Shown: piece by piece, positions 1-64,000 of the stretch | Layout of the letters: each line of letters opens with the position of its first letter | Position numbering within the stretch: the stretch's first letter is position 1 | Virus record (IMG/VR): IMGVR_UViG_3300044641_007115 | Coordinates: 1-64,000 of that record | Length of the DNA stretch: 64,000 bases | Strand: one strand, 5' to 3' | The notes under the pieces: generated by a model | What the model was told of the DNA's origin: nothing | The model's database searches: none | What the model saw: only the letters and a program-made list of their open reading frames with translations | Made by a program: the position numbers and the translations under genes

Positions 1-257
1 GTGACGCCTTCTACCAGCCCGGCGACATCGACACCGAACCGGGCTTGGATCTCTTGGATGGCGACGCCGCAATCTTCGACGACATCGTGTAGATGACCAG
101 ACGCCAGTAGTTCTGGATCGTCATCGAAGTTGTATTCGATCAGGACATCAACGACAGCATCGGTGTGGGTGGTGTATGGTTGGTGGCCGTAGGTTTGGCC
201 TTTATGCGCTTGCGCCGCGAACAGCCGCGCTTGTTCGACCAGATTTTTCATGGTCAT
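1..257 (-). CDS. RelA/SpoT-type HD-domain protein (small alarmone hydrolase-like), runs off the window edge; absent from ORF track
   Basis: Manual translation MTMKNLVEQARLFAAQAHKGQTYGHQPYTTHTDAVVDVL...LHDVVEDCGVAIQEIQARFGVDVAGLVEGV matches the SpoT/Mesh1 pattern AH.GQ...PY..H / LHD..ED / FG..VA.LV.GV; AAGGAAG upstream. Confidence 0.85.
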   Translation of the reverse strand, partial: MTMKNLVEQARLFAAQAHKGQTYGHQPYTTHTDAVVDVLIEYNFDDDPELLASGHLHDVVEDCGVAIQEIQARFGVDVAGLVEGV

Positions 258-852
258 CTTCCTTTAGATCAAACGTTAGAATGCCAATCAGCCAGTACTT
301 ATCGACCTTGGTGATATCGATTTGTTCCGGGTGTTTGGCGATGAATCGTCTGATCTCTTCCTTGGTGTAGTGCCAGTCGCGCCCGTTCGGTTTCGTTCCG
401 TGGATGATCCCGGTTTGGGTCATCTTTTCAATAGAGGGCTTGCCGATATGTAGATGCTTCGAAAGTTCCGTGGCATTGTAGCCATTGGCGTATAGAAGCT
501 CACGGACGCCGCCGATACGTCCAATCCGGGCCACGATAGCCGAAAGGGTGCGCGGAGTGTCAGGGAACGCCTTATTGAATAGCTGATGAAGTTGAACAGG
601 TGCCGTGGCGATGTTTTTCCACAGGAAGTCGTCTTCTTCCGGCGACCAGAAAAAAGCCGACTTGCGCGGTTTGGTCAGGCCAAGTTCAATCGCGCGCCGG
701 TTGACATCGTTTTCACTGTAGACCTTTTTAGTCTTCGAGCGAATCTCATCGATGGCAATGAGCGCGCAATTGTTACCTTTGTCCCGATGGTAGACATCCA
801 TGACGATGATGTCGATATCGGGAGTGAATGTGCGGGTGCTAGTTCGCGGCAT
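202..852 (-). CDS. Putative DNA-binding protein (Myb/SANT-like repeat plus excisionase/MerR-like HTH)
   Basis: FWSPEEDDFL motif; C-terminal YNATELSKHLHIGKPSIEKMTQTGII...WHYTKEEIRRF HTH pattern. Confidence 0.55.
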   Translation of the reverse strand: MPRTSTRTFTPDIDIIVMDVYHRDKGNNCALIAIDEIRSKTKKVYSENDVNRRAIELGLTKPRKSAFFWSPEEDDFLWKNIATAPVQLHQLFNKAFPDTPRTLSAIVARIGRIGGVRELLYANGYNATELSKHLHIGKPSIEKMTQTGIIHGTKPNGRDWHYTKEEIRRFIAKHPEQIDITKVDKYWLIGILTFDLKEDDHEKSGRTSAAVRGASA

Positions 853-1078
853 TGGCGGTGCTCACGCCGACCGCTGTCAGACCATTACGCATACGGACGG
901 AGTACCGTTCTTGCGGTGGTACCATTTGACGGATCAATTTCATCAGGGTCGTCGAAGTGATACCGTACTTGCGCATCAGATCGTTTTGAGACAGCACCCG
1001 GTAGTCTGCCCGGAACTGGTCCGGGTCGATTTCAACCGTATTGGCTTTACGACTCATAATCTCTAGGGTAACAGACAT
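839..1078 (-). CDS. Small hypothetical protein, possible HTH
   Basis: Tightly packed between neighbours; LSQNDLMRKYGITSTTL helix-turn-helix-like. Confidence 0.5.
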   Translation of the reverse strand: MSVTLEIMSRKANTVEIDPDQFRADYRVLSQNDLMRKYGITSTTLMKLIRQMVPPQERYSVRMRNGLTAVGVSTANAAN

Positions 1079-1081
1079 TTG

Positions 1082-1375
1082 TTATGCGTGCGGCAAATAG
1101 ATGCCGCGTTCCTCTTTCCTTGGGGTGATAGCGTAGTCCGGGGCAAGGTCAACCCACATCCGCCGGGCCGCGTCTCCACTCCGCTTCCGTCGCACGACGG
1201 CATTCCGCATATGCTTCCAGCCGTCTTTCTTTGTGAACCTTTCCCGTAGTGTTTTCAAGATGTTAGCCGCCCCGTCACCGGGAATCACTACCAGTCGGAC
1301 TTCAGTGCTAAGTGACTGAAAAGAAATGCCGTCCGCCCGGCGTTCGCACAAGATTTGGTTGGCCTTATCCTTCAC
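1082..1375 (-). CDS. Hypothetical protein
   Basis: GTG start about 7 nt downstream of a TTGACA-N17-GATAAT promoter. Confidence 0.5.
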   Translation of the reverse strand: MKDKANQILCERRADGISFQSLSTEVRLVVIPGDGAANILKTLRERFTKKDGWKHMRNAVVRRKRSGDAARRMWVDLAPDYAITPRKEERGIYLPHA

Positions 1376-1447
1376 GATTCCATTATCACCTATTCTGACG
1401 CATATGTCAAGCCTTTTTCTCTCCGGGCACGATCCTACATAACTTGT

Positions 1448-2026
1448 GTGAGCGAAAGGACTTTTGACATCGAAACAAAGCTAATCGGCCTCTTGCGTCT
1501 ATCCGAATCCAAAACGGAAGGCACGGAGCACGAAGCGGCGCTGGCGCTCGAAACGGCGATCCGGTTGGCGGCAAAGCACGGCATCAAGCTGTCGTCGTTG
1601 AATGATAAGAGAAACGAGTTTTCCAACACGAAAACATGGTTCCGGGGCGGCACTGCATCCAGTTCAGAGACGACTGAATATGTCGCGCCGGAATTCGTAC
1701 AGGTCGCCCGGTGGTGTAAGTTTGCGGAAGCGAATGGGTGGACCCGTTTCCGGCGGACGTATGACGCCAAGGAAGGGACGATCTATGCATATCGTATCGA
1801 GGGACGGACACCAAAACTTGAACTCCGTATCTTTGATCGACCGTGGGGTGATGTTGAATTTGAAGTCGTTCGCAACCCGGACCCGATCATCGGACAGTTC
1901 GAAGTGTGGATGAACAACATTTTCGACGTGATTCATCTTGGAGTGACCTATGAAGACCTTCGAGAGTGGGTGAATATGAATGGGCGGGCATTGCCTTCGA
2001 CAACGCCCCTAAATACTGGTGCATGA
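1448..2026 (+). CDS. DUF2786-like N-terminal domain protein
   Basis: KLIGLLRLSES...EHEAALALETAIRLAAKHGI matches the DUF2786 pattern; likely GTG start at 1448. Confidence 0.6.
   Translation: MSERTFDIETKLIGLLRLSESKTEGTEHEAALALETAIRLAAKHGIKLSSLNDKRNEFSNTKTWFRGGTASSSETTEYVAPEFVQVARWCKFAEANGWTRFRRTYDAKEGTIYAYRIEGRTPKLELRIFDRPWGDVEFEVVRNPDPIIGQFEVWMNNIFDVIHLGVTYEDLREWVNMNGRALPSTTPLNTGA
2009..2015 (+). promoter_or_regulatory. T4-type late promoter motif (C/A)TAAATA, representative of about 15 copies
   Basis: Also at 5986, 13245, 21219, 29583, 30284, 40713, 44396 (+) and 18646, 21191, 37074, 39382, 40655, 57162 (-). Confidence 0.75.
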
Positions 2027-2505
2027 AGCCACCTATTTCCGACCGGATCAACGACGCATTAGGGTTATCGTCGTTTGAAGAATCCGTCGAAGCGATGTCG
2101 CCAACAGTGGATGTTGTTGCACCGGTGCCGACAGATGAGATAGCCCCGGTGTGTGTCGCTACGGGTGACCCGGAGCGGGATGCGGACGCCGATCTCCAGT
2201 ATGCGCGGCAAAATCTTCGGGTGATGCAAGAGAAGGCGCAAGAAGCTGTGGACGCTTGTATGGACTTCGCCCGGCAATCGGACAACCCGAAAGCCTATGA
2301 AGCACTGGCACAAATCCTACAGGCGGGCATTACAGCATCCACGGCTCTGATGGGAGTCAACAAGACCCGCACCGACATTCGACTGAAAAGCGGCAAGGAT
2401 GGTTCTGTCGCTCCGAACGTAAATAATACAGCCGTCGTGATTACGACTACGGATCTTTTGAAAATGGTCCGGGAATCCAACGAAGTTATTGACGCGGAGA
2501 TATAG
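2023..2505 (+). CDS. gp16: Terminase small subunit (T4 gp16-like)
   Basis: DLQYARQNL...A...A...DNPKAYEALAQIL and C-terminal NNTAVVITTTDLLKM; late promoter motif upstream. Confidence 0.8.
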   Translation: MKPPISDRINDALGLSSFEESVEAMSPTVDVVAPVPTDEIAPVCVATGDPERDADADLQYARQNLRVMQEKAQEAVDACMDFARQSDNPKAYEALAQILQAGITASTALMGVNKTRTDIRLKSGKDGSVAPNVNNTAVVITTTDLLKMVRESNEVIDAEI

Positions 2506-2508
2506 AAA

Positions 2509-3576
2509 GTGCCTAATCCCAACACAGCCAAATTCCCATCGGAGTTGCCGACCGATAACGATCTGCAAGTCGCCTCACGGCGCGCAATCGGTAATCTTGA
2601 CGAAGACATCACAACCAATAGCACCACGTTTCGTATCAAGGTTGGGCAAGGCTTGCGCTTTCAGGTACCCTGTCTGATTCAAGTCGATCAGGAAATCATG
2701 CGGGTCAAAGCCAAGACCGGCGACATTCTCCAACAGATCGACCGTGGATTCGCGGGATCGAATGCGACACCGCACTCCAACAACACCGAAATCCGTGGCT
2801 ACATTCTGGACTGGCACCACAATCAGATGGCGGCGGAAATCAAAGCCATCGCTCAGGCGCTTGGTATCAACTTGGCGAATGTGGTGCGACACGTCGATGT
2901 CACGTCCAACGGAGACATCACAGGTGTGTTCAACAACCTTGTGCTGAAGCCGGTTGGCACAGCGGGCACATATGGCGGCGCGGGCAAGTGGCTACAGATC
3001 ACAACCGACTCGAAAGGTCGGGTGGTCTTAGCGACGAATCAAGACGGATACCGATACTTCCCGATCTTCTACAAGGCGGCAATCGTTCAAGGAACAAATG
3101 CGGTCCTTGGTTTTTCATTTGCTAACGTGGATGCGCCGAACGCGGTTCCGGTGACGGGAACAAACGGAAGTCTCTTCGCGGTGGCATCATTCACACAGAC
3201 GAATGAGTATTGGGTACAGGACCATTTCACGCTCCCTGAAGATTGGGATGACGAAGAGCCGGTGACCGTGGATATCATCTGGCGCATCAACGCAACGTCT
3301 GGCAATGTGAAGTGGAAGCTGTGGACGACTTCGATGCGCAACGGATCGGATTCCGATCCGGCTTTCCAGTTAACGCCGGACAGTGTAACGACTACCGTAC
3401 CGACCCCGGCCTATACGGTTGTGCGGTCGATCATTCCGGCGATGCATGTGAATGGATTCCAAGCCGGGGATGAAGTCTTTTTCAAGTTCGCCCGTGCTGA
3501 TGACGACACAGCGGCGGCGGCGGCGGAATTGATTGCTCTGCGGTTCAACATCGCACGTAAGTTCACTTTGTTCTAA
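2509..3576 (+). CDS. Virion structural/tail-associated protein
   Basis: N-terminal ~120 aa paralogous to 13261..14238 (PNPNT..FP...PTD ... HHNQ.AAEI); tail-fibre-like linker GTYG...QITTDSKGRV. Confidence 0.65.
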   Translation: MPNPNTAKFPSELPTDNDLQVASRRAIGNLDEDITTNSTTFRIKVGQGLRFQVPCLIQVDQEIMRVKAKTGDILQQIDRGFAGSNATPHSNNTEIRGYILDWHHNQMAAEIKAIAQALGINLANVVRHVDVTSNGDITGVFNNLVLKPVGTAGTYGGAGKWLQITTDSKGRVVLATNQDGYRYFPIFYKAAIVQGTNAVLGFSFANVDAPNAVPVTGTNGSLFAVASFTQTNEYWVQDHFTLPEDWDDEEPVTVDIIWRINATSGNVKWKLWTTSMRNGSDSDPAFQLTPDSVTTTVPTPAYTVVRSIIPAMHVNGFQAGDEVFFKFARADDDTAAAAAELIALRFNIARKFTLF

Positions 3577-3585
3577 GAGGTACTG

Positions 3586-4599
3586 ATGGCACTACAGTTC
3601 ATGGAAGGATTTGACCACTACACGACAGGCCAAGCCGGTCGCAAGTGGACTTCTGTCGTCGGAAACGGGGCAATCGTCGCGCCGGGCCGCTTTGGTGGTC
3701 AGGCGTGGCAGTTCAACAATGTCGGCACCACCAGCTATTTGGAACAGAACCTCACCGCACGGGATACCTTCATCCTTGGTGTGGCGCTTCAGATCGGCTA
3801 CGGTGATGCGACCACGCCGATCATTCGGTTCATGGATGACAACAACGACCAAGTAGACATCCGTGTCACATCAACCGCCGGGTTTCAATTCACGCGCGCC
3901 GGTGTTCCATTAGGGACCACGGCGGACAACGTGATCGCGTTCGGTTACTTCAACTACATCGAAGCCAAGGTATTGGTTGATAACACGGTTGGATACGTTC
4001 AGTTGCGTATTAACGGCGCGGAAGTACTGAACGTTCCGGCGCTGGATACACAAGCAACTTCAAACTCCCGGATCAACAAGATTCGATTCCAGCCTTTCTC
4101 AAACAGCGGTTCGTATGATATGCGGTTGGATGACATCTACATCTTGGACGATACGGGAACATTCGACAATGCCTTTCTTGGTGAATGCCGGGTTGAGACT
4201 CGGTTTCCGTCCGCCAATGGTGCATTTGTAGAATTCACACCGGTTGGCGCGGGATCGAATTTTCAATGTGTCGATGAGACGACCAGTAACGAAGATACCG
4301 ACTACACGCAAGGAAACATCGTCGGCAACCGCGATTTGTTCACTGTTTCAACCTACAGCTTTGTGGGTCAGGTGTATGGTGTTCAGGTCAGTGTGACCCA
4401 TCGGAAAGACGACGTAGGTAACCGTATTGTGGCACCGCTGGCGCGGGTCAATAGCACGCTATACGAAGGATCACAGGATACGTGTTTGAGCCAATACAAA
4501 ATGGCAAAGAAGATTTGGGAGAGAAACCCGAACACAAACGCACAATGGACCGTAGCTGACGTGAATGCGGGACAGTACGGAATTATCGTCAAGGGATAA
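3586..4599 (+). CDS. Tail-associated beta-rich protein, paralog 1 (MAL.FM.GFDHY family)
   Basis: Paralogous to next gene over full length (DD.YI.D, GE.RV.T..P.A.G, HRKDDVG.R.VAP). Confidence 0.65.
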   Translation: MALQFMEGFDHYTTGQAGRKWTSVVGNGAIVAPGRFGGQAWQFNNVGTTSYLEQNLTARDTFILGVALQIGYGDATTPIIRFMDDNNDQVDIRVTSTAGFQFTRAGVPLGTTADNVIAFGYFNYIEAKVLVDNTVGYVQLRINGAEVLNVPALDTQATSNSRINKIRFQPFSNSGSYDMRLDDIYILDDTGTFDNAFLGECRVETRFPSANGAFVEFTPVGAGSNFQCVDETTSNEDTDYTQGNIVGNRDLFTVSTYSFVGQVYGVQVSVTHRKDDVGNRIVAPLARVNSTLYEGSQDTCLSQYKMAKKIWERNPNTNAQWTVADVNAGQYGIIVKG

Positions 4600-4602
4600 A
4601 AA

Positions 4603-5721
4603 ATGGCTCTGCTCTTCATGGATGGTTTCGACCATTACAACTACAACGGGACCGCACAGAAGAAATGGGACAATCCAATTGCCTTCAGCGGGTATACCAG
4701 TGGCGCTTCATCGGGTCGATTCAGTACTGGTGGAGTCAGCCCGAATGGATCGGGAAACCTCTTCTGTCATCAGTGGGCCGGGATGAACAAGACATTCGTT
4801 TGGACTCCCACTCCCCCATCGGAACTCATCATTGGATTTGCAGCGAAGTTTGATTTCACTTCAGAGGTTCATCCTTTTCTTCAGATCCTTGGCGACAACG
4901 GCAGACCGCAAGTTCAGTTTTGGTTAGACGCGATTGGCGGCGATATCAAACTGGTTCTGGCTGATCCAGCGGCGCTTGCCGTTCCGGTGAGTGATACTCC
5001 TTTTCCGACCGGCACGCTCATTGCGAACACCGGGTTTGTTCCGCCGATTGGTTTGTGGTTCTACTTCGAAACGAAGATTCTTTTCAGCACAGGATCAACG
5101 GGGCGAATTGACATTCAGTTGGACTCTACTCCCTTTGTGAGTATCACCAACATCAAAACATCCAACACCGGGACCAGCTATTTCAAGGGATGGCGGATCA
5201 CGGGACTAGAACAGTTCAGTTCCGGCTTCACCATCGACGATCTTTATATCGCGGACAATCTTCCGGGCAACATAACGGATTTCGTGGGTGAAGTACGGGT
5301 ACAGACCATGTATCCCGATGCGGAAGGGTTCCAGAACGATTTCTTTCCTTCAACCGGCACCAACAATGCTACCAACGTCAACTTGGCCCGGACAAACTGG
5401 ACGGAAACGACTCCGACCGCGAAGTATAACTTCTCAGGCACGATCAACGCCATCGACCTGTACAGCATCGGCAACTACACCATCGCCGGAACCATCTTTG
5501 GCGTCCAAGCGAATTTGTCTCATCGTAAAGATGACGTAGGCGCGCGACGTGTCGCACCTATTCTTCGAACGGGTGGAAACATCTACGTCGGGGATGATGT
5601 GCCGCAATACTCCGACTATACGTGGGCCGGGCACATTTGGGAAGAGAATCCGGCACTAGCCTTGCCGTGGACTTTGACCGAACTGAATCAGGCCGAATTC
5701 GGTATCAAGATCGTCAGCTAA
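4603..5721 (+). CDS. Tail-associated beta-rich protein, paralog 2
   Basis: Shared motifs with 3586..4599. Confidence 0.65.
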   Translation: MALLFMDGFDHYNYNGTAQKKWDNPIAFSGYTSGASSGRFSTGGVSPNGSGNLFCHQWAGMNKTFVWTPTPPSELIIGFAAKFDFTSEVHPFLQILGDNGRPQVQFWLDAIGGDIKLVLADPAALAVPVSDTPFPTGTLIANTGFVPPIGLWFYFETKILFSTGSTGRIDIQLDSTPFVSITNIKTSNTGTSYFKGWRITGLEQFSSGFTIDDLYIADNLPGNITDFVGEVRVQTMYPDAEGFQNDFFPSTGTNNATNVNLARTNWTETTPTAKYNFSGTINAIDLYSIGNYTIAGTIFGVQANLSHRKDDVGARRVAPILRTGGNIYVGDDVPQYSDYTWAGHIWEENPALALPWTLTELNQAEFGIKIVS

Positions 5722-5740
5722 GACAGACCATAAAAACACA

Positions 5741-5780
5741 GCGGCTCACCATCAACCGGTTTGGTGGTGAGCCGCCTTTT
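5741..5780. terminator. Bidirectional intrinsic terminator
   Basis: gcggctcacc...ggtgagccgc stem with T-runs on both strands. Confidence 0.8.
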
Positions 5781-5940
5781 TGTGCCCGAACCGAAGTCTT
5801 GGAGCATTCATCCTTTCGTCAAAACGCTGTTCGTTGTATCCCGAATCTTTTTCTATCCCAATAGACTTTTGAGCTTGTGGCCCTACTCTGGCCGGTTCAG
5901 TTTGAACGGAAGATCGCGACCCGGAATCGTCTTCAACCAT
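5752..5940 (-). CDS. Possible 62-aa protein (or sRNA) antisense within the tail cluster
   Basis: Lies between a TTGACA-N17-TACAAT promoter (5979-5951) and the 5741 terminator. Confidence 0.3.
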   Translation of the reverse strand: MVEDDSGSRSSVQTEPARVGPQAQKSIGIEKDSGYNEQRFDERMNAPRLRFGHKKAAHHQTG

Positions 5941-6001
5941 TCACATTTTGATTGTATCCGACACCTACCCCTATGTCAATCCCTTCTAAATAGTTTTCGA
6001 A

Positions 6002-6886
6002 ATGAGCCTTCAATACGCAACTGGAACGAACGTCCATGCTACGGTCGCGGCGGACAACAAGACCACACTGATCGGAAACATCCAAACGCAACTCACAACC
6101 GCCGGATGGACCGTGGTTTCCGGCGGCGGCACAACTGACGTAAGAATGGCATGCGCGGCGACTCCCCAAGGAAATCAAATCCGCGTTCGGATCTTCGACG
6201 GCGGCGGCAACTGTGTTCGCATCCGGGTCATGAATGTCGCGGAAACCATTGTCATGACCGACAGCGGATACCTTCTTCCGGCGACCAGCAAAACCTTCAT
6301 CATCAACGCTACCCGTCATCAGTTTGCGATTTGGTGCGGCGGATCAGACAGCACGCGCGATTTTGTGATGGTGTCAGCAATGTACATTCCGACGCATCTG
6401 ACCGGTATCACCACACTAGCCTTTCTGATGAGTCAATCGGTCAACGATACCGACACGACCGACCGTGGCAGTTTCCGGGTCAGCACTTCCTTGCGTCACC
6501 CGTCGAACGGATTCAATGGAAATTTCTTCGGCTTGGTCAACAGCACGGTTATGGAACATGTCGGTGATGGCACTACGACCGCAAGACAGGGCGTGCCGGG
6601 GCTTCTCTTACCCCGCCCGGCGGATAACACAACGACGCCACAGCAAGCGATGTGGCACGACTCTTCGTCGTTCATCTTGGAGCCGCTGATGGGATGGGGT
6701 CTTTCGGACATCAATGATCCGTGGCGGATCTACGGCCAAATCTGGAATGCGGCGATCAACACCGAAGCGTTCACGATGGATCAGGTGCCGACCGCATTCA
6801 ACGGGAAGAACTGGATCAACCTGACCAGCAACAACACCGGCAACAACTATTCGGCCCGTGGAAGCCTGTTCTTGACCACACCGTAA
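6002..6886 (+). CDS. Tail-associated protein, QY-family paralog 1 (short form)
   Basis: Shares PQG..R.RI.D.G.NC and C-terminal W.A.I....G.NW..IT.NN.G...GSLF with three downstream genes. Confidence 0.65.
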   Translation: MSLQYATGTNVHATVAADNKTTLIGNIQTQLTTAGWTVVSGGGTTDVRMACAATPQGNQIRVRIFDGGGNCVRIRVMNVAETIVMTDSGYLLPATSKTFIINATRHQFAIWCGGSDSTRDFVMVSAMYIPTHLTGITTLAFLMSQSVNDTDTTDRGSFRVSTSLRHPSNGFNGNFFGLVNSTVMEHVGDGTTTARQGVPGLLLPRPADNTTTPQQAMWHDSSSFILEPLMGWGLSDINDPWRIYGQIWNAAINTEAFTMDQVPTAFNGKNWINLTSNNTGNNYSARGSLFLTTP

Positions 6887-6905
6887 TCGGGAGAGACACA
6901 ACTGA

Positions 6906-7292
6906 ATGTCCCAACTATCAGACTACGCGGAAAACGCCCTATTCAATGCTCTCTTGCGCAACGTAGCTTTTACGTCGCCTACGACAGTGTATGTCGCACT
7001 TTTCACAACCAACCCGACCGATGCCGGGAGTGGCACAGAAGTTTCGGTTGGTAACTACGTCCGCCAGCCTGTGACCTTCGGGGCACCGTCGAACGGCGTG
7101 GGTTCAAACAGTGGACAAGTCACATGGGACCCGGCTTCGGTTGCATTTGGAACGATCACGCACGTCGGTCTATACGACGCGGCGACCAGTGGCAATCTGC
7201 TGATGCATGCGGCGTTAGCGGCATCGAAAGTCATTGGCGCGGGAGACATTTTCCGTATCTCGATTGGATCACTGGTCGCAACGTTTGCTTAA
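6906..7292 (+). CDS. Small tail-associated structural protein (SDY.EN.L family)
   Basis: YVALFT..PTDAG.GTEVS...Y.RQ...F...GNLL motif common in phage minor tail proteins. Confidence 0.7.
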   Translation: MSQLSDYAENALFNALLRNVAFTSPTTVYVALFTTNPTDAGSGTEVSVGNYVRQPVTFGAPSNGVGSNSGQVTWDPASVAFGTITHVGLYDAATSGNLLMHAALAASKVIGAGDIFRISIGSLVATFA

Positions 7293-7304
7293 GAGGTAGC
7301 TACT

Positions 7305-7706
7305 ATGCCAATGAGTTTCTACCTTCAGAATCGGGTCCTGCAAGCTACGCTCCAAGGGGATGTTTTCACTTGGCCCACAGCTATGTTTGTCGGACTCCAC
7401 ACCGCCGATCCAACAGCATCAACGGCGACAGCATTGACCACGGAAGTCACGGGTAATGGATACCTTCGCCAAGCGGCGACGTTCACGGAGCCTGACGGAA
7501 GCTATTTGACGTTCAACACGGCGGATATCACGTTCGGCCCGGCGAATCCAAATGCATGGGGAGCGATTACGTTCATAAGTATTTGGGACGCGGCATCAAG
7601 CGGAAATCTTTTGTACTACGGAGCACTGAGTTCAACCGTCACGATCAATGCTCTTGATTCATTTTTGTTGGCAAGTGGCGGGTTGAGTATACAGTTCACA
7701 ATCTAA
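7305..7706 (+). CDS. Small tail-associated structural protein, paralog
   Basis: Same motif set as 6906..7292. Confidence 0.7.
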   Translation: MPMSFYLQNRVLQATLQGDVFTWPTAMFVGLHTADPTASTATALTTEVTGNGYLRQAATFTEPDGSYLTFNTADITFGPANPNAWGAITFISIWDAASSGNLLYYGALSSTVTINALDSFLLASGGLSIQFTI

Positions 7707-8923
7707 TGGCAATTCAGTACGTTGACAGAAATGGTGACGCGGTAGGAACGGTTTCCGGGCCTTACACGATCAGTGCGTCCAATGATAAGCTGACATTCAC
7801 CATCGATGGTGGCGCTGCACAGAACTTCACTTTGACAAGTGGAACCAGAACAGCCGCTCAAATCGTTGCGGACTTGGCGGGATTGACCGGGGCGACTGCT
7901 AGTGTAGTTTCAATTCCGGGCGGCGCTGAATATGTTCGAATTCGAACGACCAGCGCTCTTGGAACCGGTTCCACAATTCTTGTTGGAGCACCGGCCAATA
8001 ATGCCAATGCGACGCTTGGTTTTTTGGCAACAACCTACAACGGTGGAGCAAACGTTAGCGCTTCATTCGTGACTAGCACAAAAGCCAACATTCGAGACAA
8101 CCTTGAAACTCAATTACTTGCCGCCGGGTGGCTCACAATTTCCGGGTCGGGTACGACGAACCTTCTAATGCAATCTGCGATGACTCCGCAAGGTCTTCGC
8201 ATGCGGCTTCGTATCCGTGACAACGGCAACACATGTTTGGTTCTGTCTATCGAAAACGCACAAGGTTCGCGCGCGCACGCAAGCAACACGAACAGCGGAG
8301 CACAATTGAATCCGGGATCAAGCCGGAACTGGCGAATCATCGCTAACAAGTATCAAGCCTTTTTGTTCGAACCGGGCGGGAATGTGGCACGTGGTTATGC
8401 TGGATGGGGTGTGTTGTGGATTCCACCGTGGTTGGAAGGCCAAATTTGGGAATGTATTTGGTTGAGTAGCAATGCTTCGAGCGATTCCGATACAACCGTT
8501 CGCGGAAGTTTCCGGGGAGAATTCGGGACGCGCGGGGCGACGAATCAAACAGGCAACCAACAGATCATTGGCAATGGGAACATGTGGGAGAATGCCAACA
8601 ACACCGGAAACGACAATATAACCTTAATCAACTTGCTTGTTTTGTGGCAAGGATGTAACATGGCCCGCAATGCGCTGTCGTGGTACCGGTGGCACGACGA
8701 TGCCGCTTTGATACTCGAACCCTTCATGGCATTCACAATGGTGGCTAACATTGCTGAAGAAGCCAAAGTAAGAGGAACTCTTTGGGACGCTTTCATTTCG
8801 ATGGAGCAATACGCCATCGATACAACCACGACAATGGATGGACGGAACTGGTGGAACATCACGAATAACAATGCTGGCGGCACAGATACCGCTCACGGAT
8901 CTCTTTTCATCGCAACATCGTAA
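7706..8923 (+). CDS. Tail-associated protein, QY-family paralog 2
   Basis: MAIQYVDRN start; WRIIANKYQ; WHDD...EP. Confidence 0.65.
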   Translation: MAIQYVDRNGDAVGTVSGPYTISASNDKLTFTIDGGAAQNFTLTSGTRTAAQIVADLAGLTGATASVVSIPGGAEYVRIRTTSALGTGSTILVGAPANNANATLGFLATTYNGGANVSASFVTSTKANIRDNLETQLLAAGWLTISGSGTTNLLMQSAMTPQGLRMRLRIRDNGNTCLVLSIENAQGSRAHASNTNSGAQLNPGSSRNWRIIANKYQAFLFEPGGNVARGYAGWGVLWIPPWLEGQIWECIWLSSNASSDSDTTVRGSFRGEFGTRGATNQTGNQQIIGNGNMWENANNTGNDNITLINLLVLWQGCNMARNALSWYRWHDDAALILEPFMAFTMVANIAEEAKVRGTLWDAFISMEQYAIDTTTTMDGRNWWNITNNNAGGTDTAHGSLFIATS

Positions 8924-8929
8924 ACTACT

Positions 8930-10165
8930 ATGTCCATTCAATACGTTCCAGAATACGCCCGCATTGTGACGACCAATCCCGCCCCATACAATCTGACAGG
9001 ATCAAACAACATTCTTCAGATCAAAGTAGACGGAGGATCTACACAGACAGTTACGCTCACAACCGGCGGATCGCGCACAGCGGCCAACATCGTTTCAGAT
9101 TGTGGTGTCTTGACGGGTGTAACCCCGGCGGTCGTCACCGTTAACGGACAGGATTTTGTGTCTTTCACAACGACAACTAGCAACGGAAGCACATCATCCA
9201 TTGAAGTTCTCAGTCCAGTCAACAATGTGAATGCAACATTTGGTATCGCCACGGTTGACGGGACACCAAGATATTCAACAATCATTGGACCAGTAACGAC
9301 CAAACAACAAATCATCGATGCGACCGAAGCGGCATTGCTTCGGGTAGGATGGTCTACGATCAGCGGATCGGGTAGCACCAATCTTCTAATGCAATCTTCG
9401 ATGACACCACAAGGACTTCGATTCCGCCTTCGGGTTAGAGATAACGGTGGGAACAACGCTTGTTTTGGTATCGAAAATGTAGCCGGAACAAGAGTCGGAA
9501 CCAGCAATATAAACGGAATTGGTCTGATTTTTCCGGCCAGTCGCACATACCGGATCATTGCCAACAAGTATCAATTCTTCATATACGAAGAAAATTCAGG
9601 ACAGGTAAACGCCACTTCCGCTCCTTTTCGAAGCAATGTATTTTGTGGTGTTCCTTGGATTCCATCCAATCTAACGGGAACGCTCTACGAATCCATCTGG
9701 TTAATTGCTAATGCTTCATCTGACGGAGATAACTCTACGCGCGGAAGTCTTCGAGAAGTTCTAGGTTCTCGAAATAGCAACGTAGGCGGCAACGGCAATC
9801 TCACTGTTATTTGCAACAACAACATTTGGGAAAGTTTTGTCAACTCCAATATGAATGGCATTGGCATGCCTTGTCTGATTACGATATGGCAGGGATGTCG
9901 TATTCAAAGACAAGCCTATTCATGGTTTCGGTGGCACGACGATAGTGAGTTTATGGTTGATCCGCTAATCGCATGGGGTCTTACTTCACAGAATGACGAA
10001 GCTAAAATTCGTGGGATGTTGTGGGATTCTTTCATTCAGGTGGGCGGTCCATATGAACCGGGGTTATCAGTTTCGATGGGAGGAAGAACATTCATGCCAA
10101 TCACCATCAACAATTACGGGTCTAACGAAAATGCGCGCGGTGCGCTGTTTACAGCCATCAGCTAA
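8930..10165 (+). CDS. Tail-associated protein, QY-family paralog 3
   Basis: Full-length similarity to paralogs 2 and 4. Confidence 0.65.
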   Translation: MSIQYVPEYARIVTTNPAPYNLTGSNNILQIKVDGGSTQTVTLTTGGSRTAANIVSDCGVLTGVTPAVVTVNGQDFVSFTTTTSNGSTSSIEVLSPVNNVNATFGIATVDGTPRYSTIIGPVTTKQQIIDATEAALLRVGWSTISGSGSTNLLMQSSMTPQGLRFRLRVRDNGGNNACFGIENVAGTRVGTSNINGIGLIFPASRTYRIIANKYQFFIYEENSGQVNATSAPFRSNVFCGVPWIPSNLTGTLYESIWLIANASSDGDNSTRGSLREVLGSRNSNVGGNGNLTVICNNNIWESFVNSNMNGIGMPCLITIWQGCRIQRQAYSWFRWHDDSEFMVDPLIAWGLTSQNDEAKIRGMLWDSFIQVGGPYEPGLSVSMGGRTFMPITINNYGSNENARGALFTAIS

Positions 10166-10185
10166 GAGAGGAAAAAGAGAAACAC

Positions 10186-11415
10186 ATGGCAATTCAATAC
10201 GTCGATAGAAACGCGGATCTTTGCTGCAATGTTGCGGGGCCGTATGTCGTCACTGGATCTAACAATCAGCTATCGATCAATGTCAACGGAACCGGCAATC
10301 AGGTTTTCTCCCTGACCACAGGGACGCGAACGGCGGCGGATATTGTTGCTGATTTGAGCGGTCTGACCGGAGCGACGGCTAGTGTCATCACAGTGAACAC
10401 TGCAACCTATGTGCGCATCCGCACGACTAGTGCAACGGGACTTAGCTCAACGATTGTAGTCAACGCCCCGACCAACAACTGCAACGCTTTGCTTGGGTTG
10501 ATCGCAACGACTTACCACGGTGGTTCAAATGTCGCCAGCAACTTTGTCGGATCAACCAAGCAACAGATCATCAACGGAATTGAAACAGCGATGCTGGCGG
10601 CTGGATGGATCACGATTTCAGGTTCGAACACGACGAACTTGTTGATGCAATCTTCCCTTTCGCCCGATCCACAGAATCTTCGCATCCGGGCGCGTATTCG
10701 CGACAACGGAAACAACTGTGTTGTTATCTCTATCGAAAATGTTCCGGGCAGCAAAGTTGGAGCAAACGGAACCGGCAACGGAATTCAGTTGTTGCCGTTA
10801 ACAGCACGCGGCTGGCGGGTGATCGCCAACAAATATCAAGTGTTTGTCTTATCGCCGGGAACACTCGAAAATCGAACATTCGGTGCTTTTGGTGTGCCAT
10901 ATCTTCCTTCGTTCCTGTGTGGGAAAATTTGGGAGGCGGCATGGCTTCAGGCCAACGCAAACTCTGATACCGATACGTCAAGTGCCGGATTTTATGGATG
11001 TCGTCTTTGCTTCCGTGTCATTCTTGGTACCGACTACAACTACACATTCAATGGTGCTGTCCAAACACAGAATCTTTGTAATGGATATCTGTGGGAAAAT
11101 CAGGTAGCATCTTCTTCGGCCAATCAACAACTAATGTCGATGTTTTCTTCTTACAACGGAACGGTGCCTAGCGCACACCGTTACTGGCATGACGGTAGTG
11201 CGATTCTATCCGATCCCCTGATTATATGGGGAACAACTAACACCACGGAAGGAACTATCAAAGGACAGCTTTGGGATGCTTTTGTGTCATCCGACACCTA
11301 TGTCATGGACACGATATTGTCCAACATCGATTCGCGCAACTGGCAAGTTATCACCCACAGTAACGTTGGTATTGCCAATCCTATTCGTGGATCTCTAGTA
11401 GTTGCGGTCCCATAA
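10186..11415 (+). CDS. Tail-associated protein, QY-family paralog 4
   Basis: Full-length similarity to paralogs 2 and 3. Confidence 0.65.
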   Translation: MAIQYVDRNADLCCNVAGPYVVTGSNNQLSINVNGTGNQVFSLTTGTRTAADIVADLSGLTGATASVITVNTATYVRIRTTSATGLSSTIVVNAPTNNCNALLGLIATTYHGGSNVASNFVGSTKQQIINGIETAMLAAGWITISGSNTTNLLMQSSLSPDPQNLRIRARIRDNGNNCVVISIENVPGSKVGANGTGNGIQLLPLTARGWRVIANKYQVFVLSPGTLENRTFGAFGVPYLPSFLCGKIWEAAWLQANANSDTDTSSAGFYGCRLCFRVILGTDYNYTFNGAVQTQNLCNGYLWENQVASSSANQQLMSMFSSYNGTVPSAHRYWHDGSAILSDPLIIWGTTNTTEGTIKGQLWDAFVSSDTYVMDTILSNIDSRNWQVITHSNVGIANPIRGSLVVAVP

Positions 11416-11430
11416 GAAGGAAACATCGGA

Positions 11431-13248
11431 GTGCCGGGAAGACAGACATTCACGCTTCAGCTAATTTCGAATAGCTGGACAGCGAATACGACAGCAATTC
11501 AAGCCATCAGCACAGACATGCGCGGTGGCTTTGTTGCTATTCCGTCTTCCCTTTCCTTCACATCGGCTAGCAAGCTATCGCGGGGCGGCGGTGGTGTTTT
11601 TGACTTTGTGTCTAGTAATGGATTGCGTCCTGATGCAAATGCAATTGGTACCTACAAACTCTGGACGGGTACCGATGACACGGACGTTCCACAATTCCTT
11701 ACAGTTATACCCACAACTGTCAATTTGTTCACCACAGCACCGATTTTTACTGACACCGAATTCATATTTGTTGTGTACGGTTCGTGGGATGACAGTATTT
11801 TCACATGGAACGATGGTGATAGTGTCTGGACGGCAGGGTGGAGTGCAATTCCGTCGTCTCTTTCTTTCACAGCGACCAGTAAGCTGTCACGGGGCGGTGG
11901 CGGCGTCATTAGTATTCTCAATAGTCGTAACAGCGTTACTAACGAAGGAAACGTTTTCGGAAACTATTTCTTTGAAACCGGCACACTACAGGCATCGGGC
12001 GGCGGTGACGTTATCAATGGCACCGCTGCGATCACCGTTTCGTTGCAAGTCGGGGCGGGTGTTCTCATCAACGGGGCGGCATCTTTTTCTGCCACTGGAA
12101 ATCTTACCGCAATCCTGACCAAAGAAGAAACCGGCGTACCATCTTCCGTCGCGGTAGCGGGAACTCTCACCTGTAACGCGAATGCTTCCGTGACGATTGA
12201 AACGGGAATGTATGGCGGCATCGTGACCAACAACCGGTTTGTAGAACCACAAGAAACCATTGCCGGATCGATGGTGCTCAGCGGAGTCACGGCGCGTTTC
12301 AGCGATCTATACTCCGGTTACTACGACCGTCGCTTGGTGTGGGGGTATACGAACTACCCCGCCGCCAACTTTAGACAGCCCCGTTCTGTCTTGATGACCG
12401 GGTATGATTGGAGTTCAGTCAATCTGAACGTCTACAGTGTCATGGAAGAAGATGTTACCCCAACGTCCAGTACGTTGGGCGGCGTCACATCATGGACATC
12501 AGATTTCTATTCGGGATACACCGCAAATCAAGTCGGTACGTTAGACACCCTGACTTATGCAAGAGCTACACAAGTCGTTAGCGAAGTGCTGGCGCAAGTC
12601 AGTTCTAATGCTCGGTTATCACAGGTCGCACATGAAGTTTTGGTGTCACCGGGGAGCCGGGCGCGCCACACTCAAACGGCGGTTGAAGTTCTCCGTCAAA
12701 TTAACGTTGGATGGATTCAGCAAGAAGCGGTTGAGGCCATTGGCAATCAGATCAGCGCATTGCGGTATGCGTTAATCCAACAATGCGCCGTGGAAGTCAT
12801 GTACTCCATCAAGGCCAAAGTCAATCTGACCCAAGTCGCAACCGAACTTCTGAAGGGAGCAAATCCGAATCCGCCTGTGAACGTCACTTCGGTGGCGACG
12901 GAAGTACTTCGTCAAAGAACAGAAATCGACACAACCCCGTCTTTCGTGCAACAGGTGGCTCTTGAATCTTTGCGGAACGCTCCGAACCCGCCCGCCGTTA
13001 TCAACCACATGGCGCTGGAATATGTCGTTCAGCCGTACCCGCCCGCCGTTATCAATCATGTGGCGCTGGAATGGTTCCGTAACGCAACAAGCATCCCGGC
13101 GGTCATCAATCACGTGGCGCTCGAAAAGAGCCGAACGGCGGATATTACACCGGCATTGGTTCATCACATCGCCGTCGAAATACTGGTCCGGCCAGAATTC
13201 GACCCAACGGTGTCGAGCCTTATCAACAACCCGAAGTTTTACTTCTAA
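11431..13248 (+). CDS. Repeat-containing virion structural protein
   Basis: Duplicated AIPSSLSFT..SKLSRGGGGV motif; C-terminal ~20-aa repeats (PAVINHVALE; Q.A.EVL). Confidence 0.6.
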   Translation: MPGRQTFTLQLISNSWTANTTAIQAISTDMRGGFVAIPSSLSFTSASKLSRGGGGVFDFVSSNGLRPDANAIGTYKLWTGTDDTDVPQFLTVIPTTVNLFTTAPIFTDTEFIFVVYGSWDDSIFTWNDGDSVWTAGWSAIPSSLSFTATSKLSRGGGGVISILNSRNSVTNEGNVFGNYFFETGTLQASGGGDVINGTAAITVSLQVGAGVLINGAASFSATGNLTAILTKEETGVPSSVAVAGTLTCNANASVTIETGMYGGIVTNNRFVEPQETIAGSMVLSGVTARFSDLYSGYYDRRLVWGYTNYPAANFRQPRSVLMTGYDWSSVNLNVYSVMEEDVTPTSSTLGGVTSWTSDFYSGYTANQVGTLDTLTYARATQVVSEVLAQVSSNARLSQVAHEVLVSPGSRARHTQTAVEVLRQINVGWIQQEAVEAIGNQISALRYALIQQCAVEVMYSIKAKVNLTQVATELLKGANPNPPVNVTSVATEVLRQRTEIDTTPSFVQQVALESLRNAPNPPAVINHMALEYVVQPYPPAVINHVALEWFRNATSIPAVINHVALEKSRTADITPALVHHIAVEILVRPEFDPTVSSLINNPKFYF

Positions 13249-13260
13249 ATACCAGTCAGC

Positions 13261-14238
13261 ATGGCGAACCCAAATACTTCAACATTCCCGTATGCGATCC
13301 CCACGGATTCTATCCTCATGGTCGCATCGGACAATGCGCAATCCCCACTCACGGCGGATATCGACGACACCCAAACTTCGATCCCTGTCAGCGACGGTTC
13401 GGTGTTTGAAACGCCGTGTCTCATTGGCATCGACGACGAAATCATTTCCGTAGCCGGTCGGAGCGGGAACAATCTCACTCCATGCATTCGCGGTGTTAGC
13501 GGCACCACGGCGGTAGCCCACACCGACAATACCCCGGTATTGGGTTATGTCTTTGCATACCACCACAACCAAGTCGCGGCGGAAATTCAATCGTTGAGCG
13601 GATTCACTTTTCAGAACGCCATGCGCGGGTTGGATCGGCTGGAAAACCTTCTCTCCTACAGCGAAGAATTAGAAAATGTGGCGTGGAACAAATACACCGG
13701 GACTACGGTACCGGCCACAAATATCGCGGCACCGAACGGGACCAATACCGGGCGGCGGCTCTTGGAAGGAAGTGGTTCGGGTCGTCATGGTGTGGGAGCC
13801 AGCTATAGTACTCTGACCGATGGCACGGCTATCGTCATCAGCGTCTATGCCAAGAAACAATCTTTGGATTGGATTTGTATCGGCCAAAACATCAACGGAG
13901 AAACCGGTCGCCGGGCATGGTTCAACATCAACACCGGAACGATTGGCACCGTAGGAGCCAGCGCTAAGGCCACCATCGTCGATGTTGGCAACGGATGGTA
14001 CCGCTGTTTGGTCGAAACAACCCAAACTACGAACGTCACCAAAACATTCGATATCGTCATGACAACGGGCGATAGCACGGTGACGTATAACGGGACTTCC
14101 ACAAATGCCACCTACTTTTGGGGAGCACAAGTTCGGCAAGGAACCATGAACGAAAAACAGCAGTACGTTGTCACCACCGGAACCACGGTTTCCGTACAAC
14201 AGGGCGGCATCGTCCTAGATGAAGGGGATTTGAGCTAA
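13261..14238 (+). CDS. Tail-associated protein with carbohydrate-binding-like beta-sandwich
   Basis: N-terminus paralogous to 2509..3576; ENLLSYSEEL...W and DVGNGWYRC...WGAQV..G typical of phage tail CBM-like modules. Confidence 0.65.
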   Translation: MANPNTSTFPYAIPTDSILMVASDNAQSPLTADIDDTQTSIPVSDGSVFETPCLIGIDDEIISVAGRSGNNLTPCIRGVSGTTAVAHTDNTPVLGYVFAYHHNQVAAEIQSLSGFTFQNAMRGLDRLENLLSYSEELENVAWNKYTGTTVPATNIAAPNGTNTGRRLLEGSGSGRHGVGASYSTLTDGTAIVISVYAKKQSLDWICIGQNINGETGRRAWFNINTGTIGTVGASAKATIVDVGNGWYRCLVETTQTTNVTKTFDIVMTTGDSTVTYNGTSTNATYFWGAQVRQGTMNEKQQYVVTTGTTVSVQQGGIVLDEGDLS

Positions 14239-15884
14239 TGGGCGTACCTATTCAACGGCGGGGCGGCACTACGTCCCAACATTCGAGCTTCACCGGCAAA
14301 CCGCGTGAAGTGACCATCGACACGACCAAATGGACTGTAGTCGTACATGACGGGTCCACGCTTGGCGGTTATCCGTTAGCAAAGGAAATCCACGTCCACG
14401 GAAATGCAACGACCAGTGTGGCTGGATTCATGTCAGCGACGGACAAAACAAAACTAGACAACCTTCCAAGCTCTGTCGTCTATCAGCAAGTCCAAACCAA
14501 CAACACACCGGGGCCAACGCGGTCGGCACTCAACTTCACGGCGTCTTTCGCAGTAACCGATGACAACGCCGGAAACAAAACCACCATCGATCTGAGCGAT
14601 CTTGGCATTGTCCCGGCACAGTATACGAAGGTCACGGTGAGTGCGCAAGGCCGGGTGACCGCTGCAACTGTTCTTTCAGCGGCGGACATTCCAAGTTTGA
14701 CATCGGCCAAGATCACCGATTTCAATGCGACAGTCCAGACCAACCGGTTAGACCAACTGACCGGTCCTACTGGTTCGGTCAATCTCAACTCACAGAAGAT
14801 CATCAACCTGTTGGACCCGACAAATCCACAGGACGCGGCGACAAAAGCATATGTCGATTCCGCGCGCGTCGGTTTGGAGTTCAAAGAGTCTGTCCGGGCA
14901 GCGACGACGGCGAACATCAACTTGACTTTGCCGGGCACCACTATCGACGGTGTAACGCTGGTCAACGGGGATCGGGTCTTGCTCAAGGATCAGACCACGA
15001 CATCACAAAATGGCATCTATGTGTTTGCGGGACCGTCAACACCCCTCAGCCGGGCGGCGGACTCGAATACAAACGATGAAATGTTGCCGGGCACATTCGT
15101 GTTGGTCACTGAAGGCTCTACCAACGGCGACACGGCATGGGTTCTTGCTACGGATGCTCCGATCACTTTGAACACTACCGGATTGGATTGGGTACAGTTC
15201 TCCGGGGCGAACAACGTGGCGGCGGGCGATGGTCTATCCAAAGTCGGCAATACTTTGAGCGTGCGCACATCGAACGCAAGCCGTATCGTTGTGGGTGGAA
15301 CGGGTGTGGATTTGGCGACCACGGGTGTCGGGGCGGGCACATACAACACGCTGACAGTTGATGTCTACGGGCGAATCACCGCCGCGACAAACACGGCCTT
15401 CCAAGCACAGAACACTCTACTGACCAATTTGGTTGGTTTGGGATCTTCTATCGGCATTGTGGCGAAAACTGCTACCAGCACGGTGGCGACGCGCACCTTG
15501 ACCGCTGGTACCGGTATCAGCATCACCAACGGCGATGGCGTCAGTGGCGATCCTACCATTGCACAGGCGGCGGATACAGTCGTTCAGCGCTTGCGTCTAT
15601 CGAAAGGCGGCACACTGGTCGGAACCCGGCGGGAACTCAACTTCATCGACGGATCTGGTATCAGTATTGATGTGGTGGATGACACTCCAACGAACCGGAC
15701 CAACGTGACGATCAATCAGACAGGCGGCGTCTCTTCGAGCGCACAGTTCGTCTGTCTGGCAAACGACGGAACCCTTTCCAATGAGCGTGTCTTGACCGCT
15801 GGCACCGGCATCAACATCACCGATGGCGGTGCGGGCAATAACGTGACGGTCGCAATTGTTCAAGACCTTGGCGCGGTGCCATAA
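14238..15884 (+). CDS. Tail fibre protein with Mtd_N-like N-terminal domain
   Basis: IQRRGGTTSQHSSFTGKPREVTIDTTKWTVVVHDGSTLGGYPLAK; DAATKAYVD; GTYNTLTVDVYGRIT fibre motifs. Confidence 0.75.
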   Translation: MGVPIQRRGGTTSQHSSFTGKPREVTIDTTKWTVVVHDGSTLGGYPLAKEIHVHGNATTSVAGFMSATDKTKLDNLPSSVVYQQVQTNNTPGPTRSALNFTASFAVTDDNAGNKTTIDLSDLGIVPAQYTKVTVSAQGRVTAATVLSAADIPSLTSAKITDFNATVQTNRLDQLTGPTGSVNLNSQKIINLLDPTNPQDAATKAYVDSARVGLEFKESVRAATTANINLTLPGTTIDGVTLVNGDRVLLKDQTTTSQNGIYVFAGPSTPLSRAADSNTNDEMLPGTFVLVTEGSTNGDTAWVLATDAPITLNTTGLDWVQFSGANNVAAGDGLSKVGNTLSVRTSNASRIVVGGTGVDLATTGVGAGTYNTLTVDVYGRITAATNTAFQAQNTLLTNLVGLGSSIGIVAKTATSTVATRTLTAGTGISITNGDGVSGDPTIAQAADTVVQRLRLSKGGTLVGTRRELNFIDGSGISIDVVDDTPTNRTNVTINQTGGVSSSAQFVCLANDGTLSNERVLTAGTGINITDGGAGNNVTVAIVQDLGAVP

Positions 15885-15908
15885 ACCGCACACGTCCTAA
15901 ATGTCTTT

Positions 15909-16379
15909 GTGCAACTAGGACAGCAATTCGTTCTGCTCTACAAAGAGTCTAAGGGACCTTCACGGGCTTTCGCATGTGAAATCATTCACATAGAAGAGAA
16001 AGACGTGAAGGTCGCTGTGTTTCATCCCGGCGAAGACTTCCGTATCATCAACGCGACGATGGAAGGAAAATTTTTGATCGGTCCACGCGACACGTACATG
16101 GAACTCAAAGATCCGAACGTCAAAGAGAAAGTGACCATCGCCAGATTCCGGGATACTGTACTTGCCCGGCTAACAGAGGCCGAACGGCGCGCCTATGAGA
16201 ATCCGGCGGGCGACAAGAAAAAGAAACCGAAGTCCACAGCGGTTCTTCCCGTACAGGAATCTATACCGGAGCCGCCCAAGGTGACCAAGAAAGCAAAGGA
16301 ACCCGCGCCAGCTAAAAAAGCCCCGGCGAAAAAAGCCACTAAGAAAGCGGCCAAGAAAAGTCCGAAGAAAAAAGCCTAG
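15909..16379 (+). CDS. Hypothetical protein with histone-H1-like Lys/Ala tail
   Basis: C-terminus PAKKAPAKKATKKAAKKSPKKKA; CTAAATG motif 5 nt before GTG. Confidence 0.6.
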   Translation: MQLGQQFVLLYKESKGPSRAFACEIIHIEEKDVKVAVFHPGEDFRIINATMEGKFLIGPRDTYMELKDPNVKEKVTIARFRDTVLARLTEAERRAYENPAGDKKKKPKSTAVLPVQESIPEPPKVTKKAKEPAPAKKAPAKKATKKAAKKSPKKKA

Positions 16380-16558
16380 TCGTCTTCTGTGTTTTCGTGG
16401 TTATATCCACAGCGCGGGCACTTGGATGGATAAGCGGGAATACCGCGCAATCGCGCCACAAGATTCACGATACCGTTCACCAGCATTCCCAAGAGGATGA
16501 AGCATCCGATGAACACCCAAAAACCACTGGTAGCGAATTTCAGAAGGTCAAGAAGCAT
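16376..16558 (-). CDS. Small membrane protein with CxxC
   Basis: Hydrophobic N-half, KCPRCG. Confidence 0.5.
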   Translation of the reverse strand: MLLDLLKFATSGFWVFIGCFILLGMLVNGIVNLVARLRGIPAYPSKCPRCGYNHENTEDD

Positions 16559-16559
16559 A

Positions 16560-16898
16560 CTACTTTTTATACCACTTCTGTTCGTCTAGCTTGATTCCCT
16601 TTGACAGACAGGCGTCATGAAACTTCTGATAGAACTCTTGCGCATAGGTTTGGCTGTCCATGTTGATCGGCCAGTGCCACGGCGCTCCTAACAAGTCTTC
16701 GACGATGCTGTCGATCAAGATGTCCCGGTCGATGGTATCGCACACATCATCCGGCGAATCCCGCTTGGTGACCGGATGCCGGTCGGAGTACAGCTTGATC
16801 TGTTCGTTGGTGAGAATGATGCCAAAATGACGTTGCATCGTTTCCCGAACGTTGGTGTAGACCGGCGGCGCGGCTTTCTTCGTTGCGGCTTTTGCCAT
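16560..16898 (-). CDS. Hypothetical protein
   Basis: Packed ORF downstream of a divergent promoter. Confidence 0.55.
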   Translation of the reverse strand: MAKAATKKAAPPVYTNVRETMQRHFGIILTNEQIKLYSDRHPVTKRDSPDDVCDTIDRDILIDSIVEDLLGAPWHWPINMDSQTYAQEFYQKFHDACLSKGIKLDEQKWYKK

Positions 16899-16906
16899 GA
16901 AAAAAG

Positions 16907-16947
16907 AGTATCACATATTGACTTGTATGTCAAATGTGTGGTATACT
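16907..16947. promoter_or_regulatory. Overlapping divergent sigma70-type promoters
   Basis: + strand TTGACT-N18-TATACT; - strand TTGACA...GATACT. Confidence 0.6.
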
Positions 16948-16953
16948 CTTCTC

Positions 16954-17472
16954 ATGAACGAAGAAAAACTTCTCAGGCTTCCCGTCCCGCTGGCGACAAA
17001 GATGCTTGAATATGGGTGGATCGTCACAGGCGTGCCATCCATCGGAATTGCCTACACGGTCGGTCTGATGGAGAAGTTCAACCATCCTGAAATCGCCATC
17101 CACGGACTTCCGGTTCAAACATCTTACGGCTTCCTCCAATCGATTGTGAAGATGATCCGTGACGGCAAACGGTTCGAACCCGGCCAGAACTACGATGAAA
17201 TCGCGGCCAACTTCCCCACACAGTTCGTCGTTGTGGACCGGGAGAATGCGTCGTGGGTCGGTATGGTCTACAACTACAACGGCCCGATGTTCAACGCACT
17301 TCAGATGATCTGGACGGACACGAAAGGAAAGTTTCCGTGGGAACCCGACTTCGAAGAGCGGTTCCGCGACAAACAACATGTCCTCAATGTCCCGGTGCCA
17401 TACCCCGAATCCGGCGATAGCTGTTGTGACGCAAATTGTGCGTGCAATTCGAAAAACAATCCGGTCCACTGA
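16954..17472 (+). CDS. DUF4262-family protein
   Basis: AYTVGL.EKFNHPEIAIHGLP...G.RFEPG..Y; LQMIWTD..G.FPWE. Confidence 0.7.
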   Translation: MNEEKLLRLPVPLATKMLEYGWIVTGVPSIGIAYTVGLMEKFNHPEIAIHGLPVQTSYGFLQSIVKMIRDGKRFEPGQNYDEIAANFPTQFVVVDRENASWVGMVYNYNGPMFNALQMIWTDTKGKFPWEPDFEERFRDKQHVLNVPVPYPESGDSCCDANCACNSKNNPVH

Positions 17473-17527
17473 TGTATAATGATGGGTGAGCGTGTGCTGT
17501 GAGAGGTTCGCGCTTTCTCTTGCTTGA

Positions 17528-17560
17528 CGGCGGGCCAGTGTATCGGCCCGCCATTTTTAT
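17528..17560. terminator. Intrinsic terminator
   Basis: ggcgggcc...ggcccgcc followed by attttt. Confidence 0.7.
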
Positions 17561-18315
17561 TTGGTCACCGTGACGGAAGGCGTCGCCGCCCGGTTGATAT
17601 TGAACCAAATCAAAGTGCCGTTCGCGGCATAGCCGATCACCCGGTCGTACCACTTCGGCTTCGTGAGCCTGTCGATGTTGGATGTTATGTTGCTGGTGTT
17701 CTGGACAATGATGGGGAACTGTGTAGCGAAGGCGTCCGTGCTCTTCCTGACATCGGAAGCAACCAAAGGAATGGTCGTCGAAATCCCTTGCATGGTGGCC
17801 GATGTATCCCGGCTGGCGGCACGGAAGGAAACCATTGAATCGGTCACAAGGTTCTGCCAACAGAAATCATTCTCCGCACAGTTCGTGAATGGCTTCAGTG
17901 AAGTGTCCAGACGATCCGGTATCGCCGCATAGGTCTTCGTCAGATCATTCACCCCGCCCGCTACGTTGGTCAGGTTTCGGTCAGCGGATGCCACCAACTG
18001 ATCGACCCGCTTCAAGGTTTCCCCTTCCAGTGCGACTAGATGACGATCCGTGGTCTTTTCCAGACTGCTGATGCGACGATCCGTGGTGGTTCGGATCTCT
18101 GTTAACTGTTGCTCCGTGGTCGCTCTCCAATCGGTCAACTGGCGATTCGCGGTTGTTTCTAAGGAAGACACCCGCGTGTCAATTAGCGCACGGGTTGCGG
18201 TCATTTCTGTTTTGATGATGTCGGGAACAATCCACAGAAGGCGGGCAACAAAGAGCAAACAGAGAACAGAAGCGAAGTAGAAGGACGCTTTCGCAACGGC
18301 TAAAATCTTATCCAT
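17557..18315 (-). CDS. Membrane-anchored coiled-coil protein
   Basis: N-terminal TM helix, 11-residue amphipathic repeats (TT.R.L..L). Confidence 0.55.
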   Translation of the reverse strand: MDKILAVAKASFYFASVLCLLFVARLLWIVPDIIKTEMTATRALIDTRVSSLETTANRQLTDWRATTEQQLTEIRTTTDRRISSLEKTTDRHLVALEGETLKRVDQLVASADRNLTNVAGGVNDLTKTYAAIPDRLDTSLKPFTNCAENDFCWQNLVTDSMVSFRAASRDTSATMQGISTTIPLVASDVRKSTDAFATQFPIIVQNTSNITSNIDRLTKPKWYDRVIGYAANGTLIWFNINRAATPSVTVTK

Positions 18316-18352
18316 AAAAGCTACTTAGCGGCCTTACTGGATAACTAATTGG

Positions 18353-18640
18353 CTATTCTGCGGCGACGACTTCACTCAAAATATCCCCGGTGGCGATCAA
18401 GTTTCCAGTCGCATCGATCTTCATCAGATGCGGAACTTTGCGGATCGAAAACCGGCGGACCAAATCCGAAGAAGAGTTGACATCCACAAATAGCGCTGTG
18501 ATTTTGGTCGGGTCTAATCCACCTACTCGTTTCACCATGCGTGCGCTTAGCACACTGCCGGGCATCACAAATACAAGGAGAATGGGGAGTTTCGATGCTT
18601 TGATAGCGGCATCAATGGTGTTGGCGTCAACGGTGGTCAC
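18353..18640 (-). CDS. Thioredoxin-fold protein lacking CxxC
   Basis: PILLVFVMPGSVLS in place of WCGPC; VDVN....LVRRFSIRKVP. Confidence 0.6.
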   Translation of the reverse strand: MTTVDANTIDAAIKASKLPILLVFVMPGSVLSARMVKRVGGLDPTKITALFVDVNSSSDLVRRFSIRKVPHLMKIDATGNLIATGDILSEVVAAE

Positions 18641-18654
18641 ACACCTATTTAGGG

Positions 18655-18933
18655 CTAGACCAGTGCGTCAGCTTGTTCCATCGTAGGGTTGATGTAGCAG
18701 GATTGGCCGGTGGCCGCTTCCTGTTGCTCACGGAAGATCGAAACGATGGCCCACGGAACGATTCCTTCTTTCCGGCAATTCCATCCGTGATCCCACGCCT
18801 CTTTGTAGTACCCATCCCGATGCGGATTGTCAGTGATGGGTTGATTATCGCGATGGGCGGCGAATCCTTTTTTGGTGGCCCAATTTTCCCCGCTTCGAAT
18901 GTAAGCGGCTTCAGCGGCATACGCTTGGCACAT
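18655..18933 (-). CDS. Rmf/CrpP-like small protein
   Basis: GF.A.......NP...G....AW..GW pattern resembles ribosome modulation factor family. Confidence 0.5.
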   Translation of the reverse strand: MCQAYAAEAAYIRSGENWATKKGFAAHRDNQPITDNPHRDGYYKEAWDHGWNCRKEGIVPWAIVSIFREQQEAATGQSCYINPTMEQADALV

Positions 18934-18937
18934 GGAG

Positions 18938-19393
18938 TTATGGTATCACGATGAGTGGTTCTGGCGTTTCTGAGAGGCGCAACCCGGTCGCACAATACGA
19001 TTTGCCGGAACGATAGATCGCTCCCGCCGGACTGATTTTCGAACGCCGGGTTGCAATGTAGTTCAGCGCGGCATCGAAGTTCTGAAAATGCCCGGCCTTC
19101 ACCAGATAGCATGCTGTAATCATCGGCGACCGGCTGATCCCGGCGGCACAGTGGATCAACACGCGCTGTCCCGCACGGATTCCGTCATGGATCAAGGACA
19201 CGGCCCGGTGGATGATTTTGTTGTCAACGGCCAAACCATCGTGGAAACCGACTTGCCAACTATCTGCACATTTGTGCTTCAGTTCGTATTCGTTGCATAC
19301 GGCAATCGCGCGGTCGATGCGTTCTCCCAACTGTGGGTCGGTGGCATCAGCAAGATCGCCCAAAAACAACTTATCGAAAATGATAGAATCCAT
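18938..19393 (-). CDS. Dual-specificity protein phosphatase
   Basis: VLIHCAAGISRS P-loop (HCX5R) and upstream FHD acid loop. Confidence 0.9.
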   Translation of the reverse strand: MDSIIFDKLFLGDLADATDPQLGERIDRAIAVCNEYELKHKCADSWQVGFHDGLAVDNKIIHRAVSLIHDGIRAGQRVLIHCAAGISRSPMITACYLVKAGHFQNFDAALNYIATRRSKISPAGAIYRSGKSYCATGLRLSETPEPLIVIP

Positions 19394-20625
19394 TACGGGT
19401 ACGCCTCAAATACGGAGTCCTTGACCAGTTCGAGCACCGTCACATATTGCTTTTGGTCTACCTTGTGTCGAATGCCGGAAATCAAAAACTTCCCTCTGTA
19501 GTGTTTATCGACCATCTGTTGATTGTTTTGCGGTGGCTCTGGCGACGGCATCTCAAATTTCACAACATCGCCTACTTTCAGATTGCTGTTGCCGGGCACG
19601 CTCACGCTCAACTTGATGTTCTGTAGCTGTTGTAATTGTGACACACGATCCAACAGCCAACGGTCCACTTGGTTCACGAAGGGAGCGACGCCGGTGCTGT
19701 ACATCTTGAACTTGTTCGCTTTGTTGTGCAAGTCTGACCGGGAGTTCGAGTACAGTTTGTTGCCGGGATACAGGTGTTTGTGCTTGTCGAAATTCGCCGT
19801 GTAGTCCCATGTGAAGCGTTCCCACTTCTTCCGCACATGGCTGTGTGTGATGAGTTCGGAAGCATACATGCCTTGCTCTTGATTCTCTCGAACGTCGCTG
19901 TAGAAATCGACCGTGTAGGCTTGGATGGCTTCCATGTCTTGATTGATCGTCCGGGCGTGATGCGTCCCCGATTCCCTGACGTTGGCCGGTTGATAGATGA
20001 TGTCTTGTACCGGTCCCTTCTCCAGACACTTTTCAATGGGAATCCAATAGAACTTGTCGAAGGTCTGATAGTAGAGATAGTTCGCGCCGTTGTAGCTCGA
20101 AGGATTGGCGCGCGTAGACAACCACTGAATCCCTTGGATCGGGTGGAGATTCGGGATTATGATGTGATGGATGTACTTCGATGGTTCAATCTCGATAGCG
20201 CCGCCGCCAAGCCATGTGTTGTGTAAGTCGGCTACGATCTCATGGATTTGCTTGCTCTTGTATGATTTGCTGACACGGACCTTGTAGTTCTTCCATGCCT
20301 CATCCGCACAGAAATTGAGGATGTATGCCAAGTTTCGATCTTTGCCAAGGTGCCGGTCGGTCGCGCTGTAGACACGAAATTGTTTCGTCAATAGTCCTTT
20401 GCCGGGCGTTTCAAGTCCGATGGTCAGGGTTTCAAATCCGAAGATCGGAAAGTTCGCCAGCCGGTTCTGTGTGTCGGAAATGAGCACGGTACCGCTCATC
20501 GTCGGGGACCAGATGTCTTCGAAGATATTGAGTTCGTGGTAGATGTAGCGAATATCCCAAATCTCACCCGTGCAAAGCGTCAGGGTCAGTTCTTTGAGGT
20601 TATAATCCTTCGGGAAATCGGCCAT
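19393..20625 (-). CDS. Baseplate hub protein (T4 gp27-like)
   Basis: LNIFEDIWSPTMSG..LISD; C-terminal VPGNSNLKVGD...GKFLISGIRH...LVKDS; follows gp53. Confidence 0.7.
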   Translation of the reverse strand: MADFPKDYNLKELTLTLCTGEIWDIRYIYHELNIFEDIWSPTMSGTVLISDTQNRLANFPIFGFETLTIGLETPGKGLLTKQFRVYSATDRHLGKDRNLAYILNFCADEAWKNYKVRVSKSYKSKQIHEIVADLHNTWLGGGAIEIEPSKYIHHIIIPNLHPIQGIQWLSTRANPSSYNGANYLYYQTFDKFYWIPIEKCLEKGPVQDIIYQPANVRESGTHHARTINQDMEAIQAYTVDFYSDVRENQEQGMYASELITHSHVRKKWERFTWDYTANFDKHKHLYPGNKLYSNSRSDLHNKANKFKMYSTGVAPFVNQVDRWLLDRVSQLQQLQNIKLSVSVPGNSNLKVGDVVKFEMPSPEPPQNNQQMVDKHYRGKFLISGIRHKVDQKQYVTVLELVKDSVFEAYP

Positions 20626-20626
20626 T

Positions 20627-21181
20627 TTACACCAACTTGTTTTCCTTCATGAGCCGGATCAACTGGTCTTCCAGCATCGGCGTATGTTTCTTGTCGATCA
20701 ATCGAATGTTCCGCTTCGCGTCGTTCTCTGCCACCAAGAAATCATATAGTGTCACCCGCTTGCGTTCGTTCACCGGGGTACGGACAAACGTGTCGTAGTC
20801 GATCTGGACGCCGTGGATGTCTTCGTAGTGATGAAGGGTCTGATAGGTATAAATCAGACCGTCTTGCTGTGGCGTGGTGTATTGCGCCCGAATGTATGCG
20901 ATGAAATCTTCATAGGACAGCGGCCAGTCGGTGTACGGGTTGATGATGTCATTCGCCAGAAGAACGATCCAGTGATACCCGGTCCAGCCGTAATAGCGAT
21001 GGGCTATGTCTTCGATCCGTTCGCCATCCTTGACGGAGTACTCATACATTTCGAGCATTTCCGTCTTGATGACATCGCGGATCTTCACCCGCTGAAGGAT
21101 GTTCACCGTCGCCCGAAGGTTGTTGTCGTCCAACATGTCGTATTGGACAAACGGAATCGTTGAAAAGAAAGGAGTCGGCAT
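20627..21181 (-). CDS. gp53: Baseplate wedge subunit
   Basis: FF..IP...Y; LysM-like Y.VKDGERIEDIAHRYYG; HHYE; END.KRNIRLI. Confidence 0.85.
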   Translation of the reverse strand: MPTPFFSTIPFVQYDMLDDNNLRATVNILQRVKIRDVIKTEMLEMYEYSVKDGERIEDIAHRYYGWTGYHWIVLLANDIINPYTDWPLSYEDFIAYIRAQYTTPQQDGLIYTYQTLHHYEDIHGVQIDYDTFVRTPVNERKRVTLYDFLVAENDAKRNIRLIDKKHTPMLEDQLIRLMKENKLV

Positions 21182-21230
21182 CGCTTCTGGTATTTACCTA
21201 CGACCCCGGAACCGCCCATAAATAACCTAT

Positions 21231-21671
21231 GTGCCGTGGCAAGGACAGTTTCGACCCAAGAATCCGGGCAAATACGTTGGCGACGTAAACGCCATCTACT
21301 ACCGCTCATCGCTGGAATACCGGCTGATGAAGCATCTTGACGCTCACCCGGATGTCCTGCATTGGAATTCGGAAGAAGTGGTCGTCCCGTATGTAAAGCC
21401 GACCGATAATCGCATCCACCGATATTTCGTGGACATGGTGGCACAGGTCAAAAGGCAAGACGGTCAGATCAAAACCTACTTGATCGAAGTCAAACCCTAC
21501 GACCAGTGTTTCCCGCCCAAGCAACCGAAGACGCGCAAACAGAGCGCCCGGTACTTAGGCGAAATGGCTACCTATGCTGTCAATCAGGCGAAGTGGAACG
21601 CCGCCAAAGAATTTTGCAAGAAACAGGGTTGGGAATTCACTGTGATGACCGACCGGGAGTTGAGATACTAG
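21231..21671 (+). CDS. gp4: Head completion protein (TnsA-like nuclease fold)
   Basis: F.PKNP.KY.GD...I.YRSS.E; W.SEE..VPY; LIEVKP..Q; NQAKW.AA. Confidence 0.9.
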   Translation: MPWQGQFRPKNPGKYVGDVNAIYYRSSLEYRLMKHLDAHPDVLHWNSEEVVVPYVKPTDNRIHRYFVDMVAQVKRQDGQIKTYLIEVKPYDQCFPPKQPKTRKQSARYLGEMATYAVNQAKWNAAKEFCKKQGWEFTVMTDRELRY

Positions 21672-21672
21672 G

Positions 21673-22839
21673 ATGCCGCGTAAACCGAGTAGCGACATCA
21701 CACAGATTGTCAAGGACAAGGCGAAGAAATCTACGCCGAAGGCCAACGTGTCTGTGAAACCGGAACCCGCGCCGAAGATCCGTCTTCCGAAGGGGACGCC
21801 GGATGATGTTCGGGCAATTGTCAAGAAGTATCTTGAACCGTCCCCGAAGAAAGTTTCGCGCGCGGATGTTCTGAAGGACATTCAGAAGATCGTCAAGTCG
21901 TTTGCCAAAAAGACTCCCGGCCAAGAGAAGGCGAAGGTTCCACCGGCACCGAAAGCAACGACGCGACCCAAGGCAACCCCGCCGCCACCACCCGCACCGG
22001 AACCGCCCAAACCGACCCCACCGTCTCCGAAAGACGACGTTCGAGCTATCGTCAAGTCCAAGGCGAAGAAAGCCGCGACCATGCATGTCGCACCGCCGAA
22101 GACGAAACCAAAAGCCAAGCCCGTTCCGCCATCCCCGGCGAAGCCAAGCCCGGCGGCGGATATCGCGAAGGCCAAGACCAAGAAGACCAGCGTACCGGAT
22201 CTTCACCCGCGCATCTATCCAACCGATGATCGTCCGCTGACGTTCTTCGACAAGGTGAAGAATCGCATGCGCCGGGAAGGAATTCCGTTGCTGACGAAGA
22301 AGGCCCGCGCTTGGATGAAACAAACATTGACCAATATGCGGACACCAAGCCGCAAAGGGTTGGTGAACAACGGAGAAACACTAGCCGATGTTTTGATCGG
22401 CAACATGTTCTTCTTCTTCTACGACGCCAAGCACAAGAAGACGCTTCCGTATTGGGACCGTTTTCCGATGATCTTTCCTTTGGAACTGTACGACGATGGT
22501 TTCCTTGGGATCAACCTACACTACTTGGATCGGACACTTCGTTTGAGGCTGTTCGACAAGTTGATGCAATTCAAGAACAACGACCGGTACGATGACTCCA
22601 CGAAGTTGAAGTTGAGCTATGCTTTGTTGTCTTCCGTCGCCAAGTTCCCCGAAGTGCGACCGTGCGTGAAGCGGTATTTGTCCAGCCACGTGCGTTCGCA
22701 GTTCTTGCGTGTTCATCCATCAGAGTGGGAAATCGCTCTGTTCTTACCCGTGGAAATGTTCCAGAAACAGAGTGCGGATTATGTGTGGTCAGATTCACGT
22801 CGCAAGATCCGCTCATTCACCAAGAAGAAGAGGAAATAG
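21673..22839 (+). CDS. gp2: DNA end protector protein with long Pro/Lys-rich N-terminal extension
   Basis: C-terminal G.M.FF.YDAKHK.TLPYWDRFP...GFLGINLHYL...KRYL..HV.S.F. Confidence 0.85.
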   Translation: MPRKPSSDITQIVKDKAKKSTPKANVSVKPEPAPKIRLPKGTPDDVRAIVKKYLEPSPKKVSRADVLKDIQKIVKSFAKKTPGQEKAKVPPAPKATTRPKATPPPPPAPEPPKPTPPSPKDDVRAIVKSKAKKAATMHVAPPKTKPKAKPVPPSPAKPSPAADIAKAKTKKTSVPDLHPRIYPTDDRPLTFFDKVKNRMRREGIPLLTKKARAWMKQTLTNMRTPSRKGLVNNGETLADVLIGNMFFFFYDAKHKKTLPYWDRFPMIFPLELYDDGFLGINLHYLDRTLRLRLFDKLMQFKNNDRYDDSTKLKLSYALLSSVAKFPEVRPCVKRYLSSHVRSQFLRVHPSEWEIALFLPVEMFQKQSADYVWSDSRRKIRSFTKKKRK

Positions 22840-22842
22840 ATT

Positions 22843-23712
22843 ATGTCATTCACCCTACCGCGTGTCGGAGATATTCCGCGTCTTGGGTTACCGCCCTTGC
22901 CGCCATTTCAGCCGATTGCGATCAGTTCGATTCCGCCGCGCCTGACAAACTTCGAAGCGTTCGTTAACAACTCTCCGCGTCTGGTGTTGGATCATCCAAA
23001 CTACGCAAACATCACCAATTTCACCGCAACGATGTTTGCCAGCAACGTGTTTGCCCGGCCCAATCGGTTTCGGGTAGAAGTAGCGACACTCAATCTATTT
23101 CAAAATTTGGACCGCACTATCGGCCCGCCCGGATACGACCAGAATTGGGCACAGTGGTTCGGTGCCAAAGACGCTATCGAAACCGGCAACCGGCTGATGT
23201 TCTATTGTTTCAATGCCGAAATCCCCGGCGTGTCTTATCAGACCGACGACAACCGCATCTATGGCGCACAGTTCAAGGTTCCATACATGCCGCAATACAA
23301 CGACATCGATCTTGAATTCTATGTCGGGGACGACATGTTCGAGCGGTGGTTCTTCGAGGGATGGATGCATTCCATCATGGACCCACAGACGCAAGACTTC
23401 AACTACATCGGCGAATTTTCAACCGGCATCACGATCACTCAAATGGATCTGAACGATCAAGACGTGTACACTTGTACGCTACTCGAAGCGTTCCCCATTG
23501 CAATCAATCAGATGGATCTGAATTGGGACACCCAAAATGAAATCCATCGGGTGTCGGTGACATTCACCTACAAGCGGGTATTGACCGTGGATCTGGACGA
23601 ACGCACTCTCAGTGTCAACAATGATGCTGGTCGCGGCAACCGCGAACGTTTCCGTGAAACAGTGATTACACCGGCTCAGCGTCAGGCACAACAAAACCAA
23701 CCCCGGTCCTAA
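22843..23712 (+). CDS. gp54: Baseplate tail-tube initiator / tube-like protein
   Basis: ARPNRF; C..AE.PG; ER.FFE.W; AFP..I....L.W; VTF.Y. Confidence 0.7.
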   Translation: MSFTLPRVGDIPRLGLPPLPPFQPIAISSIPPRLTNFEAFVNNSPRLVLDHPNYANITNFTATMFASNVFARPNRFRVEVATLNLFQNLDRTIGPPGYDQNWAQWFGAKDAIETGNRLMFYCFNAEIPGVSYQTDDNRIYGAQFKVPYMPQYNDIDLEFYVGDDMFERWFFEGWMHSIMDPQTQDFNYIGEFSTGITITQMDLNDQDVYTCTLLEAFPIAINQMDLNWDTQNEIHRVSVTFTYKRVLTVDLDERTLSVNNDAGRGNRERFRETVITPAQRQAQQNQPRS

Positions 23713-23768
23713 TCTTTCGCGCGCACATCTCCGGGTGGGCGCGCGATTTGCCTACTAAGTAATTGCTG

Positions 23769-24539
23769 ATGAGCAACCTTCCATTACTCAAAACGCCGGA
23801 ATATGAATTGACTATTCCTTCTTCCGGCCAGCGGGCGGCGTTCCGTCCATTTCTAGTCCGGGAAGAAAAGATCCTCTTGATGGCTATGCAGAGCGAAGAT
23901 GAGAAACAAGTCATCCGCGCTGTTGAAGACATCATCAAGTCGTGTCTGATCGGAACCATTGATCTCAGCAAGTTGTCGATGTTCGACATCGAATACATCT
24001 TCCTGAAGATCCGCTCCAAGTCCATCGGCGAAATCGTCGAAATGCGGTATCAGTGCCAGCGGGAAATCCCGAAGACCGTGCGCGACGAACACACCGGCGA
24101 AACACAGGTGGTCAACCGCCCGTGTGGTACGAATGTGCCGATCAAAATCCATCTGGATGAAGTGAAAGTGGACAAGGACCCGAACCATACCACTCAAATC
24201 AAATTGACTGATGAAGTCGGGTTGACTATGCGATATCCCAACCTTTCGTTGGCCCGCAAATTGCAAACCGAAGGCCGGAATACAGAAGATGTTGGTCAGG
24301 CACTCGATTTGATCGCGGCCTGTATCGAATCGGTCTTCGACGCCGATCAGGTCATCACGGAGTTCAACCAAGCTGAAATGGTCAAATGGTTGGAAACTCT
24401 GACGCAGCAACAGTTTGCCGAAATTCAGAAGTTCTTCGACACGATCCCGCGCCTTCGCCACACGGTCCACTTCCAGTGCCCGGCATGTGGACATGAGCAA
24501 GACATCGTGATCGAAGGCATTCAAAATTTTTTCGGATAG
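23769..24539 (+). CDS. gp26: Baseplate hub subunit
   Basis: LP....P.YEL.IPS.G....FRPFLV.EEKILLMA; FD.EYIFL.IRSKS.GE; C..CGH....IEG..NFF. Confidence 0.9.
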   Translation: MSNLPLLKTPEYELTIPSSGQRAAFRPFLVREEKILLMAMQSEDEKQVIRAVEDIIKSCLIGTIDLSKLSMFDIEYIFLKIRSKSIGEIVEMRYQCQREIPKTVRDEHTGETQVVNRPCGTNVPIKIHLDEVKVDKDPNHTTQIKLTDEVGLTMRYPNLSLARKLQTEGRNTEDVGQALDLIAACIESVFDADQVITEFNQAEMVKWLETLTQQQFAEIQKFFDTIPRLRHTVHFQCPACGHEQDIVIEGIQNFFG

Positions 24540-24544
24540 TCCTG

Positions 24545-24736
24545 TTGCACAATTCCCTAGCGAACTACTACGAAGTACAGTTCGCCTTGGCTCAACACCA
24601 TAAATACTCGATTACGGAAATCGAATCCTTGATGCCGTGGGAGCGGGACATATACGTGACCATGCTGAACAATTGGGTCAAGGAAGAGCAAGAAAGGATG
24701 CGTTCCGAACAGGCACGCCAAAAAACGGGTAGGTGA
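24545..24736 (+). CDS. gp51: Baseplate hub assembly protein gp51-like (possibly made as a frameshift extension of gp26)
   Basis: L.NYY...FAL.QHHKYS.TE.E.L.PWER.IY; no ATG or SD, only TTG. Confidence 0.8.
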   Translation: MHNSLANYYEVQFALAQHHKYSITEIESLMPWERDIYVTMLNNWVKEEQERMRSEQARQKTGR

Positions 24737-24742
24737 AGAGCT

Positions 24743-24970
24743 ATGAAATGGTGGATTGATTTTGTACATGGATTCAACACTCCAGCGGGCAATTTGGTTG
24801 CCTGTCTGGTTCTGGTCCTTTTTCTGACCCCATTCCTGATTCAAAACAATCCGAAAGCGTGGGAAGCGTTGACATTCATCTTGGGAGTAATCGGTGGTCT
24901 GGTTCGGGGTGCAAATACGAACTCTGAACCGCCACCGCCCGCCCCGAAGCAACAGGATGAAGAAGAGTAA
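24743..24970 (+). CDS. Two-TM small membrane protein (holin-like?)
   Basis: Two hydrophobic helices, charged/proline-rich C-tail. Confidence 0.45.
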   Translation: MKWWIDFVHGFNTPAGNLVACLVLVLFLTPFLIQNNPKAWEALTFILGVIGGLVRGANTNSEPPPPAPKQQDEEE

Positions 24971-24973
24971 AGA

Positions 24974-27900
24974 ATGTCCAAGTTCCAAGATTTTGTCGTT
25001 GGGTTGAACGAATCCGCCGGTATCACCCCGGCGGGCGCTATTCTTTTGTCGCAATTCGGAGCCGACGAAAAGAACAAAGCTATCAGTTCCATCAAATCTC
25101 AAGTTCGTGGCGCATTTCAGGGTATTCGTTCTATCGTCGGAAAACGAGAACCCGGTAATGACGACGCGGCTCAAGCCGTTGCGTATGCACGCCGGGCATC
25201 CCGTGTGCGCGGTACCGCCGAAAACTTTCTGATGATGCAGACCGGTCTTCTCCGGTCGGTATCAAAGAACATCAGCACGATGAATGATTGGATGGCGTCT
25301 CTGTACAAACAGATGGCGTCACCGTCCGCCCCTGCAACTCCGACAAAAACCACCCCAACAACCGCCCGCCGGACGCCTATGCGCGATCCAATCACGGGGC
25401 GGTTTGTCGCACGTGAACTAACCGCATGGGAGCGGATCGCTAAGTCATTCGAATCTTTCCGGGCAAACATGAAGCCTGTCGCTTCGACTGCCCCGGTTCC
25501 ACTTCAGCGCGATCCGAAAACCGGACGGTTCCTTCCGCGCACAGCGGAACAGACACCAAACACATGGATGAATATCACTGACGTGCTCATGAAGCCGCTC
25601 AAGGGTATTCGTGTGTCTCTTCAGGAAATCCAAAAGAAACAGATCCAACCGTTGTTGGATAAGGGCATTCGTTTGCGGGACAAAGGCAAAGACTTTGCGG
25701 AGTCCATGCGCAAAATGATGTCGCCTTCCGAATGGTCGAAGAGACTGCAATCAGTTTTGACCAAGCCATTCCAGCCGCTCATCAGTATATTTCGGCGATC
25801 AGGTGCGACTACACAGGTCACACCTGAAGGAACCACGTCGGCACCGAACGTATTCACCGAAGAAACGAAGAAGACCGGCGGCTTATTGAGCCGCATGACG
25901 AATTTCATGGAGAGTGTCCGGGACACTTTCAATGATCTCCCCGGCGTCGGTGCGGTCACATCTCTGATGGTCATGAAAGTGACCAAGGCACAAACTGAAG
26001 AGCTAGTGAAGATTCGCGAAATCCTTGAGCGAACCTTCAAACTCGAACAATCAGCGGAAGCCCGCGCCGAACGTGCGGAAGATGCCAAAGAAGAAACTTC
26101 ATTTGAAAGCCGGGCCGGACAAGCCCGCGTCATGCCGACATTCGACAAACTGAAAAAAGAAAAGGGTGGCGGTGGATGGTTCGGCGGACTCATACAAACC
26201 ATCTTGGGTGAATTGGTTGAAGGTGCAATGCTTCGCTATGGCCTCAAAGGTCTTGGTGGAAAACTCCTGTCAAAGTTCCCGGTCTTAGGTAAGATCGGTG
26301 ACCTATTCAAAAAGATTCCCGGTGTCGGAAAGCTGTTGGGCATGTTCAAAGGTGGCGGTGCGGCGGCGGGTGGCGTTGGAATTCTTGCCAAACTAGGCGG
26401 CATTGGCGAATGGCTCAGCGGTCTGACCAAAGTTTTTACGAAGATCCCCGGCCTTGGCAAGCTGCTAGGACTAGGCAAAGGTGTGCTTGGCAAACTGGCT
26501 TGGCCGCTCACCGTCATCATGGCTATTTTCGACTTCTTCAGCGGATGGAAAGACGCGGGAAAGGTTCTTGGTAAAGCCGAAGATCAGTTGACAATGATGG
26601 ACCGCCTTGGCGCGGGCGTCGGAAGTATTCTTGGCGGTCTGGTCGGGATTCTCGATAGTGTCCTTGGATTGTTCGGAATCAAAACCGACATGGGTGGTTT
26701 CGTCAAGAAGTGGTACGCGAAAATCTATTCAACCATCGCCAACTTCCTTGTCGATTCCATCATGAAACCATTCACAGCGCTTGGTGAACAAATTGCCAAG
26801 GTGTTTGGTTTCCGCTCATTGCAAAGCGCACTTGACTTCGTTCAGTTCAAATTGGACAAGGGCACGAAGTTCATCAAAGAAGCCTTCACCAAAATGGCGA
26901 CGACCGTTGGTGAATACATCGACGGATTGAAGAAGCGGGCTATCGAGGGCATCAAGAGCATTGGTGCGGCCATCGGCGACTTCTTCACGAAGACAATCAA
27001 TTGGGCAACCGAAGGCGTCAAAAATCTGGCCGGTGCTATCGGCGAAAAATTCGTCGGTATCGGCGACAGCGTGGCGAAGTATCTTGGATTCGACAGCATG
27101 AAGTATGCCTACGAATCGTTGCGGGATAAGATCACAGGCGTCTTCTCTGGCATCGGTGCTGGCGTCGCTAAGCTGTTAGGATTCGAAAACTTCGATGCGT
27201 TAGTGGATCGCGTCATGGCATTGAAGGATATGATCCTCAAACCGTTCACCTACATTCAAGAAAAGATCGGTGGGTTTGTCAAGGGTCTTGGCAAGATTGC
27301 CGGATACTTGGGCTACAACGACAAAGAGTTTGCCGACTATGAAAAGAAGGTGAACGAAGACCGGGCGGCGAATGAACGCGCCCGTCAACAGAAAGCACAA
27401 CAGGCACGGGAAGCCGCTCAGCGGGCCGAACAGCGACCGAATGAACCCATTCAGGTTCCTACCACCCCGGCGTCTACACCGGCACCGGCGCTCGAAACAC
27501 AGAACTACGATCCGGCACTGGATACCAGCCGTCAAGTGGATATTCCCGCACCGACACGGATGCCCGCCGCTGGCGCGCCGCCCGTTTCTCAAACTCCAAC
27601 CACAGAAGGTCAAGGGTCAGAATGGGTGCGCCCACTCATGACTGGTGTGACATCCGACTTCGGTATGCGTAATCACCCGGTCACCGGTCAGGAAGCCAAA
27701 ATGCACGAAGGTACCGACTACGCTGGCAAGATGGGTGATCCCGTCAAAGCGGCGGGAGACGGGGTTGTGCAATTGGCCTCTTCGCTTAGAGGGTATGGCA
27801 ACGTTGTCTATCTCAACCACAAGAACGGATATCAGACGCGCTATGCGCATTTGTCATCATTCGCCCCGCTCAGCATCGGTCAGGAAGTCAAAGCTGGTCA

Positions 27901-29086
27901 GGTGATCGGCGCGGTCGGCAATACCGGCATCGGTACCGGCCCACATCTACATTTCGAGGTTCGCAAGGGTTGGTCGTTGGCGAACAATCAGACCAAACCG
28001 GAGAACCCGGAAATCTTCTTCCGGTCACAACAAGAGACACAAGAACAGGATCACTCACAGCGGCCCTCAGCGGTCCCTGTACAGCGTCCGCCACGTGATC
28101 CTGATGTGATGACTGGATGGAAACGTCCGAACCCTGTAGCGTCCGCTATCAGTACCGGCATCGGTCGTATAGCGGATACCGTCCTATCCAAAATTCCACG
28201 CGGTTCAACCCGTCCTGTCGTCCCGCCGCGTGATCCGTCGATGCGGACACCGGGACCGGGTGGACCGGGAAGCGGCGGAATCAACTACCGCCCCGGACAA
28301 GTTCCGCCTGAAATCGCGGAAATGGCCGTCAAGATGGAAAAGGAAACCGGCATCCCGGCGGCGGTCACTATCGCACAGTGGGCAACGGAAAGCGGTTGGG
28401 GACAGAAAGGCATCGGCAACAATGTCTTCGGTATGACCAAAGCGCGCCGCCACACCAAGAGCCAAACGAAGAGCACAACCGAAGACATCACCTACGATCA
28501 GTTGATGAAGTTCAGCCCGGCGGAACGGGCATCTGTTCGCACGCTGGACGGACAGCCGATCAATGGTCCGTGGCAAGGCAAGATGAAAGTCAAAATGGAT
28601 CGGGAGTTCGCAGACTTCGATACACTCGAAGACGCATTCCGGGACCATGCCCGTTTGTTGTCTGCCAACACGGGACCGTACAAGACAGCGTTCGACCGGT
28701 ATAAGATGACCGGCGATGTTCAGGGATTCATCCGCGACATCGCACCGACCTACGCTACCGACCGAAACTACAGCAATGTGATTGGCCGCATCGCCGGTCA
28801 GCGGAATGTCATGGATGCGATTGGCAGTTCACGCAATGCCTTGGGCGTCGCGCCGCCGCCGGTCACCGTGGCACAAGCTCCGACGATGGGACGGGACATC
28901 ATGCGAACCTCAGCGGAAAATGCACAGATGGCCCGCTCATTGGCACAACAGGCACAAGGCGGCACACTGAATGTTGCTCCGGTGAACGTCAATCAGAACA
29001 CCACCAGCATCGTGGCGGATCTGAAGGCGCGCAACACAGAGAACACCCACAAGCGCATCATGGACCGGGAATACTACCGGACCTAA
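24974..29086 (+). CDS. Tape-measure-like protein with M23 peptidase and GH73 glucosaminidase domains
   Basis: Long Gly/Ala helical repeats; HEGTD...YGN...H.NGYQTRYAHL (M23); AQWATESGWG..NNVFG and YATD (GH73). Confidence 0.8.
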   Translation: MSKFQDFVVGLNESAGITPAGAILLSQFGADEKNKAISSIKSQVRGAFQGIRSIVGKREPGNDDAAQAVAYARRASRVRGTAENFLMMQTGLLRSVSKNISTMNDWMASLYKQMASPSAPATPTKTTPTTARRTPMRDPITGRFVARELTAWERIAKSFESFRANMKPVASTAPVPLQRDPKTGRFLPRTAEQTPNTWMNITDVLMKPLKGIRVSLQEIQKKQIQPLLDKGIRLRDKGKDFAESMRKMMSPSEWSKRLQSVLTKPFQPLISIFRRSGATTQVTPEGTTSAPNVFTEETKKTGGLLSRMTNFMESVRDTFNDLPGVGAVTSLMVMKVTKAQTEELVKIREILERTFKLEQSAEARAERAEDAKEETSFESRAGQARVMPTFDKLKKEKGGGGWFGGLIQTILGELVEGAMLRYGLKGLGGKLLSKFPVLGKIGDLFKKIPGVGKLLGMFKGGGAAAGGVGILAKLGGIGEWLSGLTKVFTKIPGLGKLLGLGKGVLGKLAWPLTVIMAIFDFFSGWKDAGKVLGKAEDQLTMMDRLGAGVGSILGGLVGILDSVLGLFGIKTDMGGFVKKWYAKIYSTIANFLVDSIMKPFTALGEQIAKVFGFRSLQSALDFVQFKLDKGTKFIKEAFTKMATTVGEYIDGLKKRAIEGIKSIGAAIGDFFTKTINWATEGVKNLAGAIGEKFVGIGDSVAKYLGFDSMKYAYESLRDKITGVFSGIGAGVAKLLGFENFDALVDRVMALKDMILKPFTYIQEKIGGFVKGLGKIAGYLGYNDKEFADYEKKVNEDRAANERARQQKAQQAREAAQRAEQRPNEPIQVPTTPASTPAPALETQNYDPALDTSRQVDIPAPTRMPAAGAPPVSQTPTTEGQGSEWVRPLMTGVTSDFGMRNHPVTGQEAKMHEGTDYAGKMGDPVKAAGDGVVQLASSLRGYGNVVYLNHKNGYQTRYAHLSSFAPLSIGQEVKAGQVIGAVGNTGIGTGPHLHFEVRKGWSLANNQTKPENPEIFFRSQQETQEQDHSQRPSAVPVQRPPRDPDVMTGWKRPNPVASAISTGIGRIADTVLSKIPRGSTRPVVPPRDPSMRTPGPGGPGSGGINYRPGQVPPEIAEMAVKMEKETGIPAAVTIAQWATESGWGQKGIGNNVFGMTKARRHTKSQTKSTTEDITYDQLMKFSPAERASVRTLDGQPINGPWQGKMKVKMDREFADFDTLEDAFRDHARLLSANTGPYKTAFDRYKMTGDVQGFIRDIAPTYATDRNYSNVIGRIAGQRNVMDAIGSSRNALGVAPPPVTVAQAPTMGRDIMRTSAENAQMARSLAQQAQGGTLNVAPVNVNQNTTSIVADLKARNTENTHKRIMDREYYRT

Positions 29087-29319
29087 GCTGTCATCGTTTC
29101 ATCCATCTGTGCAATGATTGATTCAATTTCTTCGTTGCACAGATGGTTCTCATCGTCCGACACATATGGATCTTCGATAGATGCCATCACATCATCGGGG
29201 ATCTGGATTGATCCAAAATACAATTGCGCCAATCCCGTATAACATGAGATTTCTTCACGGGTCAACCCAAGACGAACAAAGTATTCGTCACCACCCGGCC
29301 CACTGTACTTCCAAGCCAA
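29083..29319 (-). CDS. Hypothetical protein
   Basis: Convergent small ORF, protein-like composition. Confidence 0.45.
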   Translation of the reverse strand: MAWKYSGPGGDEYFVRLGLTREEISCYTGLAQLYFGSIQIPDDVMASIEDPYVSDDENHLCNEEIESIIAQMDETMTA

Positions 29320-29563
29320 CCGGCCCGCCCACGGATGGTCTGCCGGAAAAACAGACGATTTCGGATACCTTGATTTTATTTCGTGTCTCTTCGACCAATG
29401 GATTTTTTTCTTCCAGAAGATCGAAGTACTTCTGCATATCGTCCGGTCTTGGATGACGATAAACTTGGGTTTCCTTTCGAGTGATGTGGTCGTAGCTATA
29501 GCAGTAGTGCTGGTGAATACACGCGGCCCTCACCAAATCTCTCAAGCGATCTTCGAGGATCAT
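29288..29563 (-). CDS. Hypothetical protein
   Basis: Small ORF overlapping the previous gene. Confidence 0.45.
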   Translation of the reverse strand: MILEDRLRDLVRAACIHQHYCYSYDHITRKETQVYRHPRPDDMQKYFDLLEEKNPLVEETRNKIKVSEIVCFSGRPSVGGPVGLEVQWAGW

Positions 29564-29596
29564 ACATTATCTTAGTTCGGACCTAAATACGGTTCA

Positions 29597-30277
29597 ATGT
29601 TGACCTTTAACACATCCCGCTTGCATCAGCCGTCGATGTACTTTCAGACCAAGTTTCCGAAAGACGGCATTGTATTGCACTTCACAGCGGGGACGACCGC
29701 CAGCGGCGCGATTGCGACGTTTGAATCGTCTCCACGAATCAACAAGTACCCGATGTCCGTACCCTACGTGATCGGGAACGACCCGGCGGCGACGGTTTTC
29801 AAACTGTTCGACGATGAGTTTTGGGCATACAATCTGGCAATCACCGGCCAGTGGGCACAGCGACACAAACATGACAAGCGTACAGTTGCGTTTGAAATTG
29901 TCAACCCCGGCCCGCTTCGCAAGGTTGGAGACAAGATGTGTTTCTGGCCGAAGAACTGGACAGCACCATACTGCTCTGTCAGCGAAACGGACAAGTACAT
30001 CGAAGTGCCCGCGTACCGTGGTGAGAAGTTCTTCGCCACGTATACACTCCAACAGATCGCCAATACCGTTGCGCTGTGTGAGATGATGTGCGACAAGTAC
30101 GGTATCCCGAAGGTGATTCCACCAGCGGCGAAACGCATGGCCTTCGACATGCCCTACTTCGATAAGTTCAAGGGTGTGTTCACGCACGTCAACGTCCGGC
30201 CCGACAAATGGGATTTGGGTCCGGCGGGTGAATCGATCTGGCAAGCCCTTCTGAATGCGGGATACCGGGAAGCCTAG
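29597..30277 (+). CDS. N-acetylmuramoyl-L-alanine amidase (Amidase_2), probable endolysin
   Basis: IVLHFTAG, FEIVNPG, H.NVR.DK.D Zn-ligand pattern; late promoter motif. Confidence 0.85.
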   Translation: MLTFNTSRLHQPSMYFQTKFPKDGIVLHFTAGTTASGAIATFESSPRINKYPMSVPYVIGNDPAATVFKLFDDEFWAYNLAITGQWAQRHKHDKRTVAFEIVNPGPLRKVGDKMCFWPKNWTAPYCSVSETDKYIEVPAYRGEKFFATYTLQQIANTVALCEMMCDKYGIPKVIPPAAKRMAFDMPYFDKFKGVFTHVNVRPDKWDLGPAGESIWQALLNAGYREA

Positions 30278-30298
30278 TAACCCATAAATATCACCCGA

Positions 30299-30628
30299 AT
30301 GGAAATGCTAACACCACAAGAACAAGAATCGTTACAGATGGCGACGATCTGTAGCGAATGCCGTTGGGGAATCTTTCATCGTGAAGAGCACGATGGACTA
30401 ATCGTTCGGATGGAAACTCCACTTTGCGGCCACCAAAGTTCATTGATCGGTCGTAACTTCGTCACTGGTGAATTCAAATTCAAGCCGTGCGAAACCATCA
30501 ATCAAATCGGCAACTGTCACATCTTTGAACCGAAGCTGCATCCGAATCAGGAAAACGTCATCGCCCATGATGGTGTTTCGTTCAATGACGATCAAGAAAT
30601 ACTGGACGGAGACGACGACACTCAGTAG
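30299..30628 (+). CDS. Hypothetical Cys-rich protein
   Basis: CSEC...C...C...C; late promoter motif 8 nt upstream. Confidence 0.5.
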   Translation: MEMLTPQEQESLQMATICSECRWGIFHREEHDGLIVRMETPLCGHQSSLIGRNFVTGEFKFKPCETINQIGNCHIFEPKLHPNQENVIAHDGVSFNDDQEILDGDDDTQ

Positions 30629-30646
30629 GAAAAGCGACAACTAAAG

Positions 30647-30682
30647 AAAAAAGCCCGGCATTTCTGCCGGGCCTTTCTTTTT
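30647..30682. terminator. Bidirectional terminator
   Basis: aaaaaa gcccggca..tgccgggc ctttctttt. Confidence 0.8.
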
Positions 30683-30694
30683 CCTAAAGGACTT

Positions 30695-31642
30695 TTAGTC
30701 CTTCTCCACCAGTGCGGCGAATGCATCTTCCTCTTCCTGTTGCCGGGAAGTGGAAGCGCCGCCACCCTTGCCACCCTTCGAGGGAGTCACGTCGAACGGA
30801 GGATCGTCGTCATCTTGCGGCAACACAGTGCGGGTCGTCGCCTTCGCAGCGGACGCCTTTGCTGGTGCCGGGGTGGGAGCGGACGCGGAAGCGCCGCCAG
30901 CCACACCCATGACTTCTTCGAAGCGCTTCTTCAACTCTTCGTAGCTCTTGAACCGGTTCGGGTCCAAGAATTCCTTCAAGCTGTACTCCGAATCCCAAAT
31001 GTTCTGGATCTTCTTCTCATCGCCACCGAACATCGGAGCGGGAGAGTCGAAAACCGAAGAGTCGTAGTTGGGATATCCTTCCACGTTCTTGACCTTCAGA
31101 CGGAAATTCGCACCGCCGAAGAAACAGAACGGGTCCACAGACGGATCATCCTTGAACGGGGGTTCGATCATGTCCTTGATCTTGGTCATGACCTTCTTGC
31201 CGTACTTCCACAAGAACACCTTGCCTTCGTTCTCCGGGTGAGCCGGATCACTGATGACCAGAATGTTGCTGATGTAGTGGGTACGACGGGCACGCTTACG
31301 GGCCAAGGCAATGTTGGCTTCTTCGCCAGTCTGCCACAGCTTGCTGTTCTCTTCCGCCACCGGGTCGGTCTTTCCGATGGTCTGAAGGCTCTCTTCCACG
31401 TACCACTTACCAGTGGGACCTTGGAAGCCGTAATCGTAGGTGGGAATGTACGGGGTGTCTTCGTCAGCGCGGGCCGGAAGGAACCGGATGATTGCGCTAC
31501 CCGTACCGCTCTTATCGCGCTCCAGATTCCAGAAGCGCGTATCCTTGGCGCGTCCTGCACCGGAATTCGTTTCTTCCATCTTCCGGCGAAGCGCGTCCTT
31601 GTTGGCCTGCATATTGGCCTTGAGTTCTGCAAGACTTTTCAC
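30695..31642 (-). CDS. gp32: Single-stranded DNA-binding protein
   Basis: DTRFW...DK.G.G.A.IRFLP; GKWY.E.SL.TIG; GKVFL.KYGKK; GANF.LK; YD.S.F; acidic tail. Confidence 0.95.
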   Translation of the reverse strand: MKSLAELKANMQANKDALRRKMEETNSGAGRAKDTRFWNLERDKSGTGSAIIRFLPARADEDTPYIPTYDYGFQGPTGKWYVEESLQTIGKTDPVAEENSKLWQTGEEANIALARKRARRTHYISNILVISDPAHPENEGKVFLWKYGKKVMTKIKDMIEPPFKDDPSVDPFCFFGGANFRLKVKNVEGYPNYDSSVFDSPAPMFGGDEKKIQNIWDSEYSLKEFLDPNRFKSYEELKKRFEEVMGVAGGASASAPTPAPAKASAAKATTRTVLPQDDDDPPFDVTPSKGGKGGGASTSRQQEEEDAFAALVEKD

Positions 31643-31773
31643 TGTGTTGTTCTCCTATGTGTCTGTCCAATCCTTTCTGCCGAACGTGCTTGAATTTGGC
31701 TTTCGCCCGCCGTCCGACGTACTTTGGCTAACTTCTGACTTTGATCGTAACGTGGGTTCTACCCACGCAAAAA

Positions 31774-32016
31774 CTATTTAGACACCGGCTTTTGATCGCC
31801 GGAATCTTTTTTCTCACCGGATTCAACAACGATTCCGGCTTCCTGTAATCGATGCCGAAGCATCGAATTCTCTTTGAAAAGAGACTTCAATTGATCTTGA
31901 GCCTTCGAAAGCTCTTCGAGCAAAAACAGATTCTCTTCGTGCGATCCGCACAGTTGATCCATCAACGTTTGGATATACAGGTCCTTACGTTCCGGGCTTA
32001 CCTTCGTGACAATCAT
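31774..32016 (-). CDS. Hypothetical coiled-coil protein
   Basis: Coupled to gp59 stop. Confidence 0.5.
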   Translation of the reverse strand: MIVTKVSPERKDLYIQTLMDQLCGSHEENLFLLEELSKAQDQLKSLFKENSMLRHRLQEAGIVVESGEKKDSGDQKPVSK

Positions 32017-32643
32017 CTATGCAATGTACCCCTTGAGAATGGTTTTCAGGCGTTCCTGATTGATATTTAGCCGGGTCAGGAAGGCCGCGTATTTGATCGC
32101 GACCATGCGCTTTTCTTTCCATGCCAAGTCCAATTGGTCAAAGTAGGCATCCATCACAGTGATGATCTTCGGTTGAAAGTGAACCAGCCAAGCGAAGGTT
32201 TCCATCGATATCTGGCCGGACATCAGCAAGGTGTACAGCATTGGCTGTGCGTCGCTATCGCCCCGGATCGACTTCTTCAACGAACCGGCACGCCGCCTAA
32301 TGACAGTCAGGTCGTCTTCGAACTGAACGTGCATGGTGTGGAGCCGCCCCACCCATTTCTGATAGCACTCCAGATCGTAGAGGTTTCCATATTCCTTGGG
32401 TGACCGAGTAACCATCACCGAAAGAAAGTGATCCCGCATGTCATCGATCTTCTTGAACCGGCGGGTCAGTGCGATCCAAAACGTTTGTTTGCTTGGATGC
32501 TCTTGCCACTTCTTCCAGAAGTGTCGCCGGATGATCGGGTTTGACACTTGGTTGAAATAGTCGAATTTCGGTTCAGTCAGGTGCTTGTAGAGTAAGCCCC
32601 GTGTGTAGTAGGTTTCAAATGGTTCAAAGAGCATGTCGCTCAT
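32017..32643 (-). CDS. gp59: Helicase loader
   Basis: Y...L.KH.T...FDYF; W......F..DL..I; IS.ETF; position between gp33 and gp32. Confidence 0.75.
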   Translation of the reverse strand: MSDMLFEPFETYYTRGLLYKHLTEPKFDYFNQVSNPIIRRHFWKKWQEHPSKQTFWIALTRRFKKIDDMRDHFLSVMVTRSPKEYGNLYDLECYQKWVGRLHTMHVQFEDDLTVIRRRAGSLKKSIRGDSDAQPMLYTLLMSGQISMETFAWLVHFQPKIITVMDAYFDQLDLAWKEKRMVAIKYAAFLTRLNINQERLKTILKGYIA

Positions 32644-32885
32644 GTGAAGCGCAAGCGGGCCGTCTTTTTCACCATATGATGCTTTTCGGCATCGTCCTGA
32701 AGTTTGTCGCGTAGAGTCGGGGTTAACAACGTCGCCGCAAATTGGGGTTCCATGTTTTCCTTCCCGGCCACCGCCAAAATTGCGTCAATGATGCGCATCC
32801 CACGACCAGAACGTGCGATTCGTTCTACCTCTTCGGAGAATCGCAAAATGCTGTTTTCATGATCCAGCGGGTCATAGATTGCCAT
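32640..32885 (-). CDS. gp33: Late promoter transcription coactivator
   Basis: F..EVE..........IDAI.........P....L....LK.K...DA; synteny with gp59/gp32. Confidence 0.8.
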   Translation of the reverse strand: MAIYDPLDHENSILRFSEEVERIARSGRGMRIIDAILAVAGKENMEPQFAATLLTPTLRDKLQDDAEKHHMVKKTARLRFT

Positions 32886-32935
32886 ACCTCATTAGTTTAG
32901 CGTCGAAGTTGACACCATCGAATCTAAATGACGGT

Positions 32936-33325
32936 ATGAAACAAAAACCCGCGCAAATCGATTCCGTGAGCGTTCGCCGCGCCACTGACTTCGCGCGCAC
33001 CACCGGGGACGCTACCGTCGCCAAAGCAATCAAATTTCTGGACGATCCAGAACGCCTACAGCGGATCAAGGATTCACAGTGCAAGACATGCTACTACATC
33101 CTTCGGTCGCGCCTTGGCGGTCCTACGGCCACAGAACGGCCATGCGGCATTTGTGGCAAAAACGAAATCTACGACACCACCACAACCGATCCCATCTGTT
33201 TCGATTGCGCTGTGAAAAACGAACTGTGTAAGCGTTGCGGCGGCGACATTCACATGCGGCCCCGCCGGTCATACCGGCCCGATGATGAACGAGAACAACC
33301 CAAGCCCCTCACCCGCCCTGCCTAG
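32936..33325 (+). CDS. Cys-rich putative zinc-binding protein
   Basis: CKTC, CGIC, CFDC, CKRC pairs. Confidence 0.55.
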   Translation: MKQKPAQIDSVSVRRATDFARTTGDATVAKAIKFLDDPERLQRIKDSQCKTCYYILRSRLGGPTATERPCGICGKNEIYDTTTTDPICFDCAVKNELCKRCGGDIHMRPRRSYRPDDEREQPKPLTRPA

Positions 33326-33384
33326 TATATTAGGCAAATCTACATCAACCGGCCCGGATGTCTAGTATATTAGGCATCCGGGCC
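33319..33384. repeat. Tandem 18-bp palindromic repeats, the second inside a 34-bp inverted repeat
   Basis: tgcctagtatattaggca at 33319 and tgtctagtatattaggca at 33359; ggcccggatg/catccgggcc arms. Confidence 0.8.
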
Positions 33385-33388
33385 TATA

Positions 33389-33898
33389 ATGGAACCAATG
33401 ATAAAGTTCTGGAAAGTCCTTGACAAGTGGGGAGAGTTTTCAAACTTCTACCGCCGCGAAATCGTGATCGATGGCCGCAAATGGAAATCGACCGAACACT
33501 ACTACCAAGCGATGAAATTCTACCCCGATGCCACCATCACCCTTGGCACGGAACCGCCTTCACTCGAACCCTACACCATCACTCTTCACGACTACATCGC
33601 CGGGTTAAACAGGCCACGCGAAGCCGCCGATGAAGGGCGGCGTCGTGACTTCCCGATGCGACCAGATTGGGATGATGTCAAAGACGACTTCATGCGCCGG
33701 GCGATCCATGCCAAGTTCACACAGCATGCGGATCTCCGCGAAATCCTTCTCAGCACCGGCGACGACATCCTGATCGAAGACAGCCCGTTCGACTACTATT
33801 GGGGATGCGGTCGCGACGGAAGCGGCAAGAACATGCTTGGCGTGCTCTTGATGGAACTCCGGGATCAACTTCGAACAACGTCAGTATCCTTTTCGTAG
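33389..33898 (+). CDS. NADAR (YbiA-like) family protein
   Basis: FSNFY...I.IDG..W.STEHYYQA.K; KF.QH..L...LL.TG...LIE.SP.D.YWG.G.DG.GKN.LG..LM. Confidence 0.92.
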   Translation: MEPMIKFWKVLDKWGEFSNFYRREIVIDGRKWKSTEHYYQAMKFYPDATITLGTEPPSLEPYTITLHDYIAGLNRPREAADEGRRRDFPMRPDWDDVKDDFMRRAIHAKFTQHADLREILLSTGDDILIEDSPFDYYWGCGRDGSGKNMLGVLLMELRDQLRTTSVSFS

Positions 33899-34132
33899 CT
33901 CTGTTGTGGGGAACAATTTGCCTTCACTCTTCGAACACTGTTCACAGTAATAGACGAACATAGTGAATCGCTGTGTTCCCCACGTTTTCGATTTGATCCC
34001 ACTGGACGCATTGTCCGGCACATCCTCTCCACATTTCTCACAAACCATACCAAAGGCCCGGCGTTTTTCAAGTTCCGTCATCGAAACAAATTTATCCAAG
34101 CCCGAAAAACAGTACTTCCGTACTATTGGCAT
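33881..34132 (-). CDS. Small zinc-finger protein
   Basis: CEKCG...CEQC. Confidence 0.4.
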   Translation of the reverse strand: MPIVRKYCFSGLDKFVSMTELEKRRAFGMVCEKCGEDVPDNASSGIKSKTWGTQRFTMFVYYCEQCSKSEGKLFPTTELRKGY

Positions 34133-34152
34133 TCTCGGTCAAACGAGCGATC

Positions 34153-34614
34153 ATGAAGGTGGAGAGAATGACGATGAAACTTGCCTTGAACAAATCCTGT
34201 TTCGTGCTCGAAGCGACCTATGATGAATTTCAGTCCGCCAAGGCCGCTGGTCTGAACTACACCGGTTTCAAGTGGGACCGGGAAGCCCGCCAGTGGAAAT
34301 CGCCCCATGTGATCGCCGCCGCCCGCGTCGTCAAGAGCTACCGCGAACTCAACAACGTCGAACTCGAAATGACGCCCGAAGCCGCTACGTTCTACGCCGC
34401 CGAAGTCGAGCGGGTCAAGTCGCTTCCCAAGTGCGGTCGGTGCGCCGGAACCGGCATGTTCGTCACAATGGTTCTGAATGGCCGTCCTACCGGCCCCGGC
34501 GGGATCTGCTACCGCTGCAATGGTAAGGGTGTCCAGAACGCCCGCGACGAAGAACGCAACGACAACTACGACCAGTATGCCTTCACTCAGGCTCTTCGCT
34601 CCATGATGGCGTAG
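34153..34614 (+). CDS. Hypothetical protein with DnaJ-type CxxCxGxG zinc finger
   Basis: CGRCAGTG...CYRCNGKG. Confidence 0.6.
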   Translation: MKVERMTMKLALNKSCFVLEATYDEFQSAKAAGLNYTGFKWDREARQWKSPHVIAAARVVKSYRELNNVELEMTPEAATFYAAEVERVKSLPKCGRCAGTGMFVTMVLNGRPTGPGGICYRCNGKGVQNARDEERNDNYDQYAFTQALRSMMA

Positions 34615-34629
34615 AGCATCAGAAATCAA

Positions 34630-34670
34630 AACGGGCCGGAACGTTCATGAGGCGTTCCGGCCCGTTTCGT
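34630..34670. terminator. Intrinsic terminator
   Basis: acgggccggaacg...cgttccggcccgt ttcgtt. Confidence 0.75.
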
Positions 34671-34838
34671 TATTGGTATCAGCTTGCGGCGTTGTTTCTC
34701 CGCTCCCCGGTGCTTCGTGTCGCCGGGTTGGTGGCCCCATCACTGACCGCCGGTTTACGCACACCCCGGCGCGGTGCTCATAACGCCATCGTCAGCTAGT
34801 CCAGCACGAACCAGACCAACAGACCGGCGACCGCGATT

Positions 34839-34915
34839 TGGTAGCGGGAGTGGGAGTTGAACCCACCTAGTACAGCTTATGAGACTGTCGTGCGCACCCG
34901 CTCAGCTTTCCCGCA
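34839..34915 (-). tRNA. tRNA with CAT anticodon (Met/Ile2), atypical
   Basis: ACAGT-CTCATAA-GCTGT anticodon arm, GTGGG-TTCAACT-CCCAC T arm, U1xU72 mismatch, encoded CCA, weak D arm. Confidence 0.75.
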
Positions 34916-34931
34916 TCACTTTTATATAGTA

Positions 34932-35099
34932 TCACAGGTTCTTGATGCCATCGATCAACGCTTGACCGTGCCGGACATCATCAGCACAGGCCGGGCATTC
35001 GAAGTAGTGCTCTTCAAATTCACCCACCAGCGGCTCTGGCAATTCCCTTAACAGGTACCGTTCGACGACTTGGCCGGACACAGCGTCTTCGTGTGACAT
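34932..35099 (-). CDS. Stand-alone zf-HC2 (anti-sigma-type zinc finger) peptide
   Basis: H......VERYLL.EL......EFEEHYFECPACADDV (HxxxCxxC). Confidence 0.7.
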   Translation of the reverse strand: MSHEDAVSGQVVERYLLRELPEPLVGEFEEHYFECPACADDVRHGQALIDGIKNL

Positions 35100-35283
35100 G
35101 TTCATCATTGTACACGAACACTGGAATCCCGACAACCAAAATGATCGCGGCCATCAAGCCGATCAACCATGATTGATACATGGTCATGACGATCATGAGC
35201 ACCGTCCACAGTGCATAGATGACCCTCTGGTGCGCCGGGCGCGTTCGGGCGATGTGAACATAGGCGGCGCGAATCGAATTCAT
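35020..35283 (-). CDS. Small membrane protein
   Basis: MNSIRAA... with two hydrophobic helices. Confidence 0.4.
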   Translation of the reverse strand: MNSIRAAYVHIARTRPAHQRVIYALWTVLMIVMTMYQSWLIGLMAAIILVVGIPVFVYNDEHVTRRRCVRPSRRTVPVKGIARAAGG

Positions 35284-35303
35284 CTGACAACCTCTATGGG
35301 TGT

Positions 35304-35591
35304 TTATACACGCGGAAGCCAAATTTCTTCCATGATCGACAAGTGCCGGTTCCGTTGTTCTTCCGTCAATGGCGGTTGATTGACCAACTTCATCCGGTAT
35401 TCGTCCATGATCTTCTTCAGATATTCTGCTGCCACTCCCGAATGTGGACGGTGGCCGGTTATCAAAATGCCAGCCGGGAAAGGCTTTACTTCCGGGTGTG
35501 CGGCCAGAAACCTTTTGGTGTAGCTCCCGCATCCCGTTGTGGAAAAAGCGAAAGCCCCGGCAATCACCGCGAACAGGTTACGTCTAGTCAT
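35304..35591 (-). CDS. Putative Tat-type lipoprotein
   Basis: MTRRNLF...FSTTGC twin-Arg motif plus lipobox-like Cys. Confidence 0.5.
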   Translation of the reverse strand: MTRRNLFAVIAGAFAFSTTGCGSYTKRFLAAHPEVKPFPAGILITGHRPHSGVAAEYLKKIMDEYRMKLVNQPPLTEEQRNRHLSIMEEIWLPRV

Positions 35592-35595
35592 AGGA

Positions 35596-35898
35596 CTAGT
35601 TTAGCGGCACCCGAACGAACTTGGTTTCCGTCGCGATGTTCGGCGTCGCCGGGACCAGTGTGTACACCTTGGTCGATCCGTCAGAGTAACGGAACCGCAT
35701 CATTTCCAGACCGACGCAACTGACATTCGGAGTGGGATTGGGAACGGGATCTTTGCAGACTCCCCACTCCACCACCTGTGGAATCTTCGGGGAACGTTGG
35801 TCCGTGCTCAACTGTGTTTGAACCAAAGCGAACACTCCGGTGGCTGAAACCAACACAGAGAAAAAAATCAACGTACAGACGTACAAACGTATCATCAT
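35596..35898 (-). CDS. Secreted hypothetical protein
   Basis: Signal-peptide-like N-terminus; exact start uncertain. Confidence 0.45.
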
Positions 35899-35952
35899 AA
35901 AGGAATCGTAACACGGTTTTGGCATTTTTCGTCCGGTCTACAATACAAGTAC

Positions 35953-36546
35953 ATGCAGAACACTCTAATCCCAATGGTCGTAGAACAGTCTCCGCGCGGT
36001 GAACGCTCCTACGACATCTATTCCCGTCTTCTCAAAGAGCACATCATTTTCCTTGGCACCGCCATCGACGACGACGTTGCCAATCTGGTCGTCGCACAGC
36101 TTCTTTTCCTTGCGGCGGAAGACCCGGACAAGGACATCAGCATGTACATCAATTCGCCGGGCGGATCGATCACGGCGGGCCTTGCTATTCTCGATACGAT
36201 GAATCTGGTCAAGCCCGACATCGTGACCTATTGCGTCGGTCAGGCCGCGTCGATGGGTGCTGTGTTGCTGGCGAACGGTGCCAAAGGGAAACGCTTTGCC
36301 TTGCCGCACGCACGCATCCTGATTCACCAGCCGTTGATGCGCGGACTCAGCGGACAGGCCAGCGACATCGACATTCACGCGAAAGAAATCTTGCGCATGC
36401 GCGAAATTCTCAACGGAATCTTAGCGACCAAGACCGGACAACCGCTCGAAAAGATCAGCGCGGACGTGGATCGCGACTACATCTTGGAAGCGGATGCCGC
36501 TGTCAAGTATGGCCTTGTGGACAAGGTGATCGAGAAACAGCCGTAA
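35953..36546 (+). CDS. clpP: ATP-dependent Clp protease proteolytic subunit
   Basis: [22 protein letters not shown] (Ser), IHQP (His), DRD (Asp): intact triad. Confidence 0.98.
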
Positions 36547-36548
36547 CG

Positions 36549-36583
36549 AAAAAAGCCCCGGTCGTAACCGGGGCTTTCGTTTT
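36549..36583. terminator. Bidirectional terminator
   Basis: aaaaaagccccgg..ccgggctttcgtttt. Confidence 0.75.
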
Positions 36584-37067
36584 ATACATCTGACATTGGA
36601 AGTGGTGACGGTGGAACAAAACTGGTATCGACCTGAAGACCGTAATCGCCCGGTGCGACATCATGAATGGACCCCGTGATTGTTGTAGGATTCGGTAAAA
36701 TCATGAACCCGATTTCGCCGTTCAACTCATAAGTGAAATCAAGAGAAGATGTTCCCGAACCAGACACATAAGAGAGTTCGACGATTGATGAATGCATATC
36801 ATCTTCAATATCCATCGTGATCGTCGGGACGCCCACAACAATGACCGGTTCGCTGTATTGAACCCGAAGCCGGAACGTATCGCCCGTTCTGTAGATACCC
36901 TTGTTATCGACAACGAAAACGTTACGAATGACCGCCGCGCCGGTGCGTCGATCAAGGGAACCGATGGTCACCAGAACTTCACCGGTGTCAGGATTCACCC
37001 ATCCTTTCGGGGTTGCAATCGCCTTCGGTGCCCACGACGGCGGATTCGATAGATTCCACAATGCCAT
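36582..37067 (-). CDS. Late structural protein with Ig-like domain
   Basis: MALW start; Y..GD.....V.YSE.V.V.G.P...SGSGT..L.F.Y; late promoter motif. Confidence 0.55.
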   Translation of the reverse strand: MALWNLSNPPSWAPKAIATPKGWVNPDTGEVLVTIGSLDRRTGAAVIRNVFVVDNKGIYRTGDTFRLRVQYSEPVIVVGVPTITMDIEDDMHSSIVELSYVSGSGTSSLDFTYELNGEIGFMILPNPTTITGSIHDVAPGDYGLQVDTSFVPPSPLPMSDV

Positions 37068-37116
37068 AACCTGTATTTAGGTCATCCCCATCCCGGAGGG
37101 ACGACTAAATCTTGGT

Positions 37117-37764
37117 GTGACTAGATCCCAAGCCGGGCGGCTAGGTGCCGCAATTACAGCCCACCGATTCCGACAGGAAGCCATCAGATCATACTACGAA
37201 TCTCCCAATCGATGTTTGCATTGTGATGAAATCATCCATGTTTCAGAAGGCGCGCGGGTCGCAGAGATTCGAAAAAAGAAGTTTTGTGGGCAATCTTGTT
37301 CAGCAATCTACAACAACACACGACGGAATCGACAGACACCTACATGTCAAGTTTGCGGCACTCACGTCACCAAAGGATCAGAAAAGTTCTGTTCTGTAAC
37401 ATGTCACAAACAACACCGGCATACTGAATACATCCAAAGATGGAAAGCTGGATTGGAAGATGGCGTTAACGGTGGAGGAATGTCGATTAGCCCTACTATT
37501 CGGAAATATCTTTTCGAACAGAGGGGACCGGCTTGCTGGAAATGTGGATGGTCACAAGTGAACCCGGTCACAAATCGGGTTCCTCTTCAAGTAAATCATA
37601 TTGATGGTAACCCACTCAATAACAAAGAAGAGAACCTTGAACTCATCTGCCCGAATTGCCACAGTATTACTCCAAATTTCGGAGCATTGAATATGGGCAA
37701 CGGTCGAGAAGTTCGTCGCGCTCGATATCACCAAAAGAAAGTTGGAGCCGGAAGTGGCACTTGA
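37117..37764 (+). CDS. HNH endonuclease (free-standing, Zn-finger N-terminus)
   Basis: CWKCG...LQVNHIDGNPLNNKEENLELICPNCH; FCS..C repeats. Confidence 0.9.
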   Translation: MTRSQAGRLGAAITAHRFRQEAIRSYYESPNRCLHCDEIIHVSEGARVAEIRKKKFCGQSCSAIYNNTRRNRQTPTCQVCGTHVTKGSEKFCSVTCHKQHRHTEYIQRWKAGLEDGVNGGGMSISPTIRKYLFEQRGPACWKCGWSQVNPVTNRVPLQVNHIDGNPLNNKEENLELICPNCHSITPNFGALNMGNGREVRRARYHQKKVGAGSGT

Positions 37765-37819
37765 AGCCACATCATTCGACCTTACAAGGATCGCGCTCTG
37801 CCTCTTAAGCTATTCCGGC
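37743..37819 (-). tRNA. tRNA-Thr(UGU)
   Basis: GCCGGAA/TTCCGGC acceptor, CT-TGT-AA loop, TTCAAGT, CCA. Confidence 0.9.
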
Positions 37820-37832
37820 GTTGGTTGAATTT

Positions 37833-37908
37833 TGGAGCCGCTGGACGGTTACGATCCGTCGCCTAACCCTTACCAAAGGTTCGGTCTGCCGATTGATCCT
37901 ACAGCGGC
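37833..37908 (-). tRNA. tRNA-Thr(GGU)
   Basis: GCCGCTG/CAGCGGC, TT-GGT-AA loop, atypical T loop ATCGTAA, CCA. Confidence 0.85.
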
Positions 37909-37918
37909 GTATTTTGTT

Positions 37919-37994
37919 TGGAGCCGGTGACGACAAATTGAAGTCGTGACTGTGGGGTACGAATCCACTATTTTGCCACTTAAACTACACCGGC
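37919..37994 (-). tRNA. tRNA-Thr(CGU)
   Basis: GCCGGTG/CACCGGC, TT-CGT-AC loop, 8-nt T loop, CCA. Confidence 0.85.
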
Positions 37995-37997
37995 ATG

Positions 37998-38099
37998 TGG
38001 CGGGGAGAATCGGATTTGAACCAATGATAACCATCACAAAACGGCTGTTGCCAGCAAAAGGCATGCAACGGTGCCTTAACCAAGCTAGGCTATCTCCCC
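37998..38099 (-). tRNA. 102-nt class II tRNA-like gene (G73, Ser-like) with an expanded anticodon arm; identity unresolved
   Basis: GGGGAGA/TCTCCCC acceptor, normal D and T arms, variable stem, CCA; no canonical 7-nt anticodon loop. Confidence 0.65.
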
Positions 38100-38110
38100 A
38101 TCAGGCTTAA

Positions 38111-38160
38111 TGTCTCATATCGTAGACAATAACCGGGGTTACTGTACAAGATATGAGACA
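38111..38160. other. 50-nt intergenic hairpin
   Basis: tgtctcatatc/gatatgagaca perfect 11-bp arms, inner taacc/ggtta. Confidence 0.75.
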
Positions 38161-38167
38161 TCAAACT

Positions 38168-38245
38168 TGGCGGTCCTGACGGGATTCGAACCCGTGATCT
38201 TCACCGTGACAGGGTGACGGGGACGGCCAACTCCCCTACAAGACC
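38168..38245 (-). tRNA. tRNA-Asp(GUC)
   Basis: GGTCTTG/CAGGACC, CT-GTC-AC loop, GGTTCGAATCC, G73-CCA. Confidence 0.92.
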
Positions 38246-38246
38246 G

Positions 38247-38320
38247 TGGCGGGGCATACGGGAATCGAACCCGTGGTACACCATAGACAGTGGTGCCGTT
38301 TGCCACTAACGAAATGCCCC
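38247..38320 (-). tRNA. tRNA-Asp(GUC), second unrelated copy
   Basis: GGGGCAT/ATGCCCC, CT-GTC-TA loop, GGTTCGATTCC, G73-CCA. Confidence 0.88.
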
Positions 38321-38343
38321 AAAACTTGCGGAAGGAATGCACA

Positions 38344-38457
38344 CTGGCCGGTGTCGCTCCGACTAACCGTGGGAAGCATCGACTTTACAGTCGCCCCACA
38401 ACAACCGACTTTGGAGGAAGGTGCTCTTTCTTAAGCTAGAAAGTCGGCACCGGCCAG
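38344..38457 (-). ncRNA. 114-nt structured RNA with a tRNA-Trp-like core
   Basis: 10-bp terminal helix CTGGCCGGTG/CACCGGCCAG; internal TAGCTT..AGAGCA, CT-CCA-AA, GTGGG/CCCAC; CGACT-GTAA-AGTCG hairpin. Confidence 0.55.
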
Positions 38458-38488
38458 CGAAATTTCGGACAAGCAAAGAAAGTACAGA

Positions 38489-38564
38489 TCGACTAAGAAT
38501 TGGACTCGAACCAACTTCTCCGGGCGTGCGGCCCGGCGCTTTAACCATGTTAAGCTACATCTCC
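38489..38564 (-). pseudogene. Degenerate tRNA (loop CC-GCA-CG)
   Basis: Good D, anticodon and T arms, but 3' acceptor strand does not pair and no CCA. Confidence 0.6.
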
Positions 38565-38617
38565 GAATGGTGGGGACAGATAACCAATCTGAGGCGGCTT
38601 GTCCTGAAAACTATTAT

Positions 38618-38842
38618 GACACGAAGCAAAGCCGTTCAAAGCAAGAACCAACTATCAGAAGCATCAAAGTGCCTGTCAAATGTCACCGTACAGGTCTGAC
38701 GGTCACCCGGTTGCCCGGTAGCGAAGCATTCCCCATAACACGGGGAAGACCGAACTAGTAAGCCCGGCCATCTGTTTGTAACCAGATAATCTTCCGACTT
38801 CGGCTTAGAACGGCTCTGCCGGAAGTACTTATACTTCGTATC
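38618..38842 (-). ncRNA. ~225-nt highly structured RNA of unknown class
   Basis: 12-bp closing helix GCAGAGCCGTTC/GAACGGCTTTGC; four inner hairpins including CCGG-GCAA-CCGG and TTCCCC/GGGGAA. Confidence 0.6.
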
Positions 38843-38851
38843 GTGGAATCT

Positions 38852-38931
38852 TGGTGGAACACGTGGGAATTGAACCCACCTGAATATCCTCATTGCGAAT
38901 GAGGCGACCACCCCATGCAGTCCCGTGCCCC
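38852..38931 (-). tRNA. tRNA-Ala(CGC)
   Basis: GGGGCAC/GTGTTCC with G3:U70, TT-CGC-AA loop, CCA. Confidence 0.85.
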
Positions 38932-38961
38932 GTTTTGGTAAACCGAGATTCCTTCCGCAAA

Positions 38962-38981
38962 CTATTCACTTGTCAAAGAAC
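38962..38981 (-). promoter_or_regulatory. rrn-type boxA-like antitermination motif
   Basis: GTTCTTTGACAAGTGAATAG in spacer between tRNA genes. Confidence 0.5.
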
Positions 38982-39024
38982 ACTTGTGATCGTACAACAC
39001 AGAAAACTTGTGATCGTCCGATCT

Positions 39025-39104
39025 TGGTGGAACACGTGGGAATCGAACCCACCTGAATATCTTCGATGCCATCGAAGCGGCCACCCCATGCAGCCCCGTG
39101 CCCC
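39025..39104 (-). tRNA. tRNA-Ala(GGC)
   Basis: Near-identical to Ala(CGC) except anticodon arm; G3:U70; CCA. Confidence 0.85.
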
Positions 39105-39113
39105 ATTTGAATT

Positions 39114-39190
39114 TGGTGGACCGTGCCGGGATCGAACCGGCTACCTTCCGCTTGCAAGGCGGATGCTCTCCCAAAATGAGCTAACGGCCC
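39114..39190 (-). tRNA. tRNA-Ala(UGC)
   Basis: GGGCCGT/ACGGTCC G3:U70, CT-TGC-AA loop, canonical arms, CCA. Confidence 0.95.
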
Positions 39191-39239
39191 AAATGGACAA
39201 AACCTAAAATGACTTGAGGGGAGAAAGTCTGTGGGCGGC

Positions 39240-39362
39240 TTAAGCCGCTGCTGCCGTAGCAGCGATGGTATCGATCACAATATCGATGCCACCGGCAAAC
39301 GCAGTCGCGCGCACAGACATCGTAGTGGCTGTGTGCGTTCGAGTTGTGAAGGTTGCCTTCAT
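39240..39362 (-). CDS. 40-aa Ala/Thr-rich leader peptide upstream of the tRNA operon (not in ORF track)
   Basis: MKATFTTRTHTATTMSVRATAFAGGIDIVIDTIAATAAAA*; GAGG 10 nt before ATG; hairpin GCGGC-TTAA-GCCGC over the stop. Confidence 0.55.
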   Translation of the reverse strand: MKATFTTRTHTATTMSVRATAFAGGIDIVIDTIAATAAAA

Positions 39363-39381
39363 TGGTGCGTTGCCTCATCTC

Positions 39382-39411
39382 TATTTATACATACCGCCGG
39401 GCGGATGTCAA
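39382..39411 (-). promoter_or_regulatory. tRNA operon promoter: TTGACA -35 with TATAAA -10 overlapping a T4 late TATAAATA
   Basis: ttgacatccgcccggcggtatgtataaata on the - strand. Confidence 0.7.
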
Positions 39412-39731
39412 CATTTTTCGAAAGAAAAATCGGAAATTTTCAATCCCCACCGGATCGGGAACTCTTGATGCATCATGTCTCTCAGGTTGTTCCCAAAAAC
39501 TTCCTTGGTGGCTTTCCGCGCGGTTTCGATGTCCGCGCCTTGTGCAACATGCATGTCGCGCATCTTGACGGACCAGAAATCCAATGTGCGCTGAATGATT
39601 CCGATAGCCTGTTCCCGGCTGGTGCAAAGGGATTCTTCTTCTTGCTCCCACGACATCGATTCACCGGTCACGGCATCCGTGTGGAACCATTTTTGGGATG
39701 CAACAACTTGCGCGGCGTCTCTGATAGTCAT
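39408..39731 (-). CDS. Hypothetical protein
   Basis: Protein-like ORF after the SprT gene. Confidence 0.5.
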   Translation of the reverse strand: MTIRDAAQVVASQKWFHTDAVTGESMSWEQEEESLCTSREQAIGIIQRTLDFWSVKMRDMHVAQGADIETARKATKEVFGNNLRDMMHQEFPIRWGLKISDFSFEKC

Positions 39732-39743
39732 GCGACCATGCTA

Positions 39744-40649
39744 TCACGATCCGATGACTTTGGAATTCCACTTTCCGAAATCCCGGCCACCGATAGTCGG
39801 AGCGGGTTTGTTCGGGTTGAAGAAGTCGTCCTTGGCCTTCTGATCGACGGCTCTTTCATCGGTCGTGTTCATCGTCCACAACTGAACAGCACTCTTCCGA
39901 TCCGTCAACAGCATGTCTTTCGTCTTGTCACTTACGCCGTAACGGGTCGCCGGTAATGTCCGGCTGAGTGTAATCCGGGTTGCCAGTTTCGATACCGGGA
40001 CGAAAAACGCGGTGATCTCCATGTCGTACTTGATCCAAAGATGACGCAAGGTCGCTTTGAGTTCATTGGCCTTGGCTTTCCATGTCGGCATCAGAACAGA
40101 GTATTGCATGTCGCTCCGGTTGGTATCGATATAGGTCACCAATACACATGGCTTGCCGGTCACATGTTGCATTTCTTCCGGGCTAATCGTGTCCGACACC
40201 GGCACCGGACGACCGAACTCTTTGGATACAGAATGTACTTTCGTCAAGAAGCGTGATCCGTGGTTCTCGAACCAATACCCCTGTGTGATGAGGTACGCAT
40301 GGACCATTTCATGCAGAAGAATGCCGTCCCACTTCCATTCCGGTCGCACCGGCACAGCCGTGCTCATGGTGATCTTCAGGTCATAGACTTCGCCGTTCAT
40401 CTTCGTGTACGCGGCCAGCGAACCAGACGGTTTTCGTTCGCCCGGTGCTAGTTTGAATTTGCCAGTCGTTGTACCAGATACCGCCTTGCCAGTCTTTCCC
40501 CACACCACCGGCATATTGTTCGGGATCGCGCTATCGAAGAACAGCTTGTTGAACAATTGGAACTTCTTCACCAACGGATAGTCTTTGAATGGCAAGACTT
40601 CATCGCTAGTGTGTCCTTCCCGGATGAAATGTCGATATGTCTTGAACAC
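39744..40649 (-). CDS. SprT-like zinc metalloprotease with capsid-targeting-like N-terminus
   Basis: ILLHEMVHAY...HG..F; LFN..FF...P; start MFKTYRHFIRE. Confidence 0.8.
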   Translation of the reverse strand: MFKTYRHFIREGHTSDEVLPFKDYPLVKKFQLFNKLFFDSAIPNNMPVVWGKTGKAVSGTTTGKFKLAPGERKPSGSLAAYTKMNGEVYDLKITMSTAVPVRPEWKWDGILLHEMVHAYLITQGYWFENHGSRFLTKVHSVSKEFGRPVPVSDTISPEEMQHVTGKPCVLVTYIDTNRSDMQYSVLMPTWKAKANELKATLRHLWIKYDMEITAFFVPVSKLATRITLSRTLPATRYGVSDKTKDMLLTDRKSAVQLWTMNTTDERAVDQKAKDDFFNPNKPAPTIGGRDFGKWNSKVIGS

Positions 40650-40725
40650 TCAGATATTTAGGATGACACAGAAAATTTGAGTGCAATCGGTTTCCATCGG
40701 TTTCATCGGGTTCTAAATACATGTC

Positions 40726-41124
40726 ATGCCAGCAGGAAAAACCAATTCGTATAGCGATTCCGTCCTCAATCTTCTACGCGGATCAAATGTCACCGCGTTT
40801 TCTCCCTACGTGGGACTGATGTCGGTCGCTCCAACCGACGACAATTCGACAGGAACCGAACTGAGTGGAAGCGGCTACAGTCGGCAAAGTATCACTTTCG
40901 GCGCTCCTGCCGATGAAGGAACCGGCGGACGCAAAGTCTCAAACACGAACGTGATTCGTTTTGGCCCGGCTTCTGCCAATTGGAGTGCAGCGGTTGCTTT
41001 CGGCATCTATGATGCGGCGTCCAGCGGCAATCTTCGATATTGGGGAACCATGACTACTGTCACCGTGGTGTCGAGTTCATCCCTTGAAATCGCTATTGGA
41101 GACTTGTCAGTCGTCGAAGACTAA
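40726..41124 (+). CDS. Small virion structural protein (paralog of 6906/7305)
   Basis: PYVGL....PTD...GTELSG.GY.RQ...F...GIYDAA..GNL. Confidence 0.7.
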   Translation: MPAGKTNSYSDSVLNLLRGSNVTAFSPYVGLMSVAPTDDNSTGTELSGSGYSRQSITFGAPADEGTGGRKVSNTNVIRFGPASANWSAAVAFGIYDAASSGNLRYWGTMTTVTVVSSSSLEIAIGDLSVVED

Positions 41125-41145
41125 CGAAGCAAGGAGCGCAAAAGA

Positions 41146-41556
41146 ATGAGTAAAGCAAATACCTTAGAGAATGATGTACTCCGAAAAGTTTTCAACAATG
41201 TCGAACCCGCGTGGGATGGGGTCGGAAACCTTTTCGTGAGTTTGCATACCGGCGATCCCGGCGATGCTGGCAATCAAACGACGAATGAAGCCAACTACAC
41301 CAGTTATGCGCGGGTGTCAGTTGCAAGAGACAATACCGGTTGGACTGTTGTCGGTGACACATCCAGCAACACAGCAGCTATCAATTTCCCCCAATGCACT
41401 GGTGGATCAAACACCATTACGCATGTTGGTGTTGGAACGGCAAATTCTGGCGCGGGCACTCTTCTTTACAAGGGAGCACTAAATGCTAGCTTGGCGGTTT
41501 CGAATCTTATCACGCCAAGTTTTCCGATCAGTGCTTTGCAAATCATCGAGGACTAA
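41146..41556 (+). CDS. Small virion structural protein (paralog)
   Basis: LEND.L; LHT.DPGDAG.Q.TNE..Y..YARV; FPQCTGG..TITH.G.G. Confidence 0.7.
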   Translation: MSKANTLENDVLRKVFNNVEPAWDGVGNLFVSLHTGDPGDAGNQTTNEANYTSYARVSVARDNTGWTVVGDTSSNTAAINFPQCTGGSNTITHVGVGTANSGAGTLLYKGALNASLAVSNLITPSFPISALQIIED

Positions 41557-41559
41557 TTC

Positions 41560-42420
41560 ATGTCGTTCACTTCTATCGACAACGTTGTCAATGCAATCAG
41601 TACCAATGGCACTTTCATCAGACTGCCGTTTTACAAGATCACCGGCGCTGGTGCTTATACTGCCAGCCGTGGATATTCTTTCTTTCAGTTAGCCGGTCAA
41701 CCGGCGGCTGGTTCGTATTCAGGAACCGCGTTGACATCTGTACAGATGACAAGCGCGACCCAAGGCGCACTTCCTTTGAATGCCGCCGTCGCTCCTGCTA
41801 CCCGACATTTGCTGAATTGGGGAACAGTAACCGGTGTCGCAACAGGTGTACCATCCACATTGATGTTGGTGGACTTTCTGTTATACTACCCGACTGTCAA
41901 CGCCAACACCACTTCACCGAATACACTTACGAACAGCGCATCTTTGCCCCGGTATACGACCGGTGATGGTGTCATGATGATGTTGGAAGTGACCGCTGCA
42001 TTGGGAGCGACAGCATCCAACGTAACAGTGTCCTACACAAATCAAGCTGGCACCGCCTCAAGAACAACTCCAGCGACCGCGATGACGGTTTCACAGATTA
42101 TTAGTGGCATCGGACATACGGGTGTTGCTCCATTACACCTTCCTCTTCAGGGGACGGATTCCGGGGTACGCTCCATCCAAACCATCACTTTCAGCGCCGC
42201 TATGGGCGCGGGTTCGGCTGTTTCGGCTGTGTTGTATCGTCCACTAGCAACGATACCACTCACTACAATCGGTGTGATGACAGAGCGTGATTTCCTCTAT
42301 CAATTGCCATCATTGCCCAAGATCGAAGATGGTGCTTGCCTTGGATTCCTGTATTTCACCGGTGCCGCTACCGTTGCATCTACGCCCTTTACCGGGTATC
42401 TCGATTACGCTTGGAACTAA
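41560..42420 (+). CDS. Virion structural protein
   Basis: L.D.L..Y; LPRY..G.GV; YTNQAG...RT; LPLQ..D.GV.SI; LP.I.DGACL pattern of phage appendage proteins. Confidence 0.6.
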   Translation: MSFTSIDNVVNAISTNGTFIRLPFYKITGAGAYTASRGYSFFQLAGQPAAGSYSGTALTSVQMTSATQGALPLNAAVAPATRHLLNWGTVTGVATGVPSTLMLVDFLLYYPTVNANTTSPNTLTNSASLPRYTTGDGVMMMLEVTAALGATASNVTVSYTNQAGTASRTTPATAMTVSQIISGIGHTGVAPLHLPLQGTDSGVRSIQTITFSAAMGAGSAVSAVLYRPLATIPLTTIGVMTERDFLYQLPSLPKIEDGACLGFLYFTGAATVASTPFTGYLDYAWN

Positions 42421-42425
42421 TCTGA

Positions 42426-43058
42426 ATGCTTCGACCTAACGGCCAGTTTTTCGCATCTTTTCCGATCCGCTTCACCGGCGGATCGGAATCTATTCTGCGT
42501 TCATCGTGGACCAAAAACGAACAACTGATCGCCGGTTTCAATGGCTCACCTAACTCCATTCCAGTTGGAAGAAGGGCAACAGCATTTGCATTAGCTCGAT
42601 CCGAAGGCGGCGTTTCTTGCTCTGTTCGAGGCATAGCATCGCTAGTCAGCGATTTGGGCGGAACTGGAGATGTTTCTGTTCAGATCAATGGCACCGCAAC
42701 CGTTACGAATGCGGCCTTGACCGGGTTTCGTTTTGGTGAAGCGACCATCACCGGCACCGCCACTATCGCCAATGCACCATTATCGGGAGCGGCGAACGTT
42801 GGTGCTAACATTCGAATTGGTTTCAACCCAAGCGCGGAAGATATTACTGGCAATCTTCTTGATGCGCAATTTGTCGAAACCGGTGTGTCTGTTCGACAAG
42901 CTCTTCGTTTGATTACCGCTATTTTGGCCGGAAAAGTCTCCGGGGCGGAAGGAACCACGGTCACTTTCCGAAATGTTGGCGACGACAAGAATCGAGTGGT
43001 CGCCACTGTCGATAGCAACGGAAATCGTACCACGATCACTTACGACCTCACCACCTAA
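42426..43058 (+). CDS. Virion structural protein
   Basis: C-terminal RQALRLI.A.LAGKVSG.....TFR...D.K.RV.ATVD.NGNRT. Confidence 0.6.
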   Translation: MLRPNGQFFASFPIRFTGGSESILRSSWTKNEQLIAGFNGSPNSIPVGRRATAFALARSEGGVSCSVRGIASLVSDLGGTGDVSVQINGTATVTNAALTGFRFGEATITGTATIANAPLSGAANVGANIRIGFNPSAEDITGNLLDAQFVETGVSVRQALRLITAILAGKVSGAEGTTVTFRNVGDDKNRVVATVDSNGNRTTITYDLTT

Positions 43059-44399
43059 ATGCCATATTTTGACCGGCAAGTATTCAACAAATACTTCACC
43101 CCGTACATCGTTCCACAAGAGGGGACGGGTAGTGCTGTTTTACTAAGAACCTTCAGCCGGTCACAAGCTCAAGTACAAGCAAGCCAAATTTACCGCCGGA
43201 ATTTGCAAAGTCTTTCGACTTCTCAGCTTCAAACGACACCGGTCTTGCTACAGTTTTCAGACGGGATTACTTCGGCGGATAGCGCGGCCACGATCACCCA
43301 AGCTGGTATCTATTTTTCCCGGCAAACCCGAACAAGTAGTAGCAGTCAGATCAAAATCGACAATCGATCTGTCCTGTTCAATCGGGCCATCACTTCAATC
43401 AGCAAAGGAACTCTATCGGTCAGCACCACCGCGACCTATTTCCGGGTGCTCAAGTCAGATGCACGCGGTAGTGTTACCATTTCAGCATCTTCAATCGACA
43501 GTCGTATTCTGACAGCGATTGGCAATTCGGCTGTCTCTTCAACGTTTCGCATCATCTGGTTCGCCAGCCTTCAAACACAAAGCCAATCGGTCGCCACCCT
43601 CACCGCATCGTTACGATTCTTCTTTGAAGCTATTGGAAATTCCAGTACCGCCATCAATGCCGCTCAGTTGTTTTTCAACCGACAACCACGGGCGACAGGT
43701 GCCGGTCAGACCACCATCACGGCAAGTTTGATCCAGTATCGCTCCGCGTCTTTCCTTGGAAAATCTGAGACACGATTGACACCTTTGGTGTTGATCCCGA
43801 CCGATATGGTTTCATTCGCGGATAGTCAAACTGATCTTGTCGCCAATCTGGTCATGCTACGGACGGCAACATCACAAGGTCGCAGCGAAGTCAAAACAAA
43901 CACCGTTCTGGTTCGTCCACTGAGCCTGAACACTAGTGGTCAGAGCCAAACACAGTTGTTGGCTACCGGCCTATACTTTGCCGATGTCTCTTCAAACGGA
44001 TCTTCCCGATTGACAGGGACGACCATGCTCGTTTTCCAAGCTGTTCCAAAAACAACTGGCGGATCAAGCACGTCAGTCTTTGGGAAAATCATTTGGAACG
44101 CCAATGTACAGACATCAGGTGCATCGAATATCGAATTGGGGTATACCTACATCTTTGAAAGAACAGCACAGGCTGTCAGTCGGAGTATTGCTCAATCGAA
44201 CTTCTACACCGTGGCAAACACCACGCTAAAGAGTCAAGCAAACAGCAACACATTTGCCGATTCTACCGTCATGCTGCCTAGCGGCCAGATGGTCAGCCGG
44301 GGACGTAGTGCGATGAAGAGAGAGTCCAATAACGTGATTTTCTTGGGCAACATCAACAACTCTTCGGTCCACATCGGAAACAAGATCGCCATCAGCTAA
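43059..44399 (+). CDS. Ser/Thr-rich repetitive beta-structured virion protein
   Basis: Low-complexity ~20-aa beta repeats. Confidence 0.55.
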   Translation: MPYFDRQVFNKYFTPYIVPQEGTGSAVLLRTFSRSQAQVQASQIYRRNLQSLSTSQLQTTPVLLQFSDGITSADSAATITQAGIYFSRQTRTSSSSQIKIDNRSVLFNRAITSISKGTLSVSTTATYFRVLKSDARGSVTISASSIDSRILTAIGNSAVSSTFRIIWFASLQTQSQSVATLTASLRFFFEAIGNSSTAINAAQLFFNRQPRATGAGQTTITASLIQYRSASFLGKSETRLTPLVLIPTDMVSFADSQTDLVANLVMLRTATSQGRSEVKTNTVLVRPLSLNTSGQSQTQLLATGLYFADVSSNGSSRLTGTTMLVFQAVPKTTGGSSTSVFGKIIWNANVQTSGASNIELGYTYIFERTAQAVSRSIAQSNFYTVANTTLKSQANSNTFADSTVMLPSGQMVSRGRSAMKRESNNVIFLGNINNSSVHIGNKIAIS

Positions 44400-44408
44400 A
44401 TACTCGAC

Positions 44409-44678
44409 ATGCCGGACAATTTTGCCGTTTTCAAAACCAATCTTGAGTCGCCCGCGACGAACGCATACTTGGTCGCCCCGAACGACAGTGCCGATCTGCC
44501 TGTCACGACTAGAGCGCTCATGGTCAATGCGGACGGTAGCGTCAAAATGGAATTCGCCAAAGATCCATCTGGATCATTCGTGACGATTGCGCTGAAAGCT
44601 GGTCAAACCTACCCATTCCGTATTCGAAAAATCTATTCGAACGGCACCAACGCAACTGGTATCACAGCACTGTACTAG
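44409..44678 (+). CDS. Head-spike base protein (RcGTA Rcc01079-like)
   Basis: ESPA..A..V.PNDS.DL...TRAL.V...G.V......G..P.R..KI...GT.ATGI.AL. Confidence 0.7.
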   Translation: MPDNFAVFKTNLESPATNAYLVAPNDSADLPVTTRALMVNADGSVKMEFAKDPSGSFVTIALKAGQTYPFRIRKIYSNGTNATGITALY

Positions 44679-44797
44679 TAGTCGGTCACGCGGCGGATCA
44701 TGGCGGCAACCCGGCGGCGCTGATTCACCTTACCAACGTGCATCACAATCGCGGCGATTGCAAGCAAAAACAACAACAACAAACTGTAGTTCATCAT
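44675..44797 (-). CDS. 40-aa single-TM peptide (not in ORF track)
   Basis: MMNYSLLLLFLLAIAAIVMHVGKVNQRRRVAAMIRRVTDY*; ATG 6 nt after a TTGACA-N17-TATACT promoter. Confidence 0.55.
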   Translation of the reverse strand: MMNYSLLLLFLLAIAAIVMHVGKVNQRRRVAAMIRRVTDY

Positions 44798-44863
44798 AGT
44801 TCTAGTATAGAAGTTTTGTACCTATATGTCAATAGGTCCCTGTGGAAAACTTCCAAGAGAAAC

Positions 44864-44890
44864 AAAAACGCCGGACCCGAAGGTCCGGCA
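44864..44890 (-). terminator. tmRNA terminator
   Basis: gccggacc-ttcg-ggtccggc gtttttgttt. Confidence 0.85.
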
Positions 44891-45190
44891 TTCTTGCGAA
44901 GGTCTTTCTTTAACAAGGCACCCTCAGTTCCCCGGATGGGTGCAATTAAGCAGCCATCGCCAGAACATTGCTGTTGGCAGTTATTGTTTTACGCTGTTAC
45001 CCGAATCCGCTCATAAAACTTCATCGGTTTCGGTAGTCGTCTACCGGTCCACTCCACTTTCCCAACTCACTGCCAATCGAATTCCGGGACGCCCCCGTAT
45101 GGTGCCCCCTTTCGAGAGCGTGTTTTGGTGGAGGCGGCGGGAGTCGAACCCGCGTCTTGCCAGCGTCAGAATCGGATCATCGCGGACAAC
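44890..45190 (-). ncRNA. ssrA: Circularly permuted two-piece tmRNA (acceptor piece ~45188-45126, 29-nt intervening segment, coding piece from 45096); tag ANSNVLAMAA at 44978-44946
   Basis: GCGGGTTCGACTCCCGC-CGCCTCC-ACCA precedes GGGGGCG; 7-bp acceptor with G3:U70; helix 2 pairs across pieces; ATAACT-GCC resume context. Confidence 0.92.
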
Positions 45191-45196
45191 TCTAAT

Positions 45197-45541
45197 TTAG
45201 CACACCACAGAATTTGATGCAAGCTGTTCTTCGTCGGACATGGCAGCAAATTTCTGCGGAGTTGGACCACCGAAGGGCGGCGTCAACATGGACTTCAGCA
45301 AGGCTTCGCGCACGTTCCGGCCCCGGAACATGTTGTTCGCACCTTGCCCCGGTTCCAGCCGGGCGACAGTGGTGCCGGTCGCATCGGTTTCGATAGACGG
45401 CCAATCACTGTCAATCCAATCGAGCATGTCATCGGCGGTGATGTTGCGCTCCGCATGTTTGACATATTTCGACGGATCGAACTGCCCGGCTGGAATCCAT
45501 ACTTTATGGTCGGGGCGGTCGATCAGACTGACTTCGTACAT
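45197..45541 (-). CDS. Hypothetical protein (start MYEVSLID)
   Basis: ATG overlaps upstream TGA; longer ORF call is shadowed by 45541..45909. Confidence 0.55.
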   Translation of the reverse strand: MYEVSLIDRPDHKVWIPAGQFDPSKYVKHAERNITADDMLDWIDSDWPSIETDATGTTVARLEPGQGANNMFRGRNVREALLKSMLTPPFGGPTPQKFAAMSDEEQLASNSVVC

Positions 45542-45909
45542 CAATCGACTTCCCACCCCGCTTCCACCATTTCCAGCGTAGAGGAATACGTCAACCGCTG
45601 AGTCGGAAGAGGAAAATCCGGCACGTCGCGGTTTGACTGCATGACAAACGTCACACTCATCCCGGTGTCTTCCTTCTTCTCCAGCTTCGCGTCGAAATGT
45701 TCGAAGAGGCTTCCCAAGTACACTGTGGGTTCCATCAGACCGTTCATCCCAACAACGAAGCCGCATTCCGGGAAACCGCCCGGTTGACGATTCGTCCGAC
45801 GAACGACAGGACAATATGACTTGCCGTTCTTGGATTTGTAGTGATACGACTTCACGTCGATCAGTAACCGAATCTCTTCATGCAAATCGACACCGGGCGA
45901 TGCTGTCAT
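45541..45909 (-). CDS. Hypothetical protein
   Basis: Packed operon, SD-like GAGGAA upstream. Confidence 0.55.
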   Translation of the reverse strand: MTASPGVDLHEEIRLLIDVKSYHYKSKNGKSYCPVVRRTNRQPGGFPECGFVVGMNGLMEPTVYLGSLFEHFDAKLEKKEDTGMSVTFVMQSNRDVPDFPLPTQRLTYSSTLEMVEAGWEVD

Positions 45910-45913
45910 TTTG

Positions 45914-46339
45914 TTATTCCTCTTCTTCTACAGATGCGGCACGAATCGCATCGGCAACCGACGCCTTTGCTTTCGTCTCTACCTTCACATGCGGCTGATG
46001 TAACGGAGTAAGATCCGGGAACTTCAGCTTCGGGAAGCCATCTTTCGCGGGCCTTCCACGCTTGTACACCCCGACATAGCCTTCGTTCAGAAGGACATAG
46101 GTGTAAGGCGTTTCAGCCGATGACTTCCGACCGAACGGATATCCTTGTTCTGGCCGCGTGTAGTCACTGATCCTTTCTGAGAGAGACACCAGCGCTTGCA
46201 AAAAATCCGGGCGCGTATGTGCCGTAACCACGGGTTCGATCTCCGGTGAGTATGGATACCCGTCGAACTCCATACTTCCCAACCAATTCAAAGATCCGTC
46301 AGTTTCCTGAACATAAAAATCGGCGGATGTGCCAGCCAT
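45914..46339 (-). CDS. Hypothetical protein
   Basis: MAGTSADFYV...WLGS..FDGYP; GGAGA upstream. Confidence 0.6.
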   Translation of the reverse strand: MAGTSADFYVQETDGSLNWLGSMEFDGYPYSPEIEPVVTAHTRPDFLQALVSLSERISDYTRPEQGYPFGRKSSAETPYTYVLLNEGYVGVYKRGRPAKDGFPKLKFPDLTPLHQPHVKVETKAKASVADAIRAASVEEEE

Positions 46340-46437
46340 TTGTCATTGTTCTCCCTGTTGGGCCGATTACCGGTGGCATGTCCAGTACCAGTCCCCATAG
46401 GACTAACAATAACACCCCGTCCGGGTGGTAAAAATCG

Positions 46438-46896
46438 TTATACCTCTACTCCCAACGCTTTCAGGCGTGTCACCAAATCGGCGGACTTGGCACGTTCCGC
46501 TTCGAGTTCCCGAAGAGCTTCCGAACGAAGTTGCATGTCAGTTTTTCCGCCCCATCGCTGGAAACGAATCACAACCGGTTCCATGTCCGGCGGGTTCACT
46601 TGGAACTCAAAAACGTTGATCGCGCCGCCGTCGCGGAACATCTGTGCGACTTCCGCCGCAATGAGAATGATGCCGGGGTAATTGACCGACGCTTCAAATC
46701 CCGATGTCTCATCAAAAGTCATCCGAATCAAACGGGCGGCTTCATCCGGCGACCGATATCCGTCCAATTTTGGGTCCGCCATTTCAATGCACTGGCGCGC
46801 GTTCGCCCGGTGTCCATCCAGCGAAACGAGTTTGGAAATTCCATACCTCTCATCCAGCATGTGTTGGAGCTTGTCCAGAAGTTCTGTATCGGTCAT
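46438..46896 (-). CDS. Hypothetical protein
   Basis: Likely start MTDTELL; divergent from the 46918 promoter. Confidence 0.5.
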   Translation of the reverse strand: MTDTELLDKLQHMLDERYGISKLVSLDGHRANARQCIEMADPKLDGYRSPDEAARLIRMTFDETSGFEASVNYPGIILIAAEVAQMFRDGGAINVFEFQVNPPDMEPVVIRFQRWGGKTDMQLRSEALRELEAERAKSADLVTRLKALGVEV

Positions 46897-46955
46897 AGAA
46901 ATGATTCTACCATAGCCTTGACATACACGTCGGGTGGTGATAAGATTCAAGTTCT

Positions 46956-47285
46956 ATGAAGCCTGAAACCTTCCGACTGTCAAGCCGACAAATAAGTCTT
47001 CTGCACGAATTCGCCACAACCCGGCGATTCATGCCGATCACCGAATGTCTTGTCATCGATCAACGGACGTTCGGGAGTCTCATTCGCAACATGCTGATCG
47101 ATTACGATTCGTCCCGTGAAGCGTTTTCTATCACTCCCAAAGGCCGCATGGTCTACAAAGCCTATCTCCACACCGAAACGGGCCGGGCGCACAGTGCGGA
47201 TTTTGCGCCGTCTGTTCAGGTTCTCATCAACAAGATCGGCGTCAAAGCTAAGGTCATCGAAATGGCAAAGGCGGCAAATCAATGA
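46956..47285 (+). CDS. Hypothetical protein, possible wHTH
   Basis: Follows TTGACA-N17-TAAGAT; LI.Y....F.ITPKG. Confidence 0.55.
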   Translation: MKPETFRLSSRQISLLHEFATTRRFMPITECLVIDQRTFGSLIRNMLIDYDSSREAFSITPKGRMVYKAYLHTETGRAHSADFAPSVQVLINKIGVKAKVIEMAKAANQ

Positions 47286-47461
47286 ACTACGATGCATTCT
47301 TCTTTCCGATCTGTGGGTTCTTTCTGATTGCGATGGTGAACATCATCCGATACTGGAACCTACCCATCCGGGAATATCTCAAAGCCACCGGCTTAGGGAT
47401 AGCCGGGTGGTTCGTCCTCTGGCTCTTCCTACTGATCCCCGGCGACCCTCTTGGATATTGA
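47282..47461 (+). CDS. 59-aa two-TM membrane protein (not in ORF track)
   Basis: MNYDAFFFPICGFFLIAMV...GLGIAGWFVLWLFLLIPGDPLGY*; ATGA overlap. Confidence 0.55.
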   Translation: MNYDAFFFPICGFFLIAMVNIIRYWNLPIREYLKATGLGIAGWFVLWLFLLIPGDPLGY

Positions 47462-47462
47462 T

Positions 47463-48026
47463 ATGAGCGCAACCATTCTCTACGCTGTCAATGAAGAGGG
47501 AACAGTTCAACCTCACAGCCAATTCAAGAACTCATGGGGTAGTGCAATGCTGGTGTGGGACTATCTGGCACAAAAATATCACCCCGCGCCGCCCAATCAC
47601 GACCCTACCGACATGTGGTCATTCTGCACGATTAACCCCAACTTCATCAAGAAGGTTTGGGATCTCCAAAACAAAGAAGACTTGCCGCTATGCGAATACG
47701 CGGCACTCCTGACCACGTTTGACGGTGCGATGTGCCGCCGGGAATATCTCCCGCGCCTGTCCGCTCTCTTGTTGGAATTTGACACACTGGCCCGCGAAAA
47801 ATGGCCCGACCGCACTGTGAACAGCATCGGTGAACAAGCACGGGCACTGATGAATGTCTACAACAGCGAATACGGTTGGCAAGCTGTATGCTGGCAACAG
47901 ACCACATGTGGCCCGGAGCAATGGCACGACAAGGGCGGCATCGAAGGCCCCTACAATATCCAAGGCGATGCCCACTGGTTTCTGGATGACGAACTGAAAG
48001 AGCGTGAAGCTAAACTAGTAGCGTGA
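47463..48026 (+). CDS. Hypothetical protein
   Basis: Coupled operon gene. Confidence 0.6.
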   Translation: MSATILYAVNEEGTVQPHSQFKNSWGSAMLVWDYLAQKYHPAPPNHDPTDMWSFCTINPNFIKKVWDLQNKEDLPLCEYAALLTTFDGAMCRREYLPRLSALLLEFDTLAREKWPDRTVNSIGEQARALMNVYNSEYGWQAVCWQQTTCGPEQWHDKGGIEGPYNIQGDAHWFLDDELKEREAKLVA

Positions 48027-48670
48027 AGCTACAGTTACGGTCGGACTTCCGCGATTTCTACGATCACATGTTCGACCGGTCGGGCGATGTATTCGAACGA
48101 TTCACCCGAACGGATATGCACCGTCGTGACGTTTTCGAACTTCTAAGCCGCGCCGGTTACAAAGTTCCTCCCCACGGCACCGCCGCCAAGATCAAATCGG
48201 TCTTTCATGCGCCGGATGACGGCTGGACTGTCGTTGCCTATGACGATCCCTTTGCTCATCGCGGGGAAGGCAAACGCAAGACCGGTGTCAACACATTGGA
48301 CCCGGAAACCTATTGCTCCCTCTACCTTGGCACTCTCTCCGAAATCACCGCCACCAACGTATCGTACCGGGAAGTTTGGATCGGTCGTCTATGGATCGGT
48401 ATGTGCTATCGATCCAACGATGAATGGCGGTCTAACGTGGGTGATGTGGAAATCGTCACGACCGGCATGAGCGAAGATATTCCGCGACCAGATGCATTTG
48501 TCAATTTTCCCTTGGTCGCGGTAGACTTAGTGGGGAGTATGGACGATGGTTATGCCGTGGATCTGAATACCGCGCCCGGTCTATCGGCGGTTCGGGATAT
48601 GCTTCGCGCCGGGGAAGTCGTCGATCACATCAAGGAATTTCTGGAGACACGTCATGAACCTAGACTCTAA
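48023..48670 (+). CDS. ATP-grasp-like protein (truncated/divergent)
   Basis: AVDL......AVDLNTAPGL resembles RimK-type E.N..PG; Y.L.Y.S..EWRSN. Confidence 0.5.
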   Translation: MKLQLRSDFRDFYDHMFDRSGDVFERFTRTDMHRRDVFELLSRAGYKVPPHGTAAKIKSVFHAPDDGWTVVAYDDPFAHRGEGKRKTGVNTLDPETYCSLYLGTLSEITATNVSYREVWIGRLWIGMCYRSNDEWRSNVGDVEIVTTGMSEDIPRPDAFVNFPLVAVDLVGSMDDGYAVDLNTAPGLSAVRDMLRAGEVVDHIKEFLETRHEPRL

Positions 48671-48941
48671 GGTCATTGAACACATTGCGGCGAAAGAAGC
48701 CGGATTCATCATCTTCCCATCGGATCTCACCAAAGAGTTCGAATTGACCGGTGAAGCGGCTCTTCAACATCTAACCATCGCGATGAAGGCCGGGTTTGTG
48801 GAATTACGGTTCAAACTCTTCGATCAGCCTTGGGTGCGCAACCTGAACGAAATTCCGATGGTCGTAGAAACCAAGGACGGTCCCCATACCGTCACGCCAC
48901 GGGATGTTATGGTCGGTTTCGAAAGAACCACTGTCCAATAA
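48654..48941 (+). CDS. Hypothetical protein
   Basis: Coupled operon gene. Confidence 0.5.
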   Translation: MNLDSKVIEHIAAKEAGFIIFPSDLTKEFELTGEAALQHLTIAMKAGFVELRFKLFDQPWVRNLNEIPMVVETKDGPHTVTPRDVMVGFERTTVQ

Positions 48942-49028
48942 AAATAACGGGAGCAGTGTAGCCAAATACACCGCTCCCGCGTCCGGCCACAGCCAAGGTT
49001 GTGGTCCGAAAGGCGTCCCTTGACGCCA
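48939..49028 (-). ncRNA. Candidate ~90-nt sRNA
   Basis: Own TTGACA-N18-TAACAT promoter, two hairpins, 13-bp terminator plus U tract, no SD-led ORF. Confidence 0.5.
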
Positions 49029-49073
49029 CCTATATGTTAAGCACAGTCTGGCTGATATGTCAAGCCTCTATTT

Positions 49074-50183
49074 TTAGAATGAGGTCAATGGCACAAACCC
49101 GCCGGACGGAGAGAACTTCAGTGACAGGCCGGAAAGAGCCTTGAACTGACCCTTCACAACCATAATCCCGTGCTTACCTTCAAGCGATGGGAATGCTGTC
49201 TTGTCGATGGTAAAAGCAACTTGACCCTTAGCCACAAGGGTGGTGGTCGTCTGGTGCAATTGCACACCGGCGTCATTGAAGAACGTCAGGGTTGCAACTT
49301 GAGGGAAGCCCATTGCATTCGATAGAGCGACGCCTGTGGCGTTGTTGTTCCGAAGATCATAGACCAAGTTCAATGTATCCTTGTCTGGCGTCACACCCGG
49401 CGTAGCGGCTTCCATAGCCTCACCACGGCTGTTCGGGAACTCATAGGCGATGCTGAAACCGACTCCGGTACCGTTGACTTGCGGAAGCACTTCAGCGTGT
49501 CCTGTAGTGACGTTCGGATGTGGGACATATGGATCGGTGAGTACCAACAGACTCACACCCTTCGGCGGGATCGTCACAATCGAATCACTGCCATAGATGT
49601 TGTTCGCGACCAATGACAATGGTGTCCCGGTCGGGCGAACAAACTGGACCCGCATGATCGCTGTGTCATTGCCGGGATTCACGAAACGAAGAGTAGTCTT
49701 CCATCCGCCACCGGCGGCGATGTGCGGCACTTGCCGCTGAATCGCGGGCGGGAGTTGTGACAGCCGGGAATCAATGACTTCCAAATTCAAAGTGATCGTC
49801 TGCGACCAATTCTGAACACCGTTGCTGGTATACGTGAACGTCACCGGTAGAAACGGATACTTTCCAACACCCAATGACAGAGAACCGGGGTTAATCGCCA
49901 GTTCGATGGTAGCCGGGAAATTGGGATAGATCAGCGCGGCGGACGGGGTTACAGTCACACCGGGCGGAAGAAGGTTGGCAAAAGAATTGACCTGAACAAA
50001 AACGGATTGGTTGTTCGTGCCGGGCGGCAATGCCACCGTGATCGGCCACGTCAATCGGGTTGCACTGGCTTTATCGGCCACAGCATTGATTTCAAGCGGA
50101 CTGATCGTAATGGGCGGTGGGGTCTGACCAAAAACACAAACGGAAGCAAAAAGCAAATAGAGAGTCAAAGTGATGTTGCGCAT
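49074..50183 (-). CDS. Secreted/surface protein with Acidobacteria-type PHIAAGGGW domain
   Basis: Signal peptide; VPHIAAGGGWKTTLRFVN; TGVAL.N; KG.VAF; L.L.F...G.F. Confidence 0.6.
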   Translation of the reverse strand: MRNITLTLYLLFASVCVFGQTPPPITISPLEINAVADKASATRLTWPITVALPPGTNNQSVFVQVNSFANLLPPGVTVTPSAALIYPNFPATIELAINPGSLSLGVGKYPFLPVTFTYTSNGVQNWSQTITLNLEVIDSRLSQLPPAIQRQVPHIAAGGGWKTTLRFVNPGNDTAIMRVQFVRPTGTPLSLVANNIYGSDSIVTIPPKGVSLLVLTDPYVPHPNVTTGHAEVLPQVNGTGVGFSIAYEFPNSRGEAMEAATPGVTPDKDTLNLVYDLRNNNATGVALSNAMGFPQVATLTFFNDAGVQLHQTTTTLVAKGQVAFTIDKTAFPSLEGKHGIMVVKGQFKALSGLSLKFSPSGGFVPLTSF

Positions 50184-50204
50184 GCATTGTTATCTAGCAT
50201 ACGA

Positions 50205-50239
50205 AAAACGCCGGACCCGAAGGCCCGGCGCTTTTTTGG
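50205..50239. terminator. Bidirectional terminator, near-identical to 44864-44890
   Basis: aaaaacgccggacccgaaggcccggcgctttttt. Confidence 0.8.
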
Positions 50240-50253
50240 AGAGAGAGGACGAA

Positions 50254-51267
50254 CTACTTGGCGGAAGTCGCAGCCGTTGCCGCCTTCTTTCCGGTTTCGA
50301 TGCCAAGGTGCTTCTTGATGCGCCGGACCAGCGTGGCTTCGCTGATGCCGCCTTCAAGGAAGGCCATGAAATCGACCAGAAGCGCGGAAGTCGGATCTTC
50401 GTCAGCCGAATGGCTTTCGACGTAGTTGCGGGAGAACTTCTTCAGATCGGCCAGCGTGCGCTTGATCTTCGAACCGTCTTCGCCCGTCTTGGAGCGGCGT
50501 TCGCGTTCGTGCTTCGCCAGCACCGCGCCGGTGATGCGCTTGAGGGTCGCCGGGTCGATGGTTCCCTCTTCGGCCATCGCTTCGTTTTCGGCCTGACTCT
50601 GAGCGTGTTCGGCGACAATGGCGTCCACCATCGTTTCGCGCTCCGATTCCGGCACCTTGACCAGCGTCTTGGCGGCGACTTCGAGGCTGATGACACCCGC
50701 GTCCACCAACTCCTGAATGCGCGTGGAGAGTTCGGACAGTTTCAGGTGGTGGTAGACGTACCACGGCTTCTTGCCGAAGACCGCCGCGATTTCGGCGTCC
50801 TTCATCTTGAAGGTGTCGCGGAGCACCATGATGATCTTCAGGCGATCCATCGGCGACAGTTCGATGCGACCCACGTTTTCGGTGACGTTCGAGAGGAACG
50901 CGGCCTTTTCGTTGATCGATTCCAGCTTCGCTTCGAGCACGAACGGTTCGTCGCCCATCGCATCCAGCTTCGCGATGGCGGCTTCCGACAGCTTCGCACG
51001 GAAGTTCTTGTCGTTGCGCTTTTCGTTGATGAGCAACGCAGCGGCGCGGCGGCGGAAACCCGCGACCAGAACCGGGGCATTTTCGTTGTCCTTGCGGACG
51101 ATGACGTTTTGCTTCTGGCCTTCGGTCAAGAGGCTTTCGGCCATCTCTTCCACCGCCTTCGGCTTGATTCCGAATCGGCCCTGCAAGGAATGATCCGGCA
51201 ACTTGATGAGCGCCGGGTTCAGTGCGTATCCCGTGCGCTTTCCGAATTCAACTGAGAACACTGACAT
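50254..51267 (-). CDS. ParB/Spo0J-like protein
   Basis: GQKQNVIVR...LVAGFRR..A; EN..R..LS.MD; HTH EIAAVFGKK. Confidence 0.8.
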   Translation of the reverse strand: MSVFSVEFGKRTGYALNPALIKLPDHSLQGRFGIKPKAVEEMAESLLTEGQKQNVIVRKDNENAPVLVAGFRRRAAALLINEKRNDKNFRAKLSEAAIAKLDAMGDEPFVLEAKLESINEKAAFLSNVTENVGRIELSPMDRLKIIMVLRDTFKMKDAEIAAVFGKKPWYVYHHLKLSELSTRIQELVDAGVISLEVAAKTLVKVPESERETMVDAIVAEHAQSQAENEAMAEEGTIDPATLKRITGAVLAKHERERRSKTGEDGSKIKRTLADLKKFSRNYVESHSADEDPTSALLVDFMAFLEGGISEATLVRRIKKHLGIETGKKAATAATSAK

Positions 51268-51475
51268 ATGAGTAGTTTTTGCTCCTTAAGTTCAGATGGC
51301 TTTATGCCACTCTGGTTAAGCCGGTGCTCTTTCGCTTGCCAACGGCTCACAATGTCAGTATCGCTATTTTGTGGGGCCACGTCAAGACAAAAAAAACCTT
51401 GGGTTACCGAGTTTGGAGTCTCGTTTAACCCAAGGTCGCTGATTTTTCAACAAGTTAGACGGAAGAAATTTTTTT

Positions 51476-51880
51476 CTAGTTTCGTTCGATCAGGTGGCGA
51501 CGAATGTCTTCCAGACGTGAATCGAAGGTTTCGTGCATGCTCTTCATCTGCACTTCAACGACGGTCTTCACGTTTTCGATCTTGTCTTCGATCTGTTCGA
51601 GCCGGGTACGGAAGGTATCTTCACGCACAAATTTGGTTTCCACCATCGCCATCAGGGTGTCTGCCACGGTTGTTTTCAGGCTGACCAACCCGATGTTGAC
51701 GGCATTGAGGTCATGGATGACCTTCTCTTTCAACATTTCAATCTCTTTGAGGGATTGAACGTTGTTCTCCAAAATGTCGTGCCGCACCTTCATGTGAACC
51801 GCCCACGACAAAAAGCTGGTCACGATGCCTAGAATGCCAAAAATGATAGCTACGGTAGCTTCAGAAATTCCAAGATTCAC
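51476..51880 (-). CDS. Single-TM coiled-coil protein
   Basis: TVAIIFGILGIVTSFLSW then heptad-rich tail; terminator downstream. Confidence 0.5.
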   Translation of the reverse strand: MNLGISEATVAIIFGILGIVTSFLSWAVHMKVRHDILENNVQSLKEIEMLKEKVIHDLNAVNIGLVSLKTTVADTLMAMVETKFVREDTFRTRLEQIEDKIENVKTVVEVQMKSMHETFDSRLEDIRRHLIERN

Positions 51881-51942
51881 TGTTGAGTCCTGTTCCAATC
51901 TGCCAACTATCCGCTGGCATGACAGGTATTTATGAATTTTGG

Positions 51943-52287
51943 TCAGAAGGCTTCTACAAGATGGTATGGAATGCCCTTCGCCTTCAGCAAGCTGATGGTG
52001 TTCTCTGTTCCGGGGCTATTTCCGTCCCAAACAATCACAGCGGCTTCCGCCACGGCGACCATTTCGCGATTGCGGCGCATGCCCGCACTCTTGCCGTATT
52101 TATCCCAATTGGCCGGGTACTCTTCGACGGGAACGTTGTTCGCCTTCGCCCAATGATAAGCCAGCATGTCTACGCCGCGTGCCATGCCGCAAATCAGGGT
52201 AGTGATTTGATACCCGGATTCGCGGATGGCACGCTCAATGACCGCCGGATCTGCAATTTCACGACTACCGGCGACTAGAACCTTCAC
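51943..52287 (-). CDS. SLOG/YspA-like (DUF2493) protein
   Basis: VLVAGSR; I.G.ARG.D; YPA.W..YGKSAG.RRN.EM; WDG.S.GT. Confidence 0.88.
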   Translation of the reverse strand: MKVLVAGSREIADPAVIERAIRESGYQITTLICGMARGVDMLAYHWAKANNVPVEEYPANWDKYGKSAGMRRNREMVAVAEAAVIVWDGNSPGTENTISLLKAKGIPYHLVEAF

Positions 52288-52778
52288 GCAGATACCTCTT
52301 CCGTGGCCTTCAGACGCTCCACAATCGCGCGGCACGTCCGGGGCGAACGGGTGAGCCGGGCGGCGATGTCGCACGACGTATAGCCGTTCTTATGCATTTC
52401 CATTGCGATCTGCATGTCGGTTTCGCTGATCGGGCGGCGGGTCGAAGTTTTGAAAGACCGGCCTTCGCGCGGCGTCAGGATGATGTTGGACGGGCGGTTG
52501 TCGGTACCGTCGTTGTTCTTGTGACCAACGTAGTACTTCCGGTTGAATGCGCGCGCACCAAACTTCTCATACGCGGCCAAACGATGAACGTAGATCCACG
52601 TACCGGCTTCTTCGATGTAGACCTTCCGGTACTGGTTCGGCTCCCGGCGGTTGTGTGAATAGCTTTTCAGCCGGGTCTTGTCTTCGTCCCGGACGACAGT
52701 TCCATTGCGGTTGACACGATATCCGGCCTTGCGTGCGGCCCGAATCGCCAGATTGCTTTTCGAAAGTTGAATTTTCAT
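52284..52778 (-). CDS. HNH endonuclease (HNH_3-type) with C-terminal HTH
   Basis: YVHRL.A...FG...VGHKNND.TDNR.SNI. Confidence 0.75.
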   Translation of the reverse strand: MKIQLSKSNLAIRAARKAGYRVNRNGTVVRDEDKTRLKSYSHNRREPNQYRKVYIEEAGTWIYVHRLAAYEKFGARAFNRKYYVGHKNNDGTDNRPSNIILTPREGRSFKTSTRRPISETDMQIAMEMHKNGYTSCDIAARLTRSPRTCRAIVERLKATEEVSA

Positions 52779-52791
52779 TTTTCTCTCCCGG

Positions 52792-53241
52792 TCACGGTTT
52801 CAAAATCGCGACCACCATGTTCAGTGCATCCTCAAGATTGTTGGCCCTGAAATCGATCAGGTTCCGAATCATGGCGTGGTCATGCAAGTCATCCAAGATC
52901 ACCACACACGGCTTGCGGAATGCGTCCGCCCAACCGAATTCGATGCATGTACCGATGCTGACACGGGACAGGCCGGGCGGAAAATTGAATAACACCACGT
53001 CTGACCGCATGACATCCATACGGTCGCGCGCGGTAATCGCATCGTCGGTGCTCAACGGAAACTCTTTGTATCCGTCCGCCAAGAGTTTCCCGTCATTCAG
53101 GTAGCTCTTGGCCCGCATCGGCGAAAATCCATCGATTCCATGATCGGCCAAGAACAACTTGGCTTGGGTGCGCCATTCGGTTGCTTCGGCATAGTTTTGC
53201 CCGGCGATGGGTCCGGCCAGATAGACACGCGGTTTGCTCAT
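52792..53241 (-). CDS. Nucleoside 2-deoxyribosyltransferase-like protein
   Basis: RVYLAGPI; D..DV.RSD.V; S.GT..E.GWA. Confidence 0.85.
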   Translation of the reverse strand: MSKPRVYLAGPIAGQNYAEATEWRTQAKLFLADHGIDGFSPMRAKSYLNDGKLLADGYKEFPLSTDDAITARDRMDVMRSDVVLFNFPPGLSRVSIGTCIEFGWADAFRKPCVVILDDLHDHAMIRNLIDFRANNLEDALNMVVAILKP

Positions 53242-53936
53242 TGTGCCATCACCTTCCGGTCGAAGATGCGCTGATAGAGAGCATTCTGAAGGATTGTGAT
53301 GTCGCCGCCATTCTCGAATGTGGCATCGAAAGTTGTGTCCTTCCAATCTGTCTCACTGGCGTGGGTCGGGGTATATCCGTCGTCGCGCCCGGCGACCAAC
53401 CAAACTTGACCACCCTCTTCACGGATCATGGCAATTTCGTTTTGGAAACGAACATCAGAGACGACCCATTTGCCCGTCTGGACCTTTTCCCGGACACGGT
53501 TGATCCAGTAGTCCTTGTCTTGCGCCCGGCGGTATTCGGTGCCGTGCCACTGAAGCAACCGCCGCAACTCCACCTTCCGGCGGTTGATGATGTCTACCTT
53601 GTCGTAATCGGTCGTTGCGATATCCAAAGCAAAAGGCAAATTGATGCCCAATTCTTCACGAACGCGCGTCCGATATTCTTCAGTGGGATTGGTAATTGCG
53701 TCGTATGCTTCGATTTTCAAAGCATCGGCGAACGCCAATTTTTGATAACCGAGAAATGACAAGAGAAAACTTGCTGTATCTTTCCCGGCACCAGCCGCTC
53801 CACAGAAACCAATGAGTCGCGGCGCGTTGTCGAGATTGAGTTGAGTGACGATTTGGCTGATGCCGTTGCCCAATGTTTCATAAGCAAGAGCGGTGCCTAA
53901 GTGTCGAATGAGTCGAGTTACTAGTTCTTGTGCCAT
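53238..53936 (-). CDS. Deoxynucleoside monophosphate kinase (T4 gp1-like)
   Basis: IGFCG.AG.GKDT; AFAD.LK; R..LQ..GTE; V.SDVRF.NE; H.SE. Confidence 0.9.
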   Translation of the reverse strand: MAQELVTRLIRHLGTALAYETLGNGISQIVTQLNLDNAPRLIGFCGAAGAGKDTASFLLSFLGYQKLAFADALKIEAYDAITNPTEEYRTRVREELGINLPFALDIATTDYDKVDIINRRKVELRRLLQWHGTEYRRAQDKDYWINRVREKVQTGKWVVSDVRFQNEIAMIREEGGQVWLVAGRDDGYTPTHASETDWKDTTFDATFENGGDITILQNALYQRIFDRKVMAQ

Positions 53937-53990
53937 CCTTTCTGTCGCCTCTGTGATGTAGCGGCGGAAGTGCGACGTTCCGCCACTCGA

Positions 53991-54434
53991 TTAGTCGTGT
54001 TCTTCATACTTCTTCACTTCGATGTCGCCGTTACGGTTGACCACGATTTCCGCGTGATCTCCGAACATTAACTCTAAGTTACTATCCCCAATGGCGATGA
54101 GAATTCGGCTAACTTCATCCGCCAATTCAGCGGCCCGGCGATTCTCTTCGTCACTCATTTCTTCGATCTCAATCATTTCGAAGTCGTCGTCATAGACGTT
54201 GCTTCCGTTGATGAAGATCGTATCGGGATCAGTACTTGCCGCGAACACACACGGCTGTCCATCGTTCCAGTGCGGTGTCCATTGACGCCATCCAAATGAG
54301 TCGAGGTCTTCGTTCTCAGTGAATAGGCCCGTAACCGCTTCGACAAAGACGCCCTTTGCCGCTTCGCCAATCTGCTGTCGGATATTATCCAACTGCTGAT
54401 TCAGTTCCTTCAATTTTTCGGTGTTGATTGACAT
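53991..54434 (-). CDS. Hypothetical protein
   Basis: SFGWRQWTP.WNDG.PC.F; FGDH..I.V....I....Y.HD. Confidence 0.6.
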   Translation of the reverse strand: MSINTEKLKELNQQLDNIRQQIGEAAKGVFVEAVTGLFTENEDLDSFGWRQWTPHWNDGQPCVFAASTDPDTIFINGSNVYDDDFEMIEIEEMSDEENRRAAELADEVSRILIAIGDSNLELMFGDHAEIVVNRNGDIEVKKYEEHD

Positions 54435-54449
54435 TTGAAATCGAACCCA

Positions 54450-55040
54450 TCAGTAGATAGGAATGATCGATGTGGACTGTTCAGCGCTGGTCGCGCCGAA
54501 CCGGGAAGACATCATGTCGGCATAGTGCAAAATGTGGGCTTCGGGAGTGACCGGCTCAATCGCGGTCTGCCATTCCAGCCGACCATGATGGGCTAGCATT
54601 GCGTGCTCGATACGCATCCGAATCGACGCTGGCACATCATCTTCACTCAGACCAACCACGCTGGCATAAAACATCGCATGACTACCGGCCAGATGCCGGA
54701 CCAACTTACGATACTCAGTCTTGATGATCGTCCCTAACGGAGAAATTTCGTAGTCGTGGATCTTCATGAAGTCGTGCAAGATCGCAGCGGTCGCCAGAAC
54801 ATCGAACGAAACTTGCTCGAACTGTGTTGCCATGTTCAAGGCAATCGCTGTCACTTCGGCGGTGTGGACCATCAGACCACCTTCGAACGCATGGTGCCGT
54901 TCAGCGGAACCTACTCCCGCTTGAAATCGCGGATCGCAAATGGCACCATAGGTGATAGCACTCAAATGGCGATTCTTGATCTGATGCGAAGTATGGTCAA
55001 GAAAGCGAAAAGCAATTTCAGTTAGCGGCGCTTGCGTCAT
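54450..55040 (-). CDS. HD-domain hydrolase (YhaM-like 3'-5' exoribonuclease)
   Basis: HH.FEGGL..HT.EV; AILHDFMK; HA.LAHHG; LH.AD..SS. Confidence 0.85.
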   Translation of the reverse strand: MTQAPLTEIAFRFLDHTSHQIKNRHLSAITYGAICDPRFQAGVGSAERHHAFEGGLMVHTAEVTAIALNMATQFEQVSFDVLATAAILHDFMKIHDYEISPLGTIIKTEYRKLVRHLAGSHAMFYASVVGLSEDDVPASIRMRIEHAMLAHHGRLEWQTAIEPVTPEAHILHYADMMSSRFGATSAEQSTSIIPIY

Positions 55041-55758
55041 TGTTGTCCACCTTGAGGTTTTCGAAATCAAAACCGAAGTCGGTGTTGAAGCGTTCCGTGT
55101 AGTAACGAACGACTGTTTCTTCCAGCATCGCACGGTAATCACGGCGGTCTTTTACAAACGTGCTGGCCGTTCCATCTTCGCTGGAAATGATGATGACGAT
55201 CTGATCGATAGATTCACCGGTGCGCTCTTCCCACATGTAGGAATATGCCGTCGCTTGCATGAAGTAGTCGAGAATCCAATCCTCTTGCTTCGTGTGCAAC
55301 GCACTCTTGAAGTCGATGATAGAGGGAACTCCGTTGTAATCCGCCACGCAGTCGCACGTCCCGGCGACCATGAGTTCATCAGACCACAGCGCGATTTCTT
55401 GCGCGCGCACGTTGTCGATCCGGTTCAGGATGTGCCGGATGCGATTGAAGAGCATGTTGGCTGTTTGATTCTCTGACTTCGGAATTTCGTTCAGAAGATA
55501 CCGTTCAACCATGTAATGCAATTCGGTGCCGCGACCGGCGGCGGCTTTTGCAATGCGGCTGGCTTCTTCTTCACCGACGCGGGCGCGCCATTCTTTGATG
55601 GCATCTTCTTTGACGATGCCGACGACGGTGGTGACTGATGGGTAGAAATCCCCGGACGGGACTTTATATGCTCGTTTTCCGTTGGGAAGCGTTGTCCTTC
55701 CTAGCCGGGGCAACGACACAGCGGGTGGTGTTTGCTTGAATGTCTTTGAAAGAAGCAT
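55018..55758 (-). CDS. PD-(D/E)XK exonuclease (T4-like phage exonuclease)
   Basis: YPSVTTV; WR.RVGEEEA; RGT..H; E..L.S....AG..D.VA; IIDFKS; YF.Q..AY. Confidence 0.9.
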   Translation of the reverse strand: MLLSKTFKQTPPAVSLPRLGRTTLPNGKRAYKVPSGDFYPSVTTVVGIVKEDAIKEWRARVGEEEASRIAKAAAGRGTELHYMVERYLLNEIPKSENQTANMLFNRIRHILNRIDNVRAQEIALWSDELMVAGTCDCVADYNGVPSIIDFKSALHTKQEDWILDYFMQATAYSYMWEERTGESIDQIVIIISSEDGTASTFVKDRRDYRAMLEETVVRYYTERFNTDFGFDFENLKVDNNDASAAN

Positions 55759-55787
55759 GGCGGCTGAATTAGTTACTCAGCCGCCAG
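55759..55787 (-). promoter_or_regulatory. 9-bp hairpin abutting the exonuclease start codon
   Basis: GGCGGCTGA-gtaactaat-TCAGCCGCC-ATG. Confidence 0.6.
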
Positions 55788-55822
55788 ATTAGCATTCGAA
55801 ATGTGTTGTCAAAAATGGGAAG

Positions 55823-56614
55823 CTACGCGGCTTCCGCTGGTGCCTCTTGATTGGGTGTGATTCCCAATTCCGCAAGGATGAACTCCCGGCAAATGCCAGA
55901 TCGAACGATATCTTCCGGCAAGAATTCGATGATCTGCATCGATTCCATTCGATCAATTACATCTTCAAACTGAGCCATGCCACTGGTGTCGTACTTGTTA
56001 CGGTACAAGTCATCTTGCTTGGTGTCACCACAGAAGATCACACGCGAATCATCCCCAAGCCGGGTGATGACTGTTGCCAGTTCTTCGTAGTTCATGTTTT
56101 GCACTTCGTCTACGATGACGATGCAATTTTCCAGTGTCATACCGCGCAAATAGCTGGTCGAAATCACTTCAACGTAGCCGCGTTGAATGGCGATCTCCCA
56201 TGCGTCGCCCCGGTCGCAAATCTTTCCCAAGATTCCGCGATAGGGAGACTCATATGCTTCCAGCTTCTCTTTCAGCTTACCGGGCAAAAAGCCCATGTCC
56301 CGCGAAGGTACAGCCGAACGGACAATGTAAATTCGTTGGTACTTCGAATTTGGCATCATCACGTCGCGCAATGCCAGATAGATGGCACAGAACGTTTTAC
56401 CCGTTCCGGCGCATCCATTCAAGAAGAGGTTGTACCCTTCTCGATAGGCATCAAACATGTCTTTCTGCGCATCATTCAGCGGGACAATCTTCTTCGGTCG
56501 AAGCTGAAATGATGTCTGTTCAATCGGTTGCCGCTTCTTTTTTGACATTGGTTTGGTTCCAGTCTCCTTAGCGACAACCCTTGGTTTACGATGATGTTGC
56601 TGGTTGCCGCTCAC
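55823..56614 (-). CDS. phoH: PhoH-family protein
   Basis: G.AGTGKT; I.R.AV; GFLPG; Y.RG.TL; VDE.QN; TR.G..S..I.CGD..Q.D; DIVRSG. Confidence 0.95.
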   Translation of the reverse strand: MSGNQQHHRKPRVVAKETGTKPMSKKKRQPIEQTSFQLRPKKIVPLNDAQKDMFDAYREGYNLFLNGCAGTGKTFCAIYLALRDVMMPNSKYQRIYIVRSAVPSRDMGFLPGKLKEKLEAYESPYRGILGKICDRGDAWEIAIQRGYVEVISTSYLRGMTLENCIVIVDEVQNMNYEELATVITRLGDDSRVIFCGDTKQDDLYRNKYDTSGMAQFEDVIDRMESMQIIEFLPEDIVRSGICREFILAELGITPNQEAPAEAA

Positions 56615-56895
56615 ACCACTCCTGTTCTTCCGTATTTGCTGGTGTTGTTCGCCATCGCACTCATTGGGTGACTCTTTTTGATGCGGTCCATCACTTCCGT
56701 GAAACCGCCATCAGGACGGGTAACTCCAAGGCGAATCGGATCACCAAGGGCAAACATGGAATACTGTTGTTTGACGGTGTTCTCTTTGCCACAGGCGGGG
56801 CACGGTTGGGTTTCAGGCTCCGTGTGGCGACTCATAGAAAGGCGGCGTTCGAAGGCTTCGGTACAGGCAGAGCAAGAGTATTCGTAAGTGGGCAT
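56611..56895 (-). CDS. FmdB-family zinc ribbon protein
   Basis: MPTYEY.C..C...FE..L.MS.......CP.CG. Confidence 0.85.
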   Translation of the reverse strand: MPTYEYSCSACTEAFERRLSMSRHTEPETQPCPACGKENTVKQQYSMFALGDPIRLGVTRPDGGFTEVMDRIKKSHPMSAMANNTSKYGRTGVV

Positions 56896-56913
56896 AGTTT
56901 TCTCCGCAAATAT

Positions 56914-57153
56914 CTAGCGGCGGTCCTCTACGAATTCTTTGAAAGATTTGACTGGACGGTGGAAGGCGGCTTCAAACGCGGCGGGTGTGTCGCCCGGACG
57001 ATAGTACGTCTCACCCTGATATTCGACCGGGTGAGAGCCATGAAGTCCCATCTGCATCGCGGCCCAATCCGCTTCGTTACGGATGCGATACAGACTCAGA
57101 CTTCCTATCACGATCCCTTCACGGAATCGTTTGTACAAATGAGGACGACCCAT
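56914..57153 (-). CDS. Hypothetical late protein (MGRPHLY...)
   Basis: ATAAATA 8 nt before ATG. Confidence 0.5.
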   Translation of the reverse strand: MGRPHLYKRFREGIVIGSLSLYRIRNEADWAAMQMGLHGSHPVEYQGETYYRPGDTPAAFEAAFHRPVKSFKEFVEDRR

Positions 57154-57214
57154 TCGCGAAGTATTTATCGGAATGGGTCGTTTTCGGAAAACGAGTTGTT
57201 GGGGTTTGGATCTT

Positions 57215-57583
57215 TTAGGCGGCGACGAAATCTTCCCGGAACATCTTGATCCACTCATCTAATACCGCGTCAGGGACATTCGCTACCCACACGTAGTCGG
57301 TGATCGCATTGCTGATCTGCTGGACGGCCAGCGCCAGTTGCATAATCGCCGGGAAGTCGTTCCGATCCAGCGCGCCCGTGATGGCCGCTTTCTTCGATTT
57401 GATCGCTTGCAAGAAGGCGTTCTGGTCGTCTTCCTTTTCGTAGAACGGGCGATAGACAACCACCCTGCTATCCAAAAGCTGTGAAAGAACGGGATGGTCA
57501 CCCGGAAGACGGAGATACCCATTCTCTTTGAGCGCGGTCAAAATGTCCGCGTAGCCGTTGCCAGACGTTTCCTTGTGTTCCAT
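57215..57583 (-). CDS. Hypothetical protein
   Basis: Protein-like ORF. Confidence 0.55.
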   Translation of the reverse strand: MEHKETSGNGYADILTALKENGYLRLPGDHPVLSQLLDSRVVVYRPFYEKEDDQNAFLQAIKSKKAAITGALDRNDFPAIMQLALAVQQISNAITDYVWVANVPDAVLDEWIKMFREDFVAA

Positions 57584-57642
57584 ACCTTACACGGTACTGG
57601 AACAAGCGAATCATTTCAATGCGATGAAAACCTTAGTACACC

Positions 57643-58455
57643 TTAGTCTTCGGTGAACTTGTCAAACAGACTTACCGTTTTCGGCGGTACCGGGTTGCAT
57701 GTGTCGTCAAACTGTTCTTTCCATGTGGTGAAGTCGCCAAGTTCGGCCTGTTCCAGTCGGAACTTCGCCATGTCGTAGTACTTCTGGCTCTTTTCGATCC
57801 CGACAAAATCCACCCCATGTTTGATACACGCAATTCCGGTCGTGCCGGAACCCATGAAAGGATCTAACACCCGCTGTGCCGGGGCGGTCTGTAAAATGCG
57901 ATCAGGCAACTCAATCGGAAATGCCGCCGGGTGTGGATTCTTCCGCTCCACAACGAACTCCCAAACATCGCCCATACCAGAAGCACCTTTGCTCTTGAGC
58001 CTGAAATCCGGCTTGGCAAAGATCATGATCCACTCCGTCCACGGTTGATAAAACGTTGGACTGAAGTTGATACCGCCCGACTTCCGCCAAATCACGATCT
58101 GACGCAAAGGAAGGCCGGGGTTCAGTTCCAGCGGCATTTCATAGATCCCGGCTTGGACACGGGGCTTGTGGTTGTAGTAGATAGCTCCTGTGGGCTTCAA
58201 GAGCCTGTAGGCTTCGTTGAGAACGGCTTTCTGCCACTCCACATACACCGGACGCGGTAGAGCGTCCTCTGTGCCGTCGTAGGCGTCTGCAATGGCCGGT
58301 CCTTTCCATAGAGAACTCTCCCATACGTTCCGGGAGAACCCGCCGCCGGTCGTGTTGTGAATGTTGTAGGGCGGACTGGTGATGACAAGATCGAAAGACT
58401 CATCCGGCATCGTCTTCATCACGTCTAGGCAATCGCCGCGATGAAGCTCAAACAT
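57643..58455 (-). CDS. DNA amino-methyltransferase (N4C/N6A, beta class)
   Basis: TSPPYN catalytic motif N-terminal; HPA.FP; VLDPFMGSGTT. Confidence 0.93.
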   Translation of the reverse strand: MFELHRGDCLDVMKTMPDESFDLVITSPPYNIHNTTGGGFSRNVWESSLWKGPAIADAYDGTEDALPRPVYVEWQKAVLNEAYRLLKPTGAIYYNHKPRVQAGIYEMPLELNPGLPLRQIVIWRKSGGINFSPTFYQPWTEWIMIFAKPDFRLKSKGASGMGDVWEFVVERKNPHPAAFPIELPDRILQTAPAQRVLDPFMGSGTTGIACIKHGVDFVGIEKSQKYYDMAKFRLEQAELGDFTTWKEQFDDTCNPVPPKTVSLFDKFTED

Positions 58456-58930
58456 CTTCCTTTCTGCCCCACTTGGCTTCCCACTCCGCGCGGGCGTCTT
58501 CTTCTGCCTTCACATCGGCTTCGGTGGCGTCACGAAGATGGCGCACCGTCACTTCCGTGATCCCACAACCACCATTCTCAAAATCCGACTCTTCGACGAC
58601 TCGAACTTCTTGGACTTCGACTTCAGCGATGTCGGAGAGTTTGTTGACGCACCGGCGGTTTTCTCGAAGATCGCCGATGGACGGATAGACATGGTTGCCA
58701 CCGGATGCGGCACCCAATTCACATTCGAAGTCTACCTTGCACATGAACCCGGTGCGCACAGGACGGGTATCCTGATCGTCTCCGACGATCAGACCGGCAT
58801 GCCGTAGGGTTTCAAAAAAATCGCGGCGGATGCGTTCCGCCGCGTCATCTGGTTCGTCTTCGTGTTTCGAAATGAGCCAGTCAATGTATTCGGTTCGCGT
58901 CATGAAATCCACGGGACTGTTTAGTCCCAC
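58448..58930 (-). CDS. Hypothetical protein
   Basis: Packed operon gene. Confidence 0.5.
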   Translation of the reverse strand: MGLNSPVDFMTRTEYIDWLISKHEDEPDDAAERIRRDFFETLRHAGLIVGDDQDTRPVRTGFMCKVDFECELGAASGGNHVYPSIGDLRENRRCVNKLSDIAEVEVQEVRVVEESDFENGGCGITEVTVRHLRDATEADVKAEEDARAEWEAKWGRKEDV

Positions 58931-58968
58931 GGTTCAATCTTCGCACTCGAATGGTGGAGAGAAAAACT

Positions 58969-59256
58969 TCAACAAACTCGTTTTTCGCGCTGTTCGAATT
59001 CTTCCGGCGGGGTCGCTATCCACTCCCGGCATTCTTCGATGTGCGCCTTGATGATCGCCTTGATCTTCTTCCGAATCCCTTTCGGTTCCGGGAACTCAAT
59101 CGCAAAGTATATCGCGGGACCAAAATGCCCGTCGTAGTTGATGTCGTAAACGCCCTCAAGATCATCCAACTTGGTCACCAATGCCACCGGCCCATTACGG
59201 CCAGCTTCCGCCTGAAGGATCGTCAGCATGTCCTTTTCGGGGATTTCGATGGACAT
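58969..59256 (-). CDS. Hypothetical protein (start MSIEIPEK)
   Basis: 3' part of the called ORF; 5' part shadowed by the next gene. Confidence 0.5.
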   Translation of the reverse strand: MSIEIPEKDMLTILQAEAGRNGPVALVTKLDDLEGVYDINYDGHFGPAIYFAIEFPEPKGIRKKIKAIIKAHIEECREWIATPPEEFEQREKRVC

Positions 59257-59278
59257 GTTACGGGAAGCGATGGTGAAC

Positions 59279-59629
59279 TTAGGCATCGACCGCTTCCGCC
59301 TTCGGCTTCGGGTTCGGGTGCTTGGCAACTTCGGGATAGTTCGCCGGGTCCGGCAACACCATGAAGGACGGGCACTTCCATTCCCGGACCACTTCACCGG
59401 CGCGGTTTCCGGTCTGAGCGGTGAAACGCACAAGCGCGGGAATCGTGATCCCGAATCGATAACCGACCTCTTCATTGATGAAGCCGGGCATCGTACTGAC
59501 CACGTGACACATCACGTGGCGTTCGATGTCTTTCGGCAACTTGTCGGCACCGTAGACCGCCGGGGCACGACCGGCACCACGACCGTAAATCTCTTCAACT
59601 TTGTACTTGCAAGTTCTGCTACGTCCCAT
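59279..59629 (-). CDS. Hypothetical protein
   Basis: Downstream of a TTGACATA promoter with GGAG. Confidence 0.55.
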   Translation of the reverse strand: MGRSRTCKYKVEEIYGRGAGRAPAVYGADKLPKDIERHVMCHVVSTMPGFINEEVGYRFGITIPALVRFTAQTGNRAGEVVREWKCPSFMVLPDPANYPEVAKHPNPKPKAEAVDA

Positions 59630-59693
59630 TTTTCTTTTCTCTCTCCTGATCCTATCTTCTCACAACCGGACTTATATGTCAAGCACGTTTTCG

Positions 59694-59996
59694 TTAGATG
59701 TCGTGGAATTGGTCGTGTTGGTAGGTGTGAAGAAAAACGCGCTTCCAGTCGTTGCCGTCGAAGTTTTCGGTGTAGATCAGACCCTCTTCGATCAGGTGAC
59801 CGACAGCGGCGTTCACCGCACGCGGGGCAACGTTGAGTTTCTTGGCAACGTCTTCGACGCGCACATCACTGAAGAAAGGTTCGGCGTACAGGCCGGAATG
59901 GATGGCTTCGTAGACTTTCGCGCTGAATTCGGGGAGTTCAGCAAGGCGGGCTTGGCACTCTTCAAGGTTCGCGACGCGGGGCTTTTTGTTCTTCAT
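59694..59996 (-). CDS. Winged-helix DNA-binding protein
   Basis: VEDVAKKLNVAPRAVNAAVGHLIEEGLI. Confidence 0.7.
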   Translation of the reverse strand: MKNKKPRVANLEECQARLAELPEFSAKVYEAIHSGLYAEPFFSDVRVEDVAKKLNVAPRAVNAAVGHLIEEGLIYTENFDGNDWKRVFLHTYQHDQFHDI

Positions 59997-60039
59997 ATCG
60001 TCTCTCCACTGTTAGGATAGCAAGAGAACGACTTATATG

Positions 60040-60261
60040 TCAAACACTTTTTTCGATTTCTTCGAAGACCGAATCGGGGACCTTTTCAAAAAAGACGACG
60101 CCGGGTCCGCAATTGTGTTGAATCACAATCATCCCGGCGTCTTCGAGCAATTTCCGCACATCGTCTGGTCCATGAATGAACCGTGGATCAATGTTCGGTG
60201 TTCTGTCCGTTCGCTTCTTCCGCGTCAATTGTTGGCAGATTTTCCATAGGATTTCCCGCAT
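60040..60261 (-). CDS. Possible small hypothetical protein
   Basis: Overlaps the RNA ligase 3' end. Confidence 0.3.
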   Translation of the reverse strand: MREILWKICQQLTRKKRTDRTPNIDPRFIHGPDDVRKLLEDAGMIVIQHNCGPGVVFFEKVPDSVFEEIEKSV

Positions 60262-61366
60262 GTGGCATGATAACACGATTTTTTCGAGCACCAAGCAATC
60301 TTTCAAGAACTTCCGTGGACGCCGCCAATACAGCCGACCGAATAGAAGACACACGACCGCTACGCAACTGGAACAGTGCCGCTGAATATCGAGTCTTCAG
60401 TGCTTCGATAGCGAAGTCCTTCTGAACAGGAATATGTCGAATCTTGTCATAGGCTTCTTCGAGTTCGATCACCAGACCATTCAACGCTTCGGCCATCTCA
60501 TCATATTGCTGTTGATATTCAGGGAAGTAGCTGAGCACTTCACTGGTTTCCCCGGCCCGGATCAAATCAATGATGCGACGCTGACCGAAACCGTCCTTGG
60601 CGTGATGTACCAGAACGTAGGCGGGAGACTTGATCTTCACCCGCCGGAAATTCTGATCGACAACTACAAAGCCTTCGCCCGATTCAGGAGTCAGCTTTTG
60701 CGCCGCCGCGATGACATCATCGATACTGGACAGCGAATACTCTTTGACCACCGGCGGCAATAACGGATGACCAAGATCATCGACTTCCGCTTCCTGCATG
60801 GTGACACGATTGCGCGCGCCCAAGAACACCAAATCCGGTTCCGGGTATTGACATACAACACGATTGAACGGGGAAATCAACTCGAACATGAATGTCCAAT
60901 CTGTGTCTAGTTCCTCAACATCATACCCACGATCTTTCCAGATCCGCCAGAACAGTTCAGAGAACGTGAACGGATGGACATCGACCAGACCACCCGCATT
61001 CGGGCTACCTTTGGTGCTGACATTCCATTGTCCTCCCCAATACCAGACGATCATGAGAGATCCATCGACCTTCTCTTGGACACGGGCGGACTTCCAATCA
61101 ATCGAATCGGCCCACGACTCTCCATGATTGGCGAAACGGAAAAACGGGGCGGCGACGGTGTTCCAGTTGTCGCCACCATTCAAAATCATCCCACGGGATT
61201 CCTTCACAATCGGATCATTCGGATTGGCTTCTAGTTGGTCATAACAGAAGTGCCAAAGCCCCGAATGCTCCGGGTGTTCCTTCGCTCGAATACCACGGTT
61301 CACCAAGGTTTCGACCGTCTCTTCTCCCGCCCGTAGTACACGCTGAAGTTCTAGCATGCCAACCAT
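60188..61366 (-). CDS. rnlA: RNA ligase 1 (T4 RnlA-like)
   Basis: ESRG.IL; PFFRF.N; QEKVDGSL (motif I); T..FE..SP.NR.V; EG.VV.D; R.KIK. Confidence 0.9.
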   Translation of the reverse strand: MVGMLELQRVLRAGEETVETLVNRGIRAKEHPEHSGLWHFCYDQLEANPNDPIVKESRGMILNGGDNWNTVAAPFFRFANHGESWADSIDWKSARVQEKVDGSLMIVWYWGGQWNVSTKGSPNAGGLVDVHPFTFSELFWRIWKDRGYDVEELDTDWTFMFELISPFNRVVCQYPEPDLVFLGARNRVTMQEAEVDDLGHPLLPPVVKEYSLSSIDDVIAAAQKLTPESGEGFVVVDQNFRRVKIKSPAYVLVHHAKDGFGQRRIIDLIRAGETSEVLSYFPEYQQQYDEMAEALNGLVIELEEAYDKIRHIPVQKDFAIEALKTRYSAALFQLRSGRVSSIRSAVLAASTEVLERLLGARKNRVIMPHAGNPMENLPTIDAEEANGQNTEH

Positions 61367-61417
61367 TTAGGTGACGCCAGTTGACGGAAAACGAGATTTC
61401 TGACATACTAATCAGGT

Positions 61418-61807
61418 ATGCAACAACCACAGTCAATCCCCGAATCCACATTGGCACTACTCTGTCTCATCGGCTTCCTGTTCATGGGATGGTTCCTCAT
61501 CAGGCACATCGGCCACGTCGAACGTAATGTCCGCCGCCGGATGCTCCAAAACTTCGTCTACCGGCTGTATGAGTATCAACGGTGGTTTGCGGCGGTCGTT
61601 CGCGGCGTCGATGCTTTCGTGGATGCCTACTACACCGTCCAGACGAAGAACAAAATCGCTCCCATCAACGAACGGAAATTCACGCCTGTCCGCGTTGAAG
61701 ATCCGAAACCGCAACCGAAATTGGAACCCGCACCTGTCAACATCATGCGCGGCTGGAATTGGAAGAAATTCCGCCGGGAACAACCACAAGAAGCCGCCAG
61801 CGCATAA
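61418..61807 (+). CDS. Single-TM hypothetical protein
   Basis: Hydrophobic segment LALLCLIGFLFMGWFLI. Confidence 0.5.
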   Translation: MQQPQSIPESTLALLCLIGFLFMGWFLIRHIGHVERNVRRRMLQNFVYRLYEYQRWFAAVVRGVDAFVDAYYTVQTKNKIAPINERKFTPVRVEDPKPQPKLEPAPVNIMRGWNWKKFRREQPQEAASA

Positions 61808-61846
61808 CGGTTTTTGTCCCGCCCCCGGTCGCTTTAGAATGGATCA

Positions 61847-62572
61847 ATGAAGGATTCTCTAGGCGACCGGATGAAAGGGAAGTACGAAGACCCTTTCCGA
61901 AACGTACTTCCCCAACGGACCAATCTCATCATTCGCATCGACGGACGGGCATTTCACACGTTCACGAAACCGTTCAAACGTCCTTACGACGAAGAGATTC
62001 ATGAAGCTATGTCCTTTGCCACCCGGATGGTGTGCGAAGAGATCGGTGGATGCAAGTTCGCATACACCCAAAGCGACGAAGCCAGCTTTCTTGCCACCGA
62101 CTACGATACACACGAAACACAGATGTGGTTCGGCGGGAACAAGGCTAAGATCGAAACCATTGCGGCGTCGGCATTCACAGCGTTCTTCAACTACTCCATG
62201 ATGAAGATTTCCCCTACTCTCATCGCACAGTTTGATGCCCGCGCCTTCATCATTCCAACACAGCACGAAGTCGTCAACTACTTCATTTGGCGGCAACAGG
62301 ATGCCATCCGCAACAGCGTGTCGATGTTGGCCCGTCACCACTTCAGTGCCAAGCGGCTACACAAAGTCTCATCGAAAGATGCTATCGACCTCTTGCGTAA
62401 AGAGAAGAAAGTTCGGTGGGAAGAAGATACCCCTGCATGGTTCCGCCGGGGAACTGCCCTCTACAAAAAAGCACCGGGCCGTCACAAAGTCCCAAACTGG
62501 TATACTGACAAAAACATCCCGGAGTTCGTCGGGAATCAAAATTTCGTGCGGCAACATATGCCTATCGAATAA
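61847..62572 (+). CDS. thg1: tRNA(His) guanylyltransferase Thg1-like protein
   Basis: LGDRMK.YE; IRIDGRAFHTFT; YTQSDE.S; WFGG...K; FDARAF; YF.WRQ.DA.RNS. Confidence 0.95.
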   Translation: MKDSLGDRMKGKYEDPFRNVLPQRTNLIIRIDGRAFHTFTKPFKRPYDEEIHEAMSFATRMVCEEIGGCKFAYTQSDEASFLATDYDTHETQMWFGGNKAKIETIAASAFTAFFNYSMMKISPTLIAQFDARAFIIPTQHEVVNYFIWRQQDAIRNSVSMLARHHFSAKRLHKVSSKDAIDLLRKEKKVRWEEDTPAWFRRGTALYKKAPGRHKVPNWYTDKNIPEFVGNQNFVRQHMPIE

Positions 62573-62590
62573 AGGAAAGGTGAAACGCCC

Positions 62591-62722
62591 GTGGTTTTGT
62601 GGATTGGTATCGGATCATTTCTGTTAGGGTTGGTCGTAGGATCTGTCATCTGTTTCTTCTACTACCAGAAATCCTTCAGCAAGAAGTTGAAAGGTCTATC
62701 AGTTCGTTTTCGCCGCGACTAA
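62591..62722 (+). CDS. 43-aa single-TM peptide (not in ORF track)
   Basis: MVLWIGIGSFLLGLVVGSVICFFYYQKSFSKK...; AAGG upstream. Confidence 0.45.
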   Translation: MVLWIGIGSFLLGLVVGSVICFFYYQKSFSKKLKGLSVRFRRD

Positions 62723-62730
62723 ATGTCAGC

Positions 62731-63441
62731 GTGCAACGAATCGACAGACGAATCAAAGGAACTACGATCAATGAACTCTATGCGCCCTATCGGAACGCAT
62801 ACGATCTTCTCGAACCGATAAGAGATAGTAGTCTTCGCCCGACCGGTGTATACGACGCCATCATCGCGGATGGTGGCGTCACCAAGAATGGACGCCGGTA
62901 CAGCCGCAAGGACTTCCTCAACGCCCAACGTCTATACTTCTCAAACCAGCCTGTCATTGAAGCGGGACAAGATCCTCTTGGCGTCTGCCTTGCCGATGAA
63001 TTCTACCCGGACGGCACGCTACGACTGGATCGCATGATCGGCCAAGTCATCGACATGAAAGTTGTAGACGCGGACAACAGTTGGTATGTGACCATTCGTT
63101 TCGCCATCCATGACATGACCACGCGCGCGAATCCTTGGTACGAAACCATGCAGCCGATCTTCACCAAGCTGCACGGTCACTACAAAGCGATTCCTAGCGG
63201 AATTGTGCCAGACAACTCCGGGGCTATTGTGAACGAGAATGGGGTGGAAGTGGTGACTGGTTTCATGTTGCGGTCGATCATCTTGTCGTGCAACTCCGCA
63301 TTCGAAAAAGCAAACGCGGTTCAGCCGGTATACATGGACGGTGGAAGGATGTCTGCCACCACAACATCCGCGCGCCCGCCGTTGCCACAGCGCCAAACGT
63401 CAATGCAACGCGGGTCAATCTTCGACCGACGACCGATCTAA
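62731..63441 (+). CDS. Divergent prohead-protease (T4 gp21)-like protein, catalytic motifs not evident
   Basis: KNGRRY, L.LDR...V..M.V, N.NG..VV..F.L...AF..A layout; CTAAATG 5 nt before GTG. Confidence 0.4.
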   Translation: MQRIDRRIKGTTINELYAPYRNAYDLLEPIRDSSLRPTGVYDAIIADGGVTKNGRRYSRKDFLNAQRLYFSNQPVIEAGQDPLGVCLADEFYPDGTLRLDRMIGQVIDMKVVDADNSWYVTIRFAIHDMTTRANPWYETMQPIFTKLHGHYKAIPSGIVPDNSGAIVNENGVEVVTGFMLRSIILSCNSAFEKANAVQPVYMDGGRMSATTTSARPPLPQRQTSMQRGSIFDRRPI

Positions 63442-63596
63442 TACGTGACTGTTGCCGTCAACACAGCGGCGGCTATCCAGTATATCGCCCGGCGATAATC
63501 GCCTGAAGCGTAATACCAAACAGCCGCCGCAATGCTCAATCCAATCTGGATTGTTGGGAAAAGTTTCGGTGTGAAAATGATGTCGCGCCAGTTCAT

Positions 63597-63911
63597 TTAG
63601 ACTGCGATTTTCTTACTCATCGCACTCATAATTTTATCGTAACTAGTGAAGGCATCAATTTCCTTTTCGGTCGCCGGACGGACATTCACCTGACCATCCA
63701 CCTTTTGCACCGTGAAGATTCCGCGCGGGTCCTTAAGTTCGACGACTACCGATTGACGTTCCGCCAAAAGCCGGTGAAGCGCCGCCAACATAATTCGCCC
63801 CGTCGCACCCTGATCCAACGCAACGGAAGGTCCACTGTTTGCACTCATTGTCTGTTCTCCTGTTTGCCCAAATTTGGGGTCACCAGTATACTTAGACACA
63901 CTATTCGACAA
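63597..63911 (-). CDS. Hypothetical protein
   Basis: Small ORF; start uncertain. Confidence 0.4.
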   Translation of the reverse strand: MSNSVSKYTGDPKFGQTGEQTMSANSGPSVALDQGATGRIMLAALHRLLAERQSVVVELKDPRGIFTVQKVDGQVNVRPATEKEIDAFTSYDKIMSAMSKKIAV

Positions 63912-64000
63912 TCAGGCTCATCAGTGACATAGCCGCACGGGTCGTCCCGGCACGCGAAGAAACATAGAAACCGTACTGGCTCCGGGAACTCAGGAAGTCG

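What the first reader, a model, noticed from the sequence alone, without database searches (positions are those of the whole stretch)
2009..62731. Late genes appear systematically leaderless
Seen: a T4-like late motif (C/A/G)TAAAT(A/G) sits 5-9 nt before the start codon, with no SD between, for at least 15 genes. Gaps are: 2023 (7), 6002 (9), 13261 (9), 15909 (5), 18640 (5), 21181 (9), 21231 (5), 29597 (7), 30299 (8), 37067 (6), 40649 (5), 40726 (6), 44409 (6), 57153 (8), 62731 (5). Established: T4 late transcription starts about 6 nt after TATAAATA, and T4 late mRNAs normally have SD leaders. Inference: first genes of late operons are translated as leaderless or near-leaderless mRNAs, which could bypass shut-off of SD-dependent initiation.
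Basis: partly seen in the sequence, partly recalled or inferred. Interest (0 to 1): 0.62.

Follow-up and report, generated by a model that had tools for sequence, protein, structure and literature searches.

The report
Late promoters abutting start codons
In this 224-kb T4-like phage the T4-type late-promoter box TAAATA sits 5-9 bases before the start codon of about 40 genes. These genes are therefore most likely made as messenger RNAs with no ribosome-binding leader, a layout shared with SAR11 pelagiphages but not with T4 itself.

Summary
All 15 sites exist, and 14 of the 15 gaps are exact.

- **Enrichment.** Genome-wide, TAAATA ranks first of 4096 hexamers for lying 5-9 nt before the first start codon of an ORF (28/55 against 1.4% background, P about 2e-37). 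It is almost absent from gene interiors (5/55).
- **Late machinery.** The phage (224,490 bp, distant T4-like) encodes gp55, gp33 and gp45 homologues.
- **Promoter role.** The same motif lies 27-44 nt upstream of the strongly SD-led sheath, tube and major-capsid genes, so it is the late promoter.
- **Spacing.** T4's box spans -13 to -6. A gap of 5-6 nt (28 of 39 sites) therefore puts the transcription start on the start codon.
- **Start codons.** They are confirmed by orthologue N-termini. Downstream SD-led alternatives are essentially absent (2/43).
- **Relatives.** The layout is conserved in metagenomic relatives and in pelagiphage HTVC008M. It is absent from T4, Aeh1, Syn9, phiM12, Cr30, RSP15 and X1.

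- The most abundant late proteins keep SD leaders.
- Sigma70-type early promoters also abut start codons in at least 9 cases. Leaderless expression is thus not late-specific, and the idea of bypassing an SD shut-off is unsupported.

No RNA evidence could be obtained.

The parts
2010..2025 (+). CTAAATA box (2010-2015), 7-nt gap, ATG 2023. The start overlaps the stop of the upstream ORF (ATGA).
5987..6004 (+). CTAAATA box, 9-nt gap, ATG 6002 (294-aa protein, first start of the ORF).
13246..13263 (+). CTAAATA box, 9-nt gap, ATG 13261 (325-aa tail/baseplate-like protein). The TAA of the box is the stop codon of the upstream gene. Box, gap and start are conserved in relative L010.
15898..15911 (+). 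CTAAATG box, 5-nt gap, GTG 15909 (156 aa). Conserved, including G at box position 6 and the GTG, in L010.
18638..18651 (-). CTAAATA box, 5-nt gap, GTG 18640 (95 aa). Conserved in L010 and L009.
21179..21196 (-). GTAAATA box, 9-nt gap, ATG 21181: gp53 baseplate wedge homologue. One half of a divergent pair in a 49-bp intergenic region.
21219..21233 (+). ATAAATA box, 6-nt gap, GTG 21231: gp4 head-closure homologue. The GTG is an ATG at the same position in L010. The N-terminus MPWQGKF is conserved.
29584..29599 (+). CTAAATA box, 7-nt gap, ATG 29597 (Amidase_2, 226 aa).
30285..30301 (+). ATAAATA box, 8-nt gap, ATG 30299 (109 aa).
37065..37079 (-). CTAAATA box, 6-nt gap, ATG 37067 (161 aa). Divergent pair with 37117.
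37106..37119 (+). CTAAATC box, 5-nt gap, GTG 37117 (HNH endonuclease-like, 215 aa).
40647..40660 (-). CTAAATA box, 5-nt gap, GTG 40649 (SprT-like, 301 aa). Divergent pair with 40726.
40714..40728 (+). CTAAATA box, 6-nt gap, ATG 40726 (head-protein-like, 132 aa).
44397..44411 (+). CTAAATA box, 6-nt gap, ATG 44409 (89 aa).
57151..57167 (-). ATAAATA box, 8-nt gap, ATG 57153 (79-aa ORF filling an otherwise empty gap). The start is supported only by a GC-position switch.
62720..62733 (+). CTAAATG box, 5-nt gap, GTG 62731. An in-frame GTG lies upstream at 62599, but coding-type GC3 begins at 62731. The weakest of the 15 sites.
32640..32885 (-). gp33 late-transcription co-activator homologue (PF16805, 49.6 bits). 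gp55 (genome 82673-83251) and gp45 (genome 91211-91990) lie outside the window.
39382..39387 (-). ATAAATA box just upstream of the tRNA cluster (39190 down to 37743, minus strand). Probably a late promoter for the tRNAs rather than for the 65-aa ORF 3 nt away.
1375..1410 (-). Early-type promoter abutting a start: TTGACA, 17 nt, GATAAT, 6 nt, then GTG 1375.
16898..16933 (-). Early-type promoter abutting a start: TTGACA, 17 nt, TACTCT, 6 nt, then ATG 16898.
44797..44832 (-). Early-type promoter abutting a start: TTGACA, 17 nt, TATACT, 6 nt, then ATG 44797.
59996..60043 (-). Contrast case, an early-type promoter with an SD leader: TTGACA, 18 nt, TATCCT, then a 17-nt stretch carrying GGAGAG, then ATG 59996.

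Best explanation
(C/A/G)TAAATA is the -10-type late promoter read by host RNA polymerase carrying the phage's gp55 sigma, helped by gp33 and the gp45 clamp. There is no -35 element.

In about 40 genes (14-16 in the window) the box lies 5-9 nt, mostly 5-6 nt, before the start codon. Initiation about 6-7 nt past the box then yields mRNAs whose 5' end is the start codon or lies up to about 4 nt before it. Such mRNAs have no room for an SD and would be translated by the leaderless pathway, in which 70S ribosomes with initiator tRNA bind a 5'-terminal AUG or GUG.

The phage runs two tiers of late expression:
- Classical leaders with strong SDs for high-copy virion proteins (sheath, tube, major capsid, head-assembly proteins).
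- Leaderless transcripts for low-copy or enzymatic late proteins (portal, large terminase, gp53, gp4, gp48-like, amidase, peptidase).

The same geometry at sigma70-type early promoters shows that leaderless expression is a general habit of this phage, and presumably of its host.

Shown: the motif, its spacing, the encoded machinery, start-codon validity, conservation. Inferred: the positions of transcription starts, translation of the leaderless forms, and the dosage rationale.
For: 1. **Statistics.**
2. **Machinery.** gp55 (34% identity to T4, E 2e-22; Sigma70_r2), gp45 and gp33 are present.
3. **No upstream element.** No column upstream of the box is conserved. The base before it is C/A/G and almost never T. 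Aeh1's late promoter is likewise CTAAATA (PMC1524935).
4. **Same box on SD-led genes.** It lies 27-44 nt upstream of AGGAG/GAGG-led sheath, tube, T4_CASP-domain protein and Gp23 major capsid genes. There it can only be a promoter.
5. **Geometry.** T4's box spans -13..-6, so a 5-nt gap predicts +1 on the start codon. The observed mode is 5-6 nt. Positions 6 and 7 after the box are mostly C, G or A then mostly A, G or T: 18 and 25 of 39 are purines.
6. **Promoter confined to a tiny interval.**
   - Divergent pairs sit in intergenic regions of about 38-76 bp that hold two opposed boxes; for the three pairs in the window no sigma70-like site was found.
   - Terminator, then box, then start at genome 169929 and 112352.
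   - tRNA end, then box, then ATG at 212260.
7. **Starts are real.**
   - Orthologue alignments begin at residue 1 on the box-adjacent codon for gp4, gp53, 13261, 15909 and 18640.
   - Profile alignments reach the N-terminus for portal, gp4, gp53 and DNA polymerase.
   - Only 2 of 43 genes have a downstream SD-led alternative.
8. **Conservation.** Box, gap and start are kept while flanks diverge, in relatives whose G+C ranges from 35% to 53%.
9. **HTVC008M.** It has ATAAATAG plus a gap of 5 before the annotated starts of gp2, gp4, gp48, the tape measure and a baseplate wedge gene.
10. **Independent promoter class.** TTGACA-17-TAnnnT promoters show the same geometry: the gap from the -10 end to the start is 4-6 nt in 9 of 19 assignable cases (P 1e-8), the other mode being 17 nt with GGAGAG.
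Against:
- The distance from box to transcription start is taken from T4, whose gp55 is only 34% identical.
- 12 of 39 box-adjacent starts are GTG. This codon is a poor leaderless start in E. coli (my knowledge), though accepted in mycobacteria.
- Gap-9 sites would carry 3-4 nt leaders, which in E. coli reduce leaderless translation.
- Many of these genes lie in same-strand runs and could also be read from upstream transcripts.
- A few box-adjacent genes are not classical late genes (DNA polymerase with TAAATT, an HNH endonuclease, a cytidyltransferase).
Confidence: 0.7

Rival explanations
1. The UAAAUA element acts on the RNA as a non-SD translation-initiation signal (an A/U-rich ribosome or S1 landing site) on longer transcripts. 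Its fixed spacing to the start codon would then reflect ribosome geometry rather than the transcription start.
For: A gap of 5-9 nt overlaps the range in which SDs sit. SD 4-mers in this genome peak at 7-11 nt. Several sites lie inside same-strand gene runs.
Against: - The element is an exact hexamer whose first three positions are invariant and which matches T4/Aeh1 late promoters.
- It also occurs 27-44 nt upstream of SD-led genes, where it cannot be a ribosome site.
- Sigma70-type -10 hexamers of quite different sequence show the same 4-6 nt spacing.
- Divergent pairs, and the terminator-then-box and tRNA-then-box arrangements, need a promoter exactly there.
Confidence: 0.08
2. The boxes are real late promoters, but most protein from these genes comes from longer read-through transcripts by translational coupling or re-initiation. 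The leaderless transcripts would be a minor or non-productive by-product.
For: Stop-start overlaps or short distances to the upstream gene occur at some sites: ATGA at 2023, and the TAA of the box serving as the upstream stop at 13261.
Against: - This does not explain why spacing is so tightly held at 5-6 nt and conserved across relatives.
- Coupling is impossible for divergent pairs and for sites preceded by a terminator or a tRNA.
Confidence: 0.12
3. One reading: leaderless late mRNAs exist to escape a phage-imposed shut-off of SD-dependent initiation.
For: None beyond the absence of SDs at these genes.
Against: - The most abundant late genes (sheath, tube, major capsid, T4_CASP protein) depend on strong AGGAG leaders.
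- Early sigma70-type promoters are also leaderless in at least 9 cases.
Confidence: 0.04
4. Artefact: the start codons are mis-assigned and the true starts are downstream SD-led codons, or the pattern is chance.
For: Automatic gene calls in relatives L008 and L009 chose downstream starts with a GGAG for the gp4 homologue.
Against: - Those calls delete the conserved N-terminus MPWQGKF.
- Only 2 of 43 genes have any downstream SD-led start, against an 11% baseline.
- Chance is excluded.
Confidence: 0.02

Closest known systems
T4 late promoters (TATAAATA at -13..-6; gp55 sigma, gp33 co-activator, gp45 sliding-clamp activator)
   Same: A single -10-type box with no -35 element. gp55, gp33 and gp45 homologues are encoded. 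The box precedes virion genes. A subset (sheath, tube, major capsid) keeps the T4 layout of promoter, 27-44 nt leader and SD.
   Different: The core is (C/A/G)TAAATA rather than TATAAATA. Twenty-eight of the 55 exact boxes abut the start codon (gap 5-9), whereas in T4 only 2 of 225 TAAATA copies lie 4-10 nt from a first start and the gaps cluster at 12-35 nt.
Aeromonas phage Aeh1 late promoter CTAAATA (Nolan et al. 2006, PMC1524935)
   Same: The same 7-mer with C at -12, in a T4-like phage.
   Different: In Aeh1 the box lies 16-60 nt from start codons, with none at 4-10 nt. SD hexamers dominate the -4..-7 region.
Leaderless mRNAs of Actinobacteria, Deinococcus-Thermus and Caulobacter, and lambda cI from PRM (my knowledge)
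   Same: A -10 element at a fixed short distance from the start codon, no SD, and a 5'-terminal start codon. This phage's own sigma70-type early promoters show the same layout.
   Different: Here the promoter is a phage-sigma (gp55) late promoter, and the arrangement is used for dozens of late virion and assembly genes of a T4-like phage. I found no report of this in the searched library.
Pelagimyophages (HTVC008M, Mosig) and Methylophilales phage Melnitz
   Same: A spike of TAAATA at exactly 5 nt from first starts: HTVC008M 12, Mosig 6, Melnitz 3. In HTVC008M this falls before gp2, gp4, gp48, the tape measure and a baseplate wedge gene.
   Different: - These are AT-rich 141-147 kb genomes in which SD hexamers still rank first. 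In the present phage TAAATA itself ranks first.
- Late-promoter prediction in pelagimyophages was reported as unsuccessful (PMC7029224).

Membership tests
T4-type (gp55-dependent) late promoter | The phage encodes a gp55-family sigma factor. | tested here: met
   Genome 82673-83251: 34% identity to T4 gp55 over residues 5-153, E 2e-22. Sigma70_r2 at 24.5 bits against a cut-off of 24.
T4-type (gp55-dependent) late promoter | gp33 co-activator and gp45 sliding clamp are encoded. | tested here: met
   gp33: PF16805 at 49.6 bits, window 32658-32843 minus strand. gp45: 30% identity, E 9e-13, genome 91274-91867.
T4-type (gp55-dependent) late promoter | A TATAAATA-like -10 box with no conserved -35 or other upstream element. 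| tested here: met
   The core TAAATA has positions 1-3 invariant, A>G at 4, T>C at 5 and A>C,T>>G at 6. No upstream column is conserved, and the preceding base is C 20, A 11, G 8, T 0. The first two T4 positions (TA) are not conserved, as in Aeh1.
T4-type (gp55-dependent) late promoter | Located upstream of late (virion, assembly, lysis) genes. | tested here: met
   Found before portal, large terminase, gp53, gp4, gp48-like, tail sheath, tail tube, Gp23 major capsid, T4_CASP protein, amidase and peptidase. A few non-late genes also carry it (DNA polymerase with TAAATT, HNH endonuclease, cytidyltransferase).
T4-type (gp55-dependent) late promoter | Replication-coupled transcription that initiates about 6 nt past the box late in infection. 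| not testable with these tools
Leaderless mRNA | The transcript 5' end coincides with the start codon (5' UTR of 0 to about 5 nt). | not testable with these tools
   Inferred only: T4's box spans -13..-6 and the gaps are 5-9 nt. If the box is the -10 element, the leader cannot exceed the gap.
Leaderless mRNA | No Shine-Dalgarno sequence upstream of the start. | tested here: met
   42 of 43 sites have no GGAG, GAGG or AGGA at -4..-16. The one exception is an AGGA at a spacing of 3.
Leaderless mRNA | The promoter -10 element lies at a fixed short distance from the start codon across many genes. | tested here: met
   Gap 5 = 13, gap 6 = 15, gap 7-10 = 11. Sigma70-type promoters have gaps of 4-6 nt in 9 cases.
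Leaderless mRNA | The start codon is AUG, as leaderless translation in E. coli requires. | tested here: inconclusive
   26 ATG, 12 GTG, 1 TTG. GTG starts at 21231 and 15909 are confirmed by orthologues. Whether the unknown host translates 5'-terminal GUG cannot be tested here.

The most novel reading that the evidence does not exclude
In this clade of T4-like phages, which reaches cultured SAR11 pelagiphages, the site of transcription initiation decides whether dozens of genes can be translated.

- ORFs without an SD stay silent on read-through RNA. They become translatable only when a gp55 late promoter, or in some cases a sigma70 early promoter, puts their AUG or GUG at the 5' end.
- This would give a built-in temporal gate.
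- It would also give a two-tier dosage system: SD leaders for proteins needed in hundreds of copies, and leaderless transcripts for proteins needed in a few copies.
Probability: 0.35. Interest if true: 0.75.

Novelty: new variant of a known kind. Interest (0 to 1): 0.62.

Why it matters
- **A new expression layout for T4-like late genes.** T4 late transcription is a textbook system in which late mRNAs carry SD leaders. A lineage whose late promoters are fused to start codons would be the first case, as far as I could find, of gp55-driven leaderless expression on a genome-wide scale. It suggests a simple way to set protein dosage and timing.
- **A practical annotation consequence.** Gene callers that rely on SDs truncate such genes, as seen for gp4 in two relatives. 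The motif can be used to correct start codons in this clade.
- **A host clue.** It points to a host that translates leaderless mRNAs well.

Tried and rejected
- **Close relatives.** Megablast of the window against the phage collection found nothing. The IMG/VR scan returned only 98-100% identical contigs, useless for conservation. Relatives at 25-86% identity came from the protein word search and contig look-ups instead.
- **Literature.** A search for 'CTAAATA' returned only primer noise.
- **Pattern counts.** Pattern-only counts in five more phages were uninformative in AT-rich genomes. They were replaced by whole-genome ORF-aware analysis.
- **TAAATG.** As a general variant it is not enriched (2/26).
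- **Gap-3 sites.** They are incompatible with a start 6-7 nt past the box.
  - Two resolve to an in-frame ATG at gap 6 (genome 65364, 122615).
  - One is probably the tRNA-cluster promoter (39387).
  - The rest are treated as chance.
- **Stop-codon by-product.** I rejected the idea that the pattern follows from TAA stop codons near gene starts. Other TAA-containing hexamers (TAAAAA, TAAAGA) are at background, and the gap-5 peak is out of frame.
- **Host.** Host identification was not pursued; the only clue is a permuted tmRNA.

Full report
**What the window is.** The window is the first 64 kb of a single-contig IMG/VR virus record of 224,490 bp. G+C is 52.7% and CheckV completeness is 96%. Its proteins place it as a distant T4-like myovirus: gp2 DNA end protector, gp53, gp4, an RnlA-like ligase, and a tail protein whose best matches (23-27% identity) are in pelagiphages, cyanophages and Caulobacter phage Cr30. 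It encodes the full T4 late-transcription set:
- gp55 sigma at genome 82673-83251 (34% identity to T4 gp55, E 2e-22; Sigma70_r2);
- gp45 clamp at 91211-91990;
- gp33 co-activator inside the window at 32640-32885, minus strand (PF16805, 49.6 bits).

**Checking the observation.** All 15 sites are in the sequence as described. Fourteen of the 15 gaps are exact; 21231 has a gap of 6.
- In the window, TAAATA-N5-9-RTG occurs 16 times against 2.2 +/- 1.5 in shuffles.
- Across the genome I asked, for every one of the 4096 hexamers, how often it lies 5-9 nt before the first start codon of an ORF of at least 60 aa. TAAATA ranks first (28 of 55 copies against a background of 1.4%, P 1.9e-37). Behind it come its overlapping versions and then SD hexamers.
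- Only 5 of 55 copies lie in gene interiors, which make up 82% of the genome (P 3e-32).
- Allowing any sixth base gives 39 sites: gap 5 = 13, gap 6 = 15, gap 7 = 2, gap 8 = 2, gap 9 = 6, gap 10 = 1. Fourteen are in the window.
- Single-base variants show that box positions 1-3 are essential. TAAACA, TAAGTA, TAAATC and TAAATT keep some association. TAAATG does not (2/26).
Even so, 15909 is conserved with the same gap and GTG in a relative, and at 62731 and 57153 coding-type GC3 begins exactly at the proposed start.

**Are the start codons right?**
- Only 2 of 43 box-adjacent genes have any in-frame SD-led start within the next 40 codons, below the 11% random baseline.
- tblastn alignments to relatives begin at residue 1 on the box-adjacent codon for 13261, 15909, 18640, gp53 (21181) and gp4 (21231).
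- The gp4 N-terminus MPWQGKF and the gp53 N-terminus MPTPFFS are conserved directly after that codon. The window's GTG at 21231 is an ATG at the same position in a relative.
- PHROG profile alignments reach the N-terminus for portal, gp4, gp53 and DNA polymerase.
- Automatic calls in two relatives chose downstream GGAG-preceded starts for gp4 and so cut off the conserved N-terminus.

**Is the box a promoter?** Several independent lines say yes.
- It equals the T4 late consensus minus its first two bases and is identical to the CTAAATA late promoter of Aeh1 (PMC1524935). Nothing upstream of it is conserved.
- The same box lies 27-44 nt upstream of strongly SD-led genes for the tail sheath, tail tube, a T4_CASP head-assembly protein and the Gp23 major capsid protein. 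There it can only act as a promoter.
- Five divergent gene pairs have intergenic regions of about 38-76 bp holding two opposed boxes, each 5-10 nt from its gene: 21181/21231, 37067/37117, 40649/40726, genome 174269/174318 and 217513/217552. For the three pairs in the window no sigma70-like promoter was found.
- At genome 169929 and 112352 an intrinsic terminator directly precedes the box. At 212260 a tRNA 3' end does.

**Does that make the mRNAs leaderless?** T4's box spans -13 to -6, so five bases separate it from +1. A gap of 5 puts +1 on the first base of the start codon; a gap of 6 puts it there or one base before; a gap of 9 gives 3-4 nt. The observed mode of 5-6 is what this geometry predicts without any fitting. 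After the box, position 6 is C 16, G 11, A 7, T 5 and position 7 is A 17, T 13, G 8, C 1, so 18 and 25 of 39 are purines, the usual initiating bases. If the box is the -10 element, the leader cannot be longer than the gap in any case, which is too short for an SD.

A second, unrelated promoter class gives the same picture. The phage's sigma70-type promoters (TTGACA, 17 nt, TAnnnT) fall into two groups. One has 17 nt carrying GGAGAG before the ATG. The other has only 4-6 nt between the -10 hexamer and the start: 9 of 19 assignable cases, P 1e-8. Examples are window 1375, 16898 and 44797 on the minus strand. Two different -10 elements at the same short distance from start codons point to coincidence of transcription start and start codon, not to an RNA-level role of UAAAUA.

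**Comparison with other phages.** I applied the same ORF-aware analysis to ten T4-like genomes.
- T4, Aeh1, Syn9, phiM12, Cr30, RSP15 and X1 have TAAATA-to-start gaps spread over about 12-60 nt. SD hexamers dominate the -4..-7 region, except in Syn9 where no hexamer stands out.
- Pelagiphage HTVC008M has a sharp spike at a gap of 5 (12 genes). The annotated starts of gp2, gp4, gp48, the tape measure and a baseplate wedge gene fall exactly there, including a divergent gp2/gp4 pair 26 bp apart.
- Mosig has 6 such genes and Melnitz 3.
- Metagenomic relatives of the present phage (25-86% identity in the marker protein, G+C 35-53%) keep box, gap and start at orthologous genes while the flanks diverge. 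Some orthologues have moved the box further away.
- A pelagimyophage survey reported that late-promoter prediction was unsuccessful (PMC7029224). I found no paper describing leaderless late genes in T4-like phages.

- The arrangement is not universal among late genes. Of the 55 exact boxes, 28 abut a start, 13 are leadered (at least six with clear SDs) and 14 are unassigned.
- The leadered ones serve the proteins needed in the largest numbers. The box-adjacent ones serve portal, large terminase, baseplate and head-completion proteins and lysis enzymes.
- This split suggests dosage control, and perhaps gating of translation by the site of initiation. That is inference.
- Leaderless geometry is not confined to late genes.
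- Both facts argue against escape from an SD shut-off.

**Limits.** No transcript ends were seen. The box-to-start distance is borrowed from T4. Twelve of the 39 starts are GTG, and the host's ability to translate 5'-terminal GUG is unknown.

**Unexplained detail.** Gap 5 goes with GTG (9 of 13) and gap 6 with ATG (12 of 15), Fisher P 0.02.

Noticed in passing
window 44946-45187 (-): The phage encodes a permuted (two-piece) tmRNA: Rfam RF04321 at 98 bits, and ARAGORN gives the tag ANSNVLAMAA. This may hint at a host lineage that uses permuted tmRNA.
   Followed up: partly
window 37743-39190 (-) and 39382-39387 (-): A cluster of 9-10 tRNA genes (Thr x3, Asp x2, Cys, Ala x3) is preceded by an ATAAATA box. 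The tRNAs may be transcribed from a late promoter.
   Followed up: no
genome 165952, 167863, 188200, 198653, 201259, 201792, 203288, 219061; window 60043 (-): A highly conserved early cassette, TTGACATATA(A/G)GTC...TA(T/C)TCTGA(C/G)TATGGAGAGACGA(C/T)ATG, is repeated at least 10 times before small ORFs. Many of these ORFs begin MNN or MKK.
   Followed up: partly
genome 80365-80550 (+) and 211380-211574 (+), outside the window: Two short ORFs match pieces of the Gp23 major-capsid Pfam model (45.9 and 31.5 bits), in addition to the full gene at 159899-161233.
   Followed up: no
genome-wide box-adjacent sites: Gap 5 pairs with GTG starts (9 of 13) and gap 6 with ATG starts (12 of 15), Fisher P 0.02. 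Unexplained.
   Followed up: partly
window 51918-51932 (-): TAAATA, 6 nt, then ATGCCAGC opens only 19 codons. Its first codons resemble those of the gene at 40726 (ATGCCAGCAGGA). The called gene downstream (51476-51898) starts at a TTG. This could be a frameshift, an assembly error or a short upstream ORF.
   Followed up: no
window 35591 (-), 48023 (+); genome 79468, 91999, 133936, 191274: A variant CTAAAC(A/T) lies 5-8 nt before start codons. TAAACA is linked in 10 of 40 copies. It may be a weaker or differently timed promoter.
   Followed up: partly
loci L008 9306-9402 (-) and L009 7433-7478 (-): Public gene calls for the gp4 homologue in two relatives start at a downstream GGAG-preceded codon, which removes 15-32 conserved N-terminal residues. 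Starts in this clade are probably mis-annotated systematically.
   Followed up: yes
window 24974-29086 (+): A 1370-aa protein carries Peptidase_M23 and glucosaminidase-type domains. It looks like a tape-measure or tail-lysin protein, and its size varies (1160-1370 aa) among relatives.
   Followed up: no

What the first reader, a model, noticed from the sequence alone, without database searches (positions are those of the whole stretch)
24497..24736. Candidate -1 programmed frameshift joining gp26 and gp51
Seen: gp26 ends AAT TTT TTC GGA TAG, a T_TTT_TTC heptamer (24527-24533). The gp51 ORF is in the -1 frame, open from 24497, with no ATG or SD. A shift yields ...QNFF-RIVLLHNSLANYY. The pair precedes the tape-measure-like gene with one small ORF between. 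Established: lambda G/GT-type tail chaperone frameshifts sit just before tape-measure genes. Inference: this gp26/gp51 pair is the T4-like counterpart of G/GT, an arrangement I do not recall being described for T4-like phages.
Basis: partly seen in the sequence, partly recalled or inferred. Interest (0 to 1): 0.6.

Follow-up and report, generated by a model that had tools for sequence, protein, structure and literature searches.

The report
Tail-chaperone frameshift in a T4-like phage
The slippery T-run at the end of this phage's gp26-like gene is almost certainly a real, conserved -1 frameshift site that makes the long form of its tail assembly chaperone (the counterpart of T4 gp51 and lambda GT), but this arrangement in T4-like phages was already published in 2022.

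Summary
The gp26-like gene (23769-24539) ends AAT TTT TTC GGA TAG. The -1 frame is open from 24497 to 24736, has no ATG, and encodes a 67-residue peptide of the 'gp51' family.

In 76 of 77 distinct related sequences, the in-frame heptamer T_TTT_TTN lies 0-9 nt before the stop. The preceding codon always ends in T, across five codons and four amino acids. The -1 peptide is conserved, without gaps, from its first residue, and often has no possible start codon.

The predicted fusion (322 aa) is collinear with full-length T4 gp51. T4 gp51 is itself a gp26 paralogue with this C-terminal extension. This genome has only one such gene. The modelled N-terminal domain matches three solved tail assembly chaperones (Z 7.3-7.9). 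A tail-tube-family gene lies upstream and a tape measure gene downstream.

So this is a G/GT-type chaperone pair made by recoding, most likely ribosomal -1 slippage. It is not new. Vladimirov, Gautam and Davidson (Virology 2022) identified gp26/gp51 as the T4-like chaperones, and a later paper cites that work for poly-T slip signals in these genes. I could not read that paper. RNA polymerase slippage on the T-run is not excluded.

The parts
22843..23712 (+). Tail-tube-family gene (gp54/gp19-like, 289 aa) directly upstream of the chaperone gene
   Evidence: phrog_45 'tail tube' E 5.5e-35. Weak Pfam Phage_T4_gp19 hit. Relatives carry PF23849 Phage_TTP_2 at the same position.
23769..24539 (+). 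Short chaperone form (TAC-N, T4 gp26-like), 256 aa, the 0-frame product
   Evidence: PF12322 E 1.8e-66. phrog_150 positions 6-232 of 282. AF2 model pLDDT 91.7. Residues 1-95 match solved tail assembly chaperones 3fgx, 3klu and 2ob9 at Z 7.3-7.9.
24494..24496 (+). TGA that closes the -1 frame upstream of the slip site
   Evidence: In some relatives this stop abuts the heptamer, which leaves a 13-nt overlap zone.
24513..24517 (+). GAAGG, a Shine-Dalgarno-like element 9 nt upstream of the heptamer; a possible stimulator (inferred)
   Evidence: An SD-like GGAGG, GAGG or AAGG lies 5-20 nt upstream in 71 of 76 relatives. It is encoded by conserved Glu-Gly codons, so it cannot be separated from protein constraint.
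24527..24533 (+). Slippery heptamer T_TTT_TTC, the site of the -1 shift
   Evidence: Conserved in phase in 76 of 77 distinct relatives.
24537..24539 (+). 0-frame stop TAG, one codon after the heptamer
   Evidence: In relatives the stop lies 0 nt (10), 3 nt (61), 6 nt (1) or 9 nt (4) after the heptamer.
24533..24736 (+). -1 frame extension (TAC-C, annotated 'gp51' in cyanophages): 67 codons plus TGA. Joined to residues 1-255 it gives a 322-aa long form.
   Evidence: phrog_634 E 2.4e-28, and the C-terminal positions 239-278 of phrog_150. Gap-free alignment from residue 1. Collinear with T4 gp51. Modelled as three helices, pLDDT 82.5.
24743..24970 (+). Small hydrophobic ORF (75 aa) between the chaperone and tape measure genes; function unknown
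   Evidence: An ORF of similar size was called at this position in five close relatives. No family hit.
24974..29086 (+). Tape measure protein (1370 aa) with embedded M23 peptidase and glucosaminidase domains
   Evidence: Pfam PF01551 and PF01832. The N-terminal 859 aa hit several tape-measure PHROGs, E 1.8e-6 to 3e-3.

Best explanation
The gene at 23769-24539 encodes the short tail assembly chaperone of a T4-like phage (TAC-N, equivalent to T4 gp26 and lambda G).

A minority of ribosomes slip back one base while tRNA-Phe occupies both TTT (P site) and TTC (A site) of T_TTT_TTC at 24527-24533. They then read CGG ATA GTC... in the -1 frame, miss the TAG at 24537, and add 67 residues. The result is a 322-aa long form (TAC-NC, equivalent to T4 gp51 and lambda GT).

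By analogy with lambda, the shared N-terminal chaperone domain coats the tape measure protein encoded just downstream. The rarer C-terminal three-helix extension would dock that complex onto tube or hub proteins while the tail is nucleated.

Shown here: the signal and its conservation, the homology and collinearity, the chaperone fold, the synteny, and the single gene copy.

Inferred: that the slip is ribosomal, the ratio of the two forms, and what each domain binds.
For: 1. Signal. The heptamer T_TTT_TTN is in phase in 76 of 77 distinct gp26 3' ends, drawn from IMG/VR loci, metagenome contigs and cultured phages.
- The P-site codon is TTT in 76 of 76, against a baseline TTT share of 0.61.
- The preceding codon is AGT, AAT, TCT, GAT or GGT: always T-ending, although it encodes four different amino acids.
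- The T-run always starts exactly at that wobble base.

2. No independent start.
- 40 of 76 have no ATG, GTG or TTG from the upstream -1-frame stop to extension codon 8; 18 of 76 have none up to codon 18.
- In five loci the zone where both frames are open is only 13 nt.
- Gene callers mostly leave the ORF uncalled.

3. Coding from the slip onward.
- In the first 19 extension codons of close relatives, synonymous versus non-synonymous codon differences are 216/185 in the -1 frame, against 66/338 and 48/340 in the other two frames.
- The peptide alignment is gap-free from residue 1.

4. The product makes sense.
- T4 gp51 hits PF12322 over residues 1-201 and phrog_150 over positions 13-280 of 282. 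T4 gp26 and the window's 0-frame product stop at about position 232-235.
- In a MAFFT alignment, the fusions run without a gap across the junction alongside five Straboviridae gp51 proteins, while the short gp26 proteins end 3-4 residues past it.

5. This 224-kb genome (96% complete) has only one PF12322 gene.

6. Chaperone identity.
- Residues 1-95 of the model match 3fgx_B (Z 7.9), YqbN 3klu_A (Z 7.4) and the HK97 tail assembly chaperone 2ob9_B (Z 7.3). Unrelated rows score 4.1 or less.
- The gene order is tube-family gene, chaperone, tape measure.

7. Literature.
- gp26 and gp51 are listed as hub assembly chaperones, and gp51 is absent from the particle (PMC3004832).
- Citing Vladimirov et al. 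2022, PMC10885494 says some T4-like phages carry one short and one long chaperone gene instead of frameshifting.
- PMC12846349, citing the same paper, says poly-T sequences are known -1 signals in TAC-N genes of T4-like phages.
Against:
- No conserved RNA structure follows the heptamer. RNAalifold finds none in 76 sequences, so any stimulator would be only the nearby stop and an SD-like Glu-Gly motif.
- A T6 run could also support RNA polymerase slippage, which yields the same protein.
- Several distant clades keep an ATG overlapping the stop (TGATG or TAATG), so a free small peptide may be made there in addition.
- Ackermannviridae lack the canonical heptamer.
- The complex prediction of the extension with the tube protein gave no answer.
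Confidence: 0.8

Rival explanations
1. The long form is made by transcriptional slippage. RNA polymerase adds one extra U on the T6 run (24527-24532) in a small share of transcripts, and ordinary translation of these gives the same 322-aa protein.
For: - The conserved element is a homopolymer run of 6-8 T.
- No downstream RNA stimulator is conserved.
- Only a few percent of long form is needed, by analogy with lambda GT.
Against: - The run is only 6 T in 54 of 76 sequences and never longer than 8. From general knowledge, efficient bacterial RNA polymerase slippage usually needs about 8-9 or more.
- The run always begins at a codon's third base, giving a perfect X_XXY_YYZ phase. The last position is free to be C, T or G, as expected for tandem tRNA slippage.
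- Citing papers read the 2022 work as 'separate genes' in some phages and as '-1 frameshift signals' in the others.
Confidence: 0.1
2. The -1 ORF is a separate small gene (a free 'gp51' peptide of about 60 aa), as annotated in GenBank cyanophage records. It would be started at the TTG at 24545, or by termination-reinitiation next to the TAG.
For: - A TTG lies 6 nt after the stop.
- Distant clades have an ATG overlapping the stop.
- GenBank records annotate small ORFs here.
Against: - The TTG is absent in relatives L092, L093 and L094.
- 40 of 76 sequences have no start codon of any kind up to extension codon 8, yet the residues before that point are conserved and under coding constraint.
- Annotated starts differ even between near-identical cyanophages: locus position 3028 versus 3106.
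- This model does not explain the wobble-level conservation of the heptamer, or the collinearity with full-length T4 gp51.
Confidence: 0.07
3. The frame break is an artefact or a pseudogene: a homopolymer sequencing error or decay in what is really one long gene.
For: The break lies in a homopolymer run, which is a typical error site.
Against: - The same two-frame layout, with a 0-frame stop 0-9 nt after the run, recurs in 76 distinct sequences from many samples, platforms and cultured isolates.
- The short product matches the natural length of T4 gp26.
Confidence: 0.01

Closest known systems
T4 gp26 / gp51 (hub assembly chaperones; TAC-N and TAC-NC of T4-like phages, Vladimirov et al. 2022)
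   Same: - Same protein family: PF12322 and phrog_150.
- The 0-frame product equals the short gp26 form. The frameshift product is collinear with the long gp51 form, including the C-terminal helical extension.
   Different: In T4 and the other Straboviridae examined (Ac42, avDM1, GAP161, Makalu), the two forms are separate paralogous genes, divergent or tandem. Here one gene makes both by recoding, and no second copy exists.
Lambda G / GT tail assembly chaperones (Levin 1993; Xu, Hendrix & Duda 2004, from my own knowledge)
   Same: - A -1 shift on a heptamer near the end of the short ORF, with the extension in the -1 frame.
- A position just before the tape measure gene.
- No need for a conserved downstream RNA structure.
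- A chaperone fold in the N-terminal domain, shared with the HK97 and YqbN chaperones.
   Different: - No sequence similarity, and no hit to any Pfam family other than PF12322.
- The protein is more than twice as long, with an added domain carrying Cys-x-x-Cys motifs.
- The heptamer is T_TTT_TTC, not G_GGA_AAG.
- A small ORF sits between the chaperone and tape measure genes.
P2 E / E+E' and Mu gp41/42 (contractile-tail chaperone frameshifts, from my own knowledge)
   Same: The same logic in myoviruses: a short and a long chaperone made by recoding, encoded upstream of the tape measure gene.
   Different: Unrelated sequences. Mu uses a -2 shift. Not compared here with tools.
T7 gene 10A/10B and the GTTTTT sites of Vandenendeviridae/Andersonviridae chaperone genes (PMC12846349)
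   Same: A poly-T slip site in which tRNA-Phe moves from UUC to UUU.
   Different: Those sites are shorter and not full X_XXY_YYZ heptamers. They resemble the Ackermannviridae variant seen more than the window's canonical heptamer.

Membership tests
Tail assembly chaperone pair made by -1 frameshift (lambda G/GT type) | Encoded between a tail tube gene and the tape measure gene | tested here: met
   A tube-family gene lies at 22843-23712 and the tape measure gene at 24974-29086, with one 75-codon ORF between the chaperone and the tape measure.
Tail assembly chaperone pair made by -1 frameshift (lambda G/GT type) | Second ORF in the -1 frame, overlapping the end of the first, without its own conserved start | tested here: met
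   40 of 76 relatives have no ATG, GTG or TTG before extension codon 8.
Tail assembly chaperone pair made by -1 frameshift (lambda G/GT type) | X_XXY_YYZ slippery heptamer in the overlap, conserved among relatives | tested here: met
   T_TTT_TTC at 24527-24533. Present in 76 of 77 relatives, with wobble-level conservation.
Tail assembly chaperone pair made by -1 frameshift (lambda G/GT type) | Tail assembly chaperone fold in the shared N-terminal part | tested here: met
   Model residues 1-95 against 3fgx_B (Z 7.9), 3klu_A (Z 7.4) and 2ob9_B, the HK97 chaperone (Z 7.3). The next unrelated rows score 4.1 or less. These Z values are moderate. Foldseek found nothing.
Tail assembly chaperone pair made by -1 frameshift (lambda G/GT type) | Sequence membership in a curated chaperone family of lambda, HK97 or P2 type | tested here: not met
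   The only Pfam match above cut-off is PF12322. No PDB sequence hit.
Tail assembly chaperone pair made by -1 frameshift (lambda G/GT type) | Two proteins made in a fixed ratio; the short part binds the tape measure and the extension binds tube protein | tested here: inconclusive
   The ratio cannot be tested with these tools. The complex prediction of the extension with the gp19-like tube protein gave no answer.
T4 gp26/gp51 family (Pfam PF12322 T4_baseplate) | Profile match above the curated cut-off | tested here: met
   224 bits against a cut-off of 24.5.
T4 gp26/gp51 family (Pfam PF12322 T4_baseplate) | Long form carries the gp51-type C-terminal extension, collinear with T4 gp51 | tested here: met
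   phrog_634 and the C-terminal positions of phrog_150. Gap-free junction in the alignment with five gp51 proteins.
T4 gp26/gp51 family (Pfam PF12322 T4_baseplate) | Needed for hub and tail assembly but absent from the virion | not testable with these tools
   Known for T4 gp51 (PMC3004832). No data exist for this uncultured phage.
Transcriptional slippage sites | Long homopolymer run (about 8-9 or more, from general knowledge), with no need for codon phase | tested here: not met
   The run is 6 T in the window and in 54 of 76 relatives, with a maximum of 8. Its phase is strictly fixed.

The most novel reading that the evidence does not exclude
The long chaperone form might be made wholly or partly by RNA polymerase slippage on the conserved T6-T8 run, not by ribosomal slippage. 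T4-like phages would then set their chaperone ratio at the transcript level. A related open point: Ackermannviridae keep an invariant R ATT TTC ATT TAA with a start-less -1 ORF, which would need a non-canonical shift.
Probability: 0.1. Interest if true: 0.5.

Novelty: already known. Interest (0 to 1): 0.3.

Why it matters
The chaperone pair sets up tape-measure-guided tail assembly. For decades T4 seemed to lack the otherwise near-universal G/GT-type frameshift.

The family now gives a natural comparison. One lineage, the Straboviridae examined here, fixes the short and long forms as two genes. Most other T4-like lineages keep one gene plus a slip site.

In practice, public annotations are still wrong. 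Cyanophage 'gp51' ORFs are called from arbitrary internal starts or not called at all. The correct annotation is one joined, frameshifted CDS.

As a discovery it adds little, because the 2022 paper already covers it.

Tried and rejected
- **Downstream stimulatory RNA.** RNAalifold on 76 sequences gave no structure, and nine close relatives gave -0.94 kcal/mol. The mean z-score of the 60 nt after the heptamer was -0.34. A local hairpin, GCGAAC at 24560-24565 pairing with GTTCGC at 24580-24585, appears in some close relatives. It starts 26 nt after the heptamer and is not conserved, so I rejected it.
- **Solved structures by sequence.** No match for the window protein or for T4 gp51. Foldseek against the PDB found nothing significant.
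- **Extension peptide.** No credible Pfam family: DUF6760 matched 3 of 49 members and Stealth_CR2 matched 14 of 49, all weak. The fold search gave only generic three-helix matches, Z 5.5 or less.
- **Complex prediction** of the extension with the gp19-like tube protein (L108:1306-1845): no support, and no evidence against binding.
- **The primary paper** (doi 10.1016/j.virol.2021.11.003) is not held. Its content is known to me only through citing papers.
- **Earlier literature searches** on gp26, gp51 and frameshift found nothing relevant.
- No other genetic code was used.

Full report
**1. The observation**

The window holds an ORF at 23769-24539 on the + strand (256 aa). Its last codons are AAT TTT TTC GGA TAG.

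- TTTTTTC lies at 24527-24533, in the X_XXY_YYZ phase of that ORF.
- The -1 frame is closed by TGA at 24494-24496, open from 24497, and ends at TGA 24734-24736.
- It has no ATG.
- The ORF is a clear member of Pfam T4_baseplate PF12322 (E 1.8e-66). The -1 piece matches phrog_634 'baseplate hub assembly catalyst' (E 2.4e-28).
- A 75-codon hydrophobic ORF and a 1370-residue gene follow.

The heptamer alone means little. TTTTTTY occurs 21 times in the window, fewer than in shuffles.

**2. Conservation**

The window is the first 64 kb of a 224,490-bp uncultured virus record. I collected gp26-like loci from these sources:

- 80 IMG/VR loci;
- three cultured Synechococcus phages;
- seven metagenome contigs at 53-87% protein identity;
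- cultured phages of other T4-like clades.

Among 77 distinct sequences, 76 carry T_TTT_TTN in phase, 0-9 nt before the 0-frame stop.

- The P-site codon is TTT in all 76, although TTT makes up only 61% of Phe codons in these genes.
- The preceding codon is AGT, AAT, TCT, GAT or GGT. That is four different amino acids, always with T at the wobble base, and never the commoner TCA or GGA.
- The T-run is 6-8 long and always begins at that wobble base.

This is the pattern expected of a slip site, not of a conserved Phe-Phe dipeptide.

**3. The -1 ORF is not a free-standing gene**

- In 40 of 76 sequences there is no ATG, GTG or TTG between the upstream -1-frame stop and extension codon 8. In 18 of 76 there is none up to codon 18.
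- In five loci the zone where both frames are open is 13 nt, essentially the heptamer itself.
- The peptide aligns without gaps from its first residue.
- Among close relatives, the first 19 codons after the slip show 216 synonymous against 185 non-synonymous codon differences in the -1 frame. The other two frames show 66/338 and 48/340.
- The window's TTG at 24545 is lost in relatives L092, L093 and L094.
- GenBank annotators picked different internal starts in near-identical cyanophages. Gene callers mostly skip the ORF.

**4. What the fusion is**

In T4, genes 26 and 51 are divergent neighbours, so no junction exists there.

- T4 gp51 (249 aa) matches PF12322 over residues 1-201 and phrog_150 over its whole length.
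- T4 gp26 (208 aa) and the window's 0-frame product stop about 45 profile positions short. The window's -1 peptide fills those last positions.
- In a MAFFT alignment, the predicted fusions of 14 diverse phages run gap-free across the junction alongside gp51 of T4, Ac42, avDM1, GAP161 and Makalu. The gp26 proteins of those same phages end 3-4 residues after it.

So the 0-frame product corresponds to gp26 and the frameshift product (322 aa) to gp51. The window's genome has only one PF12322 gene, so recoding is its only route to a long form.

**5. Function**

- An AlphaFold2 model of the short form is confident (pLDDT 91.7).
- A Foldseek-independent search of PDB representatives puts three tail assembly chaperones on top, all over model residues 1-95: 3fgx_B (Z 7.9), YqbN 3klu_A (Z 7.4) and the HK97 chaperone 2ob9_B (Z 7.3). 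Unrelated rows score 4.1 or less.
- The Z values are moderate. The three best hits are nonetheless all of one functional kind, and they cover a whole domain.
- A tail-tube-family gene lies upstream.
- Downstream, the N-terminal 859 residues of the large gene hit several tape-measure families, and its C-terminal part carries M23 peptidase and glucosaminidase domains.
- The extension is modelled as three helices.

The layout therefore matches lambda G/GT-H. The T4 review literature lists gp26 and gp51 as hub assembly chaperones, with gp51 absent from the particle (PMC3004832).

**6. Mechanism**

Tandem slippage of two tRNA-Phe on T_TTT_TTC is the simplest account. It fits the strict phase and the free seventh base (C in 53 sequences, T in 22, G in 1).

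- I found no conserved downstream RNA structure.
- Possible helpers are the 0-frame stop 0-1 codon after the heptamer in 71 of 76 sequences, and an SD-like GAGG, GGAGG or AAGG 5-20 nt upstream in 71 of 76 (GAAGG at 24513-24517 in the window). That motif is also a conserved Glu-Gly pair.
- RNA polymerase slippage on the T-run would give the identical protein and is not excluded. The short run (6 T in most) argues against it.

**7. Spread of the arrangement**

- The canonical site plus a -1 extension occurs well beyond the cyanophage-like group. I found it in Ralstonia RSP15, Sinorhizobium phiM19, Stenotrophomonas Marzo, Vibrio K491, Rhizobium RHph_N34 (TTG as the A-site codon) and Aeromonas AsFcp_1.
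- The first five of these also have an ATG overlapping the stop.
- Four Ackermannviridae genera instead share an invariant ATT TTC ATT TAA with a -1 ORF but no full heptamer. Kuja and SUMAE have CTT TTY.
- The five Straboviridae examined for gp51 (T4, Ac42, avDM1, GAP161, Makalu) have two separate genes.

**8. Prior art**

Direct searches on gp26, gp51 and frameshift found nothing. [quoted passage not shown]

- The PRFect paper says some T4-like phages carry one short and one long fused chaperone gene instead of frameshifting (PMC10885494).
- The phage Adele paper says poly-T sequences are known -1 signals in TAC-N genes of T4-like phages (PMC12846349).

One GenBank record already names gp51 'tape measure protein assembly chaperone'. 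The primary paper is not held, so I cannot say exactly how much of the above it shows. The core idea is published.

**9. Verdict**

The feature is real and well conserved, but it is not new. Its remaining value lies in correcting annotations and in the still open question of ribosomal versus polymerase slippage.

Noticed in passing
window 24974-29086: The tape measure protein (1370 aa) carries both an M23 peptidase domain (residues 909-999) and a glucosaminidase domain (1116-1274) in its C-terminal third. An Amidase_2 gene follows at 29597-30277. That makes three cell-wall-degrading activities next to the tail genes.
   Followed up: partly
window 24743-24970: A 75-codon hydrophobic ORF sits between the chaperone and tape measure genes. 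ORFs of 69-89 codons were called at the same place in five close relatives (L091, L092, L094, L095, L096). It is absent in the cultured cyanophages, where a large ORF follows the extension directly. It has no family hit.
   Followed up: partly
L087 3220-3400; L102, L103, L107 (Ackermannviridae): Four genera share an invariant ATT TTC ATT TAA at the end of the gp26 gene, with a conserved -1 ORF. That ORF is unannotated in two of the four records and called as a small hypothetical protein in the other two. There is no X_XXY_YYZ heptamer. Only tRNA-Phe could re-pair (TTC to TTT), which suggests a non-canonical shift like the one recalled for T7 gene 10.
   Followed up: partly
L085, L086, L088, L089, L090 (junctions): Distant T4-like clades keep the T_TTT_TTN heptamer and also have an ATG overlapping the 0-frame stop (TGATG or TAATG). 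A free small peptide made by termination-reinitiation may exist alongside the fusion.
   Followed up: no
L001 3106-3195 versus L002 and L003 3028-3195: Near-identical Synechococcus phages annotate 'gp51' from different internal ATGs (29 versus 55 codons). Neither annotation joins it to gp26. These are public annotation errors.
   Followed up: yes
L091 2262-2870, compared with window about 20625-20627: A relative at 87% identity has a GIY-YIG homing-endonuclease gene inserted between the gp53-like gene and the neighbouring tail gene. In the window those two genes abut.
   Followed up: no
window 23769-24539, residues about 96-256 of the product: Beyond the chaperone-fold N-terminal domain, the protein has a large extra domain. 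It carries a Cys-x-x-Cys motif near the C-terminus (CPACG) and further conserved cysteines at positions 59, 96 and 185. T4 gp51 has lost the CxxC that T4 gp26 keeps. No structural match was found for this part.
   Followed up: partly
G000 C1 about 151.8 kb (L108:1306-1848) and about 78.6 kb (L110): The gp19-like tail tube gene lies about 127 kb from the chaperone and tape measure genes. A third gp19-family match exists as well. The tail module is therefore split across the genome, as in T4.
   Followed up: no

What the first reader, a model, noticed from the sequence alone, without database searches (positions are those of the whole stretch)
35953..45190. Possible phage tag-and-degrade module: tmRNA degron plus its own ClpP
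Seen: an intact clpP (Ser-His-Asp triad) with its own TACAAT box and terminator, and within about 9 kb a tmRNA whose tag ends in -MAA. Established: C-terminal AA ssrA tags are ClpXP/ClpAP substrates. Inference: the phage supplies both the rescue tag and the protease barrel, keeping ribosome rescue and proteolysis working if host tmRNA or ClpP is attacked or saturated, or redirecting host ClpX. No smpB or clpX is visible in this window.
Basis: partly seen in the sequence, partly recalled or inferred. Interest (0 to 1): 0.7.

Follow-up and report, generated by a model that had tools for sequence, protein, structure and literature searches.

The report
Phage clpP and tmRNA, unlinked
A 224-kb T4-like lake phage really does carry an intact cellular-type ClpP protease gene and an intact two-piece tmRNA gene 8 kb apart, but they came from different sources, are transcribed separately and do not travel together across phages more than chance predicts, so they look like two ordinary auxiliary genes of large phages, not a dedicated tag-and-degrade module.

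Summary
Both features exist as described. clpP (35953-36546, +) passes the TIGR00493 clpP equivalog cut-off and has the Ser-His-Asp triad. The tmRNA (44855-45219, -) is a permuted two-piece gene with tag ANSNVLAMAA. Both are under purifying selection.

The window is the first 64 kb of a 224,490-bp T4-like lake phage with 40 tRNAs. The whole genome has no smpB, clpX, other AAA_2 Clp ATPase or clpS. It has its own gp21-type prohead protease, so ClpP is not the head protease.

The "module" reading is not supported:
- The genes lie on opposite strands with their own terminators, separated by a tRNA array and a cassette that varies between sister species.
- ClpP is of Acidobacteriota type (77-84% identity, shared one-residue insertion). 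Acidobacteriota have only one-piece tmRNA.
- Four of the five nearest cultured relatives carry a permuted tmRNA and none carries ClpP.
- Among large viral records, tmRNA occurs in 12/26 with ClpP and 7/17 without (p = 0.50). Spacing is not closer than random (p = 0.45).

Most likely these are two independently acquired translation and proteostasis helpers that depend on host SmpB and host ClpX/ClpA. A pathway-level link remains plausible but untested. Phage ClpP and phage two-piece tmRNA are each already known.

The parts
34839..34915 (-). tRNA-Met (CAT), upstream of clpP; same position in relatives L547 and L549
   Evidence: ARAGORN
35939..35944 (+). TACAAT hexamer 8 nt before the clpP ATG; conserved in the sister species, but no proper -35 and no SD; promoter role unproven
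   Evidence: not called by the scan
35953..36546 (+). [quoted passage not shown]
   Evidence: 43 synonymous against 1 non-synonymous codon difference to L003
36552..36577 (.). GC-rich hairpin between convergent clpP and ORF 36582-37067: terminator
36582..37067 (-). ORF of 161 aa, unknown function (phrog_11617)
37117..37764 (+). HNH homing-endonuclease-like ORF, called in some near-identical contigs and not in others
37743..39190 (-). tRNA array: Thr x3, one extra Rfam-only tRNA (38001-38099), Asp x2, Cys, Ala x3
39744..40649 (-). SprT-like metallopeptidase ORF (301 aa)
   Evidence: PF10263, 28.7 bits; syntenic in L547
40726..44678 (+). Variable cassette: two Gp80-like head-fibre genes, three unknown ORFs and a small tail-fibre-like ORF; replaced by about 1.5 kb in sister species L003-L005
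44855..45219 (-). Permuted (two-piece) tmRNA gene. 3' tRNA-like piece about 45165-45126 ending in CCA; 5' acceptor strand about 45096-45068; tag ORF 44978-44946 (ANSNVLAMAA, stop)
   Evidence: compensatory changes against L003
45194..45222 (-). Sigma-70-like promoter of the tmRNA (TTGCAT, 17 nt, TAAATT preceded by TG); the predicted start coincides with the Rfam model start at 45187
   Evidence: sequence; aligns with the promoter-like 5' part of RF01850
44862..44897 (-). Intrinsic terminator of the tmRNA (16-bp stem, T run)

Best explanation
These are two independent auxiliary genes of a large T4-like lake phage. They happen to feed the same host pathway.

tmRNA. It is inherited within the aquatic T4-like clade. 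It is transcribed from its own sigma-70-type promoter (inferred early). It is then processed into two pieces, charged by host AlaRS through G3:U70, and used with host SmpB to free ribosomes stalled on broken mRNAs. Rescue adds the tag AANSNVLAMAA.

clpP. It was captured separately from an Acidobacteriota-type bacterium, possibly the host lineage. It is inserted as a single-gene unit in the opposite orientation into a minus-strand block of tRNA genes and small ORFs. The protein forms a normal ClpP barrel that can only degrade proteins by docking onto host ClpX/ClpA, because the phage encodes no Clp ATPase or adaptor. It therefore supplements or replaces host ClpP during infection.

Tagged proteins can end up in that barrel, but the two genes were acquired, are regulated and are retained independently, as part of the general translation and proteostasis toolkit of tRNA-rich large phages.

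Shown: gene integrity, purifying selection, separate transcription units, different origins, lack of statistical association. Inferred: timing, processing, partner use, substrates.
For: - Integrity and selection.
- No smpB, clpX, AAA_2 or clpS in 224 kb.
- A separate gp21 protease sits beside portal, scaffold and gp23 at 157.7 kb.
- Opposite strands, each gene with its own terminator.
- ClpP nests in the Acidobacteriota clade (SH-aLRT 99). The best named hits are Bryobacteraceae and Paludibaculum at 77-81%, and a bacterial contig reaches 84%. The HQPxMxGLxGQ insertion is shared with 81/82 acidobacterial loci.
- Seven sampled Acidobacteriota have only one-piece tmRNA.
- Mosig, HTVC008M, Melnitz and DLP_6 have a permuted tmRNA and no ClpP.
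- tmRNA occurs in 12/26 ClpP-bearing against 7/17 ClpP-free large viral records, p = 0.50. Distances in 18 records with both give p = 0.45.
- Phage ClpPs fall in at least five separate clades, which points to repeated capture.
- Literature: ClpP is patchy in jumbo phages (PMC7824862). tmRNA is found in 402 of 18,146 phage genomes, and two-piece forms are mostly aquatic (PMC9004378).
Against: - Within the phage's own lineage, ClpP, the tRNA array and the tmRNA stay together in two species about 84-92% identical in DNA.
- A few unrelated phages place the two genes very close together. G031 has ClpP 0.9 kb from the tmRNA on the same strand, flanked by DksA-like, GroES and GroEL genes. The G004/G013 lineage has a ClpP-family gene directly after the tmRNA. 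L014 has them 2 kb apart.
- The samples are small (26 against 17 records), many records are incomplete, and no expression or biochemical data exist.
- The ending -MAA in place of the usual -LAA is unexplained.
Confidence: 0.6

Rival explanations
1. Dedicated tag-and-degrade partnership. The phage supplies its own degron through the tmRNA and its own protease barrel. Nascent chains from ribosomes stalled on degraded host mRNAs are then tagged with a phage-specific -LAMAA tag and degraded by host ClpX plus phage ClpP. This recycles ribosomes and amino acids even if host tmRNA or ClpP is limiting.
For: - The two genes belong to the same biochemical pathway (established knowledge).
- Both are intact and conserved.
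- They are linked within the lineage.
- Close adjacency occurs in G031, in the G004/G013 lineage and in L014.
- Phage G carries a tmRNA plus ClpP-ClpX (PMC12484599).
- Buchholz et al. proposed that phage tmRNA tags host proteins so that amino acids can be recycled (PMC9004378).
Against: - Different donors for the two genes.
- Opposite strands and separate terminators.
- The four cultured relatives that have a tmRNA lack ClpP.
- No enrichment of tmRNA among ClpP-bearing phages (p = 0.50) and no general proximity (p = 0.45).
- No phage SmpB, ClpX or adaptor.
Confidence: 0.17
2. ClpP is mainly an anti-host or takeover device unrelated to trans-translation. By replacing or mixing with host ClpP, it changes which host proteins (regulators, defence proteins, antitoxins) are degraded. 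The tmRNA serves only ribosome rescue, or as a sensor of host translation state.
For: - The patchy distribution of ClpP in jumbo phages has been read as deployment against the host (PMC7824862).
- ClpP has been captured repeatedly and independently by unrelated large phages.
- clpP is a single-gene insert in the opposite orientation to its neighbours.
- An SprT-like peptidase lies nearby.
Against: No substrate or adaptor is identifiable in the genome. ClpP is highly similar to housekeeping ClpP and shows no obvious specialisation beyond the phylum-typical insertion. The idea cannot be told apart from simple capacity boosting with sequence data.
Confidence: 0.18
3. ClpP is the phage's prohead (head maturation) protease, as PHROGs labels ClpP-like phage proteins.
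For: The best PHROG hits are 'head maturation protease' families (phrog_94, 139.9 bits). Gp80-like head-fibre genes lie 4 kb away.
Against: It passes the cellular clpP equivalog cut-off, while NF045542 (ClpP-related head maturation protease) scores 70 bits against a cut-off of 120. The genome has a T4 gp21-type protease (PF03420, 127 bits) inside the portal-protease-scaffold-gp23 module at 153-161 kb. clpP lies among tRNA genes and genes of unknown function.
Confidence: 0.02
4. The tmRNA is a non-functional remnant (an attP-type fragment or a decaying pickup) or a decoy that blocks host trans-translation.
For: Prophages often carry ssrA fragments, and a CDS-less phage tmRNA inhibits host tmRNA (PMC11915505). 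No phage SmpB is present.
Against: The gene is full length, with both tRNA-like halves, G3:U70, CCA, a resume codon and a tag ORF. It has its own promoter and terminator. Compensatory changes occur in the T stem and the acceptor stem, and the tag ORF is 100% conserved between sister species. The phage is T4-like.
Confidence: 0.03

Closest known systems
Cellular ClpP (MEROPS S14; TIGR00493), specifically the ClpP of Acidobacteriota (Bryobacteraceae, Paludibaculum fermentans)
   Same: Full-length 197-aa fold, catalytic triad and N-terminal axial-loop motif. Shares the phylum-typical one-residue insertion after HQP. Identity is 77-84%.
   Different: Encoded by a phage, with no clpX, clpA or clpS anywhere in the genome. 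It stands alone on the opposite strand among tRNA genes. GC3 is already phage-like.
ClpP genes of jumbo phages (Bacillus phage G gp257-gp258 ClpP-ClpX; Agrobacterium phage Atu_ph07; Sinorhizobium phages Phosso and AP-J-162; megaphages LR756502 and LR756504)
   Same: A host-derived cellular-type ClpP in a large, tRNA-rich phage. Several of these phages also carry a tmRNA (PMC12484599, PMC6102473, PMC11242549, PMC7824862).
   Different: Those phages often bring their own ClpX, ClpA or ClpS. This phage brings none. Its ClpP belongs to a different clade, and the phage is a smaller (224 kb) T4-like virus.
Two-piece tmRNA of aquatic T4-like phages (Pelagibacter phages Mosig and HTVC008M, Methylophilales phage Melnitz; also Stenotrophomonas phage DLP_6)
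   Same: A permuted ssrA in phages whose gp23 is 55-59% identical to this one. It is a complete gene with its own promoter, and the phages carry no smpB (PMC9004378).
   Different: This one scores best with the beta-type model (76 bits, below its gathering score), whereas the pelagiphage genes are alpha-type. There is no glutamine riboswitch. The tag ends in -MAA. It is 12 kb from gp33 and not adjacent to it. Those relatives have no ClpP.
ClpP-related prohead proteases of tailed phages (NF045542; phrog_94 and others)
   Same: Same protease superfamily.
   Different: The score is far below that family's cut-off, the gene is not in the head module, and the phage has a gp21-type protease instead.

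Membership tests
[quoted passage not shown] | Profile score above the curated cut-off over the full length | tested here: met
   PF00574 271.9 bits (cut-off 20.2). TIGR00493 309.2 bits (cut-off 308.6, a narrow pass). PRK00277 315 bits (cut-off 249)..
[quoted passage not shown] | Ser-His-Asp catalytic triad | tested here: met
   S100, H125 and D175 align with the triad positions of solved ClpPs. They are invariant or nearly invariant in A1 and A4.
[quoted passage not shown] | N-terminal axial-loop motif and surface needed to dock an AAA+ partner | tested here: inconclusive
   The N-terminal segment [25 protein letters not shown] is nearly identical to that of solved ClpPs. The docking-pocket residues were judged only from my recollection of the E. 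coli numbering. No complex was predicted because the host is unknown.
[quoted passage not shown] | Works with a Clp ATPase (ClpX, ClpA or ClpC) | tested here: not met
   No TIGR00382 clpX, PF07724 AAA_2 or PF02617 ClpS in the 224-kb genome. A host partner has to be assumed.
[quoted passage not shown] | Tetradecameric barrel with peptidase activity | not testable with these tools
   Needs purified protein.
ClpP-related phage head maturation protease | Family profile above its cut-off, and position in the head module next to portal, scaffold and capsid genes | tested here: not met
   NF045542 scores 70.4 bits against a cut-off of 120. The head module, with its own PF03420 protease, lies about 120 kb away.
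tmRNA, permuted form (RF04321) | Covariance-model score above gathering, with permuted order (3' tRNA half, CCA, spacer, 5' half, tag ORF) | tested here: met
   98.1 bits against 47. ARAGORN reports 'Permuted'.
tmRNA, permuted form (RF04321) | Alanine identity: G3:U70, discriminator A73, CCA | tested here: met
   The 5' strand GGGGGCG pairs with CGCCTCC-A-CCA.
tmRNA, permuted form (RF04321) | Tag reading frame with an Ala resume codon and a hydrophobic ..AA C-terminus | tested here: met
   GCC AAC AGC AAT GTT CTG GCG ATG GCT GCT TAA. It is identical in the sister species. The ending -MAA is uncommon among the tags seen here.
tmRNA, permuted form (RF04321) | Structure kept by compensatory change | tested here: met
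   Own sequence against L003: T stem GCGGG/CCCGC becomes GCCGG/CCGGC, and the acceptor pair C6-G67 becomes U-A. Only two distinct sequences were available.
tmRNA, permuted form (RF04321) | SmpB partner, expression and processing into two pieces | not testable with these tools
   No smpB in the phage. No RNA run holds the sequence.
beta-type two-piece tmRNA (RF01850) | Score above the gathering threshold | tested here: not met
   76.1 bits against 84. It is the best of the clan but below the cut-off.
Functional gene module or operon (tmRNA plus ClpP) | Co-transcription or fixed adjacency | tested here: not met
   Opposite strands, separate terminators, and 8.3 kb of other genes that vary between species. 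Distances in 18 other phages range from 0.9 to 294 kb, combined p = 0.45.
Functional gene module or operon (tmRNA plus ClpP) | Co-occurrence across phages above the base rate | tested here: not met
   12/26 against 7/17, Fisher p = 0.50. Of the nearest cultured relatives, 4/5 have a tmRNA and 0/5 have ClpP.
Functional gene module or operon (tmRNA plus ClpP) | Common origin (co-transfer) | tested here: not met
   ClpP is of Acidobacteriota type, and the sampled Acidobacteriota have only one-piece tmRNA.

The most novel reading that the evidence does not exclude
Large tRNA-rich phages repeatedly assemble a 'rescue and recycle' kit. This phage's tmRNA writes a phage-specific -LAMAA degron, and the captured ClpP, docked on host ClpX, is tuned to clear it. 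Ribosomes and amino acids are then reclaimed from host mRNAs that the T4-like phage destroys. The tight ClpP-tmRNA-GroES/EL island in G031 and the tmRNA-ClpP-like pair in the G004/G013 lineage would be other versions of the same solution.
Probability: 0.12. Interest if true: 0.6.

Novelty: new member of a known kind. Interest (0 to 1): 0.3.

Why it matters
If a phage really coupled its own degron writer to its own protease, that would be a new layer of viral control over host protein quality control, and a route to test how phages reclaim ribosomes and amino acids. The evidence points to something more ordinary. Both tmRNA (about 30-45% of viral records of at least 100 kb sampled here) and cellular-type ClpP are common, independently acquired accessories of large phages. 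Seeing both in one genome is therefore expected.

Useful by-products:
- A clear Acidobacteriota signature in the ClpP hints at the host of an uncultured lake phage lineage.
- The permuted tmRNA type follows phage ancestry and not the present host.
- A base-rate table warns against reading function into the co-presence of two frequent auxiliary genes.

Tried and rejected
- DNA search against GenBank phages: no match.
- RNA evidence: no RNA run holds the region. DNA runs are lake-water metagenomes only.
- gp23-based search for related viral contigs: almost only short contigs, useless for presence/absence.
- Pfam on ten large ORFs at the start of the window: nothing informative.
- Tag-peptide pattern and a conserved tmRNA segment in metagenome contigs: no hits. 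In viral contigs the tag pattern found only the four ClpP-bearing contigs already known.
- Attempt to see whether the deeper relatives L547 and L549 have the tmRNA: their contigs end before that site.
- GroEL, GroES and DksA-like genes (as in G031): absent from this genome by tblastn.
- Host inference from the beta-like tmRNA type: rejected, because tmRNA type follows phage lineage. DLP_6 of Stenotrophomonas and Melnitz show the same mismatch (PMC9004378).
- Prohead-protease reading of ClpP: rejected.
- An early impression of strong co-occurrence (5/8 ClpP phages with tmRNA, several close pairs) did not survive controls. tmRNA is present in 7/17 ClpP-free large records and in only 7/18 of an unbiased ClpP-ascertained set.
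- No complex prediction was run, because the host ClpX is unknown and a heptamer-hexamer assembly exceeds the size limit.

Full report
WHAT IS THERE

The window is the first 64 kb of a 224,490-bp virus record that CheckV rates 96% complete. The phage is T4-like. gp32 and the gp33 late-transcription coactivator lie a few kb upstream of the region. A portal, gp21-type protease, scaffold and gp23 head module lies at 153-161 kb. The genome has 40 tRNA genes in three arrays plus one tmRNA. The sequence is held by many lake-water metagenomes and by no RNA run. By gp23, the nearest cultured phages (55-59% identity) are Pelagibacter phages Mosig and HTVC008M, Methylophilales phage Melnitz, Stenotrophomonas phage DLP_6 and cyanomyophages.

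The ORF at 35953-36546 (+) is a full-length cellular-type ClpP.
- PF00574 scores 271.9 bits and TIGR00493 scores 309.2 against a cut-off of 308.6.
- It is about 68% identical to solved ClpPs, and the triad falls at S100/H125/D175.
- A hairpin terminator follows at 36552-36577.
- The TACAAT hexamer exists at 35939-35944 and is conserved in the sister species. It sits only 8 nt before the ATG, without a usable -35 or a Shine-Dalgarno sequence, so I do not accept it as a demonstrated promoter.
- The genes on both sides are on the other strand, so clpP must nevertheless be its own transcription unit.

The tmRNA at 44855-45219 (-) is a permuted two-piece gene.
- RF04321 scores 98.1 bits. The beta-type model RF01850 is the best subtype at 76.1 bits, below its cut-off of 84.
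- It has G3:U70, A73-CCA and an Ala resume codon, and it encodes the tag ANSNVLAMAA.
- A sigma-70-like promoter lies at 45222-45194, and its predicted start coincides with the model start. A strong terminator lies at 44897-44862.

BOTH GENES ARE KEPT BY SELECTION

A sister species (L003-L005) is 84-92% identical in DNA across this region.
- clpP differs from it at 43 synonymous codons and 1 non-synonymous codon.
- The tmRNA shows compensatory changes in the T stem and the acceptor stem, while the tag ORF is unchanged.

WHAT ClpP IS NOT

It is not the head protease. The ClpP-related head-protease model scores 70 bits against a cut-off of 120. The phage has a gp21-type protease in its head module.

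WHAT THE PHAGE LACKS

The whole genome has no smpB, clpX, AAA_2-type Clp ATPase or clpS. It also has no GroEL, GroES or DksA-like gene. Both products must therefore work with host partners.

ORIGINS DIFFER

The closest named ClpP homologues, at 77-81% identity, are from Acidobacteriota: Bryobacteraceae, Bryobacter and Paludibaculum fermentans. A bacterial contig reaches 84%. In a tree, the phage ClpP sits inside the acidobacterial clade with SH-aLRT 99, away from all other phage ClpPs. It shares a one-residue insertion after HQP (HQPxMxGLxGQ) with 81 of 82 acidobacterial loci. That insertion is absent from proteobacterial-type ClpPs and from other phage ClpPs. Its GC3 is already phage-like, so the capture is not recent. 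Deeper relatives (88% and 87% ClpP identity) keep it in the same place.

All seven Acidobacteriota genomes sampled have a one-piece tmRNA and no permuted one. Their tags end in ..LALAA or ..FAYAA.

The permuted tmRNA, by contrast, is a trait of this phage clade. Mosig, HTVC008M, Melnitz and DLP_6 all have one. It is alpha-type in the first three and beta-type in DLP_6. As Buchholz et al. showed for Melnitz, the type follows phage ancestry and not the present host (PMC9004378). None of the five relatives has any ClpP-family gene.

IS THERE A MODULE?

Locally, no. The genes lie on opposite strands and each has its own terminator. Between them are an HNH endonuclease, ten or eleven tRNA genes, an SprT-like peptidase and a 4-kb cassette of head-fibre and tail-fibre-like genes. 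The sister species replaces that cassette with 1.5 kb.

Across phages, my first samples looked suggestive.
- tmRNA is present in phage G, which also has ClpX next to ClpP, and in Phosso, LR756504 and the 412-kb records G023/G024. That makes 5 of 8 complete ClpP-bearing phages.
- Several records found through their tmRNA have ClpP within 1-20 kb: G031, G005, G050 and G014.

Controls removed the signal.
- In 20 viral records of at least 100 kb sampled through tRNA patterns, tmRNA is present in 9. That includes 7 of the 17 records without cellular-type ClpP.
- In an unbiased ClpP-ascertained set of 18 records of at least 100 kb, tmRNA is present in 7.
- Pooled, the counts are 12/26 against 7/17, Fisher p = 0.50.
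- In 18 records with both genes, the spacing is what random placement gives (combined p = 0.45). Five of the 18 lie within 20 kb.

Phage ClpPs fall into at least five separate clades, so ClpP capture by large phages is frequent and independent. One is a Bacteroidota-like type with an N-terminal extension in megaphages.

WHAT REMAINS IN FAVOUR OF A LINK

By established biochemistry, ssrA-type tags ending in hydrophobic-Ala-Ala are ClpXP/ClpAP substrates, so the phage tag could be cleared in a barrel made of phage ClpP. A few phages show striking local arrangements.
- G031 has DksA-like, ClpP, two small ORFs, tmRNA, GroES and GroEL in that order on one strand.
- The G004/G013 lineage has a tmRNA directly upstream of a divergent ClpP-family gene that is not in a head module.

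These are worth a look in their own right, but they do not make the association general.

MOST LIKELY MECHANISM

The tmRNA is inherited vertically and transcribed by host RNA polymerase from a sigma-70-like promoter. With host SmpB, AlaRS and EF-Tu, it raises ribosome-rescue capacity while the T4-like phage shuts down and degrades host messages.

The ClpP was captured from an acidobacterial lineage, which may be the host. It supplements or replaces host ClpP on host ClpX/ClpA.

The two products touch the same pathway, but they were gained and are kept independently (confidence about 0.6). Rivals:
- a true tag-and-degrade partnership, about 0.17;
- an anti-host role for ClpP unrelated to tagging, about 0.18;
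- the prohead-protease and remnant/decoy readings, each about 0.02-0.03.

NOVELTY

Cellular-type ClpP in jumbo phages and two-piece tmRNA in aquatic T4-like phages are both published (PMC7824862, PMC6102473, PMC12484599, PMC9004378, PMC7162821). This is a new member of known kinds. Its added points of interest are the acidobacterial ClpP signature and the unusual -MAA tag ending.

Noticed in passing
L131 4423-8565 (record G031, 72-kb viral contig): A same-strand proteostasis island: DksA/TraR zinc-finger ORF, cellular-type ClpP, two small ORFs, beta-type permuted tmRNA, GroES, GroEL.
   Followed up: partly
L145 1324-2584 (records G004 and G013; also L102, L132): A permuted tmRNA (tag ANDAFYGEMRLAA) lies directly upstream, on the same strand, of a divergent ClpP-family gene (phrog_1827 'ATP-dependent protease', 190 bits). 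A primase-like gene follows, so this is not a head module.
   Followed up: partly
window 38001-38099 (-): Rfam calls an extra 99-nt tRNA (42.7 bits). ARAGORN finds it only with introns allowed, as tRNA-Lys(ttt) with an insert.
   Followed up: partly
window 37117-37764 (+): An HNH endonuclease ORF overlaps the end of the tRNA array. It is called in some otherwise near-identical contigs and not in others, so it may be a mobile homing endonuclease.
   Followed up: no
window 40660-44804: A 4.1-kb cassette (two Gp80-like head-fibre genes, three unknown ORFs, a tail-fibre-like ORF) is replaced by about 1.5 kb in sister species L003-L005.
   Followed up: partly
window 44804-44832 (-): A near-consensus sigma-70 promoter (TTGACA, 17 nt, TATACT) lies immediately downstream of the tmRNA terminator, in front of a 40-aa ORF.
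   Followed up: no
L010 9914-10594 (record G023, 412 kb) and relatives: Megaphage ClpPs have a Bacteroidota-like N-terminal extension. In G023, Asn aligns with the catalytic Asp.
   Followed up: no
L463 1470-3146 (Stenotrophomonas phage DLP_6): A beta-type permuted tmRNA (tag ANDDSFAPMAIAA) heads a tRNA array in a phage of a gammaproteobacterium. This is another case where tmRNA type does not match the host.
   Followed up: partly
L548 and L556 (acidobacterial genomes G076 and G075): The bacterial ClpPs closest to the phage's are the only ClpP in their genomes and are not next to clpX. By contrast, 75 of 82 acidobacterial loci have clpX downstream.
   Followed up: partly
viral contigs L022-L139: Permuted tmRNAs are widespread in IMG/VR contigs (about 70 of 118 pattern hits), with recurrent tag families such as ANSNQYALAA, ANENSYFEEFALAA and ANNSDYSSAQVALAA. 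A few end in -MAA: GAQVEMAMAA and ..EEAAMAA.
   Followed up: partly
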